64,000 nucleotides of DNA from Turneriella sp. Its GTDB lineage: Bacteria > Spirochaetota > Leptospiria > Turneriellales > Turneriellaceae. A program made the position numbers and the translations under genes. Under the pieces are notes generated by a model. That model had not been told where the DNA came from, did no database searches, and saw only the letters and a program-made list of their open reading frames with translations. Positions 1 through 64,000 of this stretch are shown in pieces. The DNA lies in assembly GCA_965279515.1 (NCBI GenBank), contig CBDIID010000003.1, positions 4,256,001 to 4,320,000 on the forward strand, in the 5' to 3' direction. How positions within the stretch are numbered: the first letter of the stretch is position 1; every line of letters begins with the position of its first letter.

Positions 1-35
1 CGCTTGACGGTTACGGCGGCTCAGCAAGTAAAAAT

Positions 36-944
36 ATGCGAATTTTTCTTCTGCCGCTGGCGCTGTTATTTCTGGCCTGCGCTTCAGGCACTACATCGTC
101 CGGTACCGAAGTCAAAACAATTCTCGAAAAACAAAACTCCCGGTTTGGCCTCGTCAGCGTCCATGATGCCGGTGGAAAAAGATTCATCAGCATCGGCCAG
201 CAGGAACAATCCGGTGTGAATCTGGCGAATAAGAGAGAATGGGTCTATACCTACATGTATCTGCTCTCGCTCGGCATTCTGGCGGTCGAGCACGGCGCCG
301 CTGAGCGTCCGGCGCGTGTTCTCGTGATCGGGCTCGGCGGCGGCAGTTTTTCCGATTTTCTCGCCGAAGTTTATCCGCGCTGGAATGTCGACGTCGTCGA
401 AATCAATCCCGCAGTCATTCGGCTCGCGAAAAAATATTTCCCGATCGATAAACGTGTTAATATCATTGAAGACGATGGCCGCGCTTACCTCAAAAAAACC
501 AAACAGAAGTACGACGTCATTCTCATGGATGCATTCGGGGAACATTATATTCCGCCCGAACTCTATACCCTCGAATATTTTAACCTGCTAAAAAGCCGCC
601 TGGTTCCCGGAGGACTTACCCTCATGAATACCTGGGAAGGGAACCCGCTCGAAGCGCAGGAGATTATGACGCTGCGAAACGTGTTCGCGCGCGGCTACTG
701 GATTCATAACCCGAGGGAGACGCCGGGGAACCGTATCTATATACTGGGGGATAAACTCGACAGCGAGGAGATAATCAAAAAGAGAATTGCTGAAGAATTT
801 TCCCGGAATAAATTCACGGGCTCATCGCCCGGCGACATTCTGGCGGCGATGCAGAACCTCTATAAACAAAACCTAACCGCAGAACCCATGACCGACCGGA
901 ACATCGGTGCGCTGTTCAAAAAATACCGCAAGACCTGGGAGTAG
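36..944 (+). CDS. Spermidine synthase-like class I SAM-dependent methyltransferase-fold lipoprotein
   Basis: VLVIGLGGG, VEINPAV, DDGRAY and YDVILMDAF motifs; N-terminal LAC lipobox. Confidence 0.8.
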   Translation: MRIFLLPLALLFLACASGTTSSGTEVKTILEKQNSRFGLVSVHDAGGKRFISIGQQEQSGVNLANKREWVYTYMYLLSLGILAVEHGAAERPARVLVIGLGGGSFSDFLAEVYPRWNVDVVEINPAVIRLAKKYFPIDKRVNIIEDDGRAYLKKTKQKYDVILMDAFGEHYIPPELYTLEYFNLLKSRLVPGGLTLMNTWEGNPLEAQEIMTLRNVFARGYWIHNPRETPGNRIYILGDKLDSEEIIKKRIAEEFSRNKFTGSSPGDILAAMQNLYKQNLTAEPMTDRNIGALFKKYRKTWE

Positions 945-946
945 CG

Positions 947-3136
947 CTACTTTTCCGTTAACACTTCAAAGCCGCGCCAGTCGGCCGGTGGGAATTTCAG
1001 GTGCCTTTCGATGCGCTCAAGGTAGAGTTTGAGCGTCTTGTCGGCGGTATTCTCTGCCGCCATTTGCAGGAAGGCCGTCTTGGCATCGCTGAACTTGCCT
1101 TCCTGGTAGAGTGCCAGGGCTTTGGTAAAATCGGCGGCCTGTCTTTGTTTCATGCGCTTCTTCTCATCGCTATCGCTGTTGAAGACCTCGATGAGTCCGA
1201 CCGGTTCGTTCTTGCCTTTGACCGCTACACGATCGACGAGCCGGTAGAGGTACTTTTCTTTCTGCTGAATGTCGTTCCACGAGACGTCGGAGATCAGCGT
1301 ACCCGCACCATAATTTTTCGTGAGGCTTTCAATGCGCGAAGCGAGGTTGACGGCATCGGCGATGACTGTACCGTCCATTCTCTGGTGCTCGCCGATCGTA
1401 CCCAGCATCACGCGGCCGTGGTGCACGCCGATGCCGATTGCAACGGGGAGGAAATTATGCTTCGCGCGGCGGTTATTCCAGTCAAAAACACGTTCATGCA
1501 TCGAGAGCGCCGCCTCAAGGGCATCGGTTGCTGCACCGCTCCGCGGCAAAGAGGGCATCCTGCCCGCCGCGGAGTCAGGGCCTCCGTGCCCTCCAGGAAA
1601 TAGCGCCATCACGGCATCACCGATATACTTGTCGATAAAGCCGTGGTGGTCGCGTATGACCGGACCGACCTTGTCGAGGTATGAATTAATAAAGTCAAAA
1701 TTTTCCTTGGGTGTCATCTTCTCTGACAGCGAGGTGAATCCGCGGATATCTGAAAAGAGCACCGCCATATCGCGCTGTACCTGGTCGCCGAGGTTGACGT
1801 CGAGAATGCTCTTCTTATCGAGCATGGTGAGGAATTCAAACGGCACAAAGCGCCGCGAAGCCGCATTAAATTTAGAAAGGCTTTCGTTTAATGCCTCGGT
1901 TTCATCATGGAGACGTACGAATCGGTTGGCCAGCACGAGCGCCATTGATATTATAAAGAAGATAAAAACATAGGTCAATAGCGGTGGCAGGTTGATTTTC
2001 GCCTGCCCGCTGAGAATATCGAGAATCATCGCTGCCAGCAGAACGACGAAGCTGACAATCATGATGATTGCATCGCGGTTTTTTCGTGCCACTTCGCGGA
2101 ACAGTATGAAAGCAATGCCGATAATGTAAAAGAACCAGATATACGTAACGACATTGTTCTGCAGGAAATCCCAGGTTTTGACATCCGGAGAAAACACCAC
2201 CGCCGCGGCCACGCCTGTGATAATAACATTGGCACCAATCACCGAATAGTCCCAGATCTTCACCCAGCCCGTAACAGGCCACTTGTAATAATGCCGGATA
2301 AAATAATAGAACGAAGGTACTAGCGTGAAGAGCGACAGGTACTGGATGCGTTTCCAGAAATACAGATTTAACCCGTATTGGTATTTAAGCTGCGTGTGCA
2401 GCGCACTGTAGACGACCAGTGCCAGGGCAAACAGCGCAAAATAAAAATTTTCGCGATCATGGCGGCGGCGGATAAAAAACAGGAAAAAATAAAGCCCGAA
2501 GGTCAGGTAACAGACGAGGGCAAGCGAACTCCATAGATTTTGCAGGTAGAACTCACGGTACATAAGCGCTGCCGGCCCGATTTCGGTGCGATCGCGGTAG
2601 ATGCCCAGTTCTTTTTCCAGCACACCCTGAACCTCGACGGCAATCTCGTTGACCCCGGCCTTGAGCGCACCCGCAGGGATCGAGTAGAGCCGCGTCTTAT
2701 CATAGGCCTGCGGTTCGGGCCGGCCCATCTCACCGGTTTCGCCGATCAGCACGCCGTTGAGGTAGGTGCGGTCGCGGTCGTTGATTTCACCCAGGCGGAT
2801 TGCGTACGCCTCGGTGGGTATTTTTTCCAAACGAAAGCGCATGCGGTAGTGGGCGATGCCCAGGCCGCTCATTCCGAGCTGGGGAGCCAGATTCTCCGGG
2901 GTTTTGACGATTTTATAGCCTGCGAATTCATCTTCTGCGACTTTTATTTTTCTGACGAGATTGCCTGCGCTGGGCTGGAATGAAGCGTTTTTTGCATACC
3001 AGATAAAACCGTCCGCCGACGAAAATCCTGCGACTTTTCCCGGCTGAATCTCTTTCGGCACGTTCTCTTCGAGGGCCGCAAGACTACCGCCGCCTGCCAG
3101 AGAGAAGAGGAGCAGAAAGCGCAGTTGTTGTTTCAT
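947..3136 (-). CDS. Membrane adenylate/guanylate cyclase (sugar-binding-like periplasmic domain, 7TM region, class III cyclase domain)
   Basis: FSDIRGFT, IDKYIGDAVMA and DAVNLASRIE motifs; about 7 TM segments; LGEINDRDRTYLNG jelly-roll motif. Confidence 0.9.
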   Translation of the reverse strand: MKQQLRFLLLFSLAGGGSLAALEENVPKEIQPGKVAGFSSADGFIWYAKNASFQPSAGNLVRKIKVAEDEFAGYKIVKTPENLAPQLGMSGLGIAHYRMRFRLEKIPTEAYAIRLGEINDRDRTYLNGVLIGETGEMGRPEPQAYDKTRLYSIPAGALKAGVNEIAVEVQGVLEKELGIYRDRTEIGPAALMYREFYLQNLWSSLALVCYLTFGLYFFLFFIRRRHDRENFYFALFALALVVYSALHTQLKYQYGLNLYFWKRIQYLSLFTLVPSFYYFIRHYYKWPVTGWVKIWDYSVIGANVIITGVAAAVVFSPDVKTWDFLQNNVVTYIWFFYIIGIAFILFREVARKNRDAIIMIVSFVVLLAAMILDILSGQAKINLPPLLTYVFIFFIISMALVLANRFVRLHDETEALNESLSKFNAASRRFVPFEFLTMLDKKSILDVNLGDQVQRDMAVLFSDIRGFTSLSEKMTPKENFDFINSYLDKVGPVIRDHHGFIDKYIGDAVMALFPGGHGGPDSAAGRMPSLPRSGAATDALEAALSMHERVFDWNNRRAKHNFLPVAIGIGVHHGRVMLGTIGEHQRMDGTVIADAVNLASRIESLTKNYGAGTLISDVSWNDIQQKEKYLYRLVDRVAVKGKNEPVGLIEVFNSDSDEKKRMKQRQAADFTKALALYQEGKFSDAKTAFLQMAAENTADKTLKLYLERIERHLKFPPADWRGFEVLTEK
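1539..1592 (-). repeat. Two-hairpin GGA-loop element, copy A (in-frame within the cyclase)
   Basis: Minus strand agggc-acggag-gccct followed by ctccgcggc[gggc-aggat-gccc]tcttt gccgcggag. Confidence 0.75.
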
Positions 3137-3999
3137 TTTTTCGCCCCCATCTGTGTGATATAGGCGCCGATAACGTCGCTGATTTTATCATCCGGAGTAT
3201 GTACATTCATCACCATATCCGAATGGTCTGTTTCTTTAATCCATTCAACCCGGATCTGGCGCAGGCCCGCAGCAGCGGATTTCTCAGCTAATTTTTTGCC
3301 CTGTTCAATGAGGTAGTTATAATCTTTTTCACCGAAAAGAATCAGCGCGGCCGTGGCATCGCGCGAAGCGTAGGTTGCCGGAGAATATTTCGCATCTTCG
3401 GCGCCTTCACCGAAGAACGGCACGGTCAGTTCTTTATTAAAATCAGCTTCTTTATGCTGGCGCATATGTGCGATATCGAGAATCGGCGAAAGCGCTATAA
3501 CTCCGCGGACATCCGCATTTTTTTTCTGCCACGCGGCCAGGAGTGCAAGGTGCCCCCCGGCTGAATGGCCCACCAGGTAAACCTGCGCCGGATCGATGGC
3601 AAACTTATCTGCTCTTTTTTTCAGGTATTGCACAGCGTTCGCGATATCGTTCAGTTGGTCTTCGACTTTCGCGCGCGGAAAAAGGGGGTAGTCGATAACT
3701 GCTGTCGCGATACCGCGGCTCGCGAGTGCGAGGCCGAAATTCTGGTAGAGGCCGGTAAATGCCTGGTGGTAACTGCGCGTCTGGTTGCGCCAGTAGCCGC
3801 CATGGATAAAAATGACCGCCGGTACTTTGCCGGCGGCTGTTTTCGGCGTATAAAGATCGAAACCCGCGTCCTTGTCTGCCGTATCTGAATAATTCAGGTC
3901 GTCGTGGAATGCGACTTTTTCTTCAACCTTCGCTCGTGCACGCAGATGGCAGCCGCTAAGCGCCGCCAGAATCGCCGCAATCGTCATAAAACGTATCAT
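3133..3999 (-). CDS. Alpha/beta hydrolase (HSL/arylformamidase-like) lipoprotein
   Basis: HGGYW oxyanion motif, GHSAG nucleophile elbow, LSGC lipobox. Confidence 0.85.
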   Translation of the reverse strand: MIRFMTIAAILAALSGCHLRARAKVEEKVAFHDDLNYSDTADKDAGFDLYTPKTAAGKVPAVIFIHGGYWRNQTRSYHQAFTGLYQNFGLALASRGIATAVIDYPLFPRAKVEDQLNDIANAVQYLKKRADKFAIDPAQVYLVGHSAGGHLALLAAWQKKNADVRGVIALSPILDIAHMRQHKEADFNKELTVPFFGEGAEDAKYSPATYASRDATAALILFGEKDYNYLIEQGKKLAEKSAAAGLRQIRVEWIKETDHSDMVMNVHTPDDKISDVIGAYITQMGAKK

Positions 4000-5297
4000 C
4001 GTATTAACCCCGGATTTTCAAGATATTGCGCGAGCGTTGCGAGAAATTTTGCACCAACGGCGCCGTCGACGATGCGGTGATCGCAGGCGAGGTTTAAGGC
4101 CATAAATTCCCCGAATAAAACTTCGCCATTTTTGCCCTCGTAAGGCCGCCGTTCGCTGGTACCGACGGCGAGAATACACGCCTCGGGCGCATTGATGATG
4201 GCCTGGAACGAAGTGACGCCGAGCATGCCGAGGTTTGAGATCGTAAAGCCTGCGCCGGTGTACTCATCGGGTTTAAGGCGTCGTGCCCGGGCGCGTGCGC
4301 CGAGCTCTTGCGCGGCTGCAGCGATCTGGAAGAGGCTGTACTGATCGGCGTTGCGGATGACCGGCGTGATGAGCCCGTCTTCGATGCTCACAGCGAAGCC
4401 GACGTCGACGTTGCCGAGTTGCACGATGTGGCCATTACCGAATTGACGGAGAACTTCCGGATGGCGCACAAGACTCTGTGCGACCGCCGCGATAATGAAA
4501 TCATTCACCGAGACTTTTTTCGGTAGGTGGGCGTTTTCGGGATTTTCCTGTGCTTGCAGCGTCGCAAGGCCTTTGTTTGTCTCTTCGCGCAATTTCACGA
4601 GGCTCGTCACATTGATGCTGCGCGAGAGGTAGAAGTGCGGTACATTTTGTTTGGCATACGTCAGGCGCTCGGCAATGGTCTGGCGCATCGGCGAGAGCGG
4701 TAGTGTTGTGTCGGGTATGCGCTGACCATGCGCGGCGTGGATCACAATAGAGCCTGCTGTTGTACCGGCGCGGGCCGGCAGTTGCGCGCCTGCCGAAAGA
4801 TCGCGGCTGACGATGCGGCCACCGGGTCCCGTACCCTGAATCGTTTTGAGGTCGATGCCATTTTGCCCGGCGATTTTTTTAGCCAGCGGCGAGCCCTTGA
4901 TGCGGCCCGACACTTGCCCCTGATTTAAATCAGGGGCGAGCGAAGGTTTTGCTGGCGCGGCCTGAGTCGCGCTACCGGTGGTTTGGCTGGTTTGCCCCCG
5001 ATCTGAAGCCGGCTTAGCTTCGGTTTTAATCCCACTCAGCAGGCTGTCGAAATTCTCACCTGGCTCGCCGACGACGGCGATGGGGGCGCCGACCGGAAGT
5101 TTGTCGCCCTTGTTTGCGAGAAGTTTTAATACGACACCACCGTCGTAGGCTTCGAGGTCCATGACCGCCTTGTCGGTCTCAATGGCTGCAAGCACATCGC
5201 CGGGCTTTACCCTGTCGCCTTCTTTTTTCAGCCATTCGACGAAGACGCCTTCCTTCATGGTGGGCGAGAGCTGTGTGATTGTTATTAGTTTAGCCAT
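3996..5297 (-). CDS. pdhC: Pyruvate dehydrogenase E2, dihydrolipoamide acetyltransferase
   Basis: Lipoyl domain IETDKA, E3-binding SPLAKKIA...GTGPGGRI, catalytic DHRIVDG. Confidence 0.9.
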   Translation of the reverse strand: MAKLITITQLSPTMKEGVFVEWLKKEGDRVKPGDVLAAIETDKAVMDLEAYDGGVVLKLLANKGDKLPVGAPIAVVGEPGENFDSLLSGIKTEAKPASDRGQTSQTTGSATQAAPAKPSLAPDLNQGQVSGRIKGSPLAKKIAGQNGIDLKTIQGTGPGGRIVSRDLSAGAQLPARAGTTAGSIVIHAAHGQRIPDTTLPLSPMRQTIAERLTYAKQNVPHFYLSRSINVTSLVKLREETNKGLATLQAQENPENAHLPKKVSVNDFIIAAVAQSLVRHPEVLRQFGNGHIVQLGNVDVGFAVSIEDGLITPVIRNADQYSLFQIAAAAQELGARARARRLKPDEYTGAGFTISNLGMLGVTSFQAIINAPEACILAVGTSERRPYEGKNGEVLFGEFMALNLACDHRIVDGAVGAKFLATLAQYLENPGLIR

Positions 5298-5393
5298 ATC
5301 AGCATTGTGTTAAATGAACTCTGTCACGTCAAACAATCGGGCGTGCCGGTGCACCAACGGTACGACCGGATGTTGAGGTTGGATTAACTTTTT

Positions 5394-5672
5394 TTAAGGG
5401 ACGGTCGTCCAGGACGCCACACCGGCGGTCGGCGAGTAGAGAAAGCCGCTGAAACTGCCGCCCGAAAGGGCACTCTGCAGAAAACCCTTGTCATTGCCAC
5501 AGACGGTGGGATAGACAATTATTGCCATCAACCTTTTTAATGACTGCCTTTAATTTGCCCGATTTGTCCGTCGCAGAGTTGGATCTACATTGTTGCCAGC
5601 GCAATTGGTGGCGCATACGCTGAAATACAGGGCAAGCGAAACTAAACGGCAAAAGAAGTTTTTGTCACGCAT
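5394..5672 (-). pseudogene. Possible remnant of a small lipoprotein gene with two frameshifts
   Basis: MRDKNFFCRLVSLALYFSVCATNCAGNNVDP, then NSATDKSGKLKAVIKKVDGN and IVYPTVCGNDKGFLQSALSGGSFSGFLYSPTAGVASWTTVP* in successive frames. Confidence 0.35.
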
Positions 5673-5785
5673 CGGTTACCAGATCGGTGCTTTCAAATGG
5701 CTGTGGCGCAGCAGCCTGTAAAGGGATATTGTTTTGTAGGCAGTTTTTATCTGTACAATCCGTTCGGCCGCGTATCGCTGGAAGC

Positions 5786-6547
5786 ATGCATATATTTCTG
5801 ACGGGCGCATCGACCGGTATTGGCAACGCCATCGCCAGGGAACTCGATACACATTTCAAGGGCGAAGCATTTTTCTCTCTGGCCTCGCGTAAAAAAGAAT
5901 TGCTCGGCGATTTGGCAAAAACACTGAAAAGTAAATCCGCCGTCTACGCTGCGGACCTGTCAGAACCGGCCGTTGCAGAAATGACGCTCGAGCGTGCCGT
6001 GAAAGAAAACGGCCCGATCGACATTCTCATCAACAACGCGGGCATGCAGAACATCGACCACTTTACTTCCATCAAAAACGAAGATGCCGAGAAACTTTTG
6101 AAACTCAATTACACCACGCCGGCACGGCTCATGCGCAAGGTGTTACCGTCGATGGCCGAGCGCAATTCCGGAACGATTATCAATATCGCGAGTTTAGGCG
6201 GAATCACACCGACGCCGTATATGGCAGAGTACTGTGCCTCGAAAGCCGCCCTGGCGTCGCTGGCGATTGCGCTTTCAGGGGAATACAAAGATACCAAATT
6301 GCATTTTCTTACCGTCTATCCAGGCCCCGTCGAGACGCCGATGTCAAACTATGCCGGCGATCGTTATGAAAAAGATGCCATGAGCCGTGTGCCCTTCGGT
6401 ACGGCGGCCGGCCTTGCGAAGGAAATCCGCATAGCTATGGAAAAACGCAACCACAAGGTTGTCTATCCGGCTGTCTACAAGACGGCTGAAATGTTCCGGG
6501 ATTTTTCTATCTGGGTGACTGCCCAGATGGCCCCTAAACCAAGGTAA
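5786..6547 (+). CDS. Short-chain dehydrogenase/reductase (SDR)
   Basis: TGASTGIG, NNAG and YCASK motifs; start moved to ATG 5786. Confidence 0.9.
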   Translation: MHIFLTGASTGIGNAIARELDTHFKGEAFFSLASRKKELLGDLAKTLKSKSAVYAADLSEPAVAEMTLERAVKENGPIDILINNAGMQNIDHFTSIKNEDAEKLLKLNYTTPARLMRKVLPSMAERNSGTIINIASLGGITPTPYMAEYCASKAALASLAIALSGEYKDTKLHFLTVYPGPVETPMSNYAGDRYEKDAMSRVPFGTAAGLAKEIRIAMEKRNHKVVYPAVYKTAEMFRDFSIWVTAQMAPKPR

Positions 6548-6556
6548 CGGCGCAGA

Positions 6557-6579
6557 CCTGCGGTGAGCTTGTCGAACCG
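6557..6579. repeat. 23-bp REP-like mini-element cctgcggtgagcttgtcgaaccg
   Basis: cggt/accg stem around GAGCTTGTCGA; interrupts a duplicated copy of the SDR 3' end. Confidence 0.55.
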
Positions 6580-6602
6580 TGGCACCTAAACCACGCTAGT
6601 GG

Positions 6603-8450
6603 TTAAAGAGCCTCTGATTTCGCGCATGCCAGCGGCTTATCCGCATACCAGGTGAAGAACTTGCGGATGGCCACTTTGCCCTTATAACCAAACAGCCGAA
6701 ACATTTCATCCCATTCTGATGAACTCGTCTGCATTTTTTTGGATTGAAAAACGTGCAGGGATGCACACCGCGCCAAAATATCGGGCCTCCAGGTTTCCGG
6801 TTTCATTCGACCCGTGAACACGAAGCAACGATTGCCAGAGATGAGAATTTCCGCGGGTTGATTTTTCGACGGTGCGATCTCAGCTTTTCCTCTGACGGGA
6901 AAACAGTATTTCGGTTCAGCGGGTCTGCCGTCGGCAAAAAGTTGCGCACCGGTTGAAATAATTTTCCGATCGCTGTAGATCCAAACCTTATTCGGTACCG
7001 CATAAATCGCCTCAGCAGGGTAGGTGGCGAGAAGATACGGCAGAATCAGAATCGCCGCCGCGGCCGGGGCGATGTAGAGTAAGTTGCGGCGCGCCGACCA
7101 AAGCCGGTGGCGGATTTTCAGAACGTAGAGTATGGCGAGCGCCACTGCGATGCAGACCAGAGAGACGATCTGGGTAGTTTTCTCGGCGGAGGGAAATGCC
7201 GTGCTGACATACGCTGCATGCCATGCGGCGAATTTGAGGTAGAGTGTATCGAGGGCAAAAAGCAGGTATTTTGCCGGCTCAAAGGCCATGAAGACCAGCG
7301 ATGTAAAAAGATAGAGCCCGGAAAACGGCACCAGCAGCAGGTTATAAAGAAGAGAGAGTGGCTGCGCACTGCCGAACAAAAGGTATCCCAGGACAAGGGC
7401 GGGCAACCCGGCGGCGAGTGTCAGTGCAGTGTGTTCGCTGAGCAGATTCAAAAATTTATTTTTCGCAGCGAAACAAAAGTGCAGTGGTTCATAAAAAACC
7501 AAAATCGCCGCGGTGATGCCAAACGAGAGAATAAACGACATCGAAAACGTGGAGAGCGGAAAAAGCAGTTCGACGACGATGGCGGTCAGAAACAGCAAGG
7601 CCCACGAAGGAATGCGCCGGTCGAGAAGACGCATGCCGAGGCCAATCGTCATAAAAAGCCAGGCGCGCAAGAGCGGCACGGGAAAATCGAGTAGCAGTAA
7701 GAACGCGGTCGCTACGGTGTAGCCCAGAGCGGCACCCAATGAGGGAATGCCAGCAAAGCGGAATGGCAGGTAGAGAATCGCGAAGAGCAGGGCGATGTTT
7801 AGTCCCGAGACCGCAAAGAGGTGCATGAGCCCCATGTCGCGGAAGGCGTCGAGCTCCTGGGGCGTCAGATCATCGGTGTCTCCCAGGAGAAAGGCTGCAA
7901 TTAAAGAGCGTTCGCCCATCTTATCAAATTTCGCATGGAGGTAATCGAGCGTCTTTTTCCTGAATTGAACGAGAAAGCCCTCAGGTTGTTTGAGTGTTTT
8001 GATCTCATTCACACGGCACCATGAGGCGACGCCCGAAAGCCGTTCGAACACCATGAAGGTCGATTCGGGCACAACCTGAATTGAACAGCGGTAGCTGACG
8101 CGCGAATGTTTAGCGGGTAGCTGCTCCTTTTTTAAGCCTGTAAGGCGCAGTTTCAGTCTTTGATCATTCTGAATAACGACGGACTTTCTGGAAACGCCAA
8201 TCACCTGCGCTTCGCCGGATAAAGGCAACGCGGCCGGCGCACTCAAAATATTTAAGCGGAGAATGAAGAGCCAGGCACCCAGAACGATGCCGCCGGCCAC
8301 CGAAGCAATAAATAGACTGCGGTCCGAACGCCGGAAATCGGCAATGAGAAAACCCGCTGCCGTTGCGGTACAGATGATTGCTGCCGCGAGAAATCCTGAT
8401 CTAAAAAGAACGGCTGCTACAAATGTAAAAAAGGCGTATGGCCACAGCAT
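6603..8450 (-). CDS. comEC: ComEC/Rec2 competence-domain membrane protein
   Basis: GLMHLFAVSGLNI, LLRAWLF and SFILSF motifs; many TM helices. Confidence 0.85.
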   Translation of the reverse strand: MLWPYAFFTFVAAVLFRSGFLAAAIICTATAAGFLIADFRRSDRSLFIASVAGGIVLGAWLFILRLNILSAPAALPLSGEAQVIGVSRKSVVIQNDQRLKLRLTGLKKEQLPAKHSRVSYRCSIQVVPESTFMVFERLSGVASWCRVNEIKTLKQPEGFLVQFRKKTLDYLHAKFDKMGERSLIAAFLLGDTDDLTPQELDAFRDMGLMHLFAVSGLNIALLFAILYLPFRFAGIPSLGAALGYTVATAFLLLLDFPVPLLRAWLFMTIGLGMRLLDRRIPSWALLFLTAIVVELLFPLSTFSMSFILSFGITAAILVFYEPLHFCFAAKNKFLNLLSEHTALTLAAGLPALVLGYLLFGSAQPLSLLYNLLLVPFSGLYLFTSLVFMAFEPAKYLLFALDTLYLKFAAWHAAYVSTAFPSAEKTTQIVSLVCIAVALAILYVLKIRHRLWSARRNLLYIAPAAAAILILPYLLATYPAEAIYAVPNKVWIYSDRKIISTGAQLFADGRPAEPKYCFPVRGKAEIAPSKNQPAEILISGNRCFVFTGRMKPETWRPDILARCASLHVFQSKKMQTSSSEWDEMFRLFGYKGKVAIRKFFTWYADKPLACAKSEAL

Positions 8451-8453
8451 AAA

Positions 8454-8747
8454 TTATTGCTCACGCCTCCAATAATCAGGCTCGCGACTCTGATGAGCAA
8501 CCGCATCGATCAGGATATATTCTCCTAAGTCAGTGTAAAAAATGGTGTATGGAAATTTTTTTAGCGGATAATGACGGTATGTTTCATCGTATGGCGCCCA
8601 TGCTTCCGGAAATTGCCGGATATCTTGTATGGCAGCTTGGATATTCTCAAAAAAACGTGCCGCCAAAAGCGGATCAACACGCTGATACCATTGCTTAGCT
8701 GCGGTAAACTCCTGATCAGCTTCGACGGAAAGTCTGATCGGTTTCAT
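8454..8747 (-). CDS. Type II toxin, RelE/ParE family
   Basis: EADQEF..A.QWY, PEAW, KFPYTIFY and AVAHQSREPDYW pattern. Confidence 0.85.
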   Translation of the reverse strand: MKPIRLSVEADQEFTAAKQWYQRVDPLLAARFFENIQAAIQDIRQFPEAWAPYDETYRHYPLKKFPYTIFYTDLGEYILIDAVAHQSREPDYWRREQ

Positions 8748-8955
8748 GCTTCGCGCGAAATTCTTCGAATGAAATCGTTTTCAAGTAACCTGTTTTGATG
8801 CGCTCTGCGCGTTTCTTCAACTCATCGCGCCAGAGTGTATCTGTTTCTGCGGTCATTCCCGTCGATGACAAGAGTATATCAGCCAATGCGATCTTTTCTG
8901 AATCTGAAAGAGATTCGGTTTCGGCCCGAATCCTCTCTAGTTTACCCGTGATCAT
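8716..8955 (-). CDS. Putative addiction-module antitoxin (TIGR02574-like)
   Basis: LS.SEKIALAD.LL.S...W.DELKKRAERIKTG...ISFEE; overlaps the toxin start. Confidence 0.8.
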   Translation of the reverse strand: MITGKLERIRAETESLSDSEKIALADILLSSTGMTAETDTLWRDELKKRAERIKTGYLKTISFEEFRAKHETDQTFRRS

Positions 8956-8996
8956 AAGTTAGCACGGCGCGCCAAACCGGGCGCGACAAGCATTTA

Positions 8997-10178
8997 TTAC
9001 CCTTCTACTTTCGGCATCTTGCGCAGAAAGGTGGGGATGTCATACGCCGCTGCCTGTACCGAGGCGTCGACGCGGGGGAAATCCAAACCTTGCTGTGCCG
9101 GCGTGCGGTAGGTTGTGTCTTCCGTGCCCGTGCGCGGCAGAACCTGGGGTTTGAACTGTGACTGCGATTGCTGCGGTTTCAGGTCGATCTGCTCTTTGCG
9201 GCGGTAACCTGTGGCGATGACGGTGATCGAGACATGATTGTCTTTGGTTTCGTCTTCGGTGAAGCCGACGATGATGACCGCATCCTTCGAAACCTGTTCG
9301 TGGATCTGCTTCTGGATCTCGTGGTATTCGTAGAGCGCAAAATCTGAACCGCCGACCACGTTGATGAGCACGGCCTGGGCGCCGTCGATGGTCTTGCCGT
9401 TGAGGAGGGGGTGGTGGATCGCACTTTGCAGCGCTTCAGCCACACGGTTCTCGCCGGTACCTTCGCCGAGGCCGATGACGGCGTCACCGTTCTGGCCCAT
9501 AACTGTGCGCACGTCGGCAAAGTCGACGTTCACAAAGCCGGTCGAATTGATAATGTTGCTGATGCCGCGCACCGCGCGGTAGAGCATGTCGTCGATGAGC
9601 TTGTAAGCTGCACCGACAGACGTCTTTTTATCGATAACTTTAAATATGGCTTCGTTGGGTATAGTGATGAGCGTATCGACGCGGTCGCGCAGATTGTTCT
9701 GGCCCGCTTTCGCATAACTCATGCGCTTGTCGCCTTCGACGATGAAGGGCAGCGTTACAACGCCGACCGTCAGGGCCTTGAGCTCGCGCGCGACTTCGGC
9801 GACAATCGGTGCCGCACCGGTACCGGTACCGCCGCCCATGCCCGCCGTAACAAACACCATGTCGGCGCCCTTGAGCACGTTCATGATCTTCTCGCGGTCT
9901 TCCATTGCCGCCTGCGCGCCGATGTCCGGTATGCCGCCTGCGCCCATGCCGCGCGTCAGTTTCGCGCCCAGCGCGACCTTGATCGGAGCATGCGAACGTT
10001 CGAGTACCTGTTCGTCGGTATTCATCGCGATGAGTTCGACGCCCTCGAGGTTCATCGACACCATGCGTTCGATGGCGTTCATGCCGCCACCGCCGACACC
10101 CACAACCTTAATCATTGCGGGGGATTTTTTCTTTTCCTCAAATGCTAACATAACTTGCTCCTGTCCGGGTTGTCGCAT
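8997..10178 (-). CDS. ftsZ: Cell division protein FtsZ
   Basis: IKVVGVGGGG, GMGGGTGTG, VNVDFADV and C-terminal DIPTFLRK. Confidence 0.97.
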   Translation of the reverse strand: MRQPGQEQVMLAFEEKKKSPAMIKVVGVGGGGMNAIERMVSMNLEGVELIAMNTDEQVLERSHAPIKVALGAKLTRGMGAGGIPDIGAQAAMEDREKIMNVLKGADMVFVTAGMGGGTGTGAAPIVAEVARELKALTVGVVTLPFIVEGDKRMSYAKAGQNNLRDRVDTLITIPNEAIFKVIDKKTSVGAAYKLIDDMLYRAVRGISNIINSTGFVNVDFADVRTVMGQNGDAVIGLGEGTGENRVAEALQSAIHHPLLNGKTIDGAQAVLINVVGGSDFALYEYHEIQKQIHEQVSKDAVIIVGFTEDETKDNHVSITVIATGYRRKEQIDLKPQQSQSQFKPQVLPRTGTEDTTYRTPAQQGLDFPRVDASVQAAAYDIPTFLRKMPKVEG

Positions 10179-10210
10179 CGCTCCACCCCGGCAGGGTGGA
10201 CGGGACGCGT

Positions 10211-10248
10211 TTAAGGGGGCGGTTGCACCACCCCCTTAACAACCCCCG
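10211..10248. repeat. TTAAGGGGGC...CCCCTTAACAACCCC hairpin repeat, copy 1
   Basis: Palindrome in the ftsA-ftsZ spacer; similar copy at 16491. Confidence 0.55.
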
Positions 10249-10265
10249 CAGATACGACTGGTTCC

Positions 10266-11504
10266 TCATAAGTTTTTTTGTAACCAATTTTTCATTTTTC
10301 CGAACAGATTCTTGCCGCTTTTTTGTATATCTGGTTCCCCATAGCGCGCCTGGTACAGGAGTAACCCCGTCGCCGTGCTATAAGGTGGCGATGCAACCTT
10401 ATCCGAAATCCCCAACAAGCCCTTTGGATAGGCAACCGACGCACCCAGCTGCAGAACTTCTTCTGCAAGGCCGACAAGGCCTTCGAGCTGCGCGGCGCCA
10501 CCCGTAAAAATAATACCACCGGCCAATATGTTTTTTCTGCCGGATCGCAAAAGTTCATGATCGATGAGTTCGAGCATCTCGCGCATACGCGCTTCGATGA
10601 TGAGCGCCATGTCGCGGCGCGGAATCTGGCGCGGTGCGCGTTCGCCGACCGAAGGCACGTCGACCATTTCCATCGGGTCGACGTCGGCCGCACGCGCGGT
10701 GCCTTTTCTTTTTTTCAGCATTTCGGCCGAATCGATCGGTGTTTTGAGGCCGATCGAAAGATCTTGTGTGACGTGCTGGCCGCCGAGACAGATCGTTGCC
10801 GAATATTCGACGCCACCGTCGACATAGATGATGAGATCGATGACACCCGAGCCGATGTCGCAGATCGCGACGCCTAAATCTTTTTCGGCTTCGGTGAGTA
10901 GAGCCTGGCTGGATGCGAGGGCCGAGAGAACTTTGTTCGAGACACGCACGCCGGCTTGTTCCACGGCTTTTTCCGTGTTCTGGAGTTGTGTAACAGGCGC
11001 TGTAACGATGTGAACCTGCGCGTCGAGGCGAACTCCCACCATGCCCAACGGGTCTTTGATGCCCGACTGGTCGTCGACCTTGAACTCGCGCGACAGTACG
11101 TGCAGAATTTCCTGGTCGGCGGGAATGCGCACATTCTGCGCGGTATCGATGACACGAAAAACGTCGGCGTGCGTGATGATACGGTCGCGGCCGGTGATTG
11201 TCACCATGCCGGTCGCGTTGTCGCCGCGTACGTTTTTGCCTGAAATATTGATGACGACTTCGTCTATCTCAAGCGCCGACATGAGTTCGGCCTCTTCGAT
11301 CGCGTCCTGGATGCTTTTGACGGTCTGCTCGATGTTCGTCACCGAGCCGGATTTCACGCCGCGGGACTCGACGACGCCGAGGCCGATAATTTCTACCTCG
11401 TCGGGGGAGGTGATGCGGGCGACGATCGCGACTGTCTTACTCGAACCCAAATCGAGAGCAGCGACGAGGCGCCCTGAGCCGACGCCTGTGCCGTCATAGC
11501 TCAT
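10266..11504 (-). CDS. ftsA: Cell division protein FtsA
   Basis: ALDLGSSK, DIGSG, FTGGAAQL and amphipathic C-terminus KMKNWLQKNL. Confidence 0.96.
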   Translation of the reverse strand: MSYDGTGVGSGRLVAALDLGSSKTVAIVARITSPDEVEIIGLGVVESRGVKSGSVTNIEQTVKSIQDAIEEAELMSALEIDEVVINISGKNVRGDNATGMVTITGRDRIITHADVFRVIDTAQNVRIPADQEILHVLSREFKVDDQSGIKDPLGMVGVRLDAQVHIVTAPVTQLQNTEKAVEQAGVRVSNKVLSALASSQALLTEAEKDLGVAICDIGSGVIDLIIYVDGGVEYSATICLGGQHVTQDLSIGLKTPIDSAEMLKKRKGTARAADVDPMEMVDVPSVGERAPRQIPRRDMALIIEARMREMLELIDHELLRSGRKNILAGGIIFTGGAAQLEGLVGLAEEVLQLGASVAYPKGLLGISDKVASPPYSTATGLLLYQARYGEPDIQKSGKNLFGKMKNWLQKNL

Positions 11505-12325
11505 ATATCAGCCTCTGCCTTCGTTTGGCTCTGTTTCATTTCGCGTATAATGGCGCTGTTTTCCTGTAAGTCTACCAAAGTGACAGAACGCGGCAGTTTT
11601 GTCTCGAGATACGCATAGACCGCCCAGAGGCGCCGCAGCGTTTCTTCGGAAAAGCGCCCCTCGTACACAACGCACGAGCGGATGCCCGCCGAATAGATGC
11701 GGTACCGCCAGAGACCACCGGACTTTCCGTTGCCGGGTCCCGGACTCTCTTCACCCACCGCACTGCCGGTCCCTTTCAGGGGCCGGATCTCGATCTCTGC
11801 GAAACGCTGCCAGAGAAATGCATACTTCTCGCGCGTCTCTTTCCAGAGCCGTATTATGTCACTTTTCGGTGACAACGATGATTCGCCGCCAAAAGTCAAG
11901 TAGAAAATGACTTTGTCTGGCGTGAGATCCTTGTGTAAATACGCGGCATTTTCAACGATCGTCGTTCCACCCGGATCTTTCTCTGCGACACCTTCCTGTT
12001 CGTTTTGCAGATATTCAAGCTGGCGTTCCGTGATGGTGATATTGACCTTACGGCCAGGCAATACCGTCACCTTCGCGGTGGCGATGCGCGGGTTTAAGAG
12101 TAAGCTGTCACGGATTTCATCGGAGCTGACGCCGTCTTTCGCGGCCTTGAGCAGGTACGACACCACATCCTGCACATCTTTTTCGCTTAAGATGCGGTTG
12201 CCTTCGACGCTGATCTGCCAGCCGTCACCGCCGCCGTGGCGCTTCACGATAAACCAGGTGGTGAGAACGGCGCCGAGCGTCATCAGCGTGACCCCAGCGA
12301 TCAGAATTTTCTTACGCAGAGGCAT
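11501..12325 (-). CDS. ftsQ: FtsQ/DivIB-like protein with POTRA domain
   Basis: Single N-terminal TM, ISVEGN...PRIATAKV...ITITER; directly upstream of ftsA. Confidence 0.75.
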   Translation of the reverse strand: MPLRKKILIAGVTLMTLGAVLTTWFIVKRHGGGDGWQISVEGNRILSEKDVQDVVSYLLKAAKDGVSSDEIRDSLLLNPRIATAKVTVLPGRKVNITITERQLEYLQNEQEGVAEKDPGGTTIVENAAYLHKDLTPDKVIFYLTFGGESSLSPKSDIIRLWKETREKYAFLWQRFAEIEIRPLKGTGSAVGEESPGPGNGKSGGLWRYRIYSAGIRSCVVYEGRFSEETLRRLWAVYAYLETKLPRSVTLVDLQENSAIIREMKQSQTKAEADI

Positions 12326-12333
12326 GGATGGCT

Positions 12334-13473
12334 TTATTCACGCGGTATGTCCGCCGCATTCCCGGGTGGCTGTGAATCCGGTGGTGAAGGAGGAATCTCC
12401 TGGTCCGAGAAATTACCGTTCCATTCACTGATGAGCTTCCAAATCGTGACGAACATCGTGACGATGAAGGGGCCAAGAATGAGGCCCTTGACGCCGAAGG
12501 CATTCAGGCCGCCGACGATGGCGAGAAATAAAAATAATGGATGCAGATTGAGGTCGCGGTCAAGCAGCATCGGTTTCAAAAGATTTTCGAGCAGAAAATA
12601 GAATGTCGTACACGTGATCGCCATGATGACAGCGGTCGTATGCTGGTCGTGCGAGTAGAGGTAGATGGCGCCGGGCAGCCAGACAACCGCTGTGCCGATC
12701 ACGGGGATCAGCGCAAAGGGCACGGCAACCGCGCCCCAGAGCAGGGGTGTGCTGAGACCGCAGAGCCAGAACACAATGCCTACCACAGCACCCTGCATGG
12801 CCGAGATGACAAGGTTGCCTTTCACCACCGCATCGAAAATGCGCACCATGCGGTCGCCGATGTGTTTTTCAATTTTATCGGGGAAGGGCAGACTGCGGTA
12901 AATCGCCTGGCCGACGCGATCGACGCTGCGGAACAGGAAAAACAGGATAAACAAGGCGAAGGTGAAGTCGATGAAGAACTTCATCCCCGTGATCACCCAT
13001 TTCCAGCCCTGCTTTAACGTTTCCAGTTGATTCGAAAGAATTACGTCGAGCGCATGTGCACGGTATGCCACAAGCTGGTCGACGCTGATTCCGAATTTAT
13101 TTTCAATCCAGGTGTTGTTTCTATAGATCTCGAGCAGCTTTTCCGGGGTGAACCATTCGCGCGCGAGATCGGCGGCATGCCGCGCTTCGGTAACGAGCGC
13201 AATGGCGAGAAACACCACGGGTATGATGAGTATCAGTATCACCGAAAAAGTCGAGATGATCGCGGCGATGGTGCGCCGGCCATCGAGCCGCCTCAGCAGC
13301 CAGCGGTGCGGCGTGCGAAACAAAATGAACAGTATGCCTGAAATAAAGAATGCGTAGATGTAGCTGTAATAAACGTAACTGACGAGTCCCAGAAGGAAAA
13401 GGAATAATCCGAAAAAAACATAAGGCAGAAACCGTTGGAAATCCAGGAAGCTGTAGCTGCGATCAAGTTTCAT
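12334..13473 (-). CDS. AI-2E family transporter
   Basis: LIPVIGTAVVWLP, ENLLKPML and GGLNAFGVKGLILGP motifs. Confidence 0.9.
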   Translation of the reverse strand: MKLDRSYSFLDFQRFLPYVFFGLFLFLLGLVSYVYYSYIYAFFISGILFILFRTPHRWLLRRLDGRRTIAAIISTFSVILILIIPVVFLAIALVTEARHAADLAREWFTPEKLLEIYRNNTWIENKFGISVDQLVAYRAHALDVILSNQLETLKQGWKWVITGMKFFIDFTFALFILFFLFRSVDRVGQAIYRSLPFPDKIEKHIGDRMVRIFDAVVKGNLVISAMQGAVVGIVFWLCGLSTPLLWGAVAVPFALIPVIGTAVVWLPGAIYLYSHDQHTTAVIMAITCTTFYFLLENLLKPMLLDRDLNLHPLFLFLAIVGGLNAFGVKGLILGPFIVTMFVTIWKLISEWNGNFSDQEIPPSPPDSQPPGNAADIPRE

Positions 13474-13474
13474 G

Positions 13475-13978
13475 CTATTCTTGTTTGCCGCGGTTGTAAT
13501 CGACCTCAGAGCGGCCAATGCGGATGAGATAATTTTCGGCGTAGGGAAGTTTCGAGACGTCGACGGAGATGAGTTCCTTCACCTCTTTCGCGCTGCGCTC
13601 GTACTGCAGCAGCGCGCTGCCGCTCTGTTCGAGACGCGCGGTTTCCGTAAAATTATGTTTGCGGAAACTCGATTCATAATAGGCGACAATGTCCTTCAGG
13701 TTGTGGTTCGTTTTCTGTAAAATCGTCGACGCACGGCCATCCGTGGCCGCGTCGACCTTGGCACGTCCGTGTGCCATCGGATTATCGACGCGGTAAATTT
13801 CTGCCTGGGGGTAGAGAAGCGAAAGCGAACGGACAAAATCCGGCGCGTCGGAAGGAGAACCTTTGGGCGGTAACTTATCTGACACCGCAATCGCCGTTTC
13901 GGAGTCCTTTTTACCGCACGCGGAAGCCGCCAAGGCAAGTAAGCTGGCGCAAAAAAACGAGGTTATCCGCCTCTGCAT
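13475..13978 (-). CDS. Hypothetical lipoprotein carrying an in-frame palindromic element
   Basis: ASAC lipobox; operonic position. Confidence 0.7.
   Translation of the reverse strand: MQRRITSFFCASLLALAASACGKKDSETAIAVSDKLPPKGSPSDAPDFVRSLSLLYPQAEIYRVDNPMAHGRAKVDAATDGRASTILQKTNHNLKDIVAYYESSFRKHNFTETARLEQSGSALLQYERSAKEVKELISVDVSKLPYAENYLIRIGRSEVDYNRGKQE
13725..13776 (-). repeat. Two-hairpin GGA-loop element, copy C (in-frame within the lipoprotein)
   Basis: Minus strand tggcac-acggac-gtgcca ag gtcgacgc[ggcc-acggat-ggcc]gt gcgtcgac. Confidence 0.8.
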
Positions 13979-14056
13979 AATGCGACATAATGAAGTTTGG
14001 GCCGGGCGTACAGTAAAAACCAGGTGCCGGGTTGATGGCCGGAACCCGGTTTTAGA

Positions 14057-14260
14057 TCAGCGTGCGCTGCGCTCTTTTGGTCTTCGCGGGGTATTTTCGA
14101 GGGGATAGAGGATGGCGTTGGCAATAGATGCCCGGCGCTGCAGCGTGTTTTCCGTTTTGGTTTCAGATTCAGACATCTGCGTAATGATAGCATGGTCGAG
14201 CCAGTCACGCAGCGGGGCGGGAATATACGAGGCTTCGGCCGCTTTCATGGTATCATTCAT
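14057..14260 (-). CDS. Small hypothetical protein
   Basis: 67-aa ORF from ATG 14260 with a gagg-like RBS, filling an intergenic gap. Confidence 0.4.
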   Translation of the reverse strand: MNDTMKAAEASYIPAPLRDWLDHAIITQMSESETKTENTLQRRASIANAILYPLENTPRRPKERSAR

Positions 14261-14364
14261 GGGAAATACCCTCTGGTTTCTATACGAGATGCTGCAGAAA
14301 AAGGTTACAATCCCTGCGTTCAATTTATACTTTACACTCTGTCTTTTTTGAGTATATTCTCTTT

Positions 14365-14679
14365 ATGGTATTCTTATTCGGTATGCCCAATCTCGGCGAG
14401 ATGATCTTCCTCGTCATCATCATCCTTCTGCTCTTTGGCGGCAAGAAGCTCCCTGAACTCGCGCGCGGCCTCGGTGCCGGTATCCACGAGTTCCGCCGTG
14501 GCATGAATGCAGGTAACGAACCAGCATCGACGCAGACACATGCTCCGGCGCCAGCAACTGAGCGTGACGTGACCCCCGGTGAGAACGAAGCACCGCGCAA
14601 GTCGCGCGCCCTGCCGCAGCCCAAACGGGCCGCGCGCCCCGCAGCAAAAAAGAAAGCCGCTGCGAAAAAGAAAAAATAA
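14365..14679 (+). CDS. tatA: Twin-arginine translocase TatA/E subunit
   Basis: LLLFGGKKLPELARGLGAGIHEFR. Confidence 0.9.
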   Translation: MVFLFGMPNLGEMIFLVIIILLLFGGKKLPELARGLGAGIHEFRRGMNAGNEPASTQTHAPAPATERDVTPGENEAPRKSRALPQPKRAARPAAKKKAAAKKKK

Positions 14680-14683
14680 TCGT

Positions 14684-14737
14684 GATGCACGAGGCATCTG
14701 ATAGGCGACGGGCAAGGATGCCCTCTCAAGTCGCCTA
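14684..14737 (+). repeat. Two-hairpin GGA-loop element, copy B (tatA-argB spacer)
   Basis: gatgc-acgag-gcatc tga taggcgac[gggc-aaggat-gccc]tctcaa gtcgccta. Confidence 0.8.
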
Positions 14738-14752
14738 ATTTTAGCCAGACAG

Positions 14753-15643
14753 GTGATCAGCATCGAATCCGGTCTGGCCCACTCCCGCGAACGCATCGAA
14801 ACCCTGCTTGAGGCGCTGCCCTATATACAGCGCTTCGCGGGTAAGACCATCGTCATCAAATATGGCGGTGCGGCGATGGAGAAGGCCGACCTCTCCGCCA
14901 AGTTCGCCCAGGACGTTGTTTTACTCAAACTCTGCGGCATAGACCCTGTGATTGTGCACGGCGGCGGCCCGCAGATCAACCAGCTGCTCGAGCGCCTCGG
15001 CGTGAAATCCACCTTTATCGACGGCCACCGTGTCACGGGCGACGCTGAAATGGCCGCGGTCGAAATGGTACTTTCGGGCGACGTAAATAAAAAGATCGTC
15101 GCGCAGATTGCTCGAGCCGGCGGCAAGGCCGTGGGTTTGTCGGGCCGCGACGGTGCGCTCGCGCATGCAGAAAAACATTTTCTCGAACGCAGCGGCAAAG
15201 AGAATGTCGATCTGGGCCGTGTCGGCGCGGTGAAACCCGGCGGTGTCAATATCCAGGTTCTCAACGTGCTGAAGCAGGGCGGGTTTATCCCCGTGATTGC
15301 CCCGGTGGGTTTTGACGCCGACGGTAACTCGCTCAACATTAATGCCGATACCATGGCAGGTGCGATCGCCGCGGCGCTGGGCGCTGAAAAACTGCTGCTG
15401 CTCACGGATACGCCGGGTGTCATGCACGAAGGCAAAACCCTGACGCGGCTCTCTCCCGGTGATGTGAAAAAGCTCAAGGCGGATGGCATCATTTCAGGCG
15501 GTATGATTCCGAAAGTCGACTGCGCTGTGTCCGCTGTGGAAAACCATGTCAACGCGGCGCACATCATCGACGGCCGCGTGCCGAATGCACTCCTGCTCGA
15601 AATTTTTACGGATTCGGGTGTTGGTACGATGCTCGTTCGCTGA
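14753..15643 (+). CDS. argB: Acetylglutamate kinase
   Basis: EALPYIQRF, VIKYGG, VHGGGPQI, NINAD and GGMIPKV. Confidence 0.96.
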   Translation: MISIESGLAHSRERIETLLEALPYIQRFAGKTIVIKYGGAAMEKADLSAKFAQDVVLLKLCGIDPVIVHGGGPQINQLLERLGVKSTFIDGHRVTGDAEMAAVEMVLSGDVNKKIVAQIARAGGKAVGLSGRDGALAHAEKHFLERSGKENVDLGRVGAVKPGGVNIQVLNVLKQGGFIPVIAPVGFDADGNSLNINADTMAGAIAAALGAEKLLLLTDTPGVMHEGKTLTRLSPGDVKKLKADGIISGGMIPKVDCAVSAVENHVNAAHIIDGRVPNALLLEIFTDSGVGTMLVR

Positions 15644-15717
15644 TTCATCGCCACAGCCGTCACAAAGCCCCCCTTTTGCAGGTTGACAGATGAAAACAGA
15701 TGCTGTAGCTTGTCATA

Positions 15718-16479
15718 ATGAAAAAAATAATTATCTGCCTCACTGCCGTAGCTGCGATCAGCCCGGCGTTTGGCTATGCTTCTTTGAACGTGGCGGGGCA
15801 AACCGGCCTCATTGCGACACCCACGGCGCGTATTAACAGCGAAGGCCAGGGCGGTAACGCTGTTACTGGCGGCTTCACCTATTTCAATAACGGGCGTACG
15901 TACAATGTTCCGCAGGTGAATGTGGCGCTGTTCGAACGTTGGGAGATCGGTGGCGCCTATAATTCAACCGAAGGAACAAACCAGAACGATTACCTCGTGC
16001 ACACAAAACTGCGTTTTGCACCATGGTCGGGCCGCGGCAATTCTGCGATGGCGATCGGCGGTAGCTACCAGAGCCTTAACTCATCGCCGGGAACAACCGC
16101 AGGACAGGTCTATTTCGCAGCGACGTACGAGGCGAATTTTTTCGGTATGGAAGCCGATACTTCGATCGTTGTCGGTAAGACTTTTGGTACCGGCGTGCGC
16201 GACGGCGATGTCGACTTCTCGATGGGCTTCGATTTGAATTTTTTCCCCAGCGCATTCAATGGTTATGTGCGCTGGCTGAACGAACTTTCAAACTATGATT
16301 TCCTTTACCTGAACGCTCCCACTGCTGCTGCTGCCCGTGGTGCTTTCAATACCGGCCTGCGCATTCCGGTGCTGAAAAATATGACTAACCTGCGGTTTGA
16401 TATCACACTGAAGATGACTGACGCTCTCGACAACGAACGTGGTTTCGGTGCCGGTGCTGTCTTCGGCGCGAAATTCTAA
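15718..16479 (+). CDS. Putative outer-membrane beta-barrel protein (YjbH-like N-terminus)
   Basis: Signal peptide, GQTGLIATPTA, alternating beta strands, C-terminal Phe. Confidence 0.65.
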   Translation: MKKIIICLTAVAAISPAFGYASLNVAGQTGLIATPTARINSEGQGGNAVTGGFTYFNNGRTYNVPQVNVALFERWEIGGAYNSTEGTNQNDYLVHTKLRFAPWSGRGNSAMAIGGSYQSLNSSPGTTAGQVYFAATYEANFFGMEADTSIVVGKTFGTGVRDGDVDFSMGFDLNFFPSAFNGYVRWLNELSNYDFLYLNAPTAAAARGAFNTGLRIPVLKNMTNLRFDITLKMTDALDNERGFGAGAVFGAKF

Positions 16480-16490
16480 CATCTATCGCT

Positions 16491-16522
16491 TTAAGGGGGC
16501 CTGTGGCCCCTTGACAAACCCC
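16491..16522. repeat. TTAAGGGGGC...CCCCTTGACAAACCCC hairpin repeat, copy 2 (possible terminator)
   Basis: Between convergent genes; matches the 10211 copy. Confidence 0.55.
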
Positions 16523-16529
16523 GGTTAGT

Positions 16530-18557
16530 TTACTTCGATTTGAAACCCATGAATTTTTTAAAGCGGGCCCACGCCGTGGCAGGTTTGCGTTTTTGTCCCG
16601 GCACCGCCGATCCCGCGGGATAAACCAGCATAAAGTTACGGTCGCCGAAGGCCCTGAGCATCATCTCGGGCAACCGCGCATGGATTTTCTCCTGCGGAAA
16701 AAAAGTTGCGCGCTCGAGCACGGCTATCCAGAGCGAATTTTCGCCGCCGTTCAGCGTCAAGAGATCGAGACCTGCATGGATCTGCCCCGCGCGCACAGCG
16801 TAGCGGCGGCGGTGGTCAAGGTGCGCCAGGTGTTCGGTGATGGAGGGCAAAATTTCCGGTTCAGCGAAAAAAACCGGGTTTGCTTTGAGCCGCCGCGCCA
16901 GGTTCAACACCACGGGCAGCCAGACATCCTGTGTGGCGACGAGTCGTTCGTTGGCGATAATGACGTTGATCTGCGACGAAAGCGACAGGTCGGTTTGTAT
17001 GTGCGCGGCGATGATGGTATTGCCCGGCGCGCTTTCGGTCAGGCTTTCAAGAAACGAATATCCCTGCGGTTTTTGCAGTGTGGGGATAGCCCCCAGGCCC
17101 AGGAGTATCTTCTCTGTTAAGAGCTCGCGCGCCGCATGCGCCACGGCCTTGATACGGTCATTTTCTATGCGCGCGGTGAGCTCGATGTGCTCGTCGCGCA
17201 TTGCATAGAGGGGCTTGAGCTCGTTGAACTGCGCCTCGACCGTACGGATTCGCTCTTCCGCGCCGGGGCCGTCGGGAACGACATTGAGCGGAAAGATCTT
17301 AGCGGGAGAATTTTCGTTGCGAAAATGCCCCGCGAGCGTCAGCAGCGGCATCATGGTTTCGGGATTACTCACCGGCAATAGAATACGCGCCGCCCCGTCG
17401 TCGGCTGTGCTTGTTTTTTCGGGCCGCGAAAAACGCGAGAGCAGAACGACAAAAATTTCATTGAGGACCGCATAGAGCATCAGGCCGTGCAGCGCCGGGG
17501 TTGGGATAATGCCGCGCGCGTAGGCGACATAGATCAGCACCAGCACCAGGGGGTTCTTGCGCAGCAGTTGCCTCAGTGAGACTTTTGCGTCCCGGCGGGT
17601 GACCCTCATCACGAATGCAAACGCTGCCCGGGCGATGATTGTGGTTACGAGAATTGCCAGCGCGCTAAGCAGCGTCGTCCATTGTAAAGAGCCCAGGATA
17701 TTACTCGATATACCCAGCTGAACATAAAATGCGGGCACAATGATACTGTGCCCGGTAAAGCGCAGCCGTTCAAGCACGCGCGAACCTTCTGCAACAAAAC
17801 GTGTCAGCACAAAACCCGCGGCATAGGCGCCCATGAGCGGCTCGACACCCGCTTTACGGACGGCGATCGTGACGGAGATCAACAGGACGAGCATCAGGTA
17901 AAAGAGGGCATACGAATCTTCACCAACCCGCCGCACCAGAAAGCGCAGTGATGGGGGTATAAATGAAATCAGTATCAGCATGATGAGCATCGCGCCCACG
18001 GCTTCTTGCAGAAGGTCGCCGGTTGCAGTCGCGCGTTGTGCATAGGCAACGAGCAACGACACGGCGAGCAGTGCGGAAATCTCAGAGATGAGACCCATGA
18101 AGGCGATATCGCTCGAAACCCGGCTCGCGCGGAAGCTTTCGCTGACGATCGACTGGCGCCGTTCGGGCGCATGCATGGCAGTGATGCTGGCGACCGCTAT
18201 GGAGGCGAGCAGGTCGCTTTTCAGGACAAAAAAGAAAAACGCCGCCACGGGAATTGCCGTCATGAGCTGCAGCAGAAAGGCCGCCAGAATGGTGCGGCCG
18301 CGCCAGGCAAAGTGGAGATCCCACTCGATTTCAAGCGCCGAAAGAAAGATAACAAAGAGTGCCCCGAGTTCAGAGAGCTGCACCAAGAGGCTCTGCGCCG
18401 GAAAACTGAACGGCAGGTAGATGCTAAGCGCCACGCCGCAGGCGAGGAAAAAAAACGCGGGATGGATGCGCGTCGCACGGGCAAGCGCGATGCTGAGCAC
18501 GCCGCCCGCTGTGATAATCAGAATCGAGTAGAGGGCCAGCTCGAAACTTTCGGGCAC
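16530..18557 (-). CDS. Cation:proton antiporter (CPA2-like) with C-terminal USP-like domain
   Basis: About 12 TM, GVEPLMGAYAAG, RILLPVSNPET; GTG start just after glyQ. Confidence 0.8.
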   Translation of the reverse strand: MPESFELALYSILIITAGGVLSIALARATRIHPAFFFLACGVALSIYLPFSFPAQSLLVQLSELGALFVIFLSALEIEWDLHFAWRGRTILAAFLLQLMTAIPVAAFFFFVLKSDLLASIAVASITAMHAPERRQSIVSESFRASRVSSDIAFMGLISEISALLAVSLLVAYAQRATATGDLLQEAVGAMLIMLILISFIPPSLRFLVRRVGEDSYALFYLMLVLLISVTIAVRKAGVEPLMGAYAAGFVLTRFVAEGSRVLERLRFTGHSIIVPAFYVQLGISSNILGSLQWTTLLSALAILVTTIIARAAFAFVMRVTRRDAKVSLRQLLRKNPLVLVLIYVAYARGIIPTPALHGLMLYAVLNEIFVVLLSRFSRPEKTSTADDGAARILLPVSNPETMMPLLTLAGHFRNENSPAKIFPLNVVPDGPGAEERIRTVEAQFNELKPLYAMRDEHIELTARIENDRIKAVAHAARELLTEKILLGLGAIPTLQKPQGYSFLESLTESAPGNTIIAAHIQTDLSLSSQINVIIANERLVATQDVWLPVVLNLARRLKANPVFFAEPEILPSITEHLAHLDHRRRYAVRAGQIHAGLDLLTLNGGENSLWIAVLERATFFPQEKIHARLPEMMLRAFGDRNFMLVYPAGSAVPGQKRKPATAWARFKKFMGFKSK

Positions 18558-18562
18558 TGGCT

Positions 18563-19441
18563 CTACGCAGCTCCCGCTTTGGAGAGGGATTTTTCCTGGA
18601 TCGCGACATAACGCTCGGCGATACGCTGCGCGAGATGGCGCACGCGGGCGATATACGTCTGCCGTTCTGTCGGCGAAACGGCGCCGCGCGCATGCAGCAG
18701 ATTGAAGGTGTGCGAACACTTCAGCATGTAGTCATAGGCGGGAAAAACCAGCGGTTCTTTTTCCCAGTCAAGAATACGTTTCGATTCTTCTTCATATTCA
18801 TCGAACCACTTGAAGAGTTTTTTTGTATCGGCGAGCTCGAAGTTATAGTGCGAATATTCCCACTCGGTCTGCGTGTGGATATCGCCGTACTTCATGGTCT
18901 TGTTCCACTGGACCTCGAAAATGCTTTCAACACCTTGCAGGTACATCGCGAGGCGTTCGAGGCCATAGGTGTATTCGACCGAAATTGGTTTCAGCGGCAG
19001 AGATCCGCATTGCTGAAAGTAAGTGAACTGTGTGACTTCCATGCCATTGAGCCAGACTTCCCACCCGAGACCCGAGGCGCCGAGCGTGGGGGACTCCCAA
19101 TCGTCTTGCACGAAACGGATATCGTGCTCTTCGAGCTTGAAGCCCAGCGCTCGCAGGCTGCCGAGGTAAACTTCCTGGGCATCGGGCGGCGACGGCTTCA
19201 TGATAACCTGGTACTGGTAATAATGCTGCCCGCGGTTGGGATTTTCACCGTAGCGGCCATCGGTCGGCCGGCGTGAAGGTTCGACGTAGGCCACGGACCA
19301 CGGCTTGGGCCCCAGCACGCGCAGGAACGTATGCGGGTTAAAAGTGCCCGCGCCGACCTCCATGTCGATGCCCTGGGCGATGACGCAGCCCTGGGCCGCC
19401 CAGTACTGGTTCAGTGTGGCGATGATGTCCTGAAAATACAT
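18563..19441 (-). CDS. glyQ: Glycine-tRNA ligase alpha subunit
   Basis: [27 protein letters not shown] and TYGLERL. Confidence 0.97.
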
Positions 19442-19591
19442 GCGGTAGATTCGCCGCGCTGCGACAGCACGTCACGCGATGTCGGTGCCATGCCCCCCGT
19501 AAACAAGGTAGTTATCCGCGGTTTTCCATGGAATTCCCCCGATTGACCCGGAGCAAAATCTGCGTTAAACCAGCCCTACACGGAGATAACC

Positions 19592-21121
19592 ATGGCAAAA
19601 AAACTCAGGGATCAATATGATGCAATTGTTATCGGTGCCGGTTGCGGCGGCGTGACGGTAGCATCGCTGCTGGCCAAAAAAGGCAGGGATGTCTTGCTTC
19701 TCGAGCAGGGCGATTTTATCGGCGGTTGTTGTTCGACCTTCGAGAAAAAAGGGTTCCGGTTCGATGCCGGCGCTTCCATTCTCGAAGATATCGAAATCAT
19801 TGATCAGGTCTACCAGCGCCTGGGTTCTTCTCTGGCAAAAGAAGTTAAACTCAAGGTCTGCGACCCCGTTTATGATGTGTTGCTCAGCGATGGTTCGAAG
19901 CTGCGTATTCCCCTCGATTCTGACAAGACCGCTGACGAGATCGCGCATATTTCACCGGGGGATGGCAGGCGCTGGAAAAAATACGCCCGCCGCCTCGGTG
20001 AGTTTCTCGACACCGCGCTGCGCGGTTTTTTCGTCATGCCGGCCAATACCCTCGGCGATATGCTGAGAATTTTTAAACGCACGCCTGCGCTCCTGAAATT
20101 CGGTACTCTGTTCGCCGGCAGTTACCAGGGGCTGATGCAGAGATATTTTAAAGACAAACGCATTCTCGAAAGTATGTCGTTCCAGAGCTTCTATGTGGGA
20201 TTACCCCCGGCGCTCGCTCCGGCGTATTTTGCGATGCTGCCTTATTCCGAACACCGCGGCGTCTATTATCCCGAGGGCGGCATGGGGCGCGTTCCCGAAG
20301 GTATCTTACGTCTCGGAAAAAAAACGGGTCTTGAGGTGGCACTGAAAACCGCGGTCGCAAAAATTCTGGTAAAGAACCGCAAGGCATACGGCGTCGAACT
20401 CGCCGATGGCCGAAAGATTTTAAGCTCTGTGGTCGTCTCCGGTATCAATGCCAAGAGCATGTACCAGAAGATGATCGGTCATGAACACCTGCCGTGGATT
20501 GTGCGTGCGGGCCTCAAGAGCTATGAATATTCGATGGCGACGCCGATGATCTATCTCGGCCTCGACTACCGCCCGCCGCTCACGGCGCACCATACATTGG
20601 TGACGATACCCACTGCGGCGATGAACCGATATTGGTACGATTATTATAAGAAGGGGATCTATCCCAAAGAACAGTTCGGCATTATTTGCTGGCCGACATT
20701 TTCTGACCCTGGTATGGCGCCGCGCGGCAAACATATTCTGATTCTGACGCTTGCGCCGGGACCTTACCGGTTAAAAGATAAAAACTGGGATGAGGTAAAG
20801 GAGGAACTGATGGCAGGTATCATCGACTATTATTCGAATAAATATATTCCGGGCCTGAAGGAACATGTCCGGGTCGCCGAGTTTTCGACGCCGCTCGATT
20901 TCGAACGCCGCCTTTTGTCACCCGAGGGCGCCATCTATGCGTTGCGCCAGGATGTGACGAATGCGAGCGTATTTCGTCCCGCGGCGCGCTCGAAAAGTAT
21001 CCGGAATCTCTACCTGGTGGGTGCATCGACGCATCCCGGGGGCGGAGTGCCCACGACGATTGCATCGGGAATGATCGGCGCAGATCTCATCGAAGCTGAT
21101 CTTGCGGGGCGCAAGATATGA
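19592..21121 (+). CDS. Phytoene desaturase (CrtI)-family FAD oxidoreductase
   Basis: GAGCGG, GFRFDAG, YYPEGGM and NLYLVGASTHPGGGVP. Confidence 0.85.
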   Translation: MAKKLRDQYDAIVIGAGCGGVTVASLLAKKGRDVLLLEQGDFIGGCCSTFEKKGFRFDAGASILEDIEIIDQVYQRLGSSLAKEVKLKVCDPVYDVLLSDGSKLRIPLDSDKTADEIAHISPGDGRRWKKYARRLGEFLDTALRGFFVMPANTLGDMLRIFKRTPALLKFGTLFAGSYQGLMQRYFKDKRILESMSFQSFYVGLPPALAPAYFAMLPYSEHRGVYYPEGGMGRVPEGILRLGKKTGLEVALKTAVAKILVKNRKAYGVELADGRKILSSVVVSGINAKSMYQKMIGHEHLPWIVRAGLKSYEYSMATPMIYLGLDYRPPLTAHHTLVTIPTAAMNRYWYDYYKKGIYPKEQFGIICWPTFSDPGMAPRGKHILILTLAPGPYRLKDKNWDEVKEELMAGIIDYYSNKYIPGLKEHVRVAEFSTPLDFERRLLSPEGAIYALRQDVTNASVFRPAARSKSIRNLYLVGASTHPGGGVPTTIASGMIGADLIEADLAGRKI

Positions 21122-21255
21122 GCCCGGTGATCTGGGTGATTCTGGGTGTTGGCGCGGTGCTGCTGGTTTGGCTGTTTGCCAGCAGCGCGCGCCGTCATTT
21201 TATCGCCAGCCTGTTGCGGCAGGCGATCTACCTGATTCCCCGCTATTTCGTCTGA
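21118..21255 (+). CDS. Small membrane protein (45 aa), not in the ORF track
   Basis: MSPVIWVILGVGAVLLVWLFASSARRHFIASLLRQAIYLIPRYFV; ATGA overlap with the upstream gene; exactly fills the gap. Confidence 0.65.
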   Translation: MSPVIWVILGVGAVLLVWLFASSARRHFIASLLRQAIYLIPRYFV

Positions 21256-22014
21256 TTATTTCAGGAATTTTTCCAGGGTAATCAGGCGGTTCACCTCGCC
21301 GGTGGTGTCGAACAGCTTGCCGTTATCGTTCAGTTTAAAGTTGCCGTGCTGCAGGTGGCAGTTGGTGCAGCCGACATTGTTCTTCGCCGACAGCGCCATC
21401 ATCTTCTTGACGATGCGGGCCTTGGCGCCGAGCTTCTTAAAATTCCACCAGGTGGTGATATCGTCACCGCCATCGAGCCACTCTGTCTTCACGATTTCAT
21501 TGGGGGCAATTTCTGACGCGGCGCTGGCACCGTTGGGTTGGAATTTCAGCTTCTCGCCCTCGGCGACGATCTTGCCGGTGAACTCGCCCTTGTCTTTGAT
21601 GGTTACACGATAGTTACAGTTATTAACCCGGGGCAGGTGGCAGGTGCCGCAGGATTTTAAGGAATCGCTGCAGGAATCCGATTCTGCAGGTACTGCTACT
21701 GCAGGCTTGGCAGGAGCGGGAGACGCCGGTTTTTTAGGGGCCGCGATCAGCATTGCAGCGCCTAATTGGGCAAACTCATTGTCATTGAAGCTTTGGTTGA
21801 TTTTGGTTTCTTTTCCCTTGAGTCGGTTCAGTACCTGCTCAATGCATTCATCCTTGATTGGCGCCACGAGGTGGTGGGTCATCTTCAGCATGAAGCGGAC
21901 TTTTTCATCGTCGTTGTTCCAGAGTTTGCCCGGCGTTACTTGCGGTTGTACCGGGGTAGATCCGCATTGGGCGAGAACCGCAAGGAGCAGGGTGGGGATA
22001 AGCAGGCTGCGCAT
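21256..22014 (-). CDS. Putative di-heme c-type cytochrome lipoprotein
   Basis: LAQC lipobox; CGTCH and CTNCH motifs. Confidence 0.7.
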   Translation of the reverse strand: MRSLLIPTLLLAVLAQCGSTPVQPQVTPGKLWNNDDEKVRFMLKMTHHLVAPIKDECIEQVLNRLKGKETKINQSFNDNEFAQLGAAMLIAAPKKPASPAPAKPAVAVPAESDSCSDSLKSCGTCHLPRVNNCNYRVTIKDKGEFTGKIVAEGEKLKFQPNGASAASEIAPNEIVKTEWLDGGDDITTWWNFKKLGAKARIVKKMMALSAKNNVGCTNCHLQHGNFKLNDNGKLFDTTGEVNRLITLEKFLK

Positions 22015-22102
22015 CGGCCATTCTGGGCCGGCCCTAAACGGCGGCGACGAAAATTTCAATCTGCTTGACTCGGCTCCCTTAAATCCCGGCTTTGCCTGAA
22101 GC

Positions 22103-22765
22103 ATGAGCGCCAGGGCCCCCTATATCGCCTTCTTTGATCTCGATGAAACGCTGCTCGCGAAAAACAGCGGCCGCGTTTTTTGGGATTATTGCCTCGAACA
22201 CAAGATCTATTCTGCTACCGATGTCAGTTACCTCGGCTTTGCGTTGTTTAAATTCCTGGTGGGCATCGATGACACCGAAGATTTTGTCCGTACCTGGGCC
22301 AGCGTCTTCAGAGGCTGGAGCCAGGAAAAAATGGAAGAAGTGACGCGCGAACTCTTCGATCTGAGAATCAAGCAGATCATACGGCAGGGCGCCGAAGCAG
22401 AAGTCCAAAAACATAAGGCAGCGGGTGCCCGCACAGTGATTCTTTCGGCTTCGACACGTTATGTCTGCGAGCCGGTCAAAAACCACCTCGCCATGGATGA
22501 GGCGCTGTGCACTGCGCTCGCGATCGAGAACGGTAAATTTACCGGTACGCTCGCAAGCCCCTATATCTTCGGCGAACAGAAATATCTCTCGGCGCTGTCT
22601 TATGCGCAGGAACACGGCTACGACCTCTCGCAATGTTATTATTACGGCGATGCCTATACCGACCGTTTTGTCATGGAGGCGGTGGGTTTTCCGGTCTGCG
22701 TCACTCCCGACAGGAAACTCAGGGCGCACGCGGCGCAAAAGAACTGGAGCATCGTAGAATGGTAG
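22103..22765 (+). CDS. HAD-IB (SerB/PlsC-like) hydrolase
   Basis: FFDLDETL, ILSAS and YGDAYTD. Confidence 0.9.
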   Translation: MSARAPYIAFFDLDETLLAKNSGRVFWDYCLEHKIYSATDVSYLGFALFKFLVGIDDTEDFVRTWASVFRGWSQEKMEEVTRELFDLRIKQIIRQGAEAEVQKHKAAGARTVILSASTRYVCEPVKNHLAMDEALCTALAIENGKFTGTLASPYIFGEQKYLSALSYAQEHGYDLSQCYYYGDAYTDRFVMEAVGFPVCVTPDRKLRAHAAQKNWSIVEW

Positions 22766-22802
22766 TCACGGTAAGGCCGATTTAAGTTCAGTCGGAATCG
22801 GC

Positions 22803-23306
22803 ATGGCAGACGCGGCTCACACGGCCACATACAGTTTCTCACCCCCCTTCGAAAAAAGGTTCCTGGAGATAGAGAAAAAATTTCCCAAACGTTCATCGCT
22901 GGTGCTGTGGTCGTTGCACCTCGCGCAGGAAGATATCGGCTATATTACCCCCGCCGTCGTTGACTATGTCGCCGCGCGTGTCGGGGTCTCTCCCGCATGG
23001 GTCAAGGGCGTCGTTTCGTTCTATTCGATGTTCCGTGAAAAGCCCATCGGCAAGTACCATCTCAATGTCTGCGGCAATCTCATTTGCCAGCTGATGGGTT
23101 CAGATAAGATCGAGAAGTGTATCAAAGACAAGCTGAATATCGGTGACGGCCAAACCACCCCCGACGGCAAGTTTACCTACACCCGCCAGGTCGAGTGCCT
23201 GGCCGCCTGTGGTTATGCCCCGGCGATGCTGGTGAACAATGATTTCCATGAACTTTTGACCCCCGAGTCAGTCGCCAAGCTCATCGACGAACTTTCAGCA
23301 AAATAA
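22803..23306 (+). CDS. nuoE: NADH-quinone oxidoreductase subunit E
   Basis: GVVSFYSMF, C-x4-C and ECLAACGYAP. Confidence 0.92.
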   Translation: MADAAHTATYSFSPPFEKRFLEIEKKFPKRSSLVLWSLHLAQEDIGYITPAVVDYVAARVGVSPAWVKGVVSFYSMFREKPIGKYHLNVCGNLICQLMGSDKIEKCIKDKLNIGDGQTTPDGKFTYTRQVECLAACGYAPAMLVNNDFHELLTPESVAKLIDELSAK

Positions 23307-23422
23307 GCAACCACAAGCCTGCCATAGCGAAAACAGCCCGTATCCTTGTTGACGCGGTGTTTTATTTACCTGTTTCTCCGCACGCGGGGATTTGGATCTA
23401 ACCCTTTCGAAAAACCGCATTT

Positions 23423-23495
23423 GCTGCCTTAGCTCAGCCGGTAGAGCAACTGCCTTGTAAGCAGTAGGTCGTCAGTTCGATTCTGACAGGCAGCT
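23423..23495 (+). tRNA. tRNA-Thr(TGT); CCA not encoded
   Basis: Acceptor gctgcct/aggcagc, anticodon arm actgc-cttgtaa-gcagt, GTTCGA T-loop. Confidence 0.96.
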
Positions 23496-23497
23496 CA

Positions 23498-23548
23498 AGA
23501 CACGAGGTCTAGAGGTCGGCGGCGCGCATGGACGCGCTCCGTGCCGAC
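23498..23548 (+). repeat. Two-hairpin GGA-loop element, copy D (tRNA spacer)
   Basis: agac-acgag-gtct agag gtcggcg[gcgc-atggac-gcgc]tccgt gccgac. Confidence 0.7.
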
Positions 23549-23561
23549 GACCCAGTCTTAG

Positions 23562-23644
23562 GGGTAGGTGGCCGAGTGGTTAATGGCGCTAGACTGTAAA
23601 TCTAGTCTCTCCGGAGTACGAAGGTTCGAATCCTTCCCTGCCCA
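23562..23644 (+). tRNA. tRNA-Tyr(GTA); CCA not encoded
   Basis: Acceptor gggtagg/cctgccc, ctaga-ctgtaaa-tctag, long variable arm, GGTTCGAATCC. Confidence 0.96.
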
Positions 23645-23651
23645 CAATTGG

Positions 23652-23690
23652 ATCCCTTGCGTGGAGCACCCACGCAGGGGATTTTTATTT
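23652..23690 (+). terminator. Intrinsic terminator after the tRNA pair
   Basis: atcccttgcgtgg/ccacgcaggggat stem followed by ttttattt. Confidence 0.75.
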
Positions 23691-24462
23691 AAAGCTTAAT
23701 CTCCAGCACGACCGGGCAGTGGTCCGAGCCCATATGATCGTTCAGATGGCGAATGTCTTTCACCGCCTTATACAACGGTTCATCGATCACAAAATAGTCA
23801 ATTCTCCAACCGATATTACGCGCCCGCGCATTTGTGATCACCTGCCACCAGGTATACGATACCTTCTCAGGGTATTTCGTCCGGAAAACGTCGACCCACT
23901 TGTCGGCAACGAGGCGGTCGACCCAGGCGCGCTCTTCGGGGCGAAAACCCACGGTTTTCTCGTTCTCTTTGGGGCGCGCGAGGTCGATCGGCTGGTGCGC
24001 GACATTGAGGTCGCCGGTGAAAATGACCTTGTTCTTCTTCTTACGCAGGTCTTTGATGTACTTGTGGAAATGATCGAAAAACACGAGCTTCTCTTTCCAT
24101 GCGGCGTCGGATTTCCCGCCGTTCGGGAAGTAGTTACCGAAGACGACTAAATCCCCCGCTTTGACGCCTAAAACGCGGCCTTCATGGTCGTTCCACTTCG
24201 GCATACCGCGCAGAATCTCTACCTTCGGAAAGAGCTTCTTCTTGATGAAGACCCCTGTGCCCGAATAGCCGGGTTTCTCAGCGCTGTGGTAATGTGCTTC
24301 ATAGCCCGGCGGATTGACCAGTGCGTCGGAGAGTTGCTCGACCTTGGCCTTGATCTCCTGGATAAAGAGGATATCCGGCTTTTCTTCTTTAATCAGCTTA
24401 TCGAGCTCACCTTTTTTCTCAATGGCGCGGATGCCGTTGACATTGAATGAAATAATTTTCAT
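23689..24462 (-). CDS. xth: Exodeoxyribonuclease III / AP endonuclease
   Basis: SFNVNGIRA, QEIK, GDLNVAH, GWRIDYF and GSDHCP. Confidence 0.95.
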   Translation of the reverse strand: MKIISFNVNGIRAIEKKGELDKLIKEEKPDILFIQEIKAKVEQLSDALVNPPGYEAHYHSAEKPGYSGTGVFIKKKLFPKVEILRGMPKWNDHEGRVLGVKAGDLVVFGNYFPNGGKSDAAWKEKLVFFDHFHKYIKDLRKKKNKVIFTGDLNVAHQPIDLARPKENEKTVGFRPEERAWVDRLVADKWVDVFRTKYPEKVSYTWWQVITNARARNIGWRIDYFVIDEPLYKAVKDIRHLNDHMGSDHCPVVLEIKL

Positions 24463-24550
24463 GGTACAAGGATGTACCTTGGTCGGCGGCGACAAGGATG
24501 TTCAAGCCCGCCGACCATGGTACCAGGATGTTACCCAAGGTCGGCGGCGA
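24463..24550 (+). repeat. Two-hairpin GGA-loop element, copy E (56-nt unit plus partial tandem copy)
   Basis: ggtac-aaggat-gtacc tt ggtcggcgg cgacaaggatgttcaagc ccgccgacc, then atggtaccaggatgttacccaaggtcggcggcg. Confidence 0.8.
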
Positions 24551-24627
24551 AAATAACTAAAACAGCCCTTATTTTCAGCGCTGTGAATGCCGAAATTGAA
24601 CTGACGGGGTATAAACCGTTAACCTAT

Positions 24628-25503
24628 ATGCGCGCCTTGGTAATTATGTCTCTTGCCGTCCTGGCAACCCTGTCTCCCCTCGCGGCGCAGTTTCTCTCCC
24701 CCGAAGATACGGTCAAATTTGCCCCCGCAAGCGAACCCTCGCCGGTCTATACGCCACCTGCAACGCCTGCCCCGCAGGCCGCGCCTGCGATTGCGGCGCC
24801 GGGCAGCGACGGTTACTTCGCCGATTTTGCCGCCTATGGCCGCGACAAGAATGTCATTCTCACCTGGCACCTGATGACGGGCCGCGCGATCGACAAGCGC
24901 ATGCAGATTTACCGTTTTTCTGAAGAGCCGCGTGTCATACACGACATCTCGAAAGGCACGCTGATTGCGAAACTCACGGGCGAAATCAATCTCTATGAGG
25001 ATGTACCGCCCGGGCGCGGCATGTATTATTATGCCATCTTTGTCGAAACGACACGCGGCCTCGAACCCGGTGCGTTTACCATGTCGCGCAACCTTGTGGG
25101 GCCGGTTTCATACCTGGGAACGGGCGCTGCCGCGAAGACAAGTTTTGATCCCGAGAAGGGCTCTTACAAGCGCCCCGAGTTTTCATCCAACGAACTCGAC
25201 AGCGAAGACATGCCGGCGCGCCACGATGATTTGGACGACGGCGCGGGCCGCGGGATTAACGGCGTCATCCGCCGTACCTACCTGAAAGGTGATTTTTCCG
25301 GAACCGTGCGCGGCATGAAACCCTTTTTGCGCAACAGCTCGGCGAAGGTGCGGGCGAAGGCGATGTTTTATACCGGGCTGGCGCGCTACCGCATGGAACA
25401 GTTTGACCGCGCGCTTAAGTATTTTGAGCATCCGCTGACACAAAAATTTTACCGCCGTAACGCGGAATTCTGGATCAACCGCATGGCGGAGAACTCGAGG
25501 TAA
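24628..25503 (+). CDS. Exported hypothetical protein with C-terminal TPR-like helices
   Basis: Signal peptide, Pro-rich linker, AMFYTGLARYRMEQFDRALKYF. Confidence 0.7.
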   Translation: MRALVIMSLAVLATLSPLAAQFLSPEDTVKFAPASEPSPVYTPPATPAPQAAPAIAAPGSDGYFADFAAYGRDKNVILTWHLMTGRAIDKRMQIYRFSEEPRVIHDISKGTLIAKLTGEINLYEDVPPGRGMYYYAIFVETTRGLEPGAFTMSRNLVGPVSYLGTGAAAKTSFDPEKGSYKRPEFSSNELDSEDMPARHDDLDDGAGRGINGVIRRTYLKGDFSGTVRGMKPFLRNSSAKVRAKAMFYTGLARYRMEQFDRALKYFEHPLTQKFYRRNAEFWINRMAENSR

Positions 25504-25504
25504 T

Positions 25505-26716
25505 ATGCGCAGTATAACAATCTGGGTCGGAGCAATCGTTTTTACTATTGGCGCCGGCGTCTTTCTTATCGAGCGCGAGTATATCTCGGGCGACAAGGCG
25601 GCGCGAGTGCGCCTCGAGCAGGGCAAGCTGCAGCTCGAGCGTTTCGATGAAGATGGCCTGCGCAAAGGCATCGATGACCTGACGGCGGTCGTCGCGCAAT
25701 TCCCTGACAGCATTCACGCGCGTTCGGCGCGTTACCATCTCGCCGAGGCCTACGAGCGCCTCGGTATGCGTGATGTCGCGCTCGGCAAATACAAGAAGCT
25801 GCTCGAGATGCCGCTGACCGAAGAGCTGAAGACCCATGTGCGTTTCAAAATCGCCAAGCTGCAGGTGATGCGCAACTATTCTGACGAAGGCATGAACCAG
25901 CTGTTGCAGCTGCTCAATGGTACGGCAGATAAGCCCCTGCGTTCTGAAATTTATCTCGAAATCGGCAAGTACTACCACCGCAAGGGCCTTGGCCGCGACG
26001 CGGTCCGCAATTTCCAGAATGCGCTGACCGAGAATCCCGAAAACCGCGAGGTGCGCGCTGCACTGGGTTACGGCGACGCAGACTATAAGAACTCCGTCGC
26101 GCTCCACGGCATTCTGGACAAAACCGAATCCGTACCGGCCAAAGAAGAAAATCCTGCCAAGGCCGAAGGCAAATATGATCTCGCCGGGGGCATCCGCGCC
26201 TTTACCGTCGGCGAATACGGCAAAGCCGTGCGCCTGTTAACTCCCGCAGCGCGCTCTACTGGCCGCGACAGCGAAGATGCGCTGTATTACCTGGGCAATG
26301 CCTACCTGAAACTGAAACAATACCGCAATGCGATTCACTTTCTCAACAGAGCGGTGAGTAACAAATACCTCGACCGCGACGAAGCGGCGTATATCAAGAA
26401 GGGCGAAGCGTATTACCTGAGCAACCAGTTCTCGCGCGCGCTACGGGTTTTTACCTTTGCACGCACGCATTATCCGAATGGCAAGTATGCCCAGATCGCC
26501 CGCGACTGGGAAGCTGAAACCCGCAGCATGCTGGGTGAGAAGACCGGCGTCAAAAGCCTCGACGACGATGGCGACGACGACGATGAAGACGAAGATGTCC
26601 TCGGCGGCGTTGCGCATGCCGGGGACGAAGCCGCACCACGCCCGAAACAGCGCACGCAGACGGTGGCTAAATCAGAAGAAGTTACACTCGACGACGACGT
26701 CGAGGTGACGCCGTAA
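25505..26716 (+). CDS. Tetratricopeptide repeat protein
   Basis: Repeated ARYHLAEAY, ALYYLGNAY and AYIKKGEAYY; N-terminal TM; acidic tail. Confidence 0.85.
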   Translation: MRSITIWVGAIVFTIGAGVFLIEREYISGDKAARVRLEQGKLQLERFDEDGLRKGIDDLTAVVAQFPDSIHARSARYHLAEAYERLGMRDVALGKYKKLLEMPLTEELKTHVRFKIAKLQVMRNYSDEGMNQLLQLLNGTADKPLRSEIYLEIGKYYHRKGLGRDAVRNFQNALTENPENREVRAALGYGDADYKNSVALHGILDKTESVPAKEENPAKAEGKYDLAGGIRAFTVGEYGKAVRLLTPAARSTGRDSEDALYYLGNAYLKLKQYRNAIHFLNRAVSNKYLDRDEAAYIKKGEAYYLSNQFSRALRVFTFARTHYPNGKYAQIARDWEAETRSMLGEKTGVKSLDDDGDDDDEDEDVLGGVAHAGDEAAPRPKQRTQTVAKSEEVTLDDDVEVTP

Positions 26717-26719
26717 CGG

Positions 26720-28108
26720 TCAGAACTTCAGTTCTTCAATCATTTCTTCGATCTGCATCTGCAGGGCAGGGTCGGTATCAATGAGTTCCTTCACTTTCTG
26801 ATCGGCGTGCAGTACCGTTGTGTGGTCACGCTTGCCGAACGCGCTCGCGATATAACTTAACGTCGCGCCCTGTATCATACTTTTCGCGAGATGCATACAG
26901 ACGTGGCGGGCGAGAGCCACCTGTTCGGTGCGGTTTGAACCCAGAATCAGCGCTTCATCGACATGCAGAGTGCGCGACACAACCCTTAAGATATCTTCAA
27001 TCGTCACCTGGTGGATGCCGTTTTCCTGCGGCAGGGCCTTCAGTGACATTTTTGCCATCTGCAGGTCGATCGGGCGCTTTTCGTGCTGCGCTGTGAAGTG
27101 GAGAATGCTGAGCGCGGCTTCCATGGGACGCACCTGCGAAGTGAAACGGGTCGCGAGGTATTTCAGAACGTCGGGACCGATGGGTATTTCACCTTCCTGC
27201 GCCTTGGTTTTGAGGATCGCCATGCGCGTTTCAAAGTTCGGTGACTTGACGTCGACGATGAGACCCTGCTGAAAGCGGCTCTGTAAGCGGTCGTGTAGTT
27301 GCGGCAATGCCTGCGGGGGGCGGTCGGCTGAAATCACGATCTGTTTTTTATTCTGGTAGAAATAGTTGAAGGTGTGGAAAATCTCTTCTTGCGTGAAGTC
27401 GGCGTTCTTGCTGATGAACTGTACGTCGTCGAGCAGGAAGACATCCACGCTGCGGTAGCGCGTGCGGAAATAGGAGAGATTCTTGTCTTTCATCGCCTCG
27501 ATGAGGTCGCTCTGGAAGATCTCCGACGGGCAGTATTTGACCTTGAGCCAGGGATAAGCTGCCGCGACATGGTTGCCGATCGCCATCATCAGGTGCGTCT
27601 TACCCAGGCCCACACCGCCATAGATATAAAGAGGGTTATGGTAGTCATTGGGCTTCTGCGCGGCGCCGAATGCCGCGGCGTATGCATGCTCGTTCGAAGG
27701 GCCTTTGATAAAGCGATCGAAGGTATAGTTGGGATTCAGGTCGATTCTGTTCGGGAACGCCGTTTCGGGATTCTTTTGCTTTGCTGCGGGCAGGGCATCG
27801 AGGCGGGGAAGTCTCTCGGCTTCTGCCTGGCGGAAAATAATTTTGCCGGCAAAGCCCGTCGCAGCCGCCTCGTCGGCAATTCTCTTGCCGTACTGGCTTT
27901 GCAGGTGGCGTTCAATCTCGCTGTTGGGGCAGACGAGCACTAAATCGCCTGCGGAAAGGTCCGCTTTAACGTCTTTAAAGAACACGGCAAAAACAGGTGC
28001 GGAAATCTTCTTTCTCAGGCTCTCCTGGATGGGCAGCCAGACCTGGTTGGCCTCGGAAATACGTACAGATTCGGTAGGTGGGTTTAGATGTGTGTCGGCG
28101 TGGAGCAT
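26720..28108 (-). CDS. dnaA: Chromosomal replication initiator DnaA or paralog (start uncertain)
   Basis: LNPNYTFDRF, NPLYIYGGVGLGKTHL, LLDDVQF, RLQSRF and FGKRDHTTVLHA. Confidence 0.92.
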   Translation of the reverse strand: MLHADTHLNPPTESVRISEANQVWLPIQESLRKKISAPVFAVFFKDVKADLSAGDLVLVCPNSEIERHLQSQYGKRIADEAAATGFAGKIIFRQAEAERLPRLDALPAAKQKNPETAFPNRIDLNPNYTFDRFIKGPSNEHAYAAAFGAAQKPNDYHNPLYIYGGVGLGKTHLMMAIGNHVAAAYPWLKVKYCPSEIFQSDLIEAMKDKNLSYFRTRYRSVDVFLLDDVQFISKNADFTQEEIFHTFNYFYQNKKQIVISADRPPQALPQLHDRLQSRFQQGLIVDVKSPNFETRMAILKTKAQEGEIPIGPDVLKYLATRFTSQVRPMEAALSILHFTAQHEKRPIDLQMAKMSLKALPQENGIHQVTIEDILRVVSRTLHVDEALILGSNRTEQVALARHVCMHLAKSMIQGATLSYIASAFGKRDHTTVLHADQKVKELIDTDPALQMQIEEMIEELKF

Positions 28109-28272
28109 GGGAGAACTTGTGAAACCGGTTTGTAAGTTCAAGCGGCTGGTAAAAAAGACAGGGCGATTTCAGTAGAAATACGAGGGGGAAGACTGTATAT
28201 TTTTGAAACAGGTATTATGTCACATCTTACGAAGGAAAATCCGGGATTTCAGCCACCTAATGCATTAGGTCG

Positions 28273-28707
28273 TTATTGTTCGAGGATGAGTAAGGCTTCG
28301 AAGTCTTCGAAAATAAAACGCCGCGCTGTTTTTTTTGTATCGGTATCGAAACGCAGCGGGTAACTGTCGCCTTTGTATGCGCTGGGCAGTGAAAAATCGT
28401 AACGCACTGCAGAGCTGCGCTGCGCCGAACCGGCGATGATGTTCAGAAGTTCGCCGGCGGTATCCATCAGCATACGATCTTCATCGGTACTCTGAACATT
28501 CAGCCTTTCCATGGCGATCTGGATACCCGGATGTGAAATGTTCAGCCACAGCGTGCCCTGGGTCTCTCCGCTCAGCTCCATTTTGGCCGTGATGCTCTGG
28601 TATTTATCGGGCAGCGTCGCCATCGCTTCACTCGTCAGATCTTTCAAACCGATGAATTGCGAGAAAACATGCCGCAGCGCGGCTGTGAAAATTTCAAAAT
28701 CCAGCAT
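28273..28707 (-). CDS. cheX: CheX-like phosphatase
   Basis: DTAGELLNIIAGSA and FSLPS motifs. Confidence 0.75.
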   Translation of the reverse strand: MLDFEIFTAALRHVFSQFIGLKDLTSEAMATLPDKYQSITAKMELSGETQGTLWLNISHPGIQIAMERLNVQSTDEDRMLMDTAGELLNIIAGSAQRSSAVRYDFSLPSAYKGDSYPLRFDTDTKKTARRFIFEDFEALLILEQ

Positions 28708-29077
28708 TTCTGAAAAACATCCCGATCTGATTCCAGAGTTGTGGTCCCCGCACGGGTTTCTCCACATAGCTGTTGACCCCGGCCGCCGCAGCCTGCAGTA
28801 TCTTTTCGCTGTCTGTAACAGAAGTAATCATGACTATCGGCACTTTGTTGCCGCTCGAACGGATTTCCCGCACAAATTCAACGCCGTCGAGCACTGGCAT
28901 ATTCCAGTCGAGAAAAACGAGGTCGATCTTGCCGGCCTCAAAGATGTCCATCGCGTCCTTACCGTTTGCGGCGTGATGGAATCCCACGCGCTCGGCCGCT
29001 TCCTTGAGGTTCTCGCGTATCACCTGCTCGACAATCGTACGCATGAGTTCGGAGTCGTCGACGATAAGAATCTGCAT
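28694..29077 (-). CDS. Single-domain response regulator (CheY-like)
   Basis: ILIVDDS, LDWNMPVLDG, MITS and YVEKP. Confidence 0.92.
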   Translation of the reverse strand: MQILIVDDSELMRTIVEQVIRENLKEAAERVGFHHAANGKDAMDIFEAGKIDLVFLDWNMPVLDGVEFVREIRSSGNKVPIVMITSVTDSEKILQAAAAGVNSYVEKPVRGPQLWNQIGMFFRNAGF

Positions 29078-29081
29078 AGAC

Positions 29082-31418
29082 TTAGCGGGGGATTGTAATT
29101 CGGGTCGTTGTGACGTTTGCAGTTGCGGAAACCCAGGCTTCTCCGCCTAATTCTGCGATTTTCCCTGCGATATATTCCATGCCGAGTCCCCGACCGGCCT
29201 CAAGCGTTACGGAGACGGGCGCTGCCGTCAATCCATTTTGGATGAGACTTTGGAGCGCGACGGGTTTTGCATCAACTCCCCGGGCAAAGCCCTTGCCGTC
29301 TTCTTCGTAAACAAGCTCGACTGCCGCGGGGCTGAGGTTTGTTGCTACCGAAATACGGAGTTCGGCCTTTTTACCCGATATTATGCGGGCAGCGGGGGAT
29401 TCCACTCCATGCGCGAAGGTGTTGCGCACCAGCTGTACGAGCACATTGTGCAATTCATGGATGGCACCGTCGCTGCCCTCGGCAAATCTGATATCTACCG
29501 CCACCGGCACTTCATTGTTCGCTGCCTTTTGTTCGATCTGGTTTGACCAGAAGGCTGTGAGTTGCCTGATTTTCAGGGCAGGGTCGTCACTCACCGGGTT
29601 GCCCACGAGTGCACGTATGCGGGTAATGAGTTTGTCGCGGTCGAGCATCGCCGTTTCAGAGGCATTGATGCAACGGGATATCTCATGGCGCAGGTATTTG
29701 GCGTCGTGCGACTGGCCCTCGGTTTTTGTCTGCAGATGGCTTTCCAGGTTGTGGAGAATTTCAGCAAGTTCGTTAAAACCCAGTTGCAGCGCATTGCCCT
29801 TGAGGGCATGGACGCGCTTGGCAAAGTCCGCAAAGCGGTCGGCCTCCGTCGCCTCGAATCTGCCGATAATCTCTTTGCCGCGCTGCAGAATATCTTTCTG
29901 CTGGGCAATGAAGTTTTCCAGGATCACCGGGGGAATCTGCATCAAATTAATAAGCACATCAAATTCTGACCGCTTATCGGCTTCCGCCAGGTTGATCTTT
30001 TCGCGCAGCGAAAACTCGGCAGTGTCATCGATAATGCTGACCAGAATTTTCTGGGGTGAACTGTCGCCCGAAGAAACAATCGTGCGGAACAGGAACCTGA
30101 GGTTGCGCTTTTCTCTCCGGTAGTTCAGGTAAGTGATTTCGCGTAACGGATTTGCACGCTCGAGCATTTGGTCGCTGATGGCGTTTTCCTGGAAAAAAAG
30201 TTCAAGGTATCGTTCGACAGCGGTGGAGAGTTTTTCGTCTTCGAACAGCGAGCTGAACTTGCGGTGCGCAATTTCACTAAGGCCGAAAATGGCGAGCGTC
30301 GCGCGCGAGTATTCCGCCTGGATAATGCCCTGGGTGTCTACGGTCAGCAGACCCTGCTCGAGGCTTTCGAGAATTCCCGAGATTTCCTGTGTACGCACGG
30401 CGATGCGTTTTTCCATGTGCGTCGAATATTCGCCGAGTTCCTGCGCCATGAGATTCATCGCATACGCGAGGTCAGCGAGTTCGTCGGTATTGCGGCTTTC
30501 GATGCGCACCGAGAAATCACGCTGGCCAATGCGTATCGCCGCGCGCTGCATGTTTTCCAACGGCTTCAGCAGAAAACGGCTCGTTGCCGAAGCGGCGATG
30601 ATCGAAAATAACAGCACGCAGATGATGATGTAATAACCGGTTATCTTCAGGCCAAAGAGCGCGTCGAATTCGGTCGCGGCCGAAAAATCGATAATCATAA
30701 TGGCGATGATTTTACCGCGGTTATTTTTTATCGGCGTATATCCTGAAATATAGACGCCCGAGCTTTCGGTCCGGTACCCTGTGCCGACGGCGACCTCGCC
30801 GGCGAGCGCCGATGTGATGCCGCTCTGGCCGCGGCCGTTGAAGACGTCGCCGATGTGGTAAATGCTTTCTTCAGGATCGATGCGCCGGTTATTGTTACGG
30901 TCGATTTCCTCGAATTCGTCGGCGCACAGCACGCGCAGATACTGCGGCGCGTATTCGTGCATCTTCACCCCGGCAATCCAGACGCGGTGAATCTGCGCAT
31001 TTTGTTCGACTGTCGTCGCCGCGGGCAGCGTCGCGTCATAAACCGGGTTTTTTCCCGACGCATGGCGGATGCGGCGCAGCTTCTGCGCGATGAACTGGAA
31101 TTCGTTGCGGCGGATGATTGCGGTTTTTTCGGCGTCGGCGAGCGCCGAGAGCTGCACGCCACCGCCCACCGTGGCTGTTCCCCGCTTTTGCGCAGGGTTC
31201 AGGTCAGAGTCGAGGCGTTCGAGGTATTTGAGATCTTCGGGCTTGAGCAGCGTAATGCCGATCTTGCCGAAATCCTTAACCCGGCTCATCATCTGCGACC
31301 AGACCTGGGTCGAGACGATTTTATAGTAGTAGGCAAGGCCCGTGACCGTGGCGCCTACCGCGACAAGAAAAATTGCCGCATTCAGCCTGAAGCGGAAATT
31401 GAAGAAGCTTTTCAGCAT
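29082..31418 (-). CDS. Membrane sensor with HAMP, PAS-like, Hpt and CheA-type HATPase domains
   Basis: 2 TM, HAMP DELADLAYAMNLM, Hpt VHALKGNA, QLVRNTFAHGVE, EDGKG and AGRGLGM. Confidence 0.8.
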   Translation of the reverse strand: MLKSFFNFRFRLNAAIFLVAVGATVTGLAYYYKIVSTQVWSQMMSRVKDFGKIGITLLKPEDLKYLERLDSDLNPAQKRGTATVGGGVQLSALADAEKTAIIRRNEFQFIAQKLRRIRHASGKNPVYDATLPAATTVEQNAQIHRVWIAGVKMHEYAPQYLRVLCADEFEEIDRNNNRRIDPEESIYHIGDVFNGRGQSGITSALAGEVAVGTGYRTESSGVYISGYTPIKNNRGKIIAIMIIDFSAATEFDALFGLKITGYYIIICVLLFSIIAASATSRFLLKPLENMQRAAIRIGQRDFSVRIESRNTDELADLAYAMNLMAQELGEYSTHMEKRIAVRTQEISGILESLEQGLLTVDTQGIIQAEYSRATLAIFGLSEIAHRKFSSLFEDEKLSTAVERYLELFFQENAISDQMLERANPLREITYLNYRREKRNLRFLFRTIVSSGDSSPQKILVSIIDDTAEFSLREKINLAEADKRSEFDVLINLMQIPPVILENFIAQQKDILQRGKEIIGRFEATEADRFADFAKRVHALKGNALQLGFNELAEILHNLESHLQTKTEGQSHDAKYLRHEISRCINASETAMLDRDKLITRIRALVGNPVSDDPALKIRQLTAFWSNQIEQKAANNEVPVAVDIRFAEGSDGAIHELHNVLVQLVRNTFAHGVESPAARIISGKKAELRISVATNLSPAAVELVYEEDGKGFARGVDAKPVALQSLIQNGLTAAPVSVTLEAGRGLGMEYIAGKIAELGGEAWVSATANVTTTRITIPR

Positions 31419-31421
31419 CTC

Positions 31422-32198
31422 CTAGGGAAACAGTTTTTTCAGCGTAGTTGCGTGCAGGCCCGGCGCGGCCGCGACAATGGATTTACCGGTTACGGGATTT
31501 GCGCCGCCAAAATCTGTCGCGACGCCGCCCGCGCCGCGGATCACAGGCACCACGGCCATGATATCCCACGGATTCATGACGGGGTCGAGCATGATATCGG
31601 CATAACCTGTGGCGAGCAGTGCATAACCGTAACCATCGGCCCAGGTGCGCCAGAAACGGGTCTCTTTCGCCAGGGCGTCGAAATCCGCTTTGGGATGGTG
31701 CTCTTTGAGATGGCGTGCGTCGGTGATGAGCAACGTCGCTTCGCCAAGGGATGAGACATTTCTCATCTGTGTTTTTTTACCGTTGAAAAAACATTCCTTG
31801 TTGTTTCCCCAGACAAGTTCGTCAAGAATCGGCTGGTAGATGGCGCCGCACTGCGGCTCGCCCTTATGCATCAGGGCGATGAGGGTGGTAAAAAGCGGGA
31901 CACCTGTAATAAAACTTTTGGTGCCGTCGATCGGATCCAGAACCCAGACAAATTCAGCGTCGGTGCGTACGTCGTCATGCTCTTCGCCGATGATGCCGTG
32001 GTCGGGGAATTTTTTCTCGATCAGTTCACGCAGCCGCGCCTCGATTTCAAGATCAGCCGCTGTCACCGGGGATGCATCCGCCTTGCTGATCATACCAATC
32101 GATTCGAGCGGTTTCTTAAAGAAGCGGCGGGAAACTTCTTTGCTGATTTCAGTCGCCTCGGGTAACAGAGATAAGAAAAATTCCTGAGCTGATTTCAT
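31422..32198 (-). CDS. Inositol monophosphatase family, probable histidinol-phosphatase HisN
   Basis: SPVTAAD, GEE, WVLDPIDGTKSF and PWDIMA. Confidence 0.85.
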   Translation of the reverse strand: MKSAQEFFLSLLPEATEISKEVSRRFFKKPLESIGMISKADASPVTAADLEIEARLRELIEKKFPDHGIIGEEHDDVRTDAEFVWVLDPIDGTKSFITGVPLFTTLIALMHKGEPQCGAIYQPILDELVWGNNKECFFNGKKTQMRNVSSLGEATLLITDARHLKEHHPKADFDALAKETRFWRTWADGYGYALLATGYADIMLDPVMNPWDIMAVVPVIRGAGGVATDFGGANPVTGKSIVAAAPGLHATTLKKLFP

Positions 32199-32210
32199 AA
32201 TGTCTCCCGG

Positions 32211-32411
32211 TTAGGCTTTTTGGATTTCGGTTTCGGAAATGTTGGGCATCGTGTGCGGCATCATCTCGCGGTCATAATAGAGCAGATTGTAACTGCCGTC
32301 GGGGTTCACGTCTTTGATCTCCGCGGGCGAACCCGGCATAATGATCACACCCTCGAAAATATGCGGCGGTTTGGTGATTTTAACTTTGTCACCGGTTTGG
32401 AATGTTGCCAT
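32211..32411 (-). CDS. Small hypothetical protein (SH3/KOW-like)
   Basis: FQTGDKVKI; operonic position. Confidence 0.6.
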   Translation of the reverse strand: MATFQTGDKVKITKPPHIFEGVIIMPGSPAEIKDVNPDGSYNLLYYDREMMPHTMPNISETEIQKA

Positions 32412-32413
32412 AA

Positions 32414-33253
32414 TCAATAAAGTGCCGAAAGACCTTCGCGTTCGTAGGGGATTGTCAGCGGGCCAAACTTGGTTTTAAGGCTCAGGTCAAACTTCATCGC
32501 ATATTTGAGCTGGCCCGAGCGGATCATGTCCACAACGCTTTTTTTGAGACCGAGGATTTTTACCGTGATCGGCAGCACCACCGACATCGATTTATCCTGC
32601 GTCACTGATTTTTGTACAGTTACATCCGATGCCGATATCAGGTTATCCTGCAGTGAAAATTCATAGCGGAATTTTTCGATATCGAGTTCGACATCGTGGT
32701 TGTTGGAAACCTTGATGTGTACCATCAGCGTGGCCGAAGCCACGGAAAATTCACCGAGTGCAATTTTTTCAACGTCGAAGCGTGGGCGATCCGGAATCGG
32801 AATCTCGCCCTTGTCGGCGATATTAAACGAAAGATCGCCGATGGGTGTATCCAGCACGACTTTGCCGTCGAGCACGTAGGGCAGGGCCTTTTTGGTGAGA
32901 ATAACGGTTATGCCGCTTTTGAGGCCCGCATAACTCACCGACACAGGCATGGGAATAATGCTGACGTCGTTTGAAGCAATTTTTGTTTTGTCTTCTTTAA
33001 TACCCTTTAGTAGCCTCTCGTTTTCCACATCGAAGGCATATTCGATGCGGTTGAGCGTTGCGCCGACGGAATTTGGGTTATTGATCTTTACATAGACTAT
33101 GAGGTCGGCGCCGGTAAAATCAATCTTTTTGATTTCGACCCGGTCGACGCCTACCTGGGGAGCATCGAATACTTTTTTAAAGAGAGAGGCGCACTGCAGC
33201 GAAAACGCTGCAACAATGATGGCTGTGGGTATTAAAAGGCGGCGTCGAGTCAC
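32414..33253 (-). CDS. LEA_2/WHy domain lipoprotein (two domains)
   Basis: INNPNSVG and VSNNHDVE repeats; SLQC lipobox. Confidence 0.85.
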   Translation of the reverse strand: MTRRRLLIPTAIIVAAFSLQCASLFKKVFDAPQVGVDRVEIKKIDFTGADLIVYVKINNPNSVGATLNRIEYAFDVENERLLKGIKEDKTKIASNDVSIIPMPVSVSYAGLKSGITVILTKKALPYVLDGKVVLDTPIGDLSFNIADKGEIPIPDRPRFDVEKIALGEFSVASATLMVHIKVSNNHDVELDIEKFRYEFSLQDNLISASDVTVQKSVTQDKSMSVVLPITVKILGLKKSVVDMIRSGQLKYAMKFDLSLKTKFGPLTIPYEREGLSALY

Positions 33254-33582
33254 ATGAGTCCCAATTGCAGCTTTGCTTCGTCGGACATCATGCCAGTGTG
33301 AAACGGCGGTTCCCAGATGAGTTCGATTTTCACCGATTTCACACCTTCCACCGATTCGGCTTTCTGTTGTATCTCCGAAGGCAAAGATTCAATCGAGGGA
33401 CAATTAGGGGAGGTCAGCGTCATGTCAATCCGGACATTAGCGGCATCGTCGACATCGATGCCATAGATGAGGCCCAGATCATAAACGTTTACGGGGATTT
33501 CGGGGTCGAAGCAGGTCCTGAGTTCCGCGATAATTTTTTCGCGCAGGTCATCCTTGGTGGTATCCGGCGGCGCTGCGCTCAT
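33250..33582 (-). CDS. sufT: DUF59/SufT Fe-S assembly protein
   Basis: DPEIPVNVYDLGLIY, MTLTSPNCP and MSDEAKLQLG. Confidence 0.9.
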   Translation of the reverse strand: MSAAPPDTTKDDLREKIIAELRTCFDPEIPVNVYDLGLIYGIDVDDAANVRIDMTLTSPNCPSIESLPSEIQQKAESVEGVKSVKIELIWEPPFHTGMMSDEAKLQLGLM

Positions 33583-34373
33583 TGACCCTCTTCGTGGTGC
33601 CCAAAAAATGCAGCGGTCTTCGCATCGGGCAGCGCGTCATAGAATTGTTTTTGTGAAGAAAGAATCAGAATCTCTTCGGCTTCAGCCGCGCCGATGCCGC
33701 GCGCCATGAGGTAGCGCTGCGCGTCTTCGTCGATAAAACCGACAGTCGAACCGTGCGTGCAGCGCACGTCGTCATGCATGATATTCAGAAAGGGCTGCGC
33801 ATCGATGCGTGCGCCCTGGGAGAGGGTAATCCCCCTGTGCAGCTGGTGCGCGACCGAGCCCGAGGCACCGGGGTCGACGGTGATGCGCCCGGTAAAAGTG
33901 ATGGTGGATGTATCGGCGGCATAAGAATAAAACTTCTGATCGGTCAGGTTTTGCCCCTGTGTGTGGTGCACATGCACTTCAATGGTGGATTTTTCATTCT
34001 GTGTGAGTTCGGTGAGGCCGGTAAAATGCGCTTCAGCCTCTTTGCCGATGGTGGCATTAAAGGCGAGGTTCGCATCGGTGTTCTTCACCGCCGAAAAGAC
34101 ATCGAGATGACTTTGTGGATCGAGTAAAAAGGTGGATGTAATGCCTGGAGCGCCGCCTGTGATCTGGTAGAAAACTTTGGTTCGTGTTTTGGGCGCGAGT
34201 TTGAAATCGAGCAGGATTTTTTTTGCGCTTTTGACATCCTCGCATTTGAGATAGACGCTGAGTTCTGGTGACGTCGAGGCCACTGTTACCTTTTCGTAAG
34301 TGGCCAGTTCAGCCGCGCTGAGAATGACTTCAGAGGTGCCGGCGGGTATCGTGATCAGGTGGTCAGCCATCAT
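33579..34373 (-). CDS. sufD: SufD-like Fe-S cluster assembly protein (short)
   Basis: PFLNIMHDDVRCTHGSTVG and YLMARGI; located in the suf operon. Confidence 0.85.
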   Translation of the reverse strand: MMADHLITIPAGTSEVILSAAELATYEKVTVASTSPELSVYLKCEDVKSAKKILLDFKLAPKTRTKVFYQITGGAPGITSTFLLDPQSHLDVFSAVKNTDANLAFNATIGKEAEAHFTGLTELTQNEKSTIEVHVHHTQGQNLTDQKFYSYAADTSTITFTGRITVDPGASGSVAHQLHRGITLSQGARIDAQPFLNIMHDDVRCTHGSTVGFIDEDAQRYLMARGIGAAEAEEILILSSQKQFYDALPDAKTAAFFGHHEEGQ

Positions 34374-35106
34374 AACCCTTTTCTTCGATGCGGTGGACAA
34401 TGTCGATGCCGCCCGATTCGATAATTTTGCCGCCCGAAAGCACATGCACGTGCGTCGGTGTGATGTATTTCAGAATGCGCGAGTAGTGCGTGATGACGAT
34501 CATGGTGCGATCGCCAGACATCGAGTTAACCGCCTCTTTCGCCACGACCTCGAGCGCATCGACGTCAAGGCCCGAGTCAATCTCGTCGAGCACCATGAGG
34601 TTGGGGGCGAGCATCGCCATCTGCAGAATTTCATTTTTCTTTTTCTCGCCGCCTGAAAAACCTTCATTGAGCGAGCGTTTGATCATTTCGGCCTTCATAT
34701 CGAGGCGCGCCATGATCTCTTTCGCGCGGGTGAGAAACTCGCCTGCGCCCAACTCAGCTTCGCCGCGTGCTTTGCGTACGGTGTTCACGGCCGTGCGCAG
34801 AAACTGCATGTTGTTCACACCAGGCAGTTCGGGCGGATACTGGAAGGCGACGAAGACGCCCTTGCGTGCGCGTTCTTCAATAGGCATCGCCAGAAGATCT
34901 GCGCCGCCGAAACGGATAGTGCCCTGGGTGACAACGAACTCGGGGTTGCCGGCAATCACATGCGAGAGTGTACTCTTGCCCGAACCATTGGGGCCCATGA
35001 TGGCGTGGATCTCCCCGGCGCCCAGGGTGAGGTTTATACCCTGGAGGATTTTTTTATCCCCCGTGGAGACGTGTAAATTTTCAATTTCGAGTAAAGTCTT
35101 CTGCAT
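34363..35106 (-). CDS. sufC: Fe-S cluster assembly ATPase SufC
   Basis: GPNGSGKST, NEGFSGGEKK and LDEIDSGLDVDAL. Confidence 0.95.
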   Translation of the reverse strand: MQKTLLEIENLHVSTGDKKILQGINLTLGAGEIHAIMGPNGSGKSTLSHVIAGNPEFVVTQGTIRFGGADLLAMPIEERARKGVFVAFQYPPELPGVNNMQFLRTAVNTVRKARGEAELGAGEFLTRAKEIMARLDMKAEMIKRSLNEGFSGGEKKKNEILQMAMLAPNLMVLDEIDSGLDVDALEVVAKEAVNSMSGDRTMIVITHYSRILKYITPTHVHVLSGGKIIESGGIDIVHRIEEKGYDG

Positions 35107-35150
35107 CGTGAGGGATCCCAATTTAATATTCTCTTCGAAGATGACCGGCA

Positions 35151-36620
35151 TCAGCCGTTTGCATCCTCGAGGCTGATTTCCAAAAGTTTTTGTGCCTCGA
35201 CAGCGAACTCCATAGGCAGTTCACGGAAGACTTCTTTGCAAAAACCGTTAACAACCATATGCACCGCGTCTTCTTCAGTGAGGCCGCGCTGCCTGAGAAA
35301 GTAGAGCTGCGCGTCGGAGACTTTTGATGTCGTCGCTTCGTGCTCGACCTGCGCCTTCTGGTTTTTGACTTCGATGTAAGGGTAGGTATGCGCCGAAGCG
35401 GTATTGCCCAGAATCAGCGAATCGCAGCGCGTGTAGTTGCGCGCTTTTTCAGCGCCGCCGCCGATACGCACGAGGCCACGGTAGGTGTTCTTGCCATGGC
35501 CTGCGGAAATGCCCTTGGAGATAATAGTGCTCGTCGTGCCTTTGCCTAAATGGATCATCTTCGTGCCGGTGTCAGCCTGCTGGTAGTTGCCGGTGAACGC
35601 AACAGAGTAGAATTCCCCTTTGGAGTTATCACCCTTGAGAATACAGCTCGGGTACTTCCAGGTGATCGCCGAACCCGTCTCGACCTGCGTCCATGAGATG
35701 CGTGAGCTTTCGCCCTTGCAGAGGCCGCGCTTGGTGACAAAATTGTAAATGCCACCCTTGCCATTTTCATCGCCGGGATACCAGTTTTGCACCGTCGAGT
35801 ATTTGATGTAGGCGCGGTCGAGCGCGACGAGTTCGACAACAGCCGCGTGCAGCTGGTTTTCATCGCGCTGCGGCGCGGTGCAGCCTTCGAGGTAGCTGAC
35901 ATAACTGTCGTTGTCGGCGACAATGAGCGTGCGCTCGAACTGGCCGGTGTTGGCTGAGTTGATGCGGAAGTAGGTCGAGAGCTCCATCGGGCAGCGCACA
36001 CCGGGAGGAATATAGACGAAGGAGCCGTCGCTGAACACGGCGGCGTTGAGCGCGCTGAAAAAGTTATCTTTGACAGGCACAACCGAGCCCAGGTATTTCT
36101 GGATGAGTTCGGGGTGTTCGCGCACCGCTTCAGAAAAGGAACAGAAAATGATGCCGAGTTTCGCGAGACTCTCGCGGTAGGTCGTCACGACAGAGACGCT
36201 GTCGAAGACGGCGTCGACAGCGACGGGAGTCGCGGGGCGGCTATTGATGTCAGAGCCTTCGACATTCGCCAGGAATTTTTGTTCGGTGAGGGGAATCCCC
36301 AACCGGTTAAAAGTTTCGATGAGTTTGGGGTCAGCTGCGTCGAGCGACTCGAGTTTTTTTTTCGGGCGCGAGAAGTAACTGATCTTCTGGTAGTCGATGG
36401 GCGGGTAGCTGACCTCGGCCCACTTGGGTTCGGTCATCTGCTGCCAGGCGCGATAGGCATTGAGGCGCCATTCGAGCATGAACGCCGGCTCTTCTTTCAT
36501 CGCCGAGATTTTACGTACAGTATCTTCGCTGAGGCCCACTGCGAGCGTTTCGGCTTCGATGTCGGTGACAAAGCCGTATTTGTATTCGGTCTTGAGATCT
36601 TCTACGGCAACGGTGGACAT
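35151..36620 (-). CDS. sufB: Fe-S cluster assembly protein SufB
   Basis: [24 protein letters not shown] and [10 protein letters not shown]. Confidence 0.97.
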
Positions 36621-36675
36621 TCAGGTGAAATATACAAAAAATAGGCCAAATTGGGTAAAAAATATACTCCGACGT

Positions 36676-37746
36676 TTACTTCAGGTATTCCGCATATTGA
36701 GGGTTCAGGCGGATAGCCTCAGTGAACGTGCGCGAGCCCCATTCAATCTCTTCCCAGGTCGGAACGCGGTGGTTAATACCGACTTCGGGATCGATTTCTC
36801 CTAAAATGACAAAACTCTCCCGCTCTTTGGGTTTATAGAGAATGTACTTGTTAAAAAAGTAGATCACGTGCCTGCCATAGAAGGCGGCGATCGCCGATCG
36901 CAGGTGCCGCTGCACCTCGCGGGTGTCATAATAGAGATCGGGGCCGGCATTGGCGCTGCGCAGAATCACCGCATCGATTTCGTCGGTCAGAAACAGCTTC
37001 ACAGGATTTTTAAAATGCTCGGGCCTCTCCATCATCGTGGGGATCTCCACGACCGGGAAGGGCAGCTGCTCGCCCGATTTGCGGTAGGTATCGACATAAC
37101 GGTTCTTCTTATTCGCGCTGTCATTGATGTCGCTCGCGATAATTTTGAGGTGCGGGCTCACTTTTTTATCCTCGAAAAGGTCGCGCACCGTGTCGGCGCC
37201 CTCTCCCGATAAGATAGCGCTGCCGATGTCGAAGAACAGCGCGCCTTCGAACTGGTCCCTGAGATTGACAGAACCGTCGGCGATCAGCTTGCCTGAAAAA
37301 ACCGCACGCAGAAAGATGTTGTGATCGTAGAGACGGCGGCGGCCTGAGCGCTGCTCGACAATGCTGTTGCCGAATTTTTTCTTTTTATATTTTTTGACGC
37401 GGTTTGCCGTGCCGAAGGTCTTATGTTCTTCGGCCATGTGCAGCACAAAGGCATCGTTCTCATAGGGGTTGTAGAAGGCCCGTTTTATGATGACCGTTTT
37501 GGCCGGTTCCACAGGGGGATTTTCCGCTTTGGCGGGAAGCGGTTTCGGTTCTTCAGCCGGCTTTTTCGGCTCTTCTTTTACCGGTTCCGCTGCTCTGGGT
37601 TTTGCCGTCTCCGTTGCCTGCGCCATGCGCCTGGCAGGCGCCGGAGCGGGGTTGGGATGTTTAGCAGGTGTGGATTGGCACGCTAGAAATGAATAGCCCA
37701 TGAGCAGGACAAAATAACGGCACCAGAGCATCGTCCGGAATAGCAC
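36676..37746 (-). CDS. Hypothetical lipoprotein
   Basis: FLAC lipobox, Pro/Glu/Lys linker, long ORF. Confidence 0.65.
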   Translation of the reverse strand: MLFRTMLWCRYFVLLMGYSFLACQSTPAKHPNPAPAPARRMAQATETAKPRAAEPVKEEPKKPAEEPKPLPAKAENPPVEPAKTVIIKRAFYNPYENDAFVLHMAEEHKTFGTANRVKKYKKKKFGNSIVEQRSGRRRLYDHNIFLRAVFSGKLIADGSVNLRDQFEGALFFDIGSAILSGEGADTVRDLFEDKKVSPHLKIIASDINDSANKKNRYVDTYRKSGEQLPFPVVEIPTMMERPEHFKNPVKLFLTDEIDAVILRSANAGPDLYYDTREVQRHLRSAIAAFYGRHVIYFFNKYILYKPKERESFVILGEIDPEVGINHRVPTWEEIEWGSRTFTEAIRLNPQYAEYLK

Positions 37747-37791
37747 ACCGCTTTATGCTTTCAAGTGGAAATGCAGGTTTTCGGTATGGAA

Positions 37792-39240
37792 TCAGCGGTC
37801 GATGCCACCATCGCGGTTTAATTTCAGGATAAAGCCGTTTTGCCTGCCGTTTTCGAAAGGCAGCATTACGGATACTTCCGTGGCATTTTCAATCGGCCCG
37901 ACCGGTGCTTTACCCGAAACCAGGATACTCCCCTCAGGGCCCGGCTGCATATTGCCTACCTTCACAATCCCGCCGCCGCCAAGACTCGTATGCCAAAGCA
38001 GACTACCTGCTGTGTCACTTTTCATGATTTTGATGCCCTGACCCGGGGGCGGTGTGAGAACCGAATTACGACCGTGCAGCGTCGCTATCGGCCCGAGGCT
38101 ATTCGCCGCGGATAAATACTGATTATCTATGAAGACAAGGCGTTTGCCCTGTATGTCGGCCAACGCGTCGCCGTGTATCGTAAACCAGCTCAAGGTACCG
38201 GCAGCGGTATAACGCGCGAGAATAGCTCCGGTGCGTCCCGCAAAACCGCTGACCTGGGGCGACAAGCCTGCGATAACCGGGGCTGCCGCGTTCGTCTCTC
38301 CGGTGACGAAAATGTCACCTGCATCGCTGACGGAGAGCGCCGAGAGATTTTCGACAGAGGTATTCGCTCCAAAATAAGACAGCCATATCAGGCTTCCGCT
38401 GCCGGCTAAGCGCGCGAGAAAACCATCACGGGCGCCGGTGAATCCCGGAATGGACGCGACGGGGCCTGCAGAACTGCCGGTCACGTAAATATCGCCATTC
38501 TTCTGGAAAACCGCCCCTGGCGAATCAGCGTTGACCGAACCCAGAAAGGTATGCCAAAGGGGGGCGCCACTCGCGCTGACCTTAAGTACCTGAATATCGG
38601 CGGCATTCGAGTACGGCAAGATCGGGGGGCCCGCGATTGTGGAGGTGCCGTCGGTCGAGAGCAAAAGGATAAATCCACCGTCATCCGCCAGTGCCATATC
38701 GTTCGGGATTTCATTTGCCGCGGCACCCAAATGGGTGAACCATTCGACGGCTCCGGCGGCAGACAATTTGATGAGGACGGGATCAATAGAAGCCTGAAAC
38801 GCCCGAATGGGAGTCACCCCACCCATGGAGTTAATGCCGGTATTCGTCCATCCTAAAACAATGCAGCCGCCGTCGGGTGTTTCCCGAATCGCCGTGGCTT
38901 CATCCTGTCCGGGGCCGCCCAGATAGGTATGCCAGAGCTTTTCACCCTGGCGGTTATAGCGTGCAATCAGCAGGTCGGATACAGTGAAGGGTAAAAGCGG
39001 TGTCCCCGCAATGGCGGAGGACCAGGCAACGTTTGCGGAGTCGGTAACCAGAAAGCCGCCGTCTGCAGTCGTGTGCAGACTGACATTCGGGCTGCTGTTC
39101 GATAAGCCGCCGATGTAGGTCAGAAAGGATTTTTCGAGCGGTTTTTCCGACGGCGCAGGAGTCTCCGGTATTTCCCAGAAGTTGCCGAACTGCCGGCAAT
39201 TCAAAATAACAAAACCGAACAAGAAAACGCAGACCCGCAT
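37792..39240 (-). CDS. Beta-propeller repeat (SBBP-like) lipoprotein
   Basis: Repeated G..LWHTYLGG and DIYVTG units; ILNC lipobox. Confidence 0.75.
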   Translation of the reverse strand: MRVCVFLFGFVILNCRQFGNFWEIPETPAPSEKPLEKSFLTYIGGLSNSSPNVSLHTTADGGFLVTDSANVAWSSAIAGTPLLPFTVSDLLIARYNRQGEKLWHTYLGGPGQDEATAIRETPDGGCIVLGWTNTGINSMGGVTPIRAFQASIDPVLIKLSAAGAVEWFTHLGAAANEIPNDMALADDGGFILLLSTDGTSTIAGPPILPYSNAADIQVLKVSASGAPLWHTFLGSVNADSPGAVFQKNGDIYVTGSSAGPVASIPGFTGARDGFLARLAGSGSLIWLSYFGANTSVENLSALSVSDAGDIFVTGETNAAAPVIAGLSPQVSGFAGRTGAILARYTAAGTLSWFTIHGDALADIQGKRLVFIDNQYLSAANSLGPIATLHGRNSVLTPPPGQGIKIMKSDTAGSLLWHTSLGGGGIVKVGNMQPGPEGSILVSGKAPVGPIENATEVSVMLPFENGRQNGFILKLNRDGGIDR

Positions 39241-39299
39241 TCCCTTATCGTTCTCGCCCAAGCAAAAAAACAACCATAGCCGGGATTTTCCGCTTTCAG

Positions 39300-39665
39300 G
39301 TGCCGGCGCTGGATTTAAAAGAGCTTCTGAAACCAGCCTTCCGCAATGACGAAGAAAATATTGCCGCCTCTTACCTGCGCAGGCAGGGTTTCACCGTGCT
39401 ATCGCGCAACGACCGACGTTTTGGTGCGGAGTTGGATTTTCTCTGCGCGCTGAAAGAAGCAGACGAACTGTTTATTTTCGAGGTGAAAAAGAAGCCGCGG
39501 GCACGTTCCGCAGCGTATCCGAGAATTTCGGCGGCGCAGTTAAAGAAGCTCAAAAAGGCGGCGCTGAAGATTCAGACGACAGCAGATAAATTCATTACGG
39601 TGAGGATATCCCTGCTGATTGCGGATAAAACGACGGGCAGAGTTGAGCTGATCCCCGATATCTGA
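39300..39665 (+). CDS. YraN/UPF0102 family PD-(D/E)xK protein
   Basis: E..AASYLRRQGF.VLSRN...ELD...FEVK. Confidence 0.8.
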   Translation: MPALDLKELLKPAFRNDEENIAASYLRRQGFTVLSRNDRRFGAELDFLCALKEADELFIFEVKKKPRARSAAYPRISAAQLKKLKKAALKIQTTADKFITVRISLLIADKTTGRVELIPDI

Positions 39666-40784
39666 CTACCTCTTATCAAGCGGAATATATTTCAGATTTT
39701 TTTTACCGGTATAGACACCGCGCGGGCGTATCAGTTTGTTCTGCGTATACTGCTCGGCGATGTGCGCCAGATAACCGGCGTTGCGCGCGATGGCAAAGAT
39801 GCAGGTAAAAATATCGGCCGATAGTCCCATGAGATAGAAGGCGAGTCCCGAATAATAATCCACATTGGCGTGCAGCTTTTTGCGTTTCAGCATCTCTTGC
39901 TCGAGCAGTTTTGCGGTTTCAAAGAGCGCTTTCTCATTGCCCTGCGTGGCAAGCCCCGCACAAAGTTCGCGCAGAATCGGTACGCGCGGGTCGCCGTCTT
40001 TGTAGACACGGTGGCCGAAACCCATGACGATTTCTTTTTTCCTGAGCCGGTCGGTCAGGTACTCATCGACCGCGTCGGGTTTTGCAATCGTCAGCAGCAT
40101 TTCGATCGCGCGCTGGTTGGCGCCGCCGTGCAAATTGCCTTGCAGTGTGCTCACCGCTGAAACAATACAGGAATATGTGTCCGCCTGCGTAGCGGCTGTT
40201 GTGCGCGCGGCAAAGGTTGAAGCATTGAGTTCGTGTTCTGCATAGAGAATGAGCGTCGTTTCAAGGAGGCGCGCCGTCTTTTCATCGGGCATCGTGCCTG
40301 TCAGGCAGTACAGAAAATTCGCGGCGAGATTCAGATCTGCATGTGCTTCGACATGCGCCTTGGCATTGCGGTGGCGTGCAATCGCCGCGACGATGAGGGG
40401 CATCTTGGCAATCAGCCGGATTGCCTTGCGGCGCTGCGCCGGGGGGCTCATATCGGCGGCTTCGGCATCGTAGAGTCCGAGCGATGAAATGAGCGTACGC
40501 AGCACCGCCATCGGATGCGCCTCGCGCGGCACATGGTTGATATGTTCGATAATTTCGCGCGGCAGGCTGAACTCGGCCTTCAGCGCCACGTTGAATTCAC
40601 GCAGCTCCTGCGCCGAGGGTAGCGCATCGTTCCAGAGCAAATATACGACTTCTTCGAAAGTCGCCTGCGCCGCGAGATCGACGACGCTGTAGCCGCGGAA
40701 GCGCAGGCCTTTCTGGTCGATTTCACAGATCGATGATTCCAAAACTTCGATATCTTCGAGCCCGGCGTGGTGGTCTGTGGACAT
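39666..40784 (-). CDS. Citrate / 2-methylcitrate synthase
   Basis: EHELNASTF, LHGGAN, MGFGHRVYK.GDPR and ANVDYY. Confidence 0.92.
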   Translation of the reverse strand: MSTDHHAGLEDIEVLESSICEIDQKGLRFRGYSVVDLAAQATFEEVVYLLWNDALPSAQELREFNVALKAEFSLPREIIEHINHVPREAHPMAVLRTLISSLGLYDAEAADMSPPAQRRKAIRLIAKMPLIVAAIARHRNAKAHVEAHADLNLAANFLYCLTGTMPDEKTARLLETTLILYAEHELNASTFAARTTAATQADTYSCIVSAVSTLQGNLHGGANQRAIEMLLTIAKPDAVDEYLTDRLRKKEIVMGFGHRVYKDGDPRVPILRELCAGLATQGNEKALFETAKLLEQEMLKRKKLHANVDYYSGLAFYLMGLSADIFTCIFAIARNAGYLAHIAEQYTQNKLIRPRGVYTGKKNLKYIPLDKR

Positions 40785-40805
40785 ACTGCCCTCTGCAAGG
40801 CGGCG

Positions 40806-41912
40806 CTATCGCGGCAAGCGTTTTGCCCTGAGCCAGCTTAGGCTGGCCTCTGTGACGCGGTCGACCGGAATGCTGCGGTAAGATTCTTCATCGCGCTTAA
40901 AGATATCTGAATGAAAACCCGGCGTGCCACGCACCACGAGATTTTCACCGCCCAGGGGACCCCAACGTATCGGATCGGCCCAACCCATGAGCGTGAGTGT
41001 CGGTACGCGGGTGGCTGAGGCGATGAACTGCATCGAACTTGTATTCGTGACGAGCGCGGCGGCGCCTTTTACAATGTGAAAGAGTTCGCTTAACCCCTTG
41101 GGTTGTAAGATGGTGTTTTCACCCGCGGCTTCGTTGAGCCAGTCGGTCTCTGACGGTGAACCGATGATGCGGATTTCATAGTCGCTGACATTCTGTGCCA
41201 GAAATTCGGCCAGCGCACGGAAATTTTCCGCGGGCCATGCCTTGTCGCGGCGGCTGGCGGTGGGGTTGATCAGGATGTATTTCTTCGCAGCCAGTTTGTA
41301 TTGTGCGAGCACTTCCGGCGTATTTTCCGCAAGAGTCATTTCCGGAAGGGGGTCACGGTTGAGCCTTTCATACGTGATCGCATTTGCTTTTTCCTGCAGC
41401 GGCTTACGGTTGCGCCGCCACGTGCTATAGGTGCCGGCGGATGTAGGTGGTGCCGCAACAATCGCATTCAGCCAGTCGCGTTCATGGATCGGCGGTTCTT
41501 CGCCCAGCCAGCCATACCAGTGCGTGAAAAGGAACCGGAAAAACCGCGGCGAAGACCCGTAACGCACCGGCACGCGCGCAAAAAATGCATGCCATGAGTA
41601 ACGCAACGATTCAAACCGCAGATTATAGAGTGTTGCGGTACTACAAGCGAGCTTGTAGAAGGTCGTTGTCACTCCCGTGTTATGCCAGCCATCCGCCCAG
41701 GAGAATTTTTCGAGTTGGTATTTTTCTTTCAGCACAAACACGGTGCGGATATTCAGCTGCGGGTATGCGCGCAGGACCTCGAGCCAGAGTGCATTGCCGC
41801 AGATGACAATTTCTTTGCCGGGGTGCGCACGCACGACTTTTTCGAGCGCCGAAAGCCCTACCAGTATATCGCCCAGGGCGCCCAATCTAAGGAATACAAT
41901 TTTGTCGCGCAT
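40806..41912 (-). CDS. Glycosyltransferase family 9 (heptosyltransferase-like)
   Basis: LRLGALGDI, KAWPAENF and RWGP. Confidence 0.85.
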   Translation of the reverse strand: MRDKIVFLRLGALGDILVGLSALEKVVRAHPGKEIVICGNALWLEVLRAYPQLNIRTVFVLKEKYQLEKFSWADGWHNTGVTTTFYKLACSTATLYNLRFESLRYSWHAFFARVPVRYGSSPRFFRFLFTHWYGWLGEEPPIHERDWLNAIVAAPPTSAGTYSTWRRNRKPLQEKANAITYERLNRDPLPEMTLAENTPEVLAQYKLAAKKYILINPTASRRDKAWPAENFRALAEFLAQNVSDYEIRIIGSPSETDWLNEAAGENTILQPKGLSELFHIVKGAAALVTNTSSMQFIASATRVPTLTLMGWADPIRWGPLGGENLVVRGTPGFHSDIFKRDEESYRSIPVDRVTEASLSWLRAKRLPR

Positions 41913-42013
41913 CGGCAGTTACCGCCGTAACAGATGGAAACGCGGACAAGTTGAAAATGTTTAATAAGTTCTCGACATGCCCCGGCCCTTTTGACTTTTT
42001 GCCGACTTTATTT

Positions 42014-42751
42014 ATGGAATCCACGGATTTGCACGTCTATACCACATCGCATCTTTTCACGAGGATGCAGGAGGTATTGAGGACTTTAAAGGAAAAAAAT
42101 CCCGGCTGGCGCACTGCGCTCGATGCCCCTGCGGGGGCGGGTGCGTTTACGCGGTTTCTCGCGGAAGATCTGGGGCTGAAGACCGAAGCCAGCGACATCG
42201 ACCCTGCAAAGTGGACCTACAAAAAAGTGCGCGCACAGAAGGCAGACCTCGGCCGCAAACTGCCGTACGCTGACCGTAAATTTGATGTCGTGGTCTGTCT
42301 TGAAGGGCTCAAGCATGTTTCGGACGTATCGACTGCGATCAAAGAACTGTCACGGGTGCTTAAACCCGGTGGCACGATGGTTCTCACGATCCCGAATGAT
42401 CTCTGTCTCGAAACCCGTCTCAATTATTTTTTCAATGGTTTTGTCGATACTGACTGGAAGCTCATGGATGTCGCCGACGAAAATGTGAAATCCTTCCTTT
42501 ATGTGCGCTCGCTGGTGCAATTGCCCTATCTGTATTTCTTTCTCGATGAGAACGGGCTCAGGTTAACCGAAAGTTATGCTTCGCGGCACCGCAATTTCAG
42601 CCTTTTCCTGATGTTTTTGTTTTATCCTTTTACCTGGCTCAGGACCCGTAAAGCGTGTCCGCCCAAGCATCCCCTTTACAAACATATGCTGTCGAAGGCC
42701 TGGCTGACCGGCCGGCACTGCATCATTGTCTGCGAAAAGAAAGCCGAATAG
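42014..42751 (+). CDS. Class I SAM-dependent methyltransferase
   Basis: LDAPAGAG, LPYADRKFDVV and RVLKPGG. Confidence 0.85.
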   Translation: MESTDLHVYTTSHLFTRMQEVLRTLKEKNPGWRTALDAPAGAGAFTRFLAEDLGLKTEASDIDPAKWTYKKVRAQKADLGRKLPYADRKFDVVVCLEGLKHVSDVSTAIKELSRVLKPGGTMVLTIPNDLCLETRLNYFFNGFVDTDWKLMDVADENVKSFLYVRSLVQLPYLYFFLDENGLRLTESYASRHRNFSLFLMFLFYPFTWLRTRKACPPKHPLYKHMLSKAWLTGRHCIIVCEKKAE

Positions 42752-42802
42752 CCCGATTGCTTTTCGGTTTGACGGCCGGTTTTGCTTTCAGGGCGCTATT
42801 CA

Positions 42803-43393
42803 ATGCACTTGCGTTTTTTCTCCCTGATTGCCCTGGTGGTATCAGCCGTGGCCTGTAAGACGGGCGCAGCGACGGGGATGTCCATTACCCCCAACCATCC
42901 GATTGAAGCCGGCAATAGCACGGCGCCCATCCCTTCGGACGGCGATATTGAAGCGATGCGCGAAGCGTTCTTCGCGCGCGAGGCCGAAAACGAAGAAGTA
43001 TACCGCGTTTTCGTAACTTCAGATGGCTACACGCGCAAACAAATAGCCTTCCCTGAAAGTATCACGCTTAAAGAAGACAAAGCCGGCGACCAGGCGATCG
43101 CCGATGAGATCAAACGATTTGATATGGTCAACAGCCTGCAAGAAGGCCAGATACGCGTCGAGCTCTACCCCACAACGGGAAAATTCTACCGCGTGCGCCA
43201 GGCAAAGCCTTCGATCATGAAAGAAACCGATAGGATCATGAGCGATGATATCACGCGCTGGCAGTTCCAGTTCCCCAAGAACCAGATTATCCCCAAAGAT
43301 TTTCATGTCAGCTATCAGGTGTTGTTGCGCCGAAAGATCACCCGCGAACAGGCGCTGAAAATTCTCAGCGAGCAGAATAAAAAGAAGAAGTAA
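42803..43393 (+). CDS. Hypothetical lipoprotein, possibly with a TonB-C-like C-terminus
   Basis: AVAC lipobox; VRQAKPS...DITRWQF. Confidence 0.6.
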   Translation: MHLRFFSLIALVVSAVACKTGAATGMSITPNHPIEAGNSTAPIPSDGDIEAMREAFFAREAENEEVYRVFVTSDGYTRKQIAFPESITLKEDKAGDQAIADEIKRFDMVNSLQEGQIRVELYPTTGKFYRVRQAKPSIMKETDRIMSDDITRWQFQFPKNQIIPKDFHVSYQVLLRRKITREQALKILSEQNKKKK

Positions 43394-43397
43394 GCGG

Positions 43398-43739
43398 ATG
43401 CCAGACGCAGAAAAAAAAGAAATTATCATCCGTGTAGGCCTCGACAAAGACGCGATACCGGAATCGATATCGTGGCTTGCCCCCGGTGCCTCGAAGGGTG
43501 AAGAAAAAGCCGAGGCGTTTATGCTTTCGATCTTCAGCGGCGACGAGAAATCTACCCTGGGCATCGACCTCTGGACGAAAGAAATGCTCGTCGGTGACAT
43601 GAATATTTTCTTTTACCAGGCGATGAAAAAGATGGCCGATGTACTCGAACGCGCAACACAGGATAAAGAAGCTGCACAGATGGTACGCGATTTCAGCCGT
43701 GAATTCGGCAAGAAAGTCAAGCTCCTGAAAGATTCATGA
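43398..43739 (+). CDS. gldC: GldC-family protein
   Basis: V.LD...PESI.W.A...A.MLS...IDLWTKEM...RAT.D pattern. Confidence 0.75.
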   Translation: MPDAEKKEIIIRVGLDKDAIPESISWLAPGASKGEEKAEAFMLSIFSGDEKSTLGIDLWTKEMLVGDMNIFFYQAMKKMADVLERATQDKEAAQMVRDFSREFGKKVKLLKDS

Positions 43740-45076
43740 TCGCTGCGCTCGGCATCCTCTGCGTCATTGCGCTGTTTTTCGGGATGCCTTTGTTTATCGG
43801 CCTGGGCACGCTCGGCACACTCTACCAGTTCAATAATACCACCGCACTGGGTGCCGGAACTTTCGGCGAAATCTCGCGCCAGCTGACAGTTGTATTCAGC
43901 GACCCGCTCTCAAAGCTCACAGGCGACCAGAGTGCGCTGTTTTTGACAATTCCCTATTTTACCCTCACGGGTTATATCATTGCACATTCGCAGTTCGCTT
44001 CGCGCGTCGTCAGTCTCTACCTGATATTCATGAAGCGTGTCGGTAAGGTTGGCACCTTAGGTCTCGGCATTGTCTGCATTGTTATCGCCGCGCTTTTTAC
44101 TCCGCTCACCGGCGCATCGGGTGTGACGATCGTCGCCATCGGCGGTATCCTGTTTCCGATTCTGACCGGGGCTGGTTACAGCGAGAAACGCGCGCTGGGA
44201 CTCATCACCGCCTCGGGCTCGATTGGCCTGCTCTTCAGCCCCAGCCTGCCCGTGATGCTGTTCGGCATCATGAGCGACAATAAGGCGGATATCAACGAGC
44301 TCTACCGCGCGGGCGTATTGCCGGGGCTGATACTCCTCATCGCGCTTTCCGTCGTCGTACTGATCAATTCGTTCAAGAGTGAAACAGCTTCTGAAGAGGC
44401 GCTGCGCAAACATCTTTCGGCAGCGGCATTTACGCTGAAAGATGGTCTGAAGCTGACAGCAGAGCTTGCCGCAATTCCGCTGCTCTATTTGCTCATGCAT
44501 TCGCGTTTTATGGTGATCACCGAGCTGGGCGTATTTTTCCTGCTCTACTATTTTCTGCTCGAAGTTGTGTTTTTCCGTGAGATCGGCTTAAAAAAGCTGA
44601 TTGCGGTTTTTGAAGAGGCGATCTCCATGATCGGTTCGATTATCCTCATTATCTTCTTCGCGATGATTCTGACGAATGCATTGCTGTACGATGGTGTACC
44701 GGCAAAGCTCTTCGGCTTCATCAGCCAATATATCCACTCGCCGTTGACCTTCCTGATGCTGCTCAATGTGTTTCTGCTGGTCGTCGGCGCGCTGATGGAT
44801 ATTTTTTCAGCGATTATTGTCATTGTACCGCTGATAATCCCCATTGCGGAGAGCTATCAGATTCCGATGCTGCATTTAGGAATTCTATTTCTGACGAATC
44901 TGGAAATCGGTTATCTGACGCCGCCGGTGGGGCTCAACCTGTTCTTAAGTTCGCTGCGTTTCCAGAAACCGATGAGTGACATCTATAAATCTATTGTGCC
45001 GTATCTGATTGCACTCCTCATCGCGCAGCTCGTCATCACGTATGTGCCGTGGCTTTCCCTGTGGTGGAAAGGCTAA
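43736..45076 (+). CDS. dctM: TRAP transporter large permease (DctM)
   Basis: SGSIGLLFSPS and NLEIGYLTPPVGLNLF. Confidence 0.9.
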   Translation: MIAALGILCVIALFFGMPLFIGLGTLGTLYQFNNTTALGAGTFGEISRQLTVVFSDPLSKLTGDQSALFLTIPYFTLTGYIIAHSQFASRVVSLYLIFMKRVGKVGTLGLGIVCIVIAALFTPLTGASGVTIVAIGGILFPILTGAGYSEKRALGLITASGSIGLLFSPSLPVMLFGIMSDNKADINELYRAGVLPGLILLIALSVVVLINSFKSETASEEALRKHLSAAAFTLKDGLKLTAELAAIPLLYLLMHSRFMVITELGVFFLLYYFLLEVVFFREIGLKKLIAVFEEAISMIGSIILIIFFAMILTNALLYDGVPAKLFGFISQYIHSPLTFLMLLNVFLLVVGALMDIFSAIIVIVPLIIPIAESYQIPMLHLGILFLTNLEIGYLTPPVGLNLFLSSLRFQKPMSDIYKSIVPYLIALLIAQLVITYVPWLSLWWKG

Positions 45077-45085
45077 GGCCGGGGT

Positions 45086-46297
45086 TTAAACTTTCGCCAG
45101 GGCCTGTTCGAGGTCGGCAATTAAATCTTCGGTATCTTCGAGCCCTACCGAGAAACGGATGAGATTGTCGAAGATGCCTTCTTTGAGGCGTGCCGCCGCG
45201 TCCATGTCGTAATAACTCATCACCGAGGGCTGGTGGATGAGCGATTCGACACCGCACATCGAGGCGCCGAGTGTCGGAATCCTTAATGATTCGATGAGCG
45301 TTGTCGATGCCTTCATGCCGGCTTCCTGTGAGGCATCTTTGCCTTTTACCTGAAACGAAACCACACCGCCGCCGCCTTTGAGATATTTTTGCGCGAGCGG
45401 CAGTTGTGTGTTGGATGATACAAGCGGATACCAGACTTTTTGTATTTTGGGGTGTTTGTCGAGGTACTCAGCGACAGTCAGTGCCGAACGGTTATGTTCG
45501 CGCATACGTACGGCGAAAGATTTAATTCCGCGCGAAACCAGGAAGCAGAGATGGGGGTCCGGATTCGAGCCGAAAAGGCCGCGCACGCTGCGCACCTTCT
45601 CGATGAGTTCGGCGCTGCCCAAAACCGCGCCGGCGATGGCGTCGTTGTGGCCGTTGAGGTATTTCGTCAGCGAGTGAGTGATGAGATCGACACCCAGTGA
45701 CAGCGGGTTGCAGTTCAGCGGTGATGAAAGCGTGGCGTCGACCAGAGTCAGGATTTTCTTCTCGCGTGCGAAACGGACGAGCTCCTGGAGGTCTATGAGT
45801 TTCAGGTAGGGGTTGGTCGGAAACTCCAGGAAGATTACTTTCGTTTGGGGAGTAACCGCCGCCTTGATGGCCTCGAGATCGACCGGCACATAGCTGAATT
45901 TAAGGCCCAGGCGCGCGAGGTGCTGGTCGAACATCTTGAAGGTGCCGCGGTAGCCTTCGCTGAGCGTCACCATGTGGTCGCCCGCGCTCATCACTGCGCA
46001 GATCGCTGAGGTGATGGCATTCATACCGCTGGTTGTGACAACCGCGTCTTCAGCACCTTCGAGCGCGATCAGCGTTTCTTCGAGCGAACGCTGCGTCGGC
46101 GTGCCATAGCGCGAATATTCGGCGAGCCGGTCCGATTTTTTCAGGTAGAACGCCCAAAGGTCTTCTACCCGGTCGAATTCATAACTCGCTGTCTGGTAGA
46201 TCGGCGTTACGAGCGGGCGGTGGGGGTCGCCGCTGTTGTCGTGGCCGGCGTGTATCGCCCGCGTCGAGATGCCTTTTTTGATATCCGTCTTTTTCAT
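45086..46297 (-). CDS. Cystathionine gamma-synthase / trans-sulfuration PLP enzyme
   Basis: YSRYGTPT, EFPTNP, HSLTKYLNGHND and IRFSVGLED. Confidence 0.9.
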   Translation of the reverse strand: MKKTDIKKGISTRAIHAGHDNSGDPHRPLVTPIYQTASYEFDRVEDLWAFYLKKSDRLAEYSRYGTPTQRSLEETLIALEGAEDAVVTTSGMNAITSAICAVMSAGDHMVTLSEGYRGTFKMFDQHLARLGLKFSYVPVDLEAIKAAVTPQTKVIFLEFPTNPYLKLIDLQELVRFAREKKILTLVDATLSSPLNCNPLSLGVDLITHSLTKYLNGHNDAIAGAVLGSAELIEKVRSVRGLFGSNPDPHLCFLVSRGIKSFAVRMREHNRSALTVAEYLDKHPKIQKVWYPLVSSNTQLPLAQKYLKGGGGVVSFQVKGKDASQEAGMKASTTLIESLRIPTLGASMCGVESLIHQPSVMSYYDMDAAARLKEGIFDNLIRFSVGLEDTEDLIADLEQALAKV

Positions 46298-47619
46298 TTT
46301 TTTGCGTCCAGGAATTTTGCCACCGCGTCTTTGACTGAAGAGAGTGATGCCTTTAGATCGACAGGGGTATTTTTATGCGCTGTCTGTGATTTCTCCGAAT
46401 GGTAGTTGATTTTGAAGTCGGCAAATTTGAGACCGTGGGCGGTTGAGACAACGCAGACCGACTCATTGTTTTTAATCGTGCCGGCTTTTTTGAGTTTTTG
46501 AAACGCCGCTAGCGCGACACCGGTGTGCGGGTCGACGAGCAGCCCACTGCGGTCGCCGAGTGCCGCCGCGTCGGCAAGTTCGGCTTCAGATGCCTGTTCG
46601 ACGACACCGTTAAATTCTTTGAGTGTCGCGATTGCCTTTTTTATGGAAACCGGATTGCCGATACGGATCGCGGATGCCTGTGTTTCACCGGCTGTCATCG
46701 CCGTGAAATCGGCAAAATTCTTTTTATAAGAAAGGTAGAGCGGGTTTGCGGCTTCGGCCTGCGCCACCGCGATCTTGGGCAAAGAATTCACAAGACCCAG
46801 CTCATAGAGCATCTTGAGCCCGGCGCCCAGTGCTGAAACATTCCCGAGATTGCCGCCGGGAATAATAAACCAATCGGGTAGCTGCCAGCCGAGTTGCTGC
46901 GCGACTTCGATGCCGACAGTCTTCTGGCCTTCGATGCGCAGAGAATTCATCGAGTTAGCGAGGTAGATATCTTTCTCTTGCGTCAGCTGCTGCACGATTT
47001 CCATGCAGCCATCGAAATCGGTTTCGAGCGCGAGCACGAGCGAGCCGTTTGCAATCGGCTGCATCAGCTGCGCGAGCGAGATCTTGTTTTTCGGCAGCAG
47101 AATCACGCTGAGGATACCCGCGTAAGCGGCATAGGCAGCGAGCGCCGCCGAAGTATCTCCCGTTGAGGCGCAGGCGATCGCGCGGATCGGCGCGCCTTTT
47201 TTGATCATGTGATTGACCTGCGAGACGAGCACAGTCATGCCGAGATCTTTAAACGAGCCGGTATGGCTGTTGCCGCAGAGTTTTACAAAAAGTTCATCGT
47301 GGCCGAATTCCCTGGAAAGTTGTTTGCCTGAAAAGAGCGGTGTCGCGCCTTCGCCGAGCGAGATGATATCTTCTTTGGGGATATCCGGCAGCACCCATTC
47401 GCGTTTACCCCAGATGCCCGAGGCATCGATTTTATCCTGCGAGCGCCAGCGCTTTTCAAACAGTTCGCGCCAGTCCTGTGCGGATTTCTTCTTCAGAACG
47501 CCGGCATCGTGGCGCACTTCGAGCAGGTCGCCGCTTTTAGGGCAGCGGTAAATAACTTCGTCCAGCGAGTAGTGCTCGCTATTGACAGGGTTGATACTTT
47601 GAAACCAGGCATTGGCCAC
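46294..47619 (-). CDS. thrC: Threonine synthase
   Basis: HTGSFKDLGM, CASTGDTSAA and PGGNLGN. Confidence 0.93.
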   Translation of the reverse strand: MANAWFQSINPVNSEHYSLDEVIYRCPKSGDLLEVRHDAGVLKKKSAQDWRELFEKRWRSQDKIDASGIWGKREWVLPDIPKEDIISLGEGATPLFSGKQLSREFGHDELFVKLCGNSHTGSFKDLGMTVLVSQVNHMIKKGAPIRAIACASTGDTSAALAAYAAYAGILSVILLPKNKISLAQLMQPIANGSLVLALETDFDGCMEIVQQLTQEKDIYLANSMNSLRIEGQKTVGIEVAQQLGWQLPDWFIIPGGNLGNVSALGAGLKMLYELGLVNSLPKIAVAQAEAANPLYLSYKKNFADFTAMTAGETQASAIRIGNPVSIKKAIATLKEFNGVVEQASEAELADAAALGDRSGLLVDPHTGVALAAFQKLKKAGTIKNNESVCVVSTAHGLKFADFKINYHSEKSQTAHKNTPVDLKASLSSVKDAVAKFLDAKK

Positions 47620-47751
47620 GGTCCATCGTGAACCGGCAGGCGAAACAGGCGGACAAGAACATAACCCGTTGGGGCTTTGGTATTCTGCGACCTGCCGCGC
47701 AGGCCACAGTAAAATAGCTTACAGCCGCAGCGGCCTGGCCATAAGGTACCC

Positions 47752-48387
47752 ATGCGCCCACTGATCGTCGCCCTGTATTTTACCTGCGCCGGCGGATTCA
47801 TCGCCTCGTTGCCCTTTGCCCCTTACACAGGCAGCTTTATAGCAAAGGCAATCCCCATACTTATATTGCTTTTTGCTGCAGTCACGGCCGCGGATTTTCG
47901 CGGTAAGTTTGCGCTCATTGCAGCCATCATCTTTTCCGGTGCCGGTGATGTCATTCTCGACCTGGGTTTTCAGGGTTCTTTTATAGCCGGATTGATCGCG
48001 TTTCTGATCGCGCATCTCTGGTACATCGGTCTTTTCGGTCTCGACGTCTTAATCCGCCGTATCCGGTTTTTGCCGACGATTCCCGCGGTGATTTTTCCGT
48101 TAGCCATGGCTGTCTTTCTCTGGCCACACCTCGGGCCGCTGAAGATTCCCGTGGCGGTTTATGTCACGGCCATTGCCACAATGCTGGTTTTGGCAATCAA
48201 CCGGCAGAGCGGGGGCAGGGGCGTTATTTTGGGGGCAAGCTTCTTTCTAGCCTCGGACACCATTCTCGCACTGAACAAATTTTATGCCCCCCACCCGGCG
48301 GCGGGTTATGCGATTATGGCGACATATTACCTCGCGCAGTACCAGATTGTGGCGGGTATCCTGAAAGAAAAAACATCAATTAAATAA
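47752..48387 (+). CDS. YhhN / lysoplasmalogenase-like membrane protein
   Basis: GDVIL, FLIAHLWY, FLASDTILA and TYYLAQ. Confidence 0.88.
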   Translation: MRPLIVALYFTCAGGFIASLPFAPYTGSFIAKAIPILILLFAAVTAADFRGKFALIAAIIFSGAGDVILDLGFQGSFIAGLIAFLIAHLWYIGLFGLDVLIRRIRFLPTIPAVIFPLAMAVFLWPHLGPLKIPVAVYVTAIATMLVLAINRQSGGRGVILGASFFLASDTILALNKFYAPHPAAGYAIMATYYLAQYQIVAGILKEKTSIK

Positions 48388-48420
48388 TTTTCAGTATGAC
48401 ATGGGATTTTAAGCCCATCC

Positions 48421-49518
48421 GTGCTCCAGTTACTCCTGACACCGTTACAGAAACACATCTCGTGGTTCCGGATTTTTAATTATACCTCGTTCCGCCTCGT
48501 CGCTGCGGCGATTACCGCGCTGCTTCTGGCATATTTATTCGGTCCGCGGTTCATCCGCTTTTTAAGAAAACTGCGCTTCGGTGAATCGGTGCGATCTGAC
48601 GGCCCCGAAAGCCACCAGAGCAAAGCGGGAACTCCCACCATGGGTGGCCTCATGATTATGGCGAGCATGAGTGTTTCGATTCTGCTCTGGGGCAATCTCA
48701 GCAATCTCTATGTGATGCTCTTGTGGCTCGGCACACTCGCGCTCAGCGCCGTCGGCTTTGTCGACGACTACTCGAAATCGGTGCTGAAGATTGCCGGCGG
48801 CATGCGTGCGCGCACGAAATTTCTCTGCCAGATTGTGATTGCGGGTGGTTTTGCGACGCTGGTGTTTTTTTTCCCCTATGCACCGAAGGGCGCACAGGAA
48901 CAGGCTACGAGTCTTTTTCTGCCGTTCATGAAAAGCCCGCTCTTTAATATGGGCATTATCGCGATTTTTTTCTGGCTATGGATTGTTGTGGGTACTTCGA
49001 ATGCCGTGAATCTGACCGACGGTTTGGATGGTCTTGCCACCGGCATGTCGGTGATCGTGATTGTGACTTTGGCTCTTCTCGCCTATGTCACGGGCCTTGA
49101 AGAGGTCGCGCATTACCTGCGCATCGTCTATGTGCCTGAGGCGAATGAGATTTCTGTTTTTCTCGCGGCCTTAGGCGGGGCTTGTATTGGTTTTCTCTGG
49201 TATAATGCTTATCCCGCCGAAGTTTTTATGGGCGATACGGGTTCACTGGCGCTCGGTGGCGCGATTGGCATGAGTGCAATTCTGATCCACCGCGAAATAT
49301 TGCTCGTGATCTTAGGCGGCGTGTTCGTGATGGAAGCTCTCAGTGTAATCCTTCAGGTCGGCTCTTACAAACTCAGGCAAAAACGCATCTTTCGTATGGC
49401 GCCGATACACCATCACTTCGAACTCGGCGGCTGGCATGAGAATAAGGTCGTCACGCGCTTTTGGATTGTCGGCGTACTTTTGGCGCTCATCGCCATTTCA
49501 AGTATTAAGATTATTTAA
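48421..49518 (+). CDS. mraY: Phospho-N-acetylmuramoyl-pentapeptide transferase
   Basis: KAGTPTMGG, NAVNLTDGLDGLA, FMGDTGSL and MAPIHHHFE. Confidence 0.97.
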   Translation: MLQLLLTPLQKHISWFRIFNYTSFRLVAAAITALLLAYLFGPRFIRFLRKLRFGESVRSDGPESHQSKAGTPTMGGLMIMASMSVSILLWGNLSNLYVMLLWLGTLALSAVGFVDDYSKSVLKIAGGMRARTKFLCQIVIAGGFATLVFFFPYAPKGAQEQATSLFLPFMKSPLFNMGIIAIFFWLWIVVGTSNAVNLTDGLDGLATGMSVIVIVTLALLAYVTGLEEVAHYLRIVYVPEANEISVFLAALGGACIGFLWYNAYPAEVFMGDTGSLALGGAIGMSAILIHREILLVILGGVFVMEALSVILQVGSYKLRQKRIFRMAPIHHHFELGGWHENKVVTRFWIVGVLLALIAISSIKII

Positions 49519-49558
49519 GGGAGTTCTGCAAAAGCCAAAATTCGGTGCGCAAATATCA

Positions 49559-50536
49559 TCATTTGCGCGCATAGAGCACGTAGCTGCTGGTTAGCGGGCG
49601 GCCGTTGCGGCGCCGCTGGGATTTCCAATGGTATAAACTCATTTTCCAGAAACGCAGCAAATCGCTGGGCTTCGAGACATCGCCCCAAGCCTTACGCCAT
49701 TTTGCCCACAGGGGGAAATCCACCGGAAAAAATTCTTTGAACTCGCGAAAGCCGATTTCACGGAGCATTGTTTTAAGGCCCGTCGCCGTGTAGTAGATGA
49801 GGTGGCCGGGAAGATAATAGTGATAGTCGGCGCCGCTTACGGTAGCCTGGCAACCTTCAAAATTAGCAGTCTGGATCACGAGTACGCCGCCGGCTTCGAG
49901 AAGATGATAAGCTTTGCCGAAATCAGTGCGGGCCGTTTTGAGATGTTCGGCGACTTCGATGAGGGTGATGGCAGAGAAACTACCGGGTTTAAAATATTTT
50001 GCCGTGCCGCGCGGCAGATGCATGAGGTCGCCTGCGAAAAGTTTTGCCGGGTTACCCGCCGCCGCCGAAATCTGATTTCCTTCTTTCACCGCATAAGGCG
50101 AGACGTCGAGGCCATAGGCTTCGAAGTTTTGTGAAGCCGCGGCGCGCACCAGGGCGCCAAACGCACAACCGACATCGAGAAATTTGCCTTCTTGCACACC
50201 TCCCCCGCCCGCGGGGGAGGTGCCGAAGGCGGAGGGGGAGCTTAACAGAAATTTGCGGATTGCTTTCAGGCGTGCGTTGTGGACGAAATTGTGGTAATAT
50301 TCTTTTTTGCGCTCGTCCTGGTAGTTAAACGCCGCGGTGCCTGTGTAGTAGCCTTCGTCATAGAACGCGTCGGCGTTTTTGGGGAAGGGATGCTGGTACT
50401 CAGACCGGCAGGCCTGGCAAAGGTATACGTCAAAACCATGGCGGCTAATACGGTATTTAAAGGCGGTTTCGGGGGATGCACAGACAGGGCAGAGAGATGG
50501 TTTCGCTCTTTTGGATCCGCCCGATTTCTTTTTCAT
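49559..50536 (-). CDS. Class I SAM-dependent methyltransferase with N-terminal Zn-ribbon
   Basis: CPVC...CQAC, FLDVGCAFG and EVAEHL. Confidence 0.85.
   Translation of the reverse strand: MKKKSGGSKRAKPSLCPVCASPETAFKYRISRHGFDVYLCQACRSEYQHPFPKNADAFYDEGYYTGTAAFNYQDERKKEYYHNFVHNARLKAIRKFLLSSPSAFGTSPAGGGGVQEGKFLDVGCAFGALVRAAASQNFEAYGLDVSPYAVKEGNQISAAAGNPAKLFAGDLMHLPRGTAKYFKPGSFSAITLIEVAEHLKTARTDFGKAYHLLEAGGVLVIQTANFEGCQATVSGADYHYYLPGHLIYYTATGLKTMLREIGFREFKEFFPVDFPLWAKWRKAWGDVSKPSDLLRFWKMSLYHWKSQRRRNGRPLTSSYVLYARK
50197..50240. repeat. REP-like G/C palindrome inserted in-frame in the methyltransferase
   Basis: cacctccccc-gcccgc-gggggaggtg plus ccgaaggcggagggggag; encodes SSPSAFGTSPAGGGG. Confidence 0.65.
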
Positions 50537-51141
50537 TTCTGCGCCAGAATCATATGGTGGGCGACGATGTGCTCTTCGCCCAGGGGTTGGCGGGCGATAA
50601 AGCCGTAACTGGTCCGTGTAAATTCGCGGAACAGCGACAAGGTTTCATCTTTAGAGAATAACCCCGCATCGCCGTCCTTGAGATCGCCCTGCGTGAGTTG
50701 TGCCTTGAGGTGTGTGTCGCTGTCAGAGCGCAGGGTCAGGAAAATTTTGCCGCCGGGCTTCAAGATGCGGTGGATTTCGCTGATCGCCGGGCTCAGGGTA
50801 TTTTCGGGCAGGTAATGCAAAACGCCCCAGCATAAGATGAAATCGAATGACTGGGTGAGGAAAGGTAATTCGGGCAGAGCCGCCTGAAAGGCGCCAAAAT
50901 TTTCGGCCGCATAGAGTTTCAGCGAATTGATGGAAAAGTCACAGGCTACCGTCCGGGAAAAATGCTCGGATAACAGGCTTAGATGCCGGCCGCTGCCGCT
51001 ACCCAAGTCGAGCGCCGTACTGCCCGGAATTTCATGGGCAAACTCTTTTTTGAGCACGCGCACGACATTCTCGTCCGGGTAAGTTTGTCGCGCCCGCGGG
51101 CGGGTATAATGGGTTTCCCAAACCTGCTGATTGTCAGCCAT
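50533..51141 (-). CDS. Class I SAM-dependent methyltransferase
   Basis: ALDLGSGSGRH, SFDFIL and RILKPGG. Confidence 0.88.
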   Translation of the reverse strand: MADNQQVWETHYTRPRARQTYPDENVVRVLKKEFAHEIPGSTALDLGSGSGRHLSLLSEHFSRTVACDFSINSLKLYAAENFGAFQAALPELPFLTQSFDFILCWGVLHYLPENTLSPAISEIHRILKPGGKIFLTLRSDSDTHLKAQLTQGDLKDGDAGLFSKDETLSLFREFTRTSYGFIARQPLGEEHIVAHHMILAQK

Positions 51142-51907
51142 TCAGTTTCTTTTCGGCTTTTTTGTGCAGAACGTAGAGCTTGATATATTTGGTAAAGGTC
51201 GCCACAGCGGAATAGTAGGTAATGATGATACCTGCCGCACCGTCGAGAAACGACAACTCAAAGAAGAACTTACGGATGACGACCCAGCCCGCACGCGCGA
51301 AAACACCGGGAAGCGAAACCCTGCGGCCGCGGGCATACAAGGCCTGTGACGCCATTTCCGAATACTTGCGTATGGTCGCGATATGGTCGTCGATGGTGCG
51401 GAATGAATAATGGAGCAGGTCTCCTTTGAGTTTCGCCGTCTGTGCCGCAGGCGCGTTGATGATTTCATGCACCTGATCACCCTGCCATGCGCAAACTTGC
51501 TTGTTGTACAGGCGGATCTTATCATCGGGGTACCAGCCCGAATGGCGTATGAAGCGGTAGATGTACCAGGTCAGGCGGTTAAACTTATACGCAACGATAT
51601 CTGAGGGTGAATTGTCCTTAAGAGTCAGGATTGCCTGCGCCAGTTCCGGGGTTAATCTCTCGTCGCAGTCCAGGTTCAAAATCCAGTCGAATTTCGCTTT
51701 CGATACAGCAAAATTTTTCTGTGCCACATAGTTATCAAATTTGCGGGCAAAAACTTTTTTCGTGAAGTGTTTGGCGATCTTCACCGTGGCATCGTCGCTA
51801 AAACTGTCGACGAAGATAATCTCATCGGCGACAGTCTTTACCGAAGCGAGGCAATCCGCCAGGTTTTTCTCTTCGTTAAGACCGATGACACAAACCGAGA
51901 TTTTCAT
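51134..51907 (-). CDS. Glycosyltransferase family 2 (LgtF/KdtX-like)
   Basis: NEEKNL.DCL.S, VDSFSDD, LDCDE and VHE. Confidence 0.9.
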   Translation of the reverse strand: MKISVCVIGLNEEKNLADCLASVKTVADEIIFVDSFSDDATVKIAKHFTKKVFARKFDNYVAQKNFAVSKAKFDWILNLDCDERLTPELAQAILTLKDNSPSDIVAYKFNRLTWYIYRFIRHSGWYPDDKIRLYNKQVCAWQGDQVHEIINAPAAQTAKLKGDLLHYSFRTIDDHIATIRKYSEMASQALYARGRRVSLPGVFARAGWVVIRKFFFELSFLDGAAGIIITYYSAVATFTKYIKLYVLHKKAEKKLNG

Positions 51908-51918
51908 CCGGCCGCCGG

Positions 51919-52974
51919 TTAGCCGCTTGTCAGGTAAGGCATGGGGTTCACCGGGTGCTCCATGATACGCACTTCGTAGTGGAGGTGCGGACCTGTCGCG
52001 CGGCCGGTCGCGCCGACGCGGCCGATCTGTTGTCCCTTGCGCACATAACTGCCGCAGCTGGCGTGCACGCTGCTCATGTGGCCATAGAGGGTTTGAAAGC
52101 CGAAGGAGTGCGCGATTCTGACGGAAAGGCCATAACCCCCGCTATAACCGCAGCTCGTCACGCGGCCATCAGCGGCGGCATAGATGGGAGTTCCGGTTGC
52201 ATTCGCGAGGTCTACACCCGTGTGAAAGTCTTTGCTTTGCCCGAACGGTGAAATACGCCCGCCGAAGAATGAGGTAAAATGCCCGCCGGCCAGCGGCCAG
52301 TAGTAGGGCAGGGCCTGCTGCACGATGTCGCGTTCTTTGAGAAGCTGCTGCAGCATCGCCACCGCGCTGCCGGTCTGCTTGAGATCGAGTTTCAGCTGGC
52401 GGTAGAGTGCGATTTCAGGATAAAAGTAGAAACCTTCTTCCTGTGATTTGCCCTGTGCGACTTTCAGTGTCGTTTCAAAATTGAGAAATTTGACGGTGCG
52501 GTTTTCTTTGTAACTCAGCGAGCGCGCAAATTCTTCCCCTTCGCTGTCGAGCATCTGCACGGCGCTTTCGTGCAAAATATCTTTGTCGAGAAAAACCGGC
52601 TCATCACCCTCGTGCAGTTTTGCCTGCACCATGATTTTGCCGAACTGTTTTTTGAAAAAGTCCTGCTGTACGACCATCTCGTGGTATTTGCGTAAATACA
52701 GTTCGCGCTCGTTGACATAGGCGCGGTCGCGGTCTTGCAACGAGTCAGCCTCGGACTGAATATTGCGTTGGAAGCTGACGGCAAAGAAGGAAGCGACGAT
52801 GATAAAGATAAGGGAGAATATGGCGAGCGCGATCACATAGTTCGACAGCTGCATGTTGACGATGGCGCGGTCGTTGTGCGGAATGACGAGGAACGTAATA
52901 CGCTCATTGCCCTTCTCGCGGAGCTTTTTGCGGTATTCAGCGGCCTTTTTTTCAATCTTCCGTCTGAAACTCAA
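51919..52974 (-). CDS. M23 family metallopeptidase
   Basis: HTGVD, TLYGHM and TGPHLHYEV. Confidence 0.92.
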
Positions 52975-53489
52975 TTGCGCTCCCCGAGAATTTTGCCGCC
53001 GGTCGCTTCCATCATTTTCTCTTTATTGAGAATCAGATTTTCACGGTTATCGGCTGGCATCGGCATGCCACCGTCGAGATAGATAGCACCTTTAGGGCAG
53101 GCCTCTTCGCAGAGCCCGCAATAGATGCAGCGGAGAAGATCGACGTCAAAACTCTTGGCATACTTGTCTTCGGGGTGCAGGTATTGTTTTTCGGGCGTCA
53201 CTTCGGCGGCGACGATCTGTATCGCATCGGCGGGGCAGACCCACTGGCAGCAGTAGCAGGCGGTGCAGCGTTCTTGTCCCTTTTCATTGCGTTTGAGGCG
53301 GTGCAGACCGCGAAACCGCGATGACAGCGGCAGTTTTTTCTCAGGGTAAGATACCGTCACCATACGGCGCAGAATCGCCGATTTGAGAAAATGTTTGAGC
53401 GTTACCCATAGACCCGCCGAGATCGACATGAAATAGAATTTCTCGTACCAGCGGAACTTATATTTTTTGTGAACGTGCAGCGTTGCCAT
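52971..53489 (-). CDS. nuoI: NADH-quinone oxidoreductase subunit I
   Basis: Two 4Fe-4S motifs, [12 protein letters not shown] and [12 protein letters not shown]. Confidence 0.93.
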
Positions 53490-55033
53490 TAGACTGCCAC
53501 CCCGACTTTTTCTGCGCTCGCGACGCGTGAAAAGATTTTTGCAATCGATTCAAGGCCTTGTACCGGTTTCAGGACCGGGGTAGTCTTTTTCACCTCGCCT
53601 GTTTTGTCGCGGAAAGAACCGGCTTTTTCAGGAAAGGCCAGTACGGGTGCCGTGATGGCGGCAAGTTCAGCAGCCGTATTCGCATGCGTCGTGAAGAGCG
53701 CGACCTTGTTCCATGCCGTCGCGGCATTGATGGCGTCAAAGAGTGCGGTATCTTCAACCTGCTCGGGTATACTGAGCCCCGCAACATGTGCGTGTTTTTC
53801 ACCGGTCTGGTAAGCAAACGGCGCAGAAAGCTCGTTGAGAATAATAACAAGGTCCGCGGTGCGGATGGCCCCTGCAAGAGATGCAAAATCGTTAAATGCC
53901 GTTTTGCTCCAATCGCGCAAATATTTGGCGTTCGGCCGCAAGTCGCGGCTCAGCAGGAAATCCCACTGCCCATTTTCTGTGCCATGGAAGGCATCTTTAT
54001 CAGAACGGAAATCCCAGTCGACGGTTTTTCCCTGCGCTTGCCAAGCACCGACGATCTGCGAGAAGGCATCGATTTCTTCGCACGCTTCGCTTGCGCCGCC
54101 GATGACGAGAATTTTTTTTGCCGCATCGATTTTTTGGGCTAACGCGGGGAGTGCGGTCTTCGACGTCGCTTTCTCGCCGTTGAGGACATAATGGTTGAGA
54201 CGATTTGCGGAAAAATCTTTGCCGCTGAAACGACCAAAATCACAGATGAAGTGGCCATCGGCCATCGGATTCTGCGGCGGCATGTAGCGGTAAAGCGCAT
54301 TGTTTTTGACGTTGGTCGTCACCTTGCAGAGCGTCGAGCAGCCGTGGCAGATCGACTCATGCGATTCATACCACCAGACGCGCGACTGGAAGAGTGTGTT
54401 TTCGTTCAGCAGTGCGCCCACCGGGCAGATGTCGGCGAGTGCGCCCTGGTAGTTGTGATTGAGGTAAGTCGATTTTTCGCCTGAAGTTTCGGGCGGAGTG
54501 TAGGCGATGATGGTGTCGTTGCCGCGCGCGAGCATCTCGAGATCGGGCACGCCGACGATTTCTTTGTCGAAACGCACACAGCGGTAGCAGAGAATGCAGC
54601 GGTTGTGGTTGATTAAGAGATTGGTGCCAATCTTCTCTTGCGGAATATTTCTTTTTATTTCTTTGTAACGTGTGGTGTCGTGGCCCAGCGCGAAGGAATA
54701 ATTCTGCAGGCGGCACTCGCCGGCCTTGTCGCAGACGGGGCAGTCGAGCGGGTGGTTGATGAGCAGAAACTCCATCACACCTTCACGCGCCTTGACGATC
54801 TTCTCGCCGAAGGCGTTGATCTTCATGCCGTCTTTGATCGGCGTATTACACGCCGCCTGGAACTTCGGCACGCCTTCGATTTCGATGAGGCAGATGCGGC
54901 ACATGCCGACGACGGACAATTTGGAGTGATAACAGAAGTGGGGGATCTCCACACCTTTGTCGTGGAGGGCATCGATCAGGTTCTTCTTCTCGTCGACCTC
55001 GTGTTCGGTCCCGTCGACGAAGATCTTGGCCAT
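53489..55033 (-). CDS. nuoG: NADH-quinone oxidoreductase subunit G (short form)
   Basis: [29 protein letters not shown] and [11 protein letters not shown]. Confidence 0.92.
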
Positions 55034-55110
55034 GGGCGTATTTCGAGGGTTAAATCAGGGTGTCTATTTCTTGTTCAATTGCAGAAAATCAGGGGGGCTA
55101 AAAAACATAA

Positions 55111-55180
55111 AAACCACGGCGGTCAGGAAGGGCACGGCGGGGAATCCCCAATCGCCGTGTTCGCCGTACCGCCGTGGTTT
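55111..55180. repeat. Nested long palindrome upstream of nuoG
   Basis: 13-bp outer stem aaaccacggcggt/accgccgtggttt with inner cacggcg/cgccgtg and gggg/cccc stems. Confidence 0.7.
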
Positions 55181-55194
55181 CTTCCAGGTCTCGG

Positions 55195-55605
55195 TTATTT
55201 CTCTTTGCGGACGCGCTTCTCGGGCAGGGCTGCTTTGCAGGTGTCGCTGACCTTGTCGCGGTTTTGCATCAGGCACTTCAGGCCTGCATGTTTTTTGGCA
55301 CCGGCAGCGTTGGCGTCGGGGCAGAGTTTCTGGATGTCTGGAGCACAGGTTTCGAGCGCTTTGGACATTTTCGCCTTGCGGTCTGCGTGTTTGGCCTTGT
55401 GTTCTTCTTTTTTAGCCTTGCATTCAGCAGAGAATTTGTCTTTATTCTCTTTAATACAGGCTTTCATCGCCTTGCGGTCGTTTTTTTTGTCGCCGCAGAA
55501 TTTTTCAATGTCGGCCTTACAGGGGCCGTTTTTGCGCCCTTTATTGGCTAAGATTGGCAGGGTGGTAAAGGAAAATAGTGTAATTGTGATGAGTATTTTT
55601 CGCAT
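55195..55605 (-). CDS. Secreted cysteine-rich repeat protein (two Cys_rich_FGFR/GLG1-like repeats)
   Basis: Signal peptide; C..DIEKFC...CIKENKDKFSAEC and C..DIQKLC...CLMQNRDKVSDTC. Confidence 0.75.
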   Translation of the reverse strand: MRKILITITLFSFTTLPILANKGRKNGPCKADIEKFCGDKKNDRKAMKACIKENKDKFSAECKAKKEEHKAKHADRKAKMSKALETCAPDIQKLCPDANAAGAKKHAGLKCLMQNRDKVSDTCKAALPEKRVRKEK

Positions 55606-56306
55606 ATATGTTTTTTTGTCTCCCATGGCCTTATGACGGCCTATGTAATAAAGAACGGACATGCAAAAATCATAAAAGATCTCTACCGATAGCTATAGTG
55701 TGTGTGTTTCCCGTGATATCCTGTCACGAAGTTTCAGGTTCATTGGTTTTTGGCAACACAGCGCACCTTCACTTTACTGCCGTTGCCCCCGCTATTCGCT
55801 TTACTACCGTTTGTATATACCTGGCCTTGGTTGCTAAAATCGACCAAGAGCGCATAGTTTTGCCCGCAAAACGAAGGAGAATCGGACGACGACCAAAAAA
55901 CTTCATCCGTATATTTCTGGCCGTTTACGCCGGGGGGGGGATTGCCAGACGTACTCGGAAAGTATTCTGTATTAACGGAAGCTAGTTCGTCGATCTCTAC
56001 AATACTTACAAGTTCATCAATTGAGGGAAGCCTCCAGCTAATACCTGCTAATTTGAGTTCTGAGCAGTACTTTGAAGCAGAATACCAATTGGTGCTGGTG
56101 CCATTGCCCTCGCAAAAGCGTTCATTCCGTTGCCCGTATGCGCATTTTTGCCATTTTAAATTGGTCTTTTTATCTGTGATTGTTCCGTCTCCGTTATCAA
56201 CATAGCGTTTCGCCATCTTGCGGGTCGGTGAGCTCGATAAATTGCCGCACTGAGGTACTTGGAATTCATAATGTTTGCTGCTCGCACAGGCCGTCACAAA
56301 TCCTAG

Positions 56307-57547
56307 CAGGGTGTTGAAAAACGCATAGAATCGGGTATCCGTTCAAACCATAAATACGATTGGACGGGCACGTATTTTGCGCCTTGCCACCTTCGCTTCT
56401 GGGCGCAACGGGCTCATAGCTTGCCAGCCAAAATAACCAGATTGGCTGCCGCCATCGTGAATATGAAATGAAAGCCAACCTTAGCTTTGCCGCAGTAGCG
56501 TGTTTTACGGATACCACCGATGGTTTTGCCCCAGCCAAATAATTCTTCAATCCGTTTGCGAACGCGTTGGCTGATTGCATAGCCGGTACTTCGCGCCGTT
56601 CGGCGATCAAGGCCTGGTGTTTTTCGTGTTTCAATCATGGCGATGTGCGGTTTTATCTTCAATGACCTGAGCGATGCTACCATGTCTTTCGTATGGTAGC
56701 CTTTGTCTGCACCCAATGTTCGCGGCTTGATTTTGCGCTTGCGGAGATTCTTTAATAGAGCAAGCAAGCCACGGCGTTCTGCTTTGCCATCAGCAGCCTC
56801 CAGGTTTGCCGCAACACAAAGACCGGTACGATTTTCCATGACGACATTACCGCAGTAAGACAGCTTTGCTTCTTTGCCGGGGCCCTTGCGTGCAAGCATG
56901 GATTCGGGATCAGTAGTACTGGCATGTGTTTCATTGCTGCGTTTTTCATCGTGAAAATTCACGATCGGATTGCGACTGGTGTCTATTGGCTTTTCGCGTT
57001 TTACGTCTGCATCTTTTTGTTTCGGCTTAAAGCTTTTAAGCGATGCCCATGCTTCGATCAATGTGCCGTCAGCGGTGAAGTGTTCATCAGAGACCAGATT
57101 CTTGCTTTGCGCAAAACGAACGACCTGCGCCAGAAAGCTATTTGCGATTTCCTGATTGAGGAGGCGTTCGCGGTTTTTGGCAAAAGTACTGTGATTCGGA
57201 ACAGGATCATTCGGCATCAGATCAAGAAACCAGCGGAAGAGAAAATTGTAGCTGAGTTGTTCACAAAGCTGGCGCTCCGAACGAATCGAATAAAAAGCGA
57301 TCAGAAGCGATGCCTTCAGCAAAAACTCCGGCGGTATCGAGGGTCTGCCAGCATCGGCGTACATCTTATCAAGTGCTCCATCCAGTTTGCCGAGCACGTC
57401 ATCGGCCATAGTCTTGATTTTACGCAATGGATGCGACGGCGGAATCAGATCTTCCGCAGAGAAATTGTAGAGAAAATTCATCTGAGCTTTTTGGTCACCG
57501 CGCATTGGCTCAATATAATCAAAATTAAGGACTTCTTCAACACCCTG
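56307..57547 (-). mobile_element. IS5-family insertion sequence, 1241 bp
   Basis: Terminal IRs cagggtgttgaa(a/g)aa; CTAG duplicated at 56303-56306 and 57548-57551. Confidence 0.92.
56414..57505 (-). CDS. IS5-family DDE transposase
   Basis: GRPSIPPE, SIRSERQL, FTADGTLIEAWAS, GADKGY and RKRIEELFGW. Confidence 0.93.
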   Translation of the reverse strand: MRGDQKAQMNFLYNFSAEDLIPPSHPLRKIKTMADDVLGKLDGALDKMYADAGRPSIPPEFLLKASLLIAFYSIRSERQLCEQLSYNFLFRWFLDLMPNDPVPNHSTFAKNRERLLNQEIANSFLAQVVRFAQSKNLVSDEHFTADGTLIEAWASLKSFKPKQKDADVKREKPIDTSRNPIVNFHDEKRSNETHASTTDPESMLARKGPGKEAKLSYCGNVVMENRTGLCVAANLEAADGKAERRGLLALLKNLRKRKIKPRTLGADKGYHTKDMVASLRSLKIKPHIAMIETRKTPGLDRRTARSTGYAISQRVRKRIEELFGWGKTIGGIRKTRYCGKAKVGFHFIFTMAAANLVILAGKL

Positions 57548-57898
57548 CTAGTGTTTGGCAGACGATTTGAAATTTAACAGAAGCATGGTTCTTCATAAAA
57601 TCACCTCAAAGTACATTTTCTGGAGCAACCAGAGAGTCTAAAGGAAGCAACAATTTGTCAACTTTATTGATGTTGTCTTTTTTAATTGACCATGTTGAAA
57701 ATCGACGTGATTGTTTTTCTGGGGATTGTGTTCACTAGAGGCTGTCGCATTATTCTTATTGTTACTCTGTATGGTTGGGTATAAAAGTAAGTGAAGATTA
57801 GTGAGAGTCTACGGATGCTCAGATCTAAATCGTATGCCAGGTCGTATTACTGGCGTAAATCAAAAGGCCGTGTAGATAAAATATTAAGGCGGTGAATT

Positions 57899-58710
57899 TT
57901 GAAAACTGACAACGTTGTGTTACGATCTCTACCTTTGGTTTTCATAGGATTCTTAACGGGCTGTCAGAACGTACCGATAATCGGTCAGAATAGTGATTAT
58001 GAAATTGTGTATCTCGCCGTTGGAGGTGTGCTGTCGAACAATGATGATGGTGCGGCCATTTCAGGTGCCGAAATTACCATTTCACCGAGTGACATCTCTA
58101 TTATTAAATCGGGTACAGCCAAGAACCTTGTGCTGCAAGACCATAATGGCTCTGTGGGTGCGAATTCCGTAAATTTATCGGATGTTACTAGATTAGTTAC
58201 AGATTCTACCGGGAAATTTTTGGGATCTATTCCTTTGCCGGTAAAGAAGCTGAAAGATGGAACTGGGTACGAAGTAACTCTGAAAGTAAAGGCCCTGAAG
58301 GGCCGATAGCCGGCCCGGTCTACGCTTATGCTGGCATACAACAATCTTTCACCATCAAAAAAAGCAATGGGAGTGAAAAACCTTTATTTAATTTTGCCGG
58401 CTACAGCGTCTCTCTTCAGGGATCTGCAAGTTTTGATTTTGGCGTTGGTGCTTTTGGCTTGGATATATCAGCGAAAAATTGGATTAAGAATACTGTGGAT
58501 AATATAGCCTCGCGGATTTCTTTACCACTATGCCCAAATACCCTTTATTACTGTGTTGGAGCTTCAGGTCAGCAGGTATCTTTGAAGAAAATTTGTGATG
58601 GTAACCCATATGATTGCTCTAATAACGAGGATGAAACAGCACCGGTATTTGGTGGATGTCAGAATTTCTGTTCTACCCAATCGCAGTTGTATCGTCATTG
58701 TTGTGAATGA
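57899..58710 (+). pseudogene. Frameshifted lipoprotein with C-terminal LDL-receptor class A-like module
   Basis: LTGC lipobox; frame 1 stops at 58309 while the -1 frame is open 58192-58710 and ends CPNTLYYC...CDGNPYDCSNNEDE...C. Confidence 0.6.
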
Positions 58711-59393
58711 TAGGTTTTGGCAAGCGACGACCGCTATATTAAAGTTGGAAAAGTTGGAGATAATTTTGTCGCGATTCCTTATTGGCAGCATAATATTTTT
58801 TATTACAAATTTTGCTTGGGGAAAATCTGTTGTTGCTGATCGATCGAAGCTAAATACTGATAGTATCAGGAATAATCAGCTGATACTTCGTTTCGAATAC
58901 TTGCCTTTAAGCTTTTCCCGCAGTCATCAGACGCTTACGATTGATAACAAAGTATATCCGAATGATACAGCGGCATTATTAGGCGGAAGTATTGAGTATC
59001 GCCGGCTTAACTTTTTTCAGCAAAATCTTTTTTTGTTTGATCGCTTTCAGCATTTAGCGGGGAGTAAGGCGTTTACGGTTGAAGGTGAAACGGAAAAAGC
59101 TGAATTGAAAGGGTCTTTGGGCATTTTTTTTGGTTGGTGTAGGTCTTGTGTTTCCGTTGAAAACGCGTTATTTATCTCTCCTCATGTAGGAATAGGAGGC
59201 CATTTTGCAAGTATGGCTTTATCACACCCGACCCAAGTCCTCTACAAACAGACGATGCAAAGGTACGGTGGGAGCATCTTTTTGGGTGTGAATTTGGGCG
59301 TGGGCTTATCTAATAATCTCGTTATAGAGATGCGTCTTGGTGTAACAAACCTTTTGTATTCTGGCTATTTCGGCAGTCTGTTATGCTTTTTAG
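58707..59393 (+). pseudogene. Putative outer-membrane beta-barrel protein with a 3' frameshift (start uncertain)
   Basis: Signal-like FLIGSIIFFITNFAWG, beta-strand pattern; an alternative frame gives Y-A-F-stop ending at 59393, abutting the lexA-like stop. Confidence 0.5.
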
Positions 59394-59996
59394 TTAAATC
59401 CGGCCAACCACTGCCTGTGCCAAACCCTCAACACGAAAACTTTCGGGGTCTGCCGCAAACGGCTCGTAACGGCTGTTTAAAGAATAAAGGAGGATCTTTT
59501 TCCCGGAGCGGACCATCCGCTTGATATAGGCCTTACCGCCGTCGGCGCAGGCGATAATACTGCCGTCCGGCGCCTCGACCGCTCTCTCGAACAGCACCAG
59601 ATCTCCGTCGAGAATACGCGGTTCCATCGAGTCGCCATGCGCCCTGACAAAGAACGGATTTTGCAGGTTTACGCCGAGAAACTGCGGTGGCAGCTCGAGG
59701 CGCTCTTCGACGTCGCCCGAGAGAATCGTGCCCTCGGGGCCGCAGCGCGCGAGGCCATAGAGGTTCACGAGAAACAAGCCCGACTCTTCGGGCGGTTGGC
59801 GCACGCGGTAGTCGGCGGGGTTCATGGGATTGCGCTCGATCATGCCTTTCTTCTCTAACTGCTGTAAATGGAAGAACACGAGGCTCGGAGTCGAGAGGTT
59901 GAGATCGTCTTGCAACTCACGGATTGTGTAGCCCTCGCCAGCGAGGCGGGTGAGCCGCGTGAGCAATTTTTTTTGTGTCGGATGTAGCTTTTTCAT
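59394..59996 (-). CDS. LexA-family repressor (winged HTH plus S24 peptidase)
   Basis: TIRELQDDLNLSTPSLVFFHLQQLEKKGMIER; ARCG cleavage loop; GDSM Ser; YIKR Lys. Confidence 0.88.
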   Translation of the reverse strand: MKKLHPTQKKLLTRLTRLAGEGYTIRELQDDLNLSTPSLVFFHLQQLEKKGMIERNPMNPADYRVRQPPEESGLFLVNLYGLARCGPEGTILSGDVEERLELPPQFLGVNLQNPFFVRAHGDSMEPRILDGDLVLFERAVEAPDGSIIACADGGKAYIKRMVRSGKKILLYSLNSRYEPFAADPESFRVEGLAQAVVGRI

Positions 59997-60021
59997 AGTG
60001 TTTCGCCGTTTTTTAATTTTG

Positions 60022-60067
60022 TAGAACAAAAATAGAACATTTTAGTTGCCGTTTTATTCTTGTTCTA
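60022..60067. promoter_or_regulatory. Candidate LexA operators in the divergent promoter
   Basis: taGAACaaaaataGAACa (GAAC-N7-GAAC, 60024-60038) and GTTTtattcttGTTCta (60051-60065). Confidence 0.6.
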
Positions 60068-60099
60068 TATATTGGCTGTAAAGCAAAAAAGGGGTATTT

Positions 60100-60834
60100 A
60101 TGTGGCACACGAAAACAGATTTTAACGAAGGGGTAAATCCCTCAGCGGAGCTCACCCTCGGCAATGCCTATAAACTGTGGAACTACCGCAGCCACGAGCG
60201 TTCGATCGCCTATATGACCGGTACCTCGGCGATTTTTCCGCTCGCGCAGGTCTGGCAGACCCGCATGGCCATCGAGGGCATCAAAACGCATACTATAGAC
60301 TGTGCGATCCGCTTCAATACCTATGCGATCGCCGAAGAGGCCTTGCGCCTCGAGATTCCGCCTGAATCGATCCACGACCAGATCACCGTTACCCGCGCAT
60401 TCACACCATACCAGATTCTCGACGCAGTGCAAGAGTTGAAAAAAAATGAAGTCGTCTTCATTCTTGCGCCTGCGAAACAGTTTTTTGACGGCGATGTCGC
60501 CTTCGATGAGGGGCTGTTTTTAATCCAGAAGCTGGTGCGGTTTTTGGCCGATGCGCATGAACGCGGGGTGGCGCTCTTCGTCGTAGAGAAGCCGTCATAC
60601 GCCGCCCCCGCGTTCAGCACATTTCTTTCCGACATTCGCCCGATCACCGACAAAAGCCGGTGGGAACTCTACCGGCTCGGCATGGATAATGCCTACCGGT
60701 TAAAGTACATCACCAACGGCAAGCTCCACAGAGATATTCTGAGCCTGCCGCAGCCCAAGGCCGACGAACGACCACGGGGGGGATCACTCAAAGCGCAAAA
60801 TTTTTCATCACAAATGCAGTTTGCTTTCACTTAA
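60100..60834 (+). CDS. Inactive RadA/RecA-like protein (iRadA-like)
   Basis: IDCAIRFNTY and ITVTRAFTPYQI RadA-type core; no GKT Walker A. Confidence 0.75.
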   Translation: MWHTKTDFNEGVNPSAELTLGNAYKLWNYRSHERSIAYMTGTSAIFPLAQVWQTRMAIEGIKTHTIDCAIRFNTYAIAEEALRLEIPPESIHDQITVTRAFTPYQILDAVQELKKNEVVFILAPAKQFFDGDVAFDEGLFLIQKLVRFLADAHERGVALFVVEKPSYAAPAFSTFLSDIRPITDKSRWELYRLGMDNAYRLKYITNGKLHRDILSLPQPKADERPRGGSLKAQNFSSQMQFAFT

Positions 60835-60843
60835 GGAGGATCT

Positions 60844-61041
60844 ATGAAAAAGAAGAACCATCTCATCCGCAGCGAGTCCGCAGAAAAGCTGCACTCGAGG
60901 CTGCTCAGGCTCTCCCTGTGGGATTCCCTGAACAGTAAGCGCAAAGAGCCGATGTCCTTTGCCTTCAAGATCACGCCGACGAGCGTGCTCAACCGTGTGC
61001 TGGCAGTTGAATATATGTCGCGCCACCGCGAAGACAACTAA
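60844..61041 (+). CDS. Small hypothetical protein (65 aa)
   Basis: Strong aaggagga RBS; TAATG coupling to the next gene. Confidence 0.6.
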   Translation: MKKKNHLIRSESAEKLHSRLLRLSLWDSLNSKRKEPMSFAFKITPTSVLNRVLAVEYMSRHREDN

Positions 61042-61316
61042 TGGGCCGCACCGTCAGCGCCTATTCGATGGTGATCGATAAGGTCATTAGTCGTTTCGAC
61101 AGCTACCGCCGCACGTTGCGCCGCGAAGACCGCGAGGCCTTCGACGATCTCATGCGTATCGCGCGCATGCAGGTGCAGGCGGGCGTGATGGCGCAGCATC
61201 CCAATGCCTTCGATTCGATGAGCATGGCGATGCTGATTCACCTGCAGCGCGAAATTACCGAGCTAAAAAAAGAAAGAAATTTCAAGGGAGAACTTTATGG
61301 GGAAAAGACAGCTTAA
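61041..61316 (+). CDS. PolB2-associated small helical protein (PPB2/arCOG07300-like)
   Basis: MGRTV...YRRTLRREDREAFDDL...A...P..F pattern; adjacent to PolB2. Confidence 0.75.
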   Translation: MGRTVSAYSMVIDKVISRFDSYRRTLRREDREAFDDLMRIARMQVQAGVMAQHPNAFDSMSMAMLIHLQREITELKKERNFKGELYGEKTA

Positions 61317-61410
61317 ACTCAAGACGAGTAAATCACAGTCGATCGCCACGGCGTTGCACGTGAGCGTTCCGCTGCTTGTTTATTGGTTGATTTTGCTTTT
61401 AGATAAATAG
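61297..61410 (+). CDS. 37-aa micro-ORF, basic N-terminus with hydrophobic C-terminus
   Basis: MGKRQLKLKTSKSQSIATALHVSVPLLVYWLILLLDK; agggag RBS at 61285-61290. Confidence 0.4.
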   Translation: MGKRQLKLKTSKSQSIATALHVSVPLLVYWLILLLDK

Positions 61411-61418
61411 GGAAAAAT

Positions 61419-61481
61419 ATGAAGAAAGAACAATATTCAATCGACCCCGATCACGACGACGATATACCGTTGGCTGCTTAG
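61419..61481 (+). CDS. 20-aa micro-ORF ending in LAA
   Basis: MKKEQYSIDPDHDDDIPLAA; aggga upstream; in frame with the polymerase. Confidence 0.3.
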   Translation: MKKEQYSIDPDHDDDIPLAA

Positions 61482-61490
61482 ACTTCGTAA

Positions 61491-63821
61491 ATGCCACAAC
61501 CAACGGCCCTCAGGGGAGACTGGAGCTTCGAGGGCTTTCTGTTCGATATCTATAATGTCGGTAACCAGATCTATATCTGGGCGATCGATGATGAGAAGCG
61601 GCTGTTTTTAGCCGTTGACGAGTATTTTCCCGTGATCTATGCGCACGGGAATGCCAATGTCCTCTATACGCTTTCCGAGCATATGCAAAAGACCGGTGCA
61701 GTCACCGGAGTGCCGCGGTTTGAGAAGAAGATTCTTTTCTATCCCAACCGCATCGTCGATGCCCTGCGTCTCGAGATCGCGCATCCGTCGCTTTTGCCCA
61801 ATATCCGCCGCAAGCTGTTCACGCTCTACCACAAGTTTGATATCTATCACTCCGATCTCGATCCGGTTACGGGTTATATGTCTGACCGCGAGCTCTATCC
61901 CCTGGCGCCGTTACGCATACAGACAAGAATTGTGGGGCCTGCTAACCGTGTTGTGCGCATCGAAGCCACGCAGCGCTCGACCGATTTTGAGTATCGTTTT
62001 CCCGATCTGCGTATTTTGCAGATGGCTTTGAAACACAGCCACCGGTTAGGCATTGGGGCACATAATCCACTATTGCTCGAAATTGCCGGCCGTAAATACA
62101 CGATCGCCGAACAAAACCACGAAGACTATATCCATAAGATCAACCAGATTATGCGCGATGAAAACCCCGATTGCATTCTGTCTTCGTTCGGTGACCAGAT
62201 TATTTTTCCATTCTTGTTTGCCGCGGCGCAGGAATCAGGATTAAAACTCGAGCTCGACCGCGATCTGACATCTTCCATTACCCGCAGTATTAAAAGAAAG
62301 GGGGCGAGCTTCAATACCTATGGCAGCTGGATCTTCCGCGCCGCTTCGTATCCGCTCTATGGCCGCTGGCATATCGATCAGCAGAACTCCTTCACCTTCA
62401 AACATACCGACCTGCATGGCACGATTGAGCTTGCGCGCATCAGCCGCATGCATGTACAGCGCGTCGCGCGCGCGTCGACGGGTAATGCGCTCACCGAAAT
62501 GGAAGCCGATGTCGCGATCCGTAAGGGGTACCTCGTGCCTTGGCAAAAAAGTGCGCTTGAGAACCGCAAGACCTGGTATGAGCTGCAGCTTTTCGACAAG
62601 GGGGGGCTGGTCTATCAACCCGATATCGATAAAGGCATTGTGCGCCACAACGTCGCGCAGCTCGATTTTTCCCAGATGTACCCGAGCATCATGCATATCC
62701 ACAATATCTCCCCTGAGACGGTGAATTGCCCCTGCTGCGCAGCTGAGCAGGATATCCCCCGAGTTCCCGAGATCGGTTACCATATCTGCACCAAACGCCG
62801 GGGCGTGGTTTCTGACGCGCTGGAGCATATACTTGCGCGGCGGAAATATTATAAAGAACAGCTTACCCGAAAAGACATGAATACAGAACAGCGGAAGATT
62901 TATGAGCAGCGCGTCGACAGCCTGAAATGGATGAATGTCGTCAGCTTCGGCTACCTGGGATTTCGCAACGCGAAATTCGGAAAACTCGAAAGCCATGAGA
63001 GTGTGACGGCTTTCGGGCGCGATAAACTTCTGACAGCAGTGCAGCTGGCAGAAGAGCAGGGCTTTGAACTCGTCCATGCAATCACCGACTGTATCTTTAT
63101 TCAGAAAAAAGACGAAACTGCGTTTATTGAAGGCGAGCTTGAGAAACTCTGCGCCGACATTCTGCGGGAGACCCGGGTCGAGATGAGCTGCGAGGGCATC
63201 TATTCCTGGGCATTGTTTTTACCTTCGCGCAACGATGATAAACTTCCCGTAGCGAACCGTTATCTGGGGCGCTTTACGACGGGCAAACTCAAGATGCGTG
63301 GCGTGGTCGTGCGCCGCAAAGATACTCCCGGGTATATCGGCCGGTTCCAGCGGGACATTATTGCCTTACTGCAGACCTGTGTGAATGCCCGCGCTGTCGC
63401 GGGCCTCTATGAAACGGCACATACGATTTATCAGAACCGGCTCGAGGCACTCGAAGCCGGAAACGTACCCTGGTCAGAGCTTTTACTGCGCCGCACGGTC
63501 AGCCATGAACTCGAGGAATACAGCGTCATGAACGGCACATCGCTCAGCATGCGTGAACTGAAAGAACTGGGGCTCACTGTATCACCGGGAGAGAAGGTGA
63601 GGTATATCGTCGTTGAACAGAAACACTACTCTCAAAGGGGGCGTTATATGTCCGAAGAAAAAGCGGCAATGCTGGGGCGTGATTACCTGCCCTATGACAA
63701 AAAGTTTTACGCAAAGCAGCTCTACGAGGCCTTTGCCGAAATTTTTGATCCCTTTATCTCTGCCAAAATTGAATCTCCTGCCGGGCAGATGCAGCCCGAG
63801 ATGTTCCGGCGGCCTGCCTGA
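61491..63821 (+). CDS. Family B DNA polymerase, PolB2 (Dpo2-like) subgroup
   Basis: DKGGLVYQP, LDFSQMYPSIM.HNISPET, LKWMNVVSFGYLG, HAITDC and KMRGVVVRRKDTP. Confidence 0.9.
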   Translation: MPQPTALRGDWSFEGFLFDIYNVGNQIYIWAIDDEKRLFLAVDEYFPVIYAHGNANVLYTLSEHMQKTGAVTGVPRFEKKILFYPNRIVDALRLEIAHPSLLPNIRRKLFTLYHKFDIYHSDLDPVTGYMSDRELYPLAPLRIQTRIVGPANRVVRIEATQRSTDFEYRFPDLRILQMALKHSHRLGIGAHNPLLLEIAGRKYTIAEQNHEDYIHKINQIMRDENPDCILSSFGDQIIFPFLFAAAQESGLKLELDRDLTSSITRSIKRKGASFNTYGSWIFRAASYPLYGRWHIDQQNSFTFKHTDLHGTIELARISRMHVQRVARASTGNALTEMEADVAIRKGYLVPWQKSALENRKTWYELQLFDKGGLVYQPDIDKGIVRHNVAQLDFSQMYPSIMHIHNISPETVNCPCCAAEQDIPRVPEIGYHICTKRRGVVSDALEHILARRKYYKEQLTRKDMNTEQRKIYEQRVDSLKWMNVVSFGYLGFRNAKFGKLESHESVTAFGRDKLLTAVQLAEEQGFELVHAITDCIFIQKKDETAFIEGELEKLCADILRETRVEMSCEGIYSWALFLPSRNDDKLPVANRYLGRFTTGKLKMRGVVVRRKDTPGYIGRFQRDIIALLQTCVNARAVAGLYETAHTIYQNRLEALEAGNVPWSELLLRRTVSHELEEYSVMNGTSLSMRELKELGLTVSPGEKVRYIVVEQKHYSQRGRYMSEEKAAMLGRDYLPYDKKFYAKQLYEAFAEIFDPFISAKIESPAGQMQPEMFRRPA

Positions 63822-63917
63822 GTTCCGCTTTGGCAGGATTTCTGTCTATTCAGAATATCTGTCGTTTCAACTTGCTACCTTCAGGACTATTTTTTGCTGA
63901 AATCTCTTCTCGAAACC

Positions 63918-64000
63918 ATGCCGGCCCCGGTTCTTTTCACCACTGCCTTGTTTTTCATGGTTTCCTGCCAACCCAATGTATTGCAGAAAAATCTCGCCCG
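63918..64000 (+). CDS. 5' end of a probable lipoprotein (truncated by the window edge)
   Basis: MPAPVLFTTALFFMVSCQPNV with a VSC lipobox. Confidence 0.4.
   Translation, partial: MPAPVLFTTALFFMVSCQPNVLQKNLA

What the first reader, a model, noticed from the sequence alone, without database searches (positions are those of the whole stretch)
1539..24550. Dispersed ~55-nt two-hairpin element with covarying stems and CsrA/RsmA-type GGA loops
Seen: five loci (1539-1592 minus, 13725-13776 minus, 14684-14737, 23498-23548, 24463-24550) share one architecture. A small hairpin is followed by a longer stem enclosing a second small hairpin with a 3' bulge. Stems differ in sequence but keep pairing (agggc/gccct, tggcac/gtgcca, gatgc/gcatc, agac/gtct, ggtac/gtacc). 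Loops are always closed by C-G and read ACGGAG, ACGGAC, AAGGAT, ACGGAT, AGGAT, ATGGAC or ACGAG. Copies A-D lie on the sense strand of the local transcript, and copy E is sense to the downstream plus-strand gene. Established: CsrA dimers bind two ANGGA hairpin loops (SELEX consensus RUACARGGAUGU), and copy E contains GUACAAGGAUGU exactly. Inference: a mobile, structure-conserved RNA module that may distribute paired CsrA sites or act as a distributed sponge. The alternative is a REP-type DNA element.
Basis: partly seen in the sequence, partly recalled or inferred. Interest (0 to 1): 0.8.

Follow-up and report, generated by a model that had tools for sequence, protein, structure and literature searches.

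The report
Mobile twin GGA-hairpin repeat of Turneriella
The five loci are copies of a 54-57-base DNA repeat that folds into two hairpins and occurs about 95 times in this Turneriella-like spirochaete genome, often in frame inside working genes; it is likely a small mobile element rather than a dedicated CsrA-binding RNA, although its loops match the CsrA site.

Summary
All five loci fold as described and are the only five matches in the window to a covariance model built from 25 copies. The family has about 95 copies in this 4.9-Mb genome and 21-74 matches in each of 13 of 13 congeneric genomes. It is nearly absent outside the genus. Stems covary strongly. The loops (CA(N)GGA(T/G)G) and a TCTTT bulge are conserved.

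The RNA/CsrA reading is only partly supported. csrA and fliW are present, and the loops match the CsrA SELEX consensus. However, copies lie sense and antisense to genes in near-equal numbers (48:38). By my gene calls, 38 sit inside genes. Pfam confirmed conserved host genes for those checked (Ham1, EPSP synthase, RecG, RNase R and others), and by the phase estimate all three phases are used in each orientation. Copies A and B are in-frame insertions of 19 and 18 codons that orthologues lack. Copies C, D and E are absent from the same sites in relatives.

No RAYT link was found, and the family scores below threshold for Rfam TwoAYGGAY. The best reading is a mobile, structure-defined DNA repeat resembling RPEs or MITEs, with its mobilising enzyme unknown. 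This scan had already found the same family in other windows of this genome.

The parts
1539..1592 (-). Copy A. A full unit, sense and in frame inside the cyclase catalytic domain. It encodes about GGHGGPDSAAGRMPSLPRS.
   Evidence: Model match of 65 bits. It is a 19-residue insertion absent from 9 of 12 orthologous loci inspected in the printed output. Two loci carry two units and one carries a partial unit. In the AlphaFold model it is a low-confidence coil (pLDDT <50) between strand 68-74 and helix 95-118.
947..3136 (-). Host gene of A: a 7TMR-DISM membrane adenylate/guanylate cyclase.
   Evidence: Pfam PF07695 and PF00211. The cyclase domain spans 190 residues against 169 profile positions.
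13725..13776 (-). Copy B. A full unit with a short 2-nt bulge, sense and in frame in a conserved small lipoprotein-like gene.
   Evidence: Model match of 48.1 bits. It is an 18-residue insert present here and, decayed, in G001. It is absent in 6 relatives, and 4 relatives have an unrelated 9-10-residue insert. It is the best match in the genome to RF01731, though below threshold.
13475..13978 (-). Host gene of B (167 aa, no Pfam family).
   Evidence: Found in 12 of 13 congeneric genomes. No Pfam family.
14684..14739 (+). Copy C. A full unit that fills most of the 73-nt spacer between tatA (14365-14679) and an amino-acid-kinase gene (14753-15643). It is sense to both.
   Evidence: Model match of 47.2 bits. 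Pfam for both neighbours. No model match at E<=0.1 beside the kinase-gene orthologue in the 12 relatives' loci scanned. One weak match in G008 lies about 930 nt away.
23498..23548 (+). Copy D. A full unit in the spacer between tRNA-Thr (23423-23496) and tRNA-Tyr (23562-23645), sense to both.
   Evidence: Model match of 39.4 bits. tRNAs. Of the 10 spacers compared, only this genome carries the element. The other 9 hold unrelated hairpins of 48-154 nt.
24463..24517 (+). Copy E1. A full unit that abuts the ATG (24462-24460, minus strand) of the exonuclease III-type gene 23689-24462. It is antisense to that gene's leader.
   Evidence: Model match of 41.7 bits. Pfam PF03372. No model match at E<=0.1 in the 11 relatives' loci for this gene. 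Upstream regions were read in 9 of them.
24518..24550 (+). Copy E2. A truncated second unit: hairpin 1 plus the 5' arm of the outer stem only.
   Evidence: Read from the sequence. It ends where a block conserved in 5 of the 9 relatives read (GAAAATAACT) begins.

Best explanation
The five loci are copies of a genus-restricted nested double-hairpin DNA repeat of about 54-57 bp, with about 95 copies in this genome. It is likely a non-autonomous mobile element that is defined by its folded shape rather than by its stem sequence.

Shown directly:
- Copies are gained and lost between related species at the same sites.
- They form head-to-tail arrays of the form (hairpin 1 - hairpin 2)n - hairpin 1.
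- They sit between genes and, in frame, inside conserved genes in both orientations; by my phase estimate all three phases are used in each orientation.
- The loops CA(N)GGA(T/G)G and a TCTTT bulge stay constant while the stems covary.

Inferred:
- The element would be recognised and moved as folded single-stranded nucleic acid of the GGA strand, by a trans-acting factor not yet identified. The loops and bulge would be the recognition determinants.
- Arrays would grow and shrink by recombination or slippage between units, leaving solo hairpin 1 relics.
- Copies inside genes persist because a unit of 18-19 codons with no stop adds only a Gly/Ala/Ser/Asp/Arg-rich disordered surface loop.
- Sense-transcribed copies would display two CsrA-type sites about 27-30 nt apart and may bind CsrA. 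I read this as a side effect or later co-option, not the reason the family exists.
For: Family size and range: 87 model matches at E<=0.01 in the own genome, plus 8 more from a descriptor scan. Each of 13 of 13 congeneric genomes has 21-74 matches. The six other genomes of the family have 0-3. Of 21 genomes from the rest of the order and class, 1 has matches. Single matches occur in 4 of 150 sampled genomes of the phylum.

Mobility at the five loci:
- A is absent from 9 of 12 orthologous loci inspected, double in 2 and partial in 1.
- B is absent in 6 relatives and replaced in 4.
- D is present in 1 of 10 spacers compared.
- C and E are absent beside the orthologous genes in 12 and 11 relatives' loci.

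Insertions in genes: by my own gene calls, 38 of 95 copies lie inside genes, 24 sense and 14 antisense. Pfam confirmed conserved domains in 17 of the 20 host proteins checked. Element coordinates place copies within or between the domains of Ham1, EPSP synthase, RecG, the RNB domain, RibD_C (two copies), E1-beta, DUF2071 and DUF4139. By a loop-anchored phase estimate, all three phases occur in each orientation.

The insert in the cyclase is a low-confidence loop between a strand and a helix in a model with pTM 0.81.

There is no bias towards either replication strand.

Covariation is strong. Orthologous copies of A differ by paired changes: hairpin 1 reads GGGC/GCCC, GCAC/GTGC or GCGC/GCGC.

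In a test that treats G-T and A-C alike when choosing copies, stems hold 44 G-T against 18 A-C on the GGA strand (p=0.0013). The direction is the same in antisense copies, 6 against 2.

Flanking direct repeats of 5 nt or more occur in 20 of 95 copies against 6.3 expected.
Against: - No mobilising enzyme was found. There is no related autonomous element and no clear, uniform target-site duplication. Many flanking repeats are simply the start of a partial next unit.
- No closely related strains were available, so no fresh insertion with exact boundaries was seen.
- The stems are far more diverse than in ordinary MITE or REP families. That is easier to explain by selection on a functional structure, or by a mechanism that builds stems anew.
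- The loops match the CsrA consensus far better than a transposase site would need to.
- Sense copies are somewhat commoner among internal, co-directional intergenic and 5'-proximal copies: 44 against 24.
- My gene calls are a crude codon-score caller. Only 20 host genes were checked against Pfam.
- The G-T excess rests on 62 cells in 62 copies.
Confidence: 0.6

Rival explanations
1. A distributed CsrA-binding RNA module. The element exists because its transcript presents two GGA hairpins that a CsrA dimer bridges, so it places host mRNAs under CsrA control or collectively titrates CsrA.
For: The loops fit RUACARGGAUGU (consensus seen in passages of PMC7652899). The exact 12-mer occurs 3 times in the genome, 2 of them in elements. 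The 10-mer occurs 23 times, 13 of them in elements. Most copies carry two or more GGA: 79 of 95. The GGA-to-GGA spacing read from the listed copies is about 27-30 nt. csrA and fliW are present. In the window, copies A-D are sense. Sense exceeds antisense 44:24 among internal, co-directional and 5'-proximal copies. G-T exceeds A-C on the GGA strand.
Against: Overall orientation is 48 sense to 38 antisense. Antisense copies with intact loops sit within or between conserved domains of host genes. The G-T excess follows the element's strand even in antisense copies, 6 against 2. csrA is in 41 of 41 relatives but the element is in one genus only. This is a FliW-type system, and the review reports fliW as anti-correlated with the BarA-UvrY machinery needed to transcribe the sponge RNAs (passages of PMC7652899). 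The SELEX hairpins mostly had four or fewer base pairs, and the review suggests very stable structure may be disadvantageous for binding, whereas these stems are long. Copy E lies upstream of the sequence block that several relatives conserve ahead of the plus-strand gene.
Confidence: 0.15
2. A diverged spirochaete member of the TwoAYGGAY RNA family (Rfam RF01731). That family is a multi-copy, possibly mobile motif with two AYGGAY-loop hairpins, known from Pseudomonadota and Bacillota.
For: It shares two hairpins with A(Y)GGA(Y)-type loops, tens of copies per genome, and copy number that varies among relatives. The preprint 10.64898/2026.09.22.753630 (passages seen) reports 11-23 median copies in Pseudomonas groups, a mobile-element-like expansion, 1,693 of 16,086 matches inside CDS, and proposed Csr/Rsm binding. 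The only RF01731 match at E<=1 in this genome is copy B.
Against: That match scores 24.4 bits against a gathering score of 43 and covers model positions 48-110 of 168. No Rfam family matched 20 copies at E<=1, nor copy E at a meaningful score. The architecture differs. Here hairpin 1 lies outside the long stem that encloses hairpin 2, whereas TwoAYGGAY has two hairpins on a common basal stem. The loops also include AAGGAT, AGGAT and ACGAG.
Confidence: 0.12
3. A REP/REPIN-type element mobilised by a RAYT (REP-associated tyrosine transposase).
For: It is a short, multi-copy palindromic repeat. One Y1_Tnp gene is present in this genome, and such genes occur in 11 of 13 congeneric genomes.
Against: The Y1 protein fits IS200 (76.4 bits, cut-off 55), not REP_Tyr_transpos (25.8 bits, cut-off 80). 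It is flanked by its own CTGGGAATTAATTCCC(A/G)G palindromes, which occur only twice in the genome. No element match lies beside the Y1 gene in the own locus (best 8.7 bits, about 600 nt away) or at E<=1 in the five relatives' Y1 loci. Y1 genes also occur in genera that lack the element. By my gene of 95 copies are inside genes. Arrays are direct repeats, not inverted doublets.
Confidence: 0.03
4. Another cis-acting RNA or DNA structure kept by selection at each site, such as a stability, processing or pausing element, with no mobility of its own.
For: Covariation is strong, and paired changes occur between orthologous copies. Copies occupy tRNA spacers and short operon spacers.
Against: Presence or absence differs at all five sites among congeners. 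Tandem near-identical units exist. Copies lie in frame inside unrelated housekeeping genes in both orientations. No single cis function fits all these contexts.
Confidence: 0.07

Closest known systems
Rickettsia palindromic elements (RPEs)
   Same: A palindromic repeat family restricted to one lineage. It inserts in frame into conserved protein-coding genes as well as between genes, adding a peptide segment without destroying the host protein. What I know of RPEs is recalled; I saw only search listings.
   Different: By recall, RPEs are about 100-150 bp and are sequence families. This element is 54-57 bp, has almost no conserved stem sequence, has conserved GGA loops, forms tandem arrays, and by my phase estimate is read in all three phases of each orientation. 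No sequence comparison with RPEs was made.
TwoAYGGAY RNA motif (Rfam RF01731; table row seen in PMC2864571; passages of bioRxiv 10.64898/2026.09.22.753630)
   Same: Two hairpins with A-Y-GGA-Y-type loops, many copies per genome, mobile-element-like copy-number variation, and proposed Csr/Rsm binding.
   Different: It scores below the Rfam threshold (24.4 against 43 bits). It has a nested architecture rather than a common basal stem. It comes from a different phylum. It is much shorter (about 55 nt against a 168-position model). By my gene calls about 40% of copies lie inside genes.
CsrB/RsmY/RsmZ-type CsrA sponge RNAs and CsrA-bound mRNA leaders
   Same: GGA in C-G or A-U closed hairpin loops that match the SELEX consensus, two or more per unit, with tandem arrays giving 4-7 such loops.
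   Different: No dedicated sRNA gene features were found. Copies occur in both orientations and inside coding sequence. The organism has the FliW-type antagonist. No binding data exist.
REP/BIME elements with RAYT, and MITEs
   Same: Short, non-coding-sized, multi-copy palindromic repeats without their own transposase.
   Different: There is no RAYT association, no conserved terminal inverted repeats shared with an IS, and no uniform target-site duplication. Stems are variable rather than conserved.
Integron attC sites
   Same: They are recognised by shape rather than sequence, fold on one strand, and are of similar size. This comparison rests on recalled knowledge.
   Different: No integron integrase scores above the TIGR02249 cut-off (best 93 against 265 bits). 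I did not notice an R'/R'' GTTRRRY-type core in the copies I read, but made no pattern search for it.

Membership tests
CsrA (Csr/Rsm) RNA ligands | GGA in the loop of a short hairpin, matching RUACARGGAUGU | tested here: met
   Loops read CA(N)GGA(T/G)G. The exact 12-mer is in copy E. The 10-mer occurs 13 times inside elements out of 23 in the genome. The consensus was seen in PMC7652899.
CsrA (Csr/Rsm) RNA ligands | csrA encoded in the genome | tested here: met
   PF02599 at 81.9 bits and TIGR00202 at 81.4 bits, next to fliW. csrA is also present in 41 of 41 relatives, most of which lack the element.
CsrA (Csr/Rsm) RNA ligands | Motif on the transcribed (sense) strand | tested here: not met
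   48 sense, 38 antisense and 9 unassignable out of 95, using my own gene calls. Antisense copies lie within or between Pfam domains of verified genes.
CsrA (Csr/Rsm) RNA ligands | Binding by CsrA | not testable with these tools
   This needs EMSA or CLIP.
TwoAYGGAY (RF01731) | Scores at or above the Rfam gathering threshold | tested here: not met
   The best match in the genome is copy B at 24.4 bits against a threshold of 43. None of 20 copies matched any family at E<=1.
TwoAYGGAY (RF01731) | Two sibling AYGGAY hairpins on a common basal stem | tested here: not met
   Folds and the covariation-supported model show hairpin 1 outside the long stem that encloses hairpin 2.
REP/RAYT | A RAYT gene flanked by the repeats | tested here: not met
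   The Y1 gene is IS200-type and is flanked by unrelated palindromes. No element match lies beside the Y1 gene in the own locus (best 8.7 bits) or at E<=1 in five relatives' loci.
REP/RAYT | Extragenic location | tested here: not met
   By my gene of 95 copies are inside genes. Pfam confirmed conserved domains in 17 of the 20 host proteins checked.
RPE-like coding-compatible palindromic elements | In-frame insertion in conserved genes, absent from orthologues | tested here: met
   A, B, and a further case at C3:2205628 compared with G011. Domain-length excesses of 18-50 residues appear in Ham1, EPSP synthase and RibD_C.
RPE-like coding-compatible palindromic elements | Sequence relationship to Rickettsia RPE families | not tested
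   No RPE sequences were fetched. The resemblance is functional only.
MITE | Terminal inverted repeats shared with an autonomous IS, plus a uniform target-site duplication | tested here: inconclusive
   Flanking direct repeats of 5 nt or more occur in 20 of 95 copies against 6.3 expected. They vary in length and often extend into hairpin 1. No parent IS was identified.
Integron attC | An integron integrase in the genome | tested here: not met
   The best TIGR02249 score is 93 bits against a cut-off of 265. All 14 control genomes also ring below the cut-off.

The most novel reading that the evidence does not exclude
The element is a new kind of structure-templated mobile DNA. It would be active as the folded GGA strand, and its variable outer stem would be copied from, or matched to, the DNA next to each insertion site. 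That would explain 'same shape, different letters' without slow compensatory evolution. Because every sense copy displays a near-perfect pair of CsrA sites, the family would also act as a genome-wide, evolvable CsrA-binding layer in a FliW-type organism, a group not reported in the review I read to use RNA sponges.

Two copies in this window hint at the first point. The 3' arm of B (GCGTCGAC) equals a host 8-mer found 7 nt upstream and also at the empty site of relatives. The 3' arm of E1 (CGCCGACC) equals an 8-mer at the same place in a relative that has no element.
Probability: 0.12. Interest if true: 0.85.

Novelty: new variant of a known kind. Interest (0 to 1): 0.6.

Why it matters
The family combines three things usually seen apart. 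Its shape is kept while its letters change. It inserts freely in frame into housekeeping genes, by my phase estimate in every reading phase. Its loops are near-perfect sites for a global RNA regulator.

It offers a clean natural test of whether CsrA-type 'sponge-like' hairpin arrays are regulatory genes or mobile DNA. It is also a tractable system for finding an enzyme or process that recognises folded single strands. In my three literature searches I found no description of it in Turneriella. The nearest description in print is the TwoAYGGAY work in Pseudomonas.

Tried and rejected
- A loose structure-only descriptor gave 22,675 hits, mostly noise, with no dominant loop. It became useful only after filtering for GGA loops. 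A reversed-genome control showed that stem score alone does not separate real copies from chance.
- MAFFT alignment of five copies was not structurally consistent. I built the model from 25 copies with a hand-set structure instead.
- A first G-U against A-C count from MFE folds (49 against 5, and 13 against 13 on the complement) was biased by how copies were chosen and by the folding rules. I replaced it with a symmetric purine-pyrimidine test. The first version gave 39 against 26, not significant. After trimming helices at the last Watson-Crick pair it gave 44 against 18.
- Rfam: at gathering thresholds the window gives only the two tRNAs. E-value mode on 20 copies gave nothing, and on copy E only chance microRNA-type matches.
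- REP/RAYT was rejected.
- An integron integrase was not found above the cut-off.
- Sequencing runs: no RNA holder is listed, and no reads were laid.
- I tested whether the outer arm is copied from flanking DNA. There is some enrichment: 11 of 95 against 3.1 expected for matches of 6 nt or more. Three of the 11 are tandem neighbours. In one checked case (C3:2205628) the upstream repeat is part of the inserted DNA, not host sequence. The question is unresolved.
- Orthologues of the gene holding C3:3639603 were too distant to use, at 26-32% identity.
- I fetched L220 but did not use it.

Full report
THE OBSERVATION

On the strand that carries GGA, each has four parts in order:
- a 4-6-bp hairpin whose loop is closed by C-G (ACGGAG, ACGGAC, ACGAG, ACGAG, AAGGAT);
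- a 3-4-nt spacer;
- a 6-10-bp outer stem that encloses a 3-5-bp hairpin with a second loop (AGGAT, ACGGAT, AAGGAT, ATGGAC, AAGGAT);
- a 2-6-nt bulge on the 3' side.

Single-sequence folds return this structure with z-scores of -3.0, -3.4, -3.2, -1.9 and -4.3. Copy E is one full unit followed by a second hairpin 1 and only the 5' arm of a second outer stem. GTACAAGGATGT is present in E. It matches the SELEX consensus RUACARGGAUGU, which I saw quoted in passages of PMC7652899.

IS IT MORE THAN CHANCE?

A structure-only descriptor was uninformative. Once I required GGA in both loops, dozens of clean copies appeared across the genome. I aligned 25 copies and built a covariance model with 19 base pairs.

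The model finds 87 places at E<=0.01 in the 4.9-Mb genome, all on the large contig. Only 150 of 2,218 first-look candidates were scored, so this is a lower bound. Eight further descriptor hits bring my working list to 95. In the 64-kb window the model finds exactly the five reported loci.

On 40 model-aligned copies, 91.1% of cells are standard pairs, against 61.7% in shuffles (0 of 500 as high) and 29-45% when partners are slid. Of 19 pairs, 18 show double changes. That alignment is fitted to the model, which favours the structure.

The conserved parts are the two loops (CA(N)GGA(T/G)G), a purine-rich spacer and a TCTTT-type bulge. The stems are largely free, although some hairpin-1 stems recur (GCGC, GGTAC).

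ORGANISM AND RANGE

The best orthologue loci of the cyclase gene carry titles naming Turneriella or Leptospiraceae MAGs.

The model finds 21-74 matches in each of 13 of 13 genomes of the same genus. In the six other genomes of the family it finds 0-3 matches. Of the 21 genomes from the rest of the order and class, 1 has matches. In a sample of 150 genomes of the phylum, 4 have a single match each; only 35 candidates per genome were scored there.

WHERE THE COPIES SIT

I made rough gene calls with a codon-score caller: 4,244 genes and 89% coding. Of the 95 copies:
- 38 are well inside genes (24 sense, 14 antisense);
- 11 are near a gene end;
- 17 overlap a called end;
- 29 are intergenic.

Overall, 48 are sense, 38 are antisense and 9 cannot be assigned. 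By my arithmetic this split is not significantly different from even. There is no bias towards either replication strand on either side of the skew-inferred origin.

Pfam on 20 host proteins gave no family for 3. In the rest it confirmed conserved domains, and the element coordinates place copies as follows:
- inside the Ham1, EPSP synthase, RNB, RibD_C (two copies, one in each orientation), DUF2071 and DUF4139 domains;
- between the DEAD and Helicase_C matches of RecG, and between the domains of a transketolase-type E1-beta, a flavodoxin/FAD reductase and a GDSL-MBOAT protein.

The domain spans are 9-50 residues longer than the profiles. By a phase estimate anchored on the inner loop, which is imprecise for 5- versus 6-nt loops, all three phases occur in each orientation. 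The peptides are rich in Gly, Ala, Ser, Asp, Arg and Pro.

THE FIVE LOCI IN DETAIL

A lies in frame in the catalytic domain of a 7TMR-DISM cyclase. In tblastn and protein alignments, the 19 residues are missing from 9 of the 12 orthologous loci I could read. They are doubled in two Turneriella MAG loci and reduced to a hairpin-1 remnant in one. An AlphaFold model of the domain (mean pLDDT 81.8, pTM 0.81) puts the insert in a coil with pLDDT below 50 between strand 68-74 and helix 95-118.

B is an 18-residue in-frame insert in a small conserved protein. It is present here and, decayed, in one relative. It is absent in six relatives. Four relatives have a different insert of 9-10 residues. Four relatives also carry extra residues at a second site of the same gene; in the one whose DNA I read (L183) that insert contains antisense GGA-loop hairpins.

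C fills the tatA-kinase spacer, and E abuts the start codon of an exonuclease III-type gene. Neither is found beside the orthologous genes in 12 and 11 relatives' loci.

D lies between tRNA-Thr and tRNA-Tyr. Of the 10 spacers compared, only this genome has it. The others hold unrelated hairpins.

E lies upstream of a sequence block (GAAAATAACT ... TGCCGAA) that several relatives keep ahead of the plus-strand gene. The homology of that gene's product to relatives starts only at residues 8-61 of the long ORF, at 26-38 in most. E is therefore not clearly part of that transcript, and it is antisense in the exonuclease leader.

ARRAYS AND FLANKS

Units occur head to tail with periods of 55-63 nt. 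The cyclase site shows the pattern (hairpin 1 - hairpin 2)n - hairpin 1.

Orthologous units differ by paired changes. Hairpin 1 reads GGGC/GCCC, GCAC/GTGC or GCGC/GCGC. The outer stem reads G-C or A-T, with G-T and A-C intermediates.

Direct repeats of 5 nt or more flank 20 of 95 copies, against 6.3 expected. Many of them run on into the start of hairpin 1, which means they are a partial next unit.

WHICH STRAND FOLDS?

I chose copies by the loops and by purine-pyrimidine opposition only, so that G-T and A-C were treated alike. In those copies the stems hold 916 Watson-Crick pairs, 44 G-T and 18 A-C on the GGA strand (p=0.0013). The direction is the same in copies that are sense (11:6), antisense (6:2) and intergenic or at gene edges (27:10).

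This points to folding of the GGA strand whatever the direction of host transcription. The numbers are small.

CsrA

csrA is present once, next to fliW. It is also present in 41 of 41 relatives, most of which lack the element.

The loop match is striking. ACARGGAUGU occurs 23 times in the genome, and 13 of these are in the elements. No RNA data were available.

OTHER FAMILIES

Rfam gives nothing at threshold. RF01731 (TwoAYGGAY) scores 24.4 bits, against a threshold of 43, on copy B only. Its architecture differs.

The single Y1 transposase is IS200-type. It has its own palindromes and no element nearby, either here or in five relatives. No integron integrase passes its cut-off.

READING

The family behaves as mobile, shape-defined DNA that is tolerated inside genes. 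The CsrA-like loops are real, but their role is untested.

An unexplained point is that the 3' outer arms of B and E1 equal 8-mers of neighbouring DNA, and those 8-mers are also present at element-free sites in relatives. In another case the upstream repeat was part of the insert itself.

PRIOR WORK

Earlier notes of this scan on other windows of the same genome reached the same family-level reading and supplied the TwoAYGGAY lead, which I tested. Three literature searches found no description of the element in Turneriella.

Noticed in passing
G000:C3:2616100-2616560 (locus L152 1440-1910): A single-copy IS200-type Y1 transposase gene (134 aa). It is bracketed by two near-perfect palindromes containing CTGGGAATTAATTCCC(A/G)G, which occur nowhere else in the genome.
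   Followed up: yes
L161-L169 (tRNA-Thr/tRNA-Tyr spacers of relatives); window 23497-23561: In each of the 9 relatives compared, this spacer holds a different stable hairpin structure of 48-154 nt, often long and near-perfect. None is the GGA element. The spacer looks like a hot spot for hairpin turnover.
   Followed up: partly
L182, L183, L185, L186 (orthologues of window 13475-13978): Four relatives carry 10-35 extra residues at a second site of the same small protein (repeats such as CRDGDTSC). In L183, the only one whose DNA I read, the insert contains antisense GGA-loop hairpins (GACACCTCCTGTGTC). The same gene was therefore invaded twice, at different sites in different species.
   Followed up: partly
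window 13779-13790 and 13725-13732; window 24503-24510 with L205: The 3' arm of the outer stem of B (GCGTCGAC) repeats a host 8-mer 7 nt upstream of hairpin 1, and that 8-mer is also present at the empty site in relatives. The 3' arm of E1 (CGCCGACC) equals an 8-mer at the homologous element-free place in G007. Genome-wide enrichment is modest: 11 of 95 against 3.1 expected, including 3 tandem neighbours.
   Followed up: partly
window 24540-24625: Two sequence blocks lie in the divergent region between the exonuclease III-type gene and the downstream gene, whose product appears to have a signal peptide: GAAAATAACT, kept in 5 of the 9 relatives read, and TGCCGAA with variable flanks, kept in 7 of 9. 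They may be a promoter.
   Followed up: no
G000:C3:3198123-3198691: fliW and csrA are adjacent on the same strand, the partner-switch arrangement of flagellated bacteria. One element copy lies 4.6 kb away, at 3202909-3202963.
   Followed up: no
whole genome; window 19353-19368, 19680-19695, 24653-24667, 42064-42078, 53979-53994: 186 single hairpins with CA(N)GGA(N)G loops and at least 4 further base pairs lie outside the 95 elements. Permuted control loops give 66-162. Some excess of solo GGA hairpins may therefore exist.
   Followed up: partly
window 1-25000: Five copies lie within 23 kb, against a genome average of about one per 51 kb. This is a local cluster.
   Followed up: no

Follow-up and report, generated by a model that had tools for sequence, protein, structure and literature searches.

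A probable SOS-regulated PolB2 operon in the chromosome of a Turneriella-like spirochaete

Introduction

In bacteria, genes for the family B polymerase PolB2 have been described together with genes for an inactive RadA protein (iRadA) and a small partner protein (PPB2), and this trio has been linked to lexA (Makarova, Krupovic and Koonin 2014, PMC4104785; Timinskas, Timinskas and Venclovas 2025, PMC11791011). The later study also models the proteins as a heteropentamer and describes the bacterial operons as 'interspersed with other genes' (PMC11791011).

In Caulobacter and other Alphaproteobacteria the SOS box is GTTCN7GTTC (PMC9578287); outside the Alphaproteobacteria such a direct repeat is unusual for LexA. 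The boxes of Leptospira LexA1 differ: they are given as CTnnACnnnnGTnnAG, and earlier as TTTGN5CAAA (PMC3789691, PMC4756842). The second LexA of L. interrogans, LexA2, is reported to bind its own promoter only (PMC3789691, PMC4756842).

Here we analyse a PolB2 operon in a window of 64,000 nucleotides from the chromosome of a Turneriella-like spirochaete. The original prediction saw in it an archaeal-type PolB2, iRadA and PPB2 trio beside lexA. This identification was right, as protein families, the iRadA fold, the MGRT arm of PPB2, sequence motifs and a polymerase tree indicate. In our view, the bacterial branch of PolB2 'mutasome' operons is represented here by a chromosomal, SOS-regulated member (probability about 0.8).

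The PolB2 operon and its genes

All open reading frames described for the locus are present in the window (59394-63821; Table 1). lexA is divergent from a packed operon that encodes iRadA, p65, PPB2, m37, m20 and PolB2, in this order. A 9-base gap with the ribosome site AAGGAGGA separates the iRadA and p65 genes, the p65 and PPB2 genes overlap in TAATG, the m37 start codon lies inside the 3' end of the PPB2 gene, and the m20 stop sits 9 bases upstream of the PolB2 ATG. The entire arrangement recurs in nine other genomes of the genus, and dN/dS (G000 versus G009) is 0.03-0.15 across the five main genes. Hence, the arrangement is more than chance. As anticipated, the linkage to lexA is conserved: lexA is adjacent and divergent in eight of the nine, with a contig break in the ninth.

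Table 1. Features of the lexA-PolB2 locus (positions in the window)
Feature	Position	Strand	Description
lexA	59394..59996	-	200 aa; winged-helix LexA DNA-binding domain and S24 autopeptidase domain
Divergent regulatory core	60022..60083		~62 bp, common to lexA and the operon
SOS box 1	60022..60039	+	TAGAACAAAAATAGAACA; GAAC-N7-GAAC direct repeat; candidate LexA operator
Operon promoter, sigma-70-like	60046..60073	+	TTGCCG, 16-base spacer, TATATT
SOS box 2	60050..60067	-	inverted box 1 with 3 mismatches; inside the promoter spacer
iRadA	60100..60834	+	244-aa inactive RadA/Rad51-fold protein
p65	60844..61041	+	65-aa basic protein, specific to the type-A operon
PPB2	61041..61316	+	91-aa small helical partner with N-terminal MGRT arm
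m37	61297..61410	+	37-aa micro-ORF; gene X remnant keeping a ribbon-helix-helix-like helix
m20	61419..61481	+	20-aa micro-ORF; what is left of the C-terminal part of gene X, with PLAA at its end
PolB2	61491..63821	+	776-aa family B polymerase; Pfam DNA_pol_B 5.8e-34

The polymerase resembles, over its full length, haloarchaeal genes annotated 'type B DNA-directed DNA polymerase', at 26-31% identity and with E values of 1e-64 to 1e-72. One of these lies behind a gene for a 245-aa protein and a PPB2 gene; on this haloarchaeal plasmid the PPB2 gene starts MGRM and precedes PolB2. A quick maximum-likelihood tree without labelled references for PolB1 and PolB3 unites the PolB2 rows of spirochaetes, Chloroflexi and haloarchaea (27 of 30) at 100% SH-aLRT and leaves E. 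coli Pol II, a halovirus PolB and a nanoarchaeal PolB outside. The polymerase thus does not group with E. coli Pol II or a viral PolB. An alignment of 13 PPB2 sequences from Chloroflexi and spirochaetes shows no variation at M1, G2, R3 and T4.

iRadA has no match in Pfam or NCBIfam. Its AF2 model (mean pLDDT 86.7) has a RadA/Rad51/DMC1-like core. When this model is compared with the PDB by Foldseek, all matches listed are RadA, Rad51 or DMC1 (E about 1e-9, probability 1.00), and a profile search against the PDB finds the same proteins in 19 of 23 matches (best E 0.0082). Walker A (G-x4-GK[ST]) occurs in none of the 40 aligned homologues. Fold and motif count therefore bear out the prediction that the 244-aa protein is RadA-like, with a RecA-type fold and without Walker A. 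The homologue alignment carries the signature LAPxKQFFDGDV. The C-terminal tail QMQFAF (residues 238-243), found in all nine type-A rows, resembles a beta-clamp binding motif, and so does QPEMF at residues 768-772 near the end of PolB2.

The p65 gene is present in all ten type-A operons and nowhere else across 20 genomes of the family. Among 5.8 billion proteins its homologues form 14 clusters, all 58-98% identical, and a dN/dS of 0.03 shows strong purifying selection. The protein has no Pfam match at E<=0.01 and no usable Atlas match, hhalign gives a probability of 0.07% for a relation to PPB2, and the AF2 model (pLDDT 64.8) contains two helices. p65 is translationally coupled to the neighbouring genes and is probably a lineage-specific accessory.

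In relatives the place of the two micro-ORFs is taken by gene X, which encodes a ribbon-helix-helix-like protein of 145-149 aa (a below-threshold match to RHH_5 in six of seven members). m37 aligns with the N-terminus and with residues about 70-101 of those gene X proteins that have 147-148 aa. dN/dS is 0.35 for m37 (36 codons) and 0.20 for m20 (20 codons). Both are remnants of gene X, which is dispensable in this lineage, and their main role may now be to pass ribosomes to the start of polB2. The 'extra subunits' of the original prediction hold up in part: p65 is a real, conserved gene, but its status as a subunit was overstated, and the micro-ORFs are remnants.

The control region

The predicted LexA-like repressor matches Peptidase_S24 (PF00717, 2.5e-20) and LexA_DNA_bind (PF01726, 2.8e-08) in Pfam. 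Against the NCBIfam equivalog TIGR00498 it scores 92.9 bits, below the cut-off of 110.95. The full open reading frame spans 59394-60029 on the minus strand. Translation probably begins at the ATG at 59996, judging from relatives, whose alignments begin at this methionine. A full-length match to the solved LexA 8s7g (4.5e-13) places CG on the AG site and aligns the serine and the lysine. Counted on the 200-aa form, the predicted cleavage site is Cys85-Gly86 and the predicted catalytic residues are Ser123 and Lys159. E. coli LexA has Ala-Gly at the cleavage site.

The regulatory core is nearly invariant in nine of nine loci with an adjacent lexA; the flanking intergenic sequence is wholly different. 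Within it lie two 18-bp boxes in inverted orientation, GAAC-N7-GAA(C/A), the second of which sits between the -35 and -10 elements of the operon promoter. Relatives keep this second box as TATTCTTGTTCTA. A promoter scan of the region returns no more candidates than shuffled sequence, and hence the weight of the promoter rests on its position inside the conserved core.

The exact 15-base box core occurs four times in the 4.9 Mb genome, each time directly upstream of a gene: at this locus, at recA (TIGR02012, 556 bits), at a PA0069-type radical-SAM gene (494 bits) and at a tyrosine recombinase gene. We estimate the chance expectation at about 0.01. All ten genus genomes that bear this lexA have a box next to it; the three genus genomes that lack such a lexA but carry recA and a type-B operon have none. 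The recombinase orthologue has the box upstream in seven relatives. Just 5' of the recA ribosome site, GAAC-N7-G(A/T)AC is found in five of ten lexA-bearing genomes and in 0/3 genomes without lexA; recA has no evident box in five of the ten lexA-bearing relatives. When one mismatch is allowed, 20 genomes yield 25 matches to the real pattern versus 14 to a reversed control, so only exact and positionally conserved sites count. The genome's single Y-family polymerase gene has no box within 250 upstream bases.

We infer that LexA binds the GAAC-N7-GAAC boxes. LexA-type SOS control of the PolB2 operon is well supported in silico, and DNA damage apparently switches the operon on. The LexA score under the NCBIfam cut-off, the Cys-Gly cleavage site, the direct-repeat form of the box and the missing boxes at the Y-family gene and at half of the recA genes speak against this control. 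In an undamaged cell, LexA dimers would sit on the two inverted boxes, including the one that takes up the -35/-10 spacer, and would shut off the operon as well as lexA itself. After damage, RecA filaments would trigger LexA self-cleavage and the operon would be transcribed. The tightly coupled reading frames would be translated in series, and PolB2, iRadA and a PPB2 trimer would assemble as in the model of Timinskas et al. 2025. The C-terminal tails of iRadA, PolB2 or both may bring the complex to the beta clamp, where it would extend DNA across lesions without proofreading.

Alternative explanations

The original prediction gave the cassette 'its own repressor'. If so, lexA would belong to the polymerase module, travel with it and regulate mainly or only this operon, which we consider unlikely. 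It is true that a high-identity lexA (84-93%) is found in exactly the ten genus genomes with a type-A operon and in 0/10 other family genomes. lexA and the operon also have one conserved control region in common, and the type-B operons of the genus have a divergent S24 repressor of their own, of a different type. The Cys-Gly cleavage site recurs in L. interrogans LexA2 (PMC3789691, PMC4756842), an island-borne analogue of such a private repressor. However, the exact box also precedes recA, the radical-SAM gene and the recombinase gene, in relatives likewise, and no second winged-helix LexA was found in the genome. For these two reasons LexA is, on the genomic evidence, the general SOS repressor of the cell and not a private one. 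Furthermore, the locus is chromosomal with a left flank syntenic in four relatives, and the co-occurrence may reflect a single subclade, because kin are not independent.

We give somewhat less credence still to the initial proposal of 2014 for PolB2 (PMC4104785), by which the polymerase would be catalytically dead and its complex would take part in regulation or in restarting replication instead of translesion synthesis. The first aspartate of motif C is missing (I531-T-D533), as is exonuclease motif I (A179/K181); Makarova et al. 2014 interpret such proteins as inactivated (PMC4104785). Yet the motif A aspartate, the motif B lysine and the second motif C aspartate are kept in 22/22 aligned rows, the Turneriella protein retains D392, K479 and D256-R257, and targeted mutagenesis in S. 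islandicus reportedly requires its PolB2, which has a substitution of this kind (IID) (PMC11791011; PMC7390963). Most improbable is a mobile or phage-derived module, with the cassette inside an integrated element and serving its replication. Four LE1-like Leptospira phage records do carry iRadA, an unannotated MGRTV-PPB2 and PolB2 (43-45% identity to Turneriella PolB2), and 2-3.5 kb to the left there are an IS5-family transposase and a stretch of low GC. But this segment (about 55.6-59.4 kb) is an insertion specific to the window: in relatives, lexA directly adjoins the gene that the window has at 55000-55550. Housekeeping genes make up the neighbourhood (NuoG-like, ferredoxin, M23 peptidase, beta-lactamase-family hydrolase), the operon is present in 16/19 other family genomes, and the flanks examined contain no phage genes.

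Comparison with known systems

Our preferred reading, an SOS-regulated chromosomal PolB2 operon, is less novel than originally claimed. Published work already covers the bacterial trio, its fixed iRadA-PPB2-PolB2 order, its link to lexA and a model of the heteropentamer (PMC4104785, PMC11791011). Like the published operons, the locus has this gene order, a lexA nearby, an inactive RadA without N-terminal domain or Walker A, a PPB2 with MGRT arm, a C-terminal clamp-binding-like motif, and a polymerase with a dead exonuclease, an xTD motif C and a D(K/R) motif. The differences are p65, placed between iRadA and PPB2; gene X or what remains of it, placed between PPB2 and PolB2; and clamp-like motifs in both iRadA and PolB2, a combination called rare in PMC11791011. 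Only the two extra small genes and the readable damage switch are new, and p65 and gene X may already stand in the supplementary tables of PMC11791011.

Sulfolobus islandicus PolB2 (Dpo2) is likewise a damage-linked family B polymerase without proofreading, encoded alongside iRadA and PPB2, with the first motif C aspartate replaced. To our knowledge, experimental data on PolB2 exist for the archaeal enzyme only. There, PCNA stands in for the beta clamp and Orc1/Cdc6-type control for LexA (PMC11791011).

ImuA-ImuB-DnaE2 is also a LexA-controlled operon in which an error-prone polymerase comes with an inactive RecA-like protein, but its protein families are unrelated to the Turneriella trio. DnaE2 and ImuB are absent here (one PF07733 match in the genome, no ImuB), and the NCBIfam ImuA model does not match iRadA. 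E. coli Pol V (UmuD'2C-RecA) is likewise a translesion polymerase of several subunits that is induced in the SOS response. It contains a RecA-family component, and an S24-family protein takes part in its circuit. Its catalytic subunit, however, belongs to the Y family, and the Turneriella S24 protein is a repressor instead of a subunit. The candidate box has its closest likeness in Caulobacter: both are GTTC/GAAC direct repeats with 7-base spacing, but the host here is a spirochaete.

A published kind of PolB2 operon

The operon in the window belongs to a system that has already been published and is otherwise an ordinary further example of it. Makarova et al. (2014; PMC4104785) linked PolB2, an inactivated RadA and arCOG07300, and pointed out that several bacteria have the three families linked as well, in some cases with lexA as a member of the predicted operon. 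Timinskas et al. (2025; PMC11791011) named iRadA and PPB2. They give the bacterial gene order as solely iRadA-PPB2-PolB2, sometimes with other genes interspersed, and list lexA, SRAP and DUF72 as enriched in bacterial neighborhoods. In a 2026 survey, bacterial G2/PolB2 is an established group. Three points of interest are left: a readable SOS switch, a conserved small protein specific to the lineage, and a shrinking gene in front of polB2.

The ORFs of the original prediction are all in the window, and they are packed as it described (see the table). The plus-strand genes keep the order iRadA, PPB2, PolB2, with p65 (a 65-aa protein) and two micro-ORFs (m37 and m20) interspersed. A ribosome site, AAGGAGGA, lies 5' of p65, and a TAATG overlap joins p65 to the PPB2 gene. 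The start of m37 is inside the 3' end of the PPB2 gene, and nine bases separate the stop of m20 from the ATG of the polymerase. We take lexA to be shorter than in the ORF listing because the alignments with relatives begin at its twelfth codon, the ATG at 59996.

Features of the PolB2 operon, its control region and the neighboring insertion (window positions)
Feature	Position	Strand	Remark
LexA-like gene	59394-59996	minus	200 aa; 59394-60029 in the ORF listing
iRadA	60100-60834	plus	244 aa, inactive RadA
p65	60844-61041	plus	65 aa
PPB2	61041-61316	plus	91 aa, starts MGRTV
m37	61297-61410	plus	37-aa micro-ORF
m20	61419-61481	plus	20-aa micro-ORF
PolB2	61491-63821	plus	776 aa
Box 1, candidate LexA operator	60022-60039		TAGAACAAAAATAGAACA
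Box 2, candidate LexA operator	60050-60067		inverted copy of box 1 with 3 mismatches; fills the promoter spacer
Sigma-70-like promoter	60046-60073		TTGCCG-16-TATATT
Lcl_C-domain gene	55740-56297	minus	in insertion
IS5-type DDE transposase gene	56414-57505	minus	in insertion

The polymerase and its partners

The polymerase matches DNA_pol_B of Pfam (5.8e-34). In NCBIfam, two "type B DNA-directed DNA polymerase" models match it at 4.1e-101 and 5e-96, both below their cut-offs, and the Pol II equivalog NF004421 reaches 26.4 bits against a cut-off of 570 (2.1e-06). In the PDB it matches archaeal PolBs best (5mdn, 2e-36), and the best 60 of 69 matches do not include E. coli Pol II.

Alignment to 5mdn and 22 relatives shows that exonuclease motif I is lost, A179 and K181 replacing the D and E of D-x-E. 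Motif C, aligned to DTD of 5mdn, reads I531-T-D533, with the first Asp replaced. All 22 rows have the catalytic residues D392 (motif A), K479 (motif B) and D533. D256-R257 is the D(K/R) motif, equated with 253-DK-254 of S. islandicus by position rather than by alignment to that protein; it is DR in 20 of the 22 rows and NR in two Chloroflexi rows. This motif and the MGRT arm of PPB2 join the PolB2-iRadA-(PPB2)3 pentamer modelled in PMC11791011.

A tblastn search against plasmids found haloarchaeal "type B DNA-directed DNA polymerase" genes with 26-31% identity in alignments that cover as much as 98% of the query. On a Halorientalis plasmid, a 245-aa gene and a PPB2 starting with MGRM precede one such polymerase. 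Among the best 120 of 1288 protein-search matches to the polymerase there are spirochaete polymerases only. Since these matches include no labelled archaeal references, the named sequences for a tree of 30 polymerases were taken from plasmid, phage and E. coli records. The tree, a quick maximum-likelihood search with long outgroup branches and no labelled PolB1 or PolB3, unites the spirochaete, Chloroflexi and haloarchaeal PolB2 rows without exception (100% SH-aLRT). Its only outgroups, a nanoarchaeal PolB of unassigned type, E. coli Pol II and a halovirus PolB, lie outside this group, so that the polymerase stands apart from Pol II and halovirus PolB, as had been predicted.

No Pfam or NCBIfam model, the ImuA model included, matches iRadA. 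A profile of 40 homologues finds RadA, Rad51 or DMC1 in 19 of 23 weak PDB matches (best E 0.0082). In the Foldseek listing for the AlphaFold2 model (pLDDT 86.7), every row is RadA, Rad51 or DMC1 (probability 1.00 and E about 1e-9, with TM of 0.51-0.60 relative to the query), which bears out the claimed RecA-type fold. Walker A occurs in none of the 40 rows, and LAPxKQFFDGDV is invariant at the Walker B position. The protein is a RadA/Rad51 core without the N-terminal domain and without the ATPase motifs. The 91-aa protein has the length and start expected of a PPB2; MGRT is invariant in 13 of 13 aligned rows. Taken together, the family, fold, motif and tree results agree with the original prediction that the trio beside lexA consists of iRadA, PPB2 and PolB2.

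Two operon types in one family

The nearest loci in named genomes are from Turneriella, Leptospiraceae and other Spirochaetota MAGs, then from Leptospira species and Chloroflexi. PolB2 is present in 16 of the 19 other genomes of the family, in two types of operon. In type A, the kind found in the window, PolB2 is 65-75% identical and lexA is divergent from iRadA-p65-PPB2-geneX-PolB2, where gene X is an ORF between PPB2 and PolB2. Nine other genomes of the genus carry type A. In eight of these nine lexA is adjacent and divergent, and in the ninth contig ends intervene; the predicted linkage to lexA therefore extends to relatives. Genes for LexA of high identity (84-93%) occur in exactly the ten type-A genomes. 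As these genomes are kin, the co-occurrence does not represent ten independent events.

Type B consists of iRadA-PPB2-PolB2 only, and its PolB2 is 41-46% identical. In three genomes of the genus it comes with a different divergent repressor of 211-230 aa, a helix-turn-helix domain plus S24. A SRAP gene follows this repressor in both loci scanned (in G011 and G016; L029 and L031). In a fourth type-B genome the S24 gene is on another contig. The type-B repressor loci are L029 5060-6598, L031 3708-5201 and G017:C207, and the pairing is a second, different autocleavable repressor for the same polymerase system. The closed genome G016 carries both types about 45 kb apart (C1:508306-512673 and 555577-559426).

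Type-A iRadA has a C-terminal extension of 30-50 residues that ends in (S/A)QM(Q/E)Fx(F) in 9 of 9 type-A rows and in 0 of the other 31. The PolB2 C-termini of both types come near Qxx(L/M/I)F (QPEMF in the window, the canonical QLSLF in two relatives). Because of their resemblance to the QLxLF consensus quoted in PMC11791011, we regard the motifs of both proteins as candidate beta-clamp binding sites. In that paper, such motifs are mostly in iRadA and rarely in iRadA and PolB2 together.

The flanks of the operon are ordinary chromosomal genes. In four relatives lexA adjoins the gene that is at 55000-55550 in the window. Hence the 3.8 kb in between (about 55600-59393) are an insertion specific to the window genome. 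Besides the two genes in the table, the insertion has a low-GC stretch (about 41% vs 52%) with a lipoprotein-like 136-aa ORF. A 309-aa ORF without a family match (58595-59524, plus strand) runs opposite to lexA and shares about 130 bases with its 3' end; the ORF may be a spurious call or have the wrong start.

Two further observations concern mobility and assembly. Four records of LE1-like Leptospira phages carry iRadA, an MGRTV-PPB2 that is not annotated as such, and PolB2 (in record L067, at 2749-5801); such phages are a possible vehicle spreading the operon among Leptospirales. Contig C2 of the source genome (19,790 bases) has an 18-base string at 1120, 7746 and 14372, a spacing of exactly 6626, and may consist of one unit of about 6.6 kb that the assembly repeats three times.

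LexA and the proposed damage switch

The repressor matches Peptidase_S24 (2.5e-20) and LexA_DNA_bind (2.8e-08). Its alignment to solved LexA repressors spans the whole protein (best 8s7g, 4.5e-13) and has the Ser/Lys dyad in place; against 8s7g, its Cys-Gly is at the Ala-Gly cleavage position. At 92.9 bits it stays below the cut-off of the NCBIfam equivalog TIGR00498 (110.95 bits), a model that is itself below cut-off in 3 of 9 control genomes giving a match.

The sequence from 60022 to 60083, a core of about 62 bp in the intergenic region of lexA and iRadA, hardly varies across 9 of 9 loci, and its surroundings all differ. Both boxes and the promoter lie here. The 15-base heart of the box has exactly 4 copies in the 4.9-Mb genome, and by our estimate about 0.01 would be expected by chance. 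The original prediction gave the operon its own repressor, a reading that is not supported: the same 15-mer also precedes three genes elsewhere. An exact box is directly 5' of recA (TIGR02012, 556 bits), so that in silico lexA and recA have a common candidate operator. Another lies 5 bases before the start listed for a PA0069-family radical-SAM gene (494 bits). The third is immediately 5' of a gene for a 366-aa tyrosine recombinase (G000:C3:2927201, L039), which is Xer- or integron-integrase-like and below all curated cut-offs. The pair of box and recombinase orthologue is conserved in 7 relatives (L040, L041, L043, L045-L048), and judging by this pairing the recombinase looks LexA-controlled. 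The radical-SAM box is at G000:C3:4249241 (L038), about 6.8 kb before the window start, and one relative, the nearest (L042), has this pair of box and orthologue too.

Across the family, the box with at most one mismatch is beside lexA in 10 of 10 lexA-bearing genomes and is absent in the 3 type-B-only genomes of the genus. A reversed control pattern gives 14 matches vs 25 for the real pattern, and single-mismatch matches elsewhere therefore mean little. GAAC-N7-G(A/T)AC stands just 5' of the recA ribosome site in half of the lexA-bearing genomes (5/10). In the remaining 5, and in the 3 genomes without such a lexA, no recA box is evident. The only other S24 protein of the source genome has a phage-CI-type helix-turn-helix domain. 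Upstream of its one Y-family polymerase gene no box is evident within 250 bases.

From the conserved core, the boxes at recA and other genes, and the CI type of the other S24 protein, we conclude that the LexA of the window is the probable SOS repressor of the organism and that the PolB2 operon would belong to a small SOS regulon. We infer that LexA would bind the box. None of the 16 sequencing runs that contain all or part of the window is listed as RNA. The locus also suggests that in spirochaetes of the genus the SOS box is a direct repeat, different from the ones described for Leptospira.

A competing candidate for the SOS box is a Leptospira box, TTTGN5CAAA, which occurs once in the intergenic region of the window (TTTGTAGAACAAA). 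We rejected it because it is not conserved in relatives. Inspection of the core by eye also showed no Leptospira LexA1 motif (CTnnACnnnnGTnnAG) and no LexA2 motif (TTGTAN10TACAA).

The space around the core varies. Six loci (L004, L007, L022, L023, L024, L027) have differing G+C-rich palindromic inserts of 40-120 bp between the core and the iRadA start, and in L002 an insert of about 280 bp separates lexA from the core instead. The window has neither kind of insertion.

A conserved small protein and a shrinking gene

P65 is a real gene under strong constraint. Each of the 10 type-A operons carries it, and the 20 genomes have no copy outside these operons; among 5.8 billion proteins it has only 14 homologous clusters, all 58-98% identical. 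Between the window genome and its nearest relative, dN/dS is 0.03 for p65 (with dS near saturation), 0.04 for lexA, 0.09 for PPB2, 0.10 for PolB2 and 0.15 for iRadA. For p65 there is no Pfam match at E<=0.01 and one chance-level match at E<=1, no NCBIfam match and no usable match in the ESM Atlas. Its AlphaFold2 model, of low confidence (pLDDT 64.8), has two helices that flank a disordered loop carrying the invariant RKxPxSFAxK.

PPB2 duplicates without MGRT are described in PMC11791011. We rejected p65 as such a duplicate: hhalign gives a probability of 0.07% for p65 vs PPB2. Gene X likewise shows no detectable relation to either (0.57% vs PPB2, 0.29% vs p65). The original prediction read p65 and the micro-ORFs as extra subunits, a reading that is unproven. 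Complex prediction of iRadA, three PPB2 and p65 gave 0.00 for p65 as partner in two runs that had no folded controls, and speaks neither for nor against binding.

Gene X has 145-149 aa in 7 genomes. RHH_5, a ribbon-helix-helix model, matches 6 of these 7 members below threshold (best E 1.5e-4), and weak PDB matches to HP0222 and the Arc repressor cover the same stretch. By language-model features gene X resembles spirochaete DUF1564 proteins (score 0.94). This likeness is a lead only; a literature search for DUF1564 found nothing.

In the window and its nearest relative gene X is reduced to m37 and m20. In another genome it is a single 22-aa ORF, its first 16 residues fused to its last 6. All three states of the gene keep the start overlapping PPB2 and the C-terminal P-(P/L)-(L)-A-A tail, the latter with differing synonymous codons. 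The stop is 3-34 bases before the polB2 ATG, where no ribosome site is evident. The dN/dS of the remnants is 0.35 for m37 (36 codons only) and 0.20 for m20 (20 codons only). Our best guess is that translational coupling to polB2 keeps the remnants. The tail presumably resembles the LAA end of the ssrA tag.

We propose, with a probability of roughly one in four, that the type-A operon is an expanded PolB2 mutasome. In this tentative scheme p65 would be a fourth, lineage-specific component, and the ORF before polB2 would be kept to set polymerase dosage. The p65 loop is invariant, RKxPxSFA(F/L)K, and looks similar to the iRadA tail QM(Q/E)FxF; it co-occurs with this tail and with lexA. At the clamp, or at the C-terminal extension of iRadA, p65 could serve as adaptor or competitor. 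The ORF before polB2, after three kinds of shrinkage, would be kept for its PPB2 overlap and its P-(P/L)-L-A-A tail and stop. Dosage of the polymerase would then be set by translational coupling or by a degron-like tail.

Comparison with known systems

What is known of bacterial PolB2 mutasomes comes from comparative genomics and structure prediction only, and our literature search for PolB2 found no experimental paper on any of them. A first experiment could well begin at this locus: members of the genus are in culture, and the DNA itself shows the promoter, two operator boxes and a small SOS regulon. The genus also offers natural variants that have or lack gene X and that have or lack lexA and p65, and one genome combines the two operon types.

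The polymerase differs from E. coli-type Pol II, falling short of the equivalog models. The system also differs from the ImuA-ImuB-DnaE2 cassette: the genome has a single DnaE (one PF07733 match), hence no ImuABC cassette, and the ImuA model does not match iRadA. In its switch, the locus departs from the boxes reported for Leptospira LexA1 and LexA2. The box of the window has the same direct-repeat form as the Caulobacter box, GTTCN7GTTC, as given in PMC9578287.
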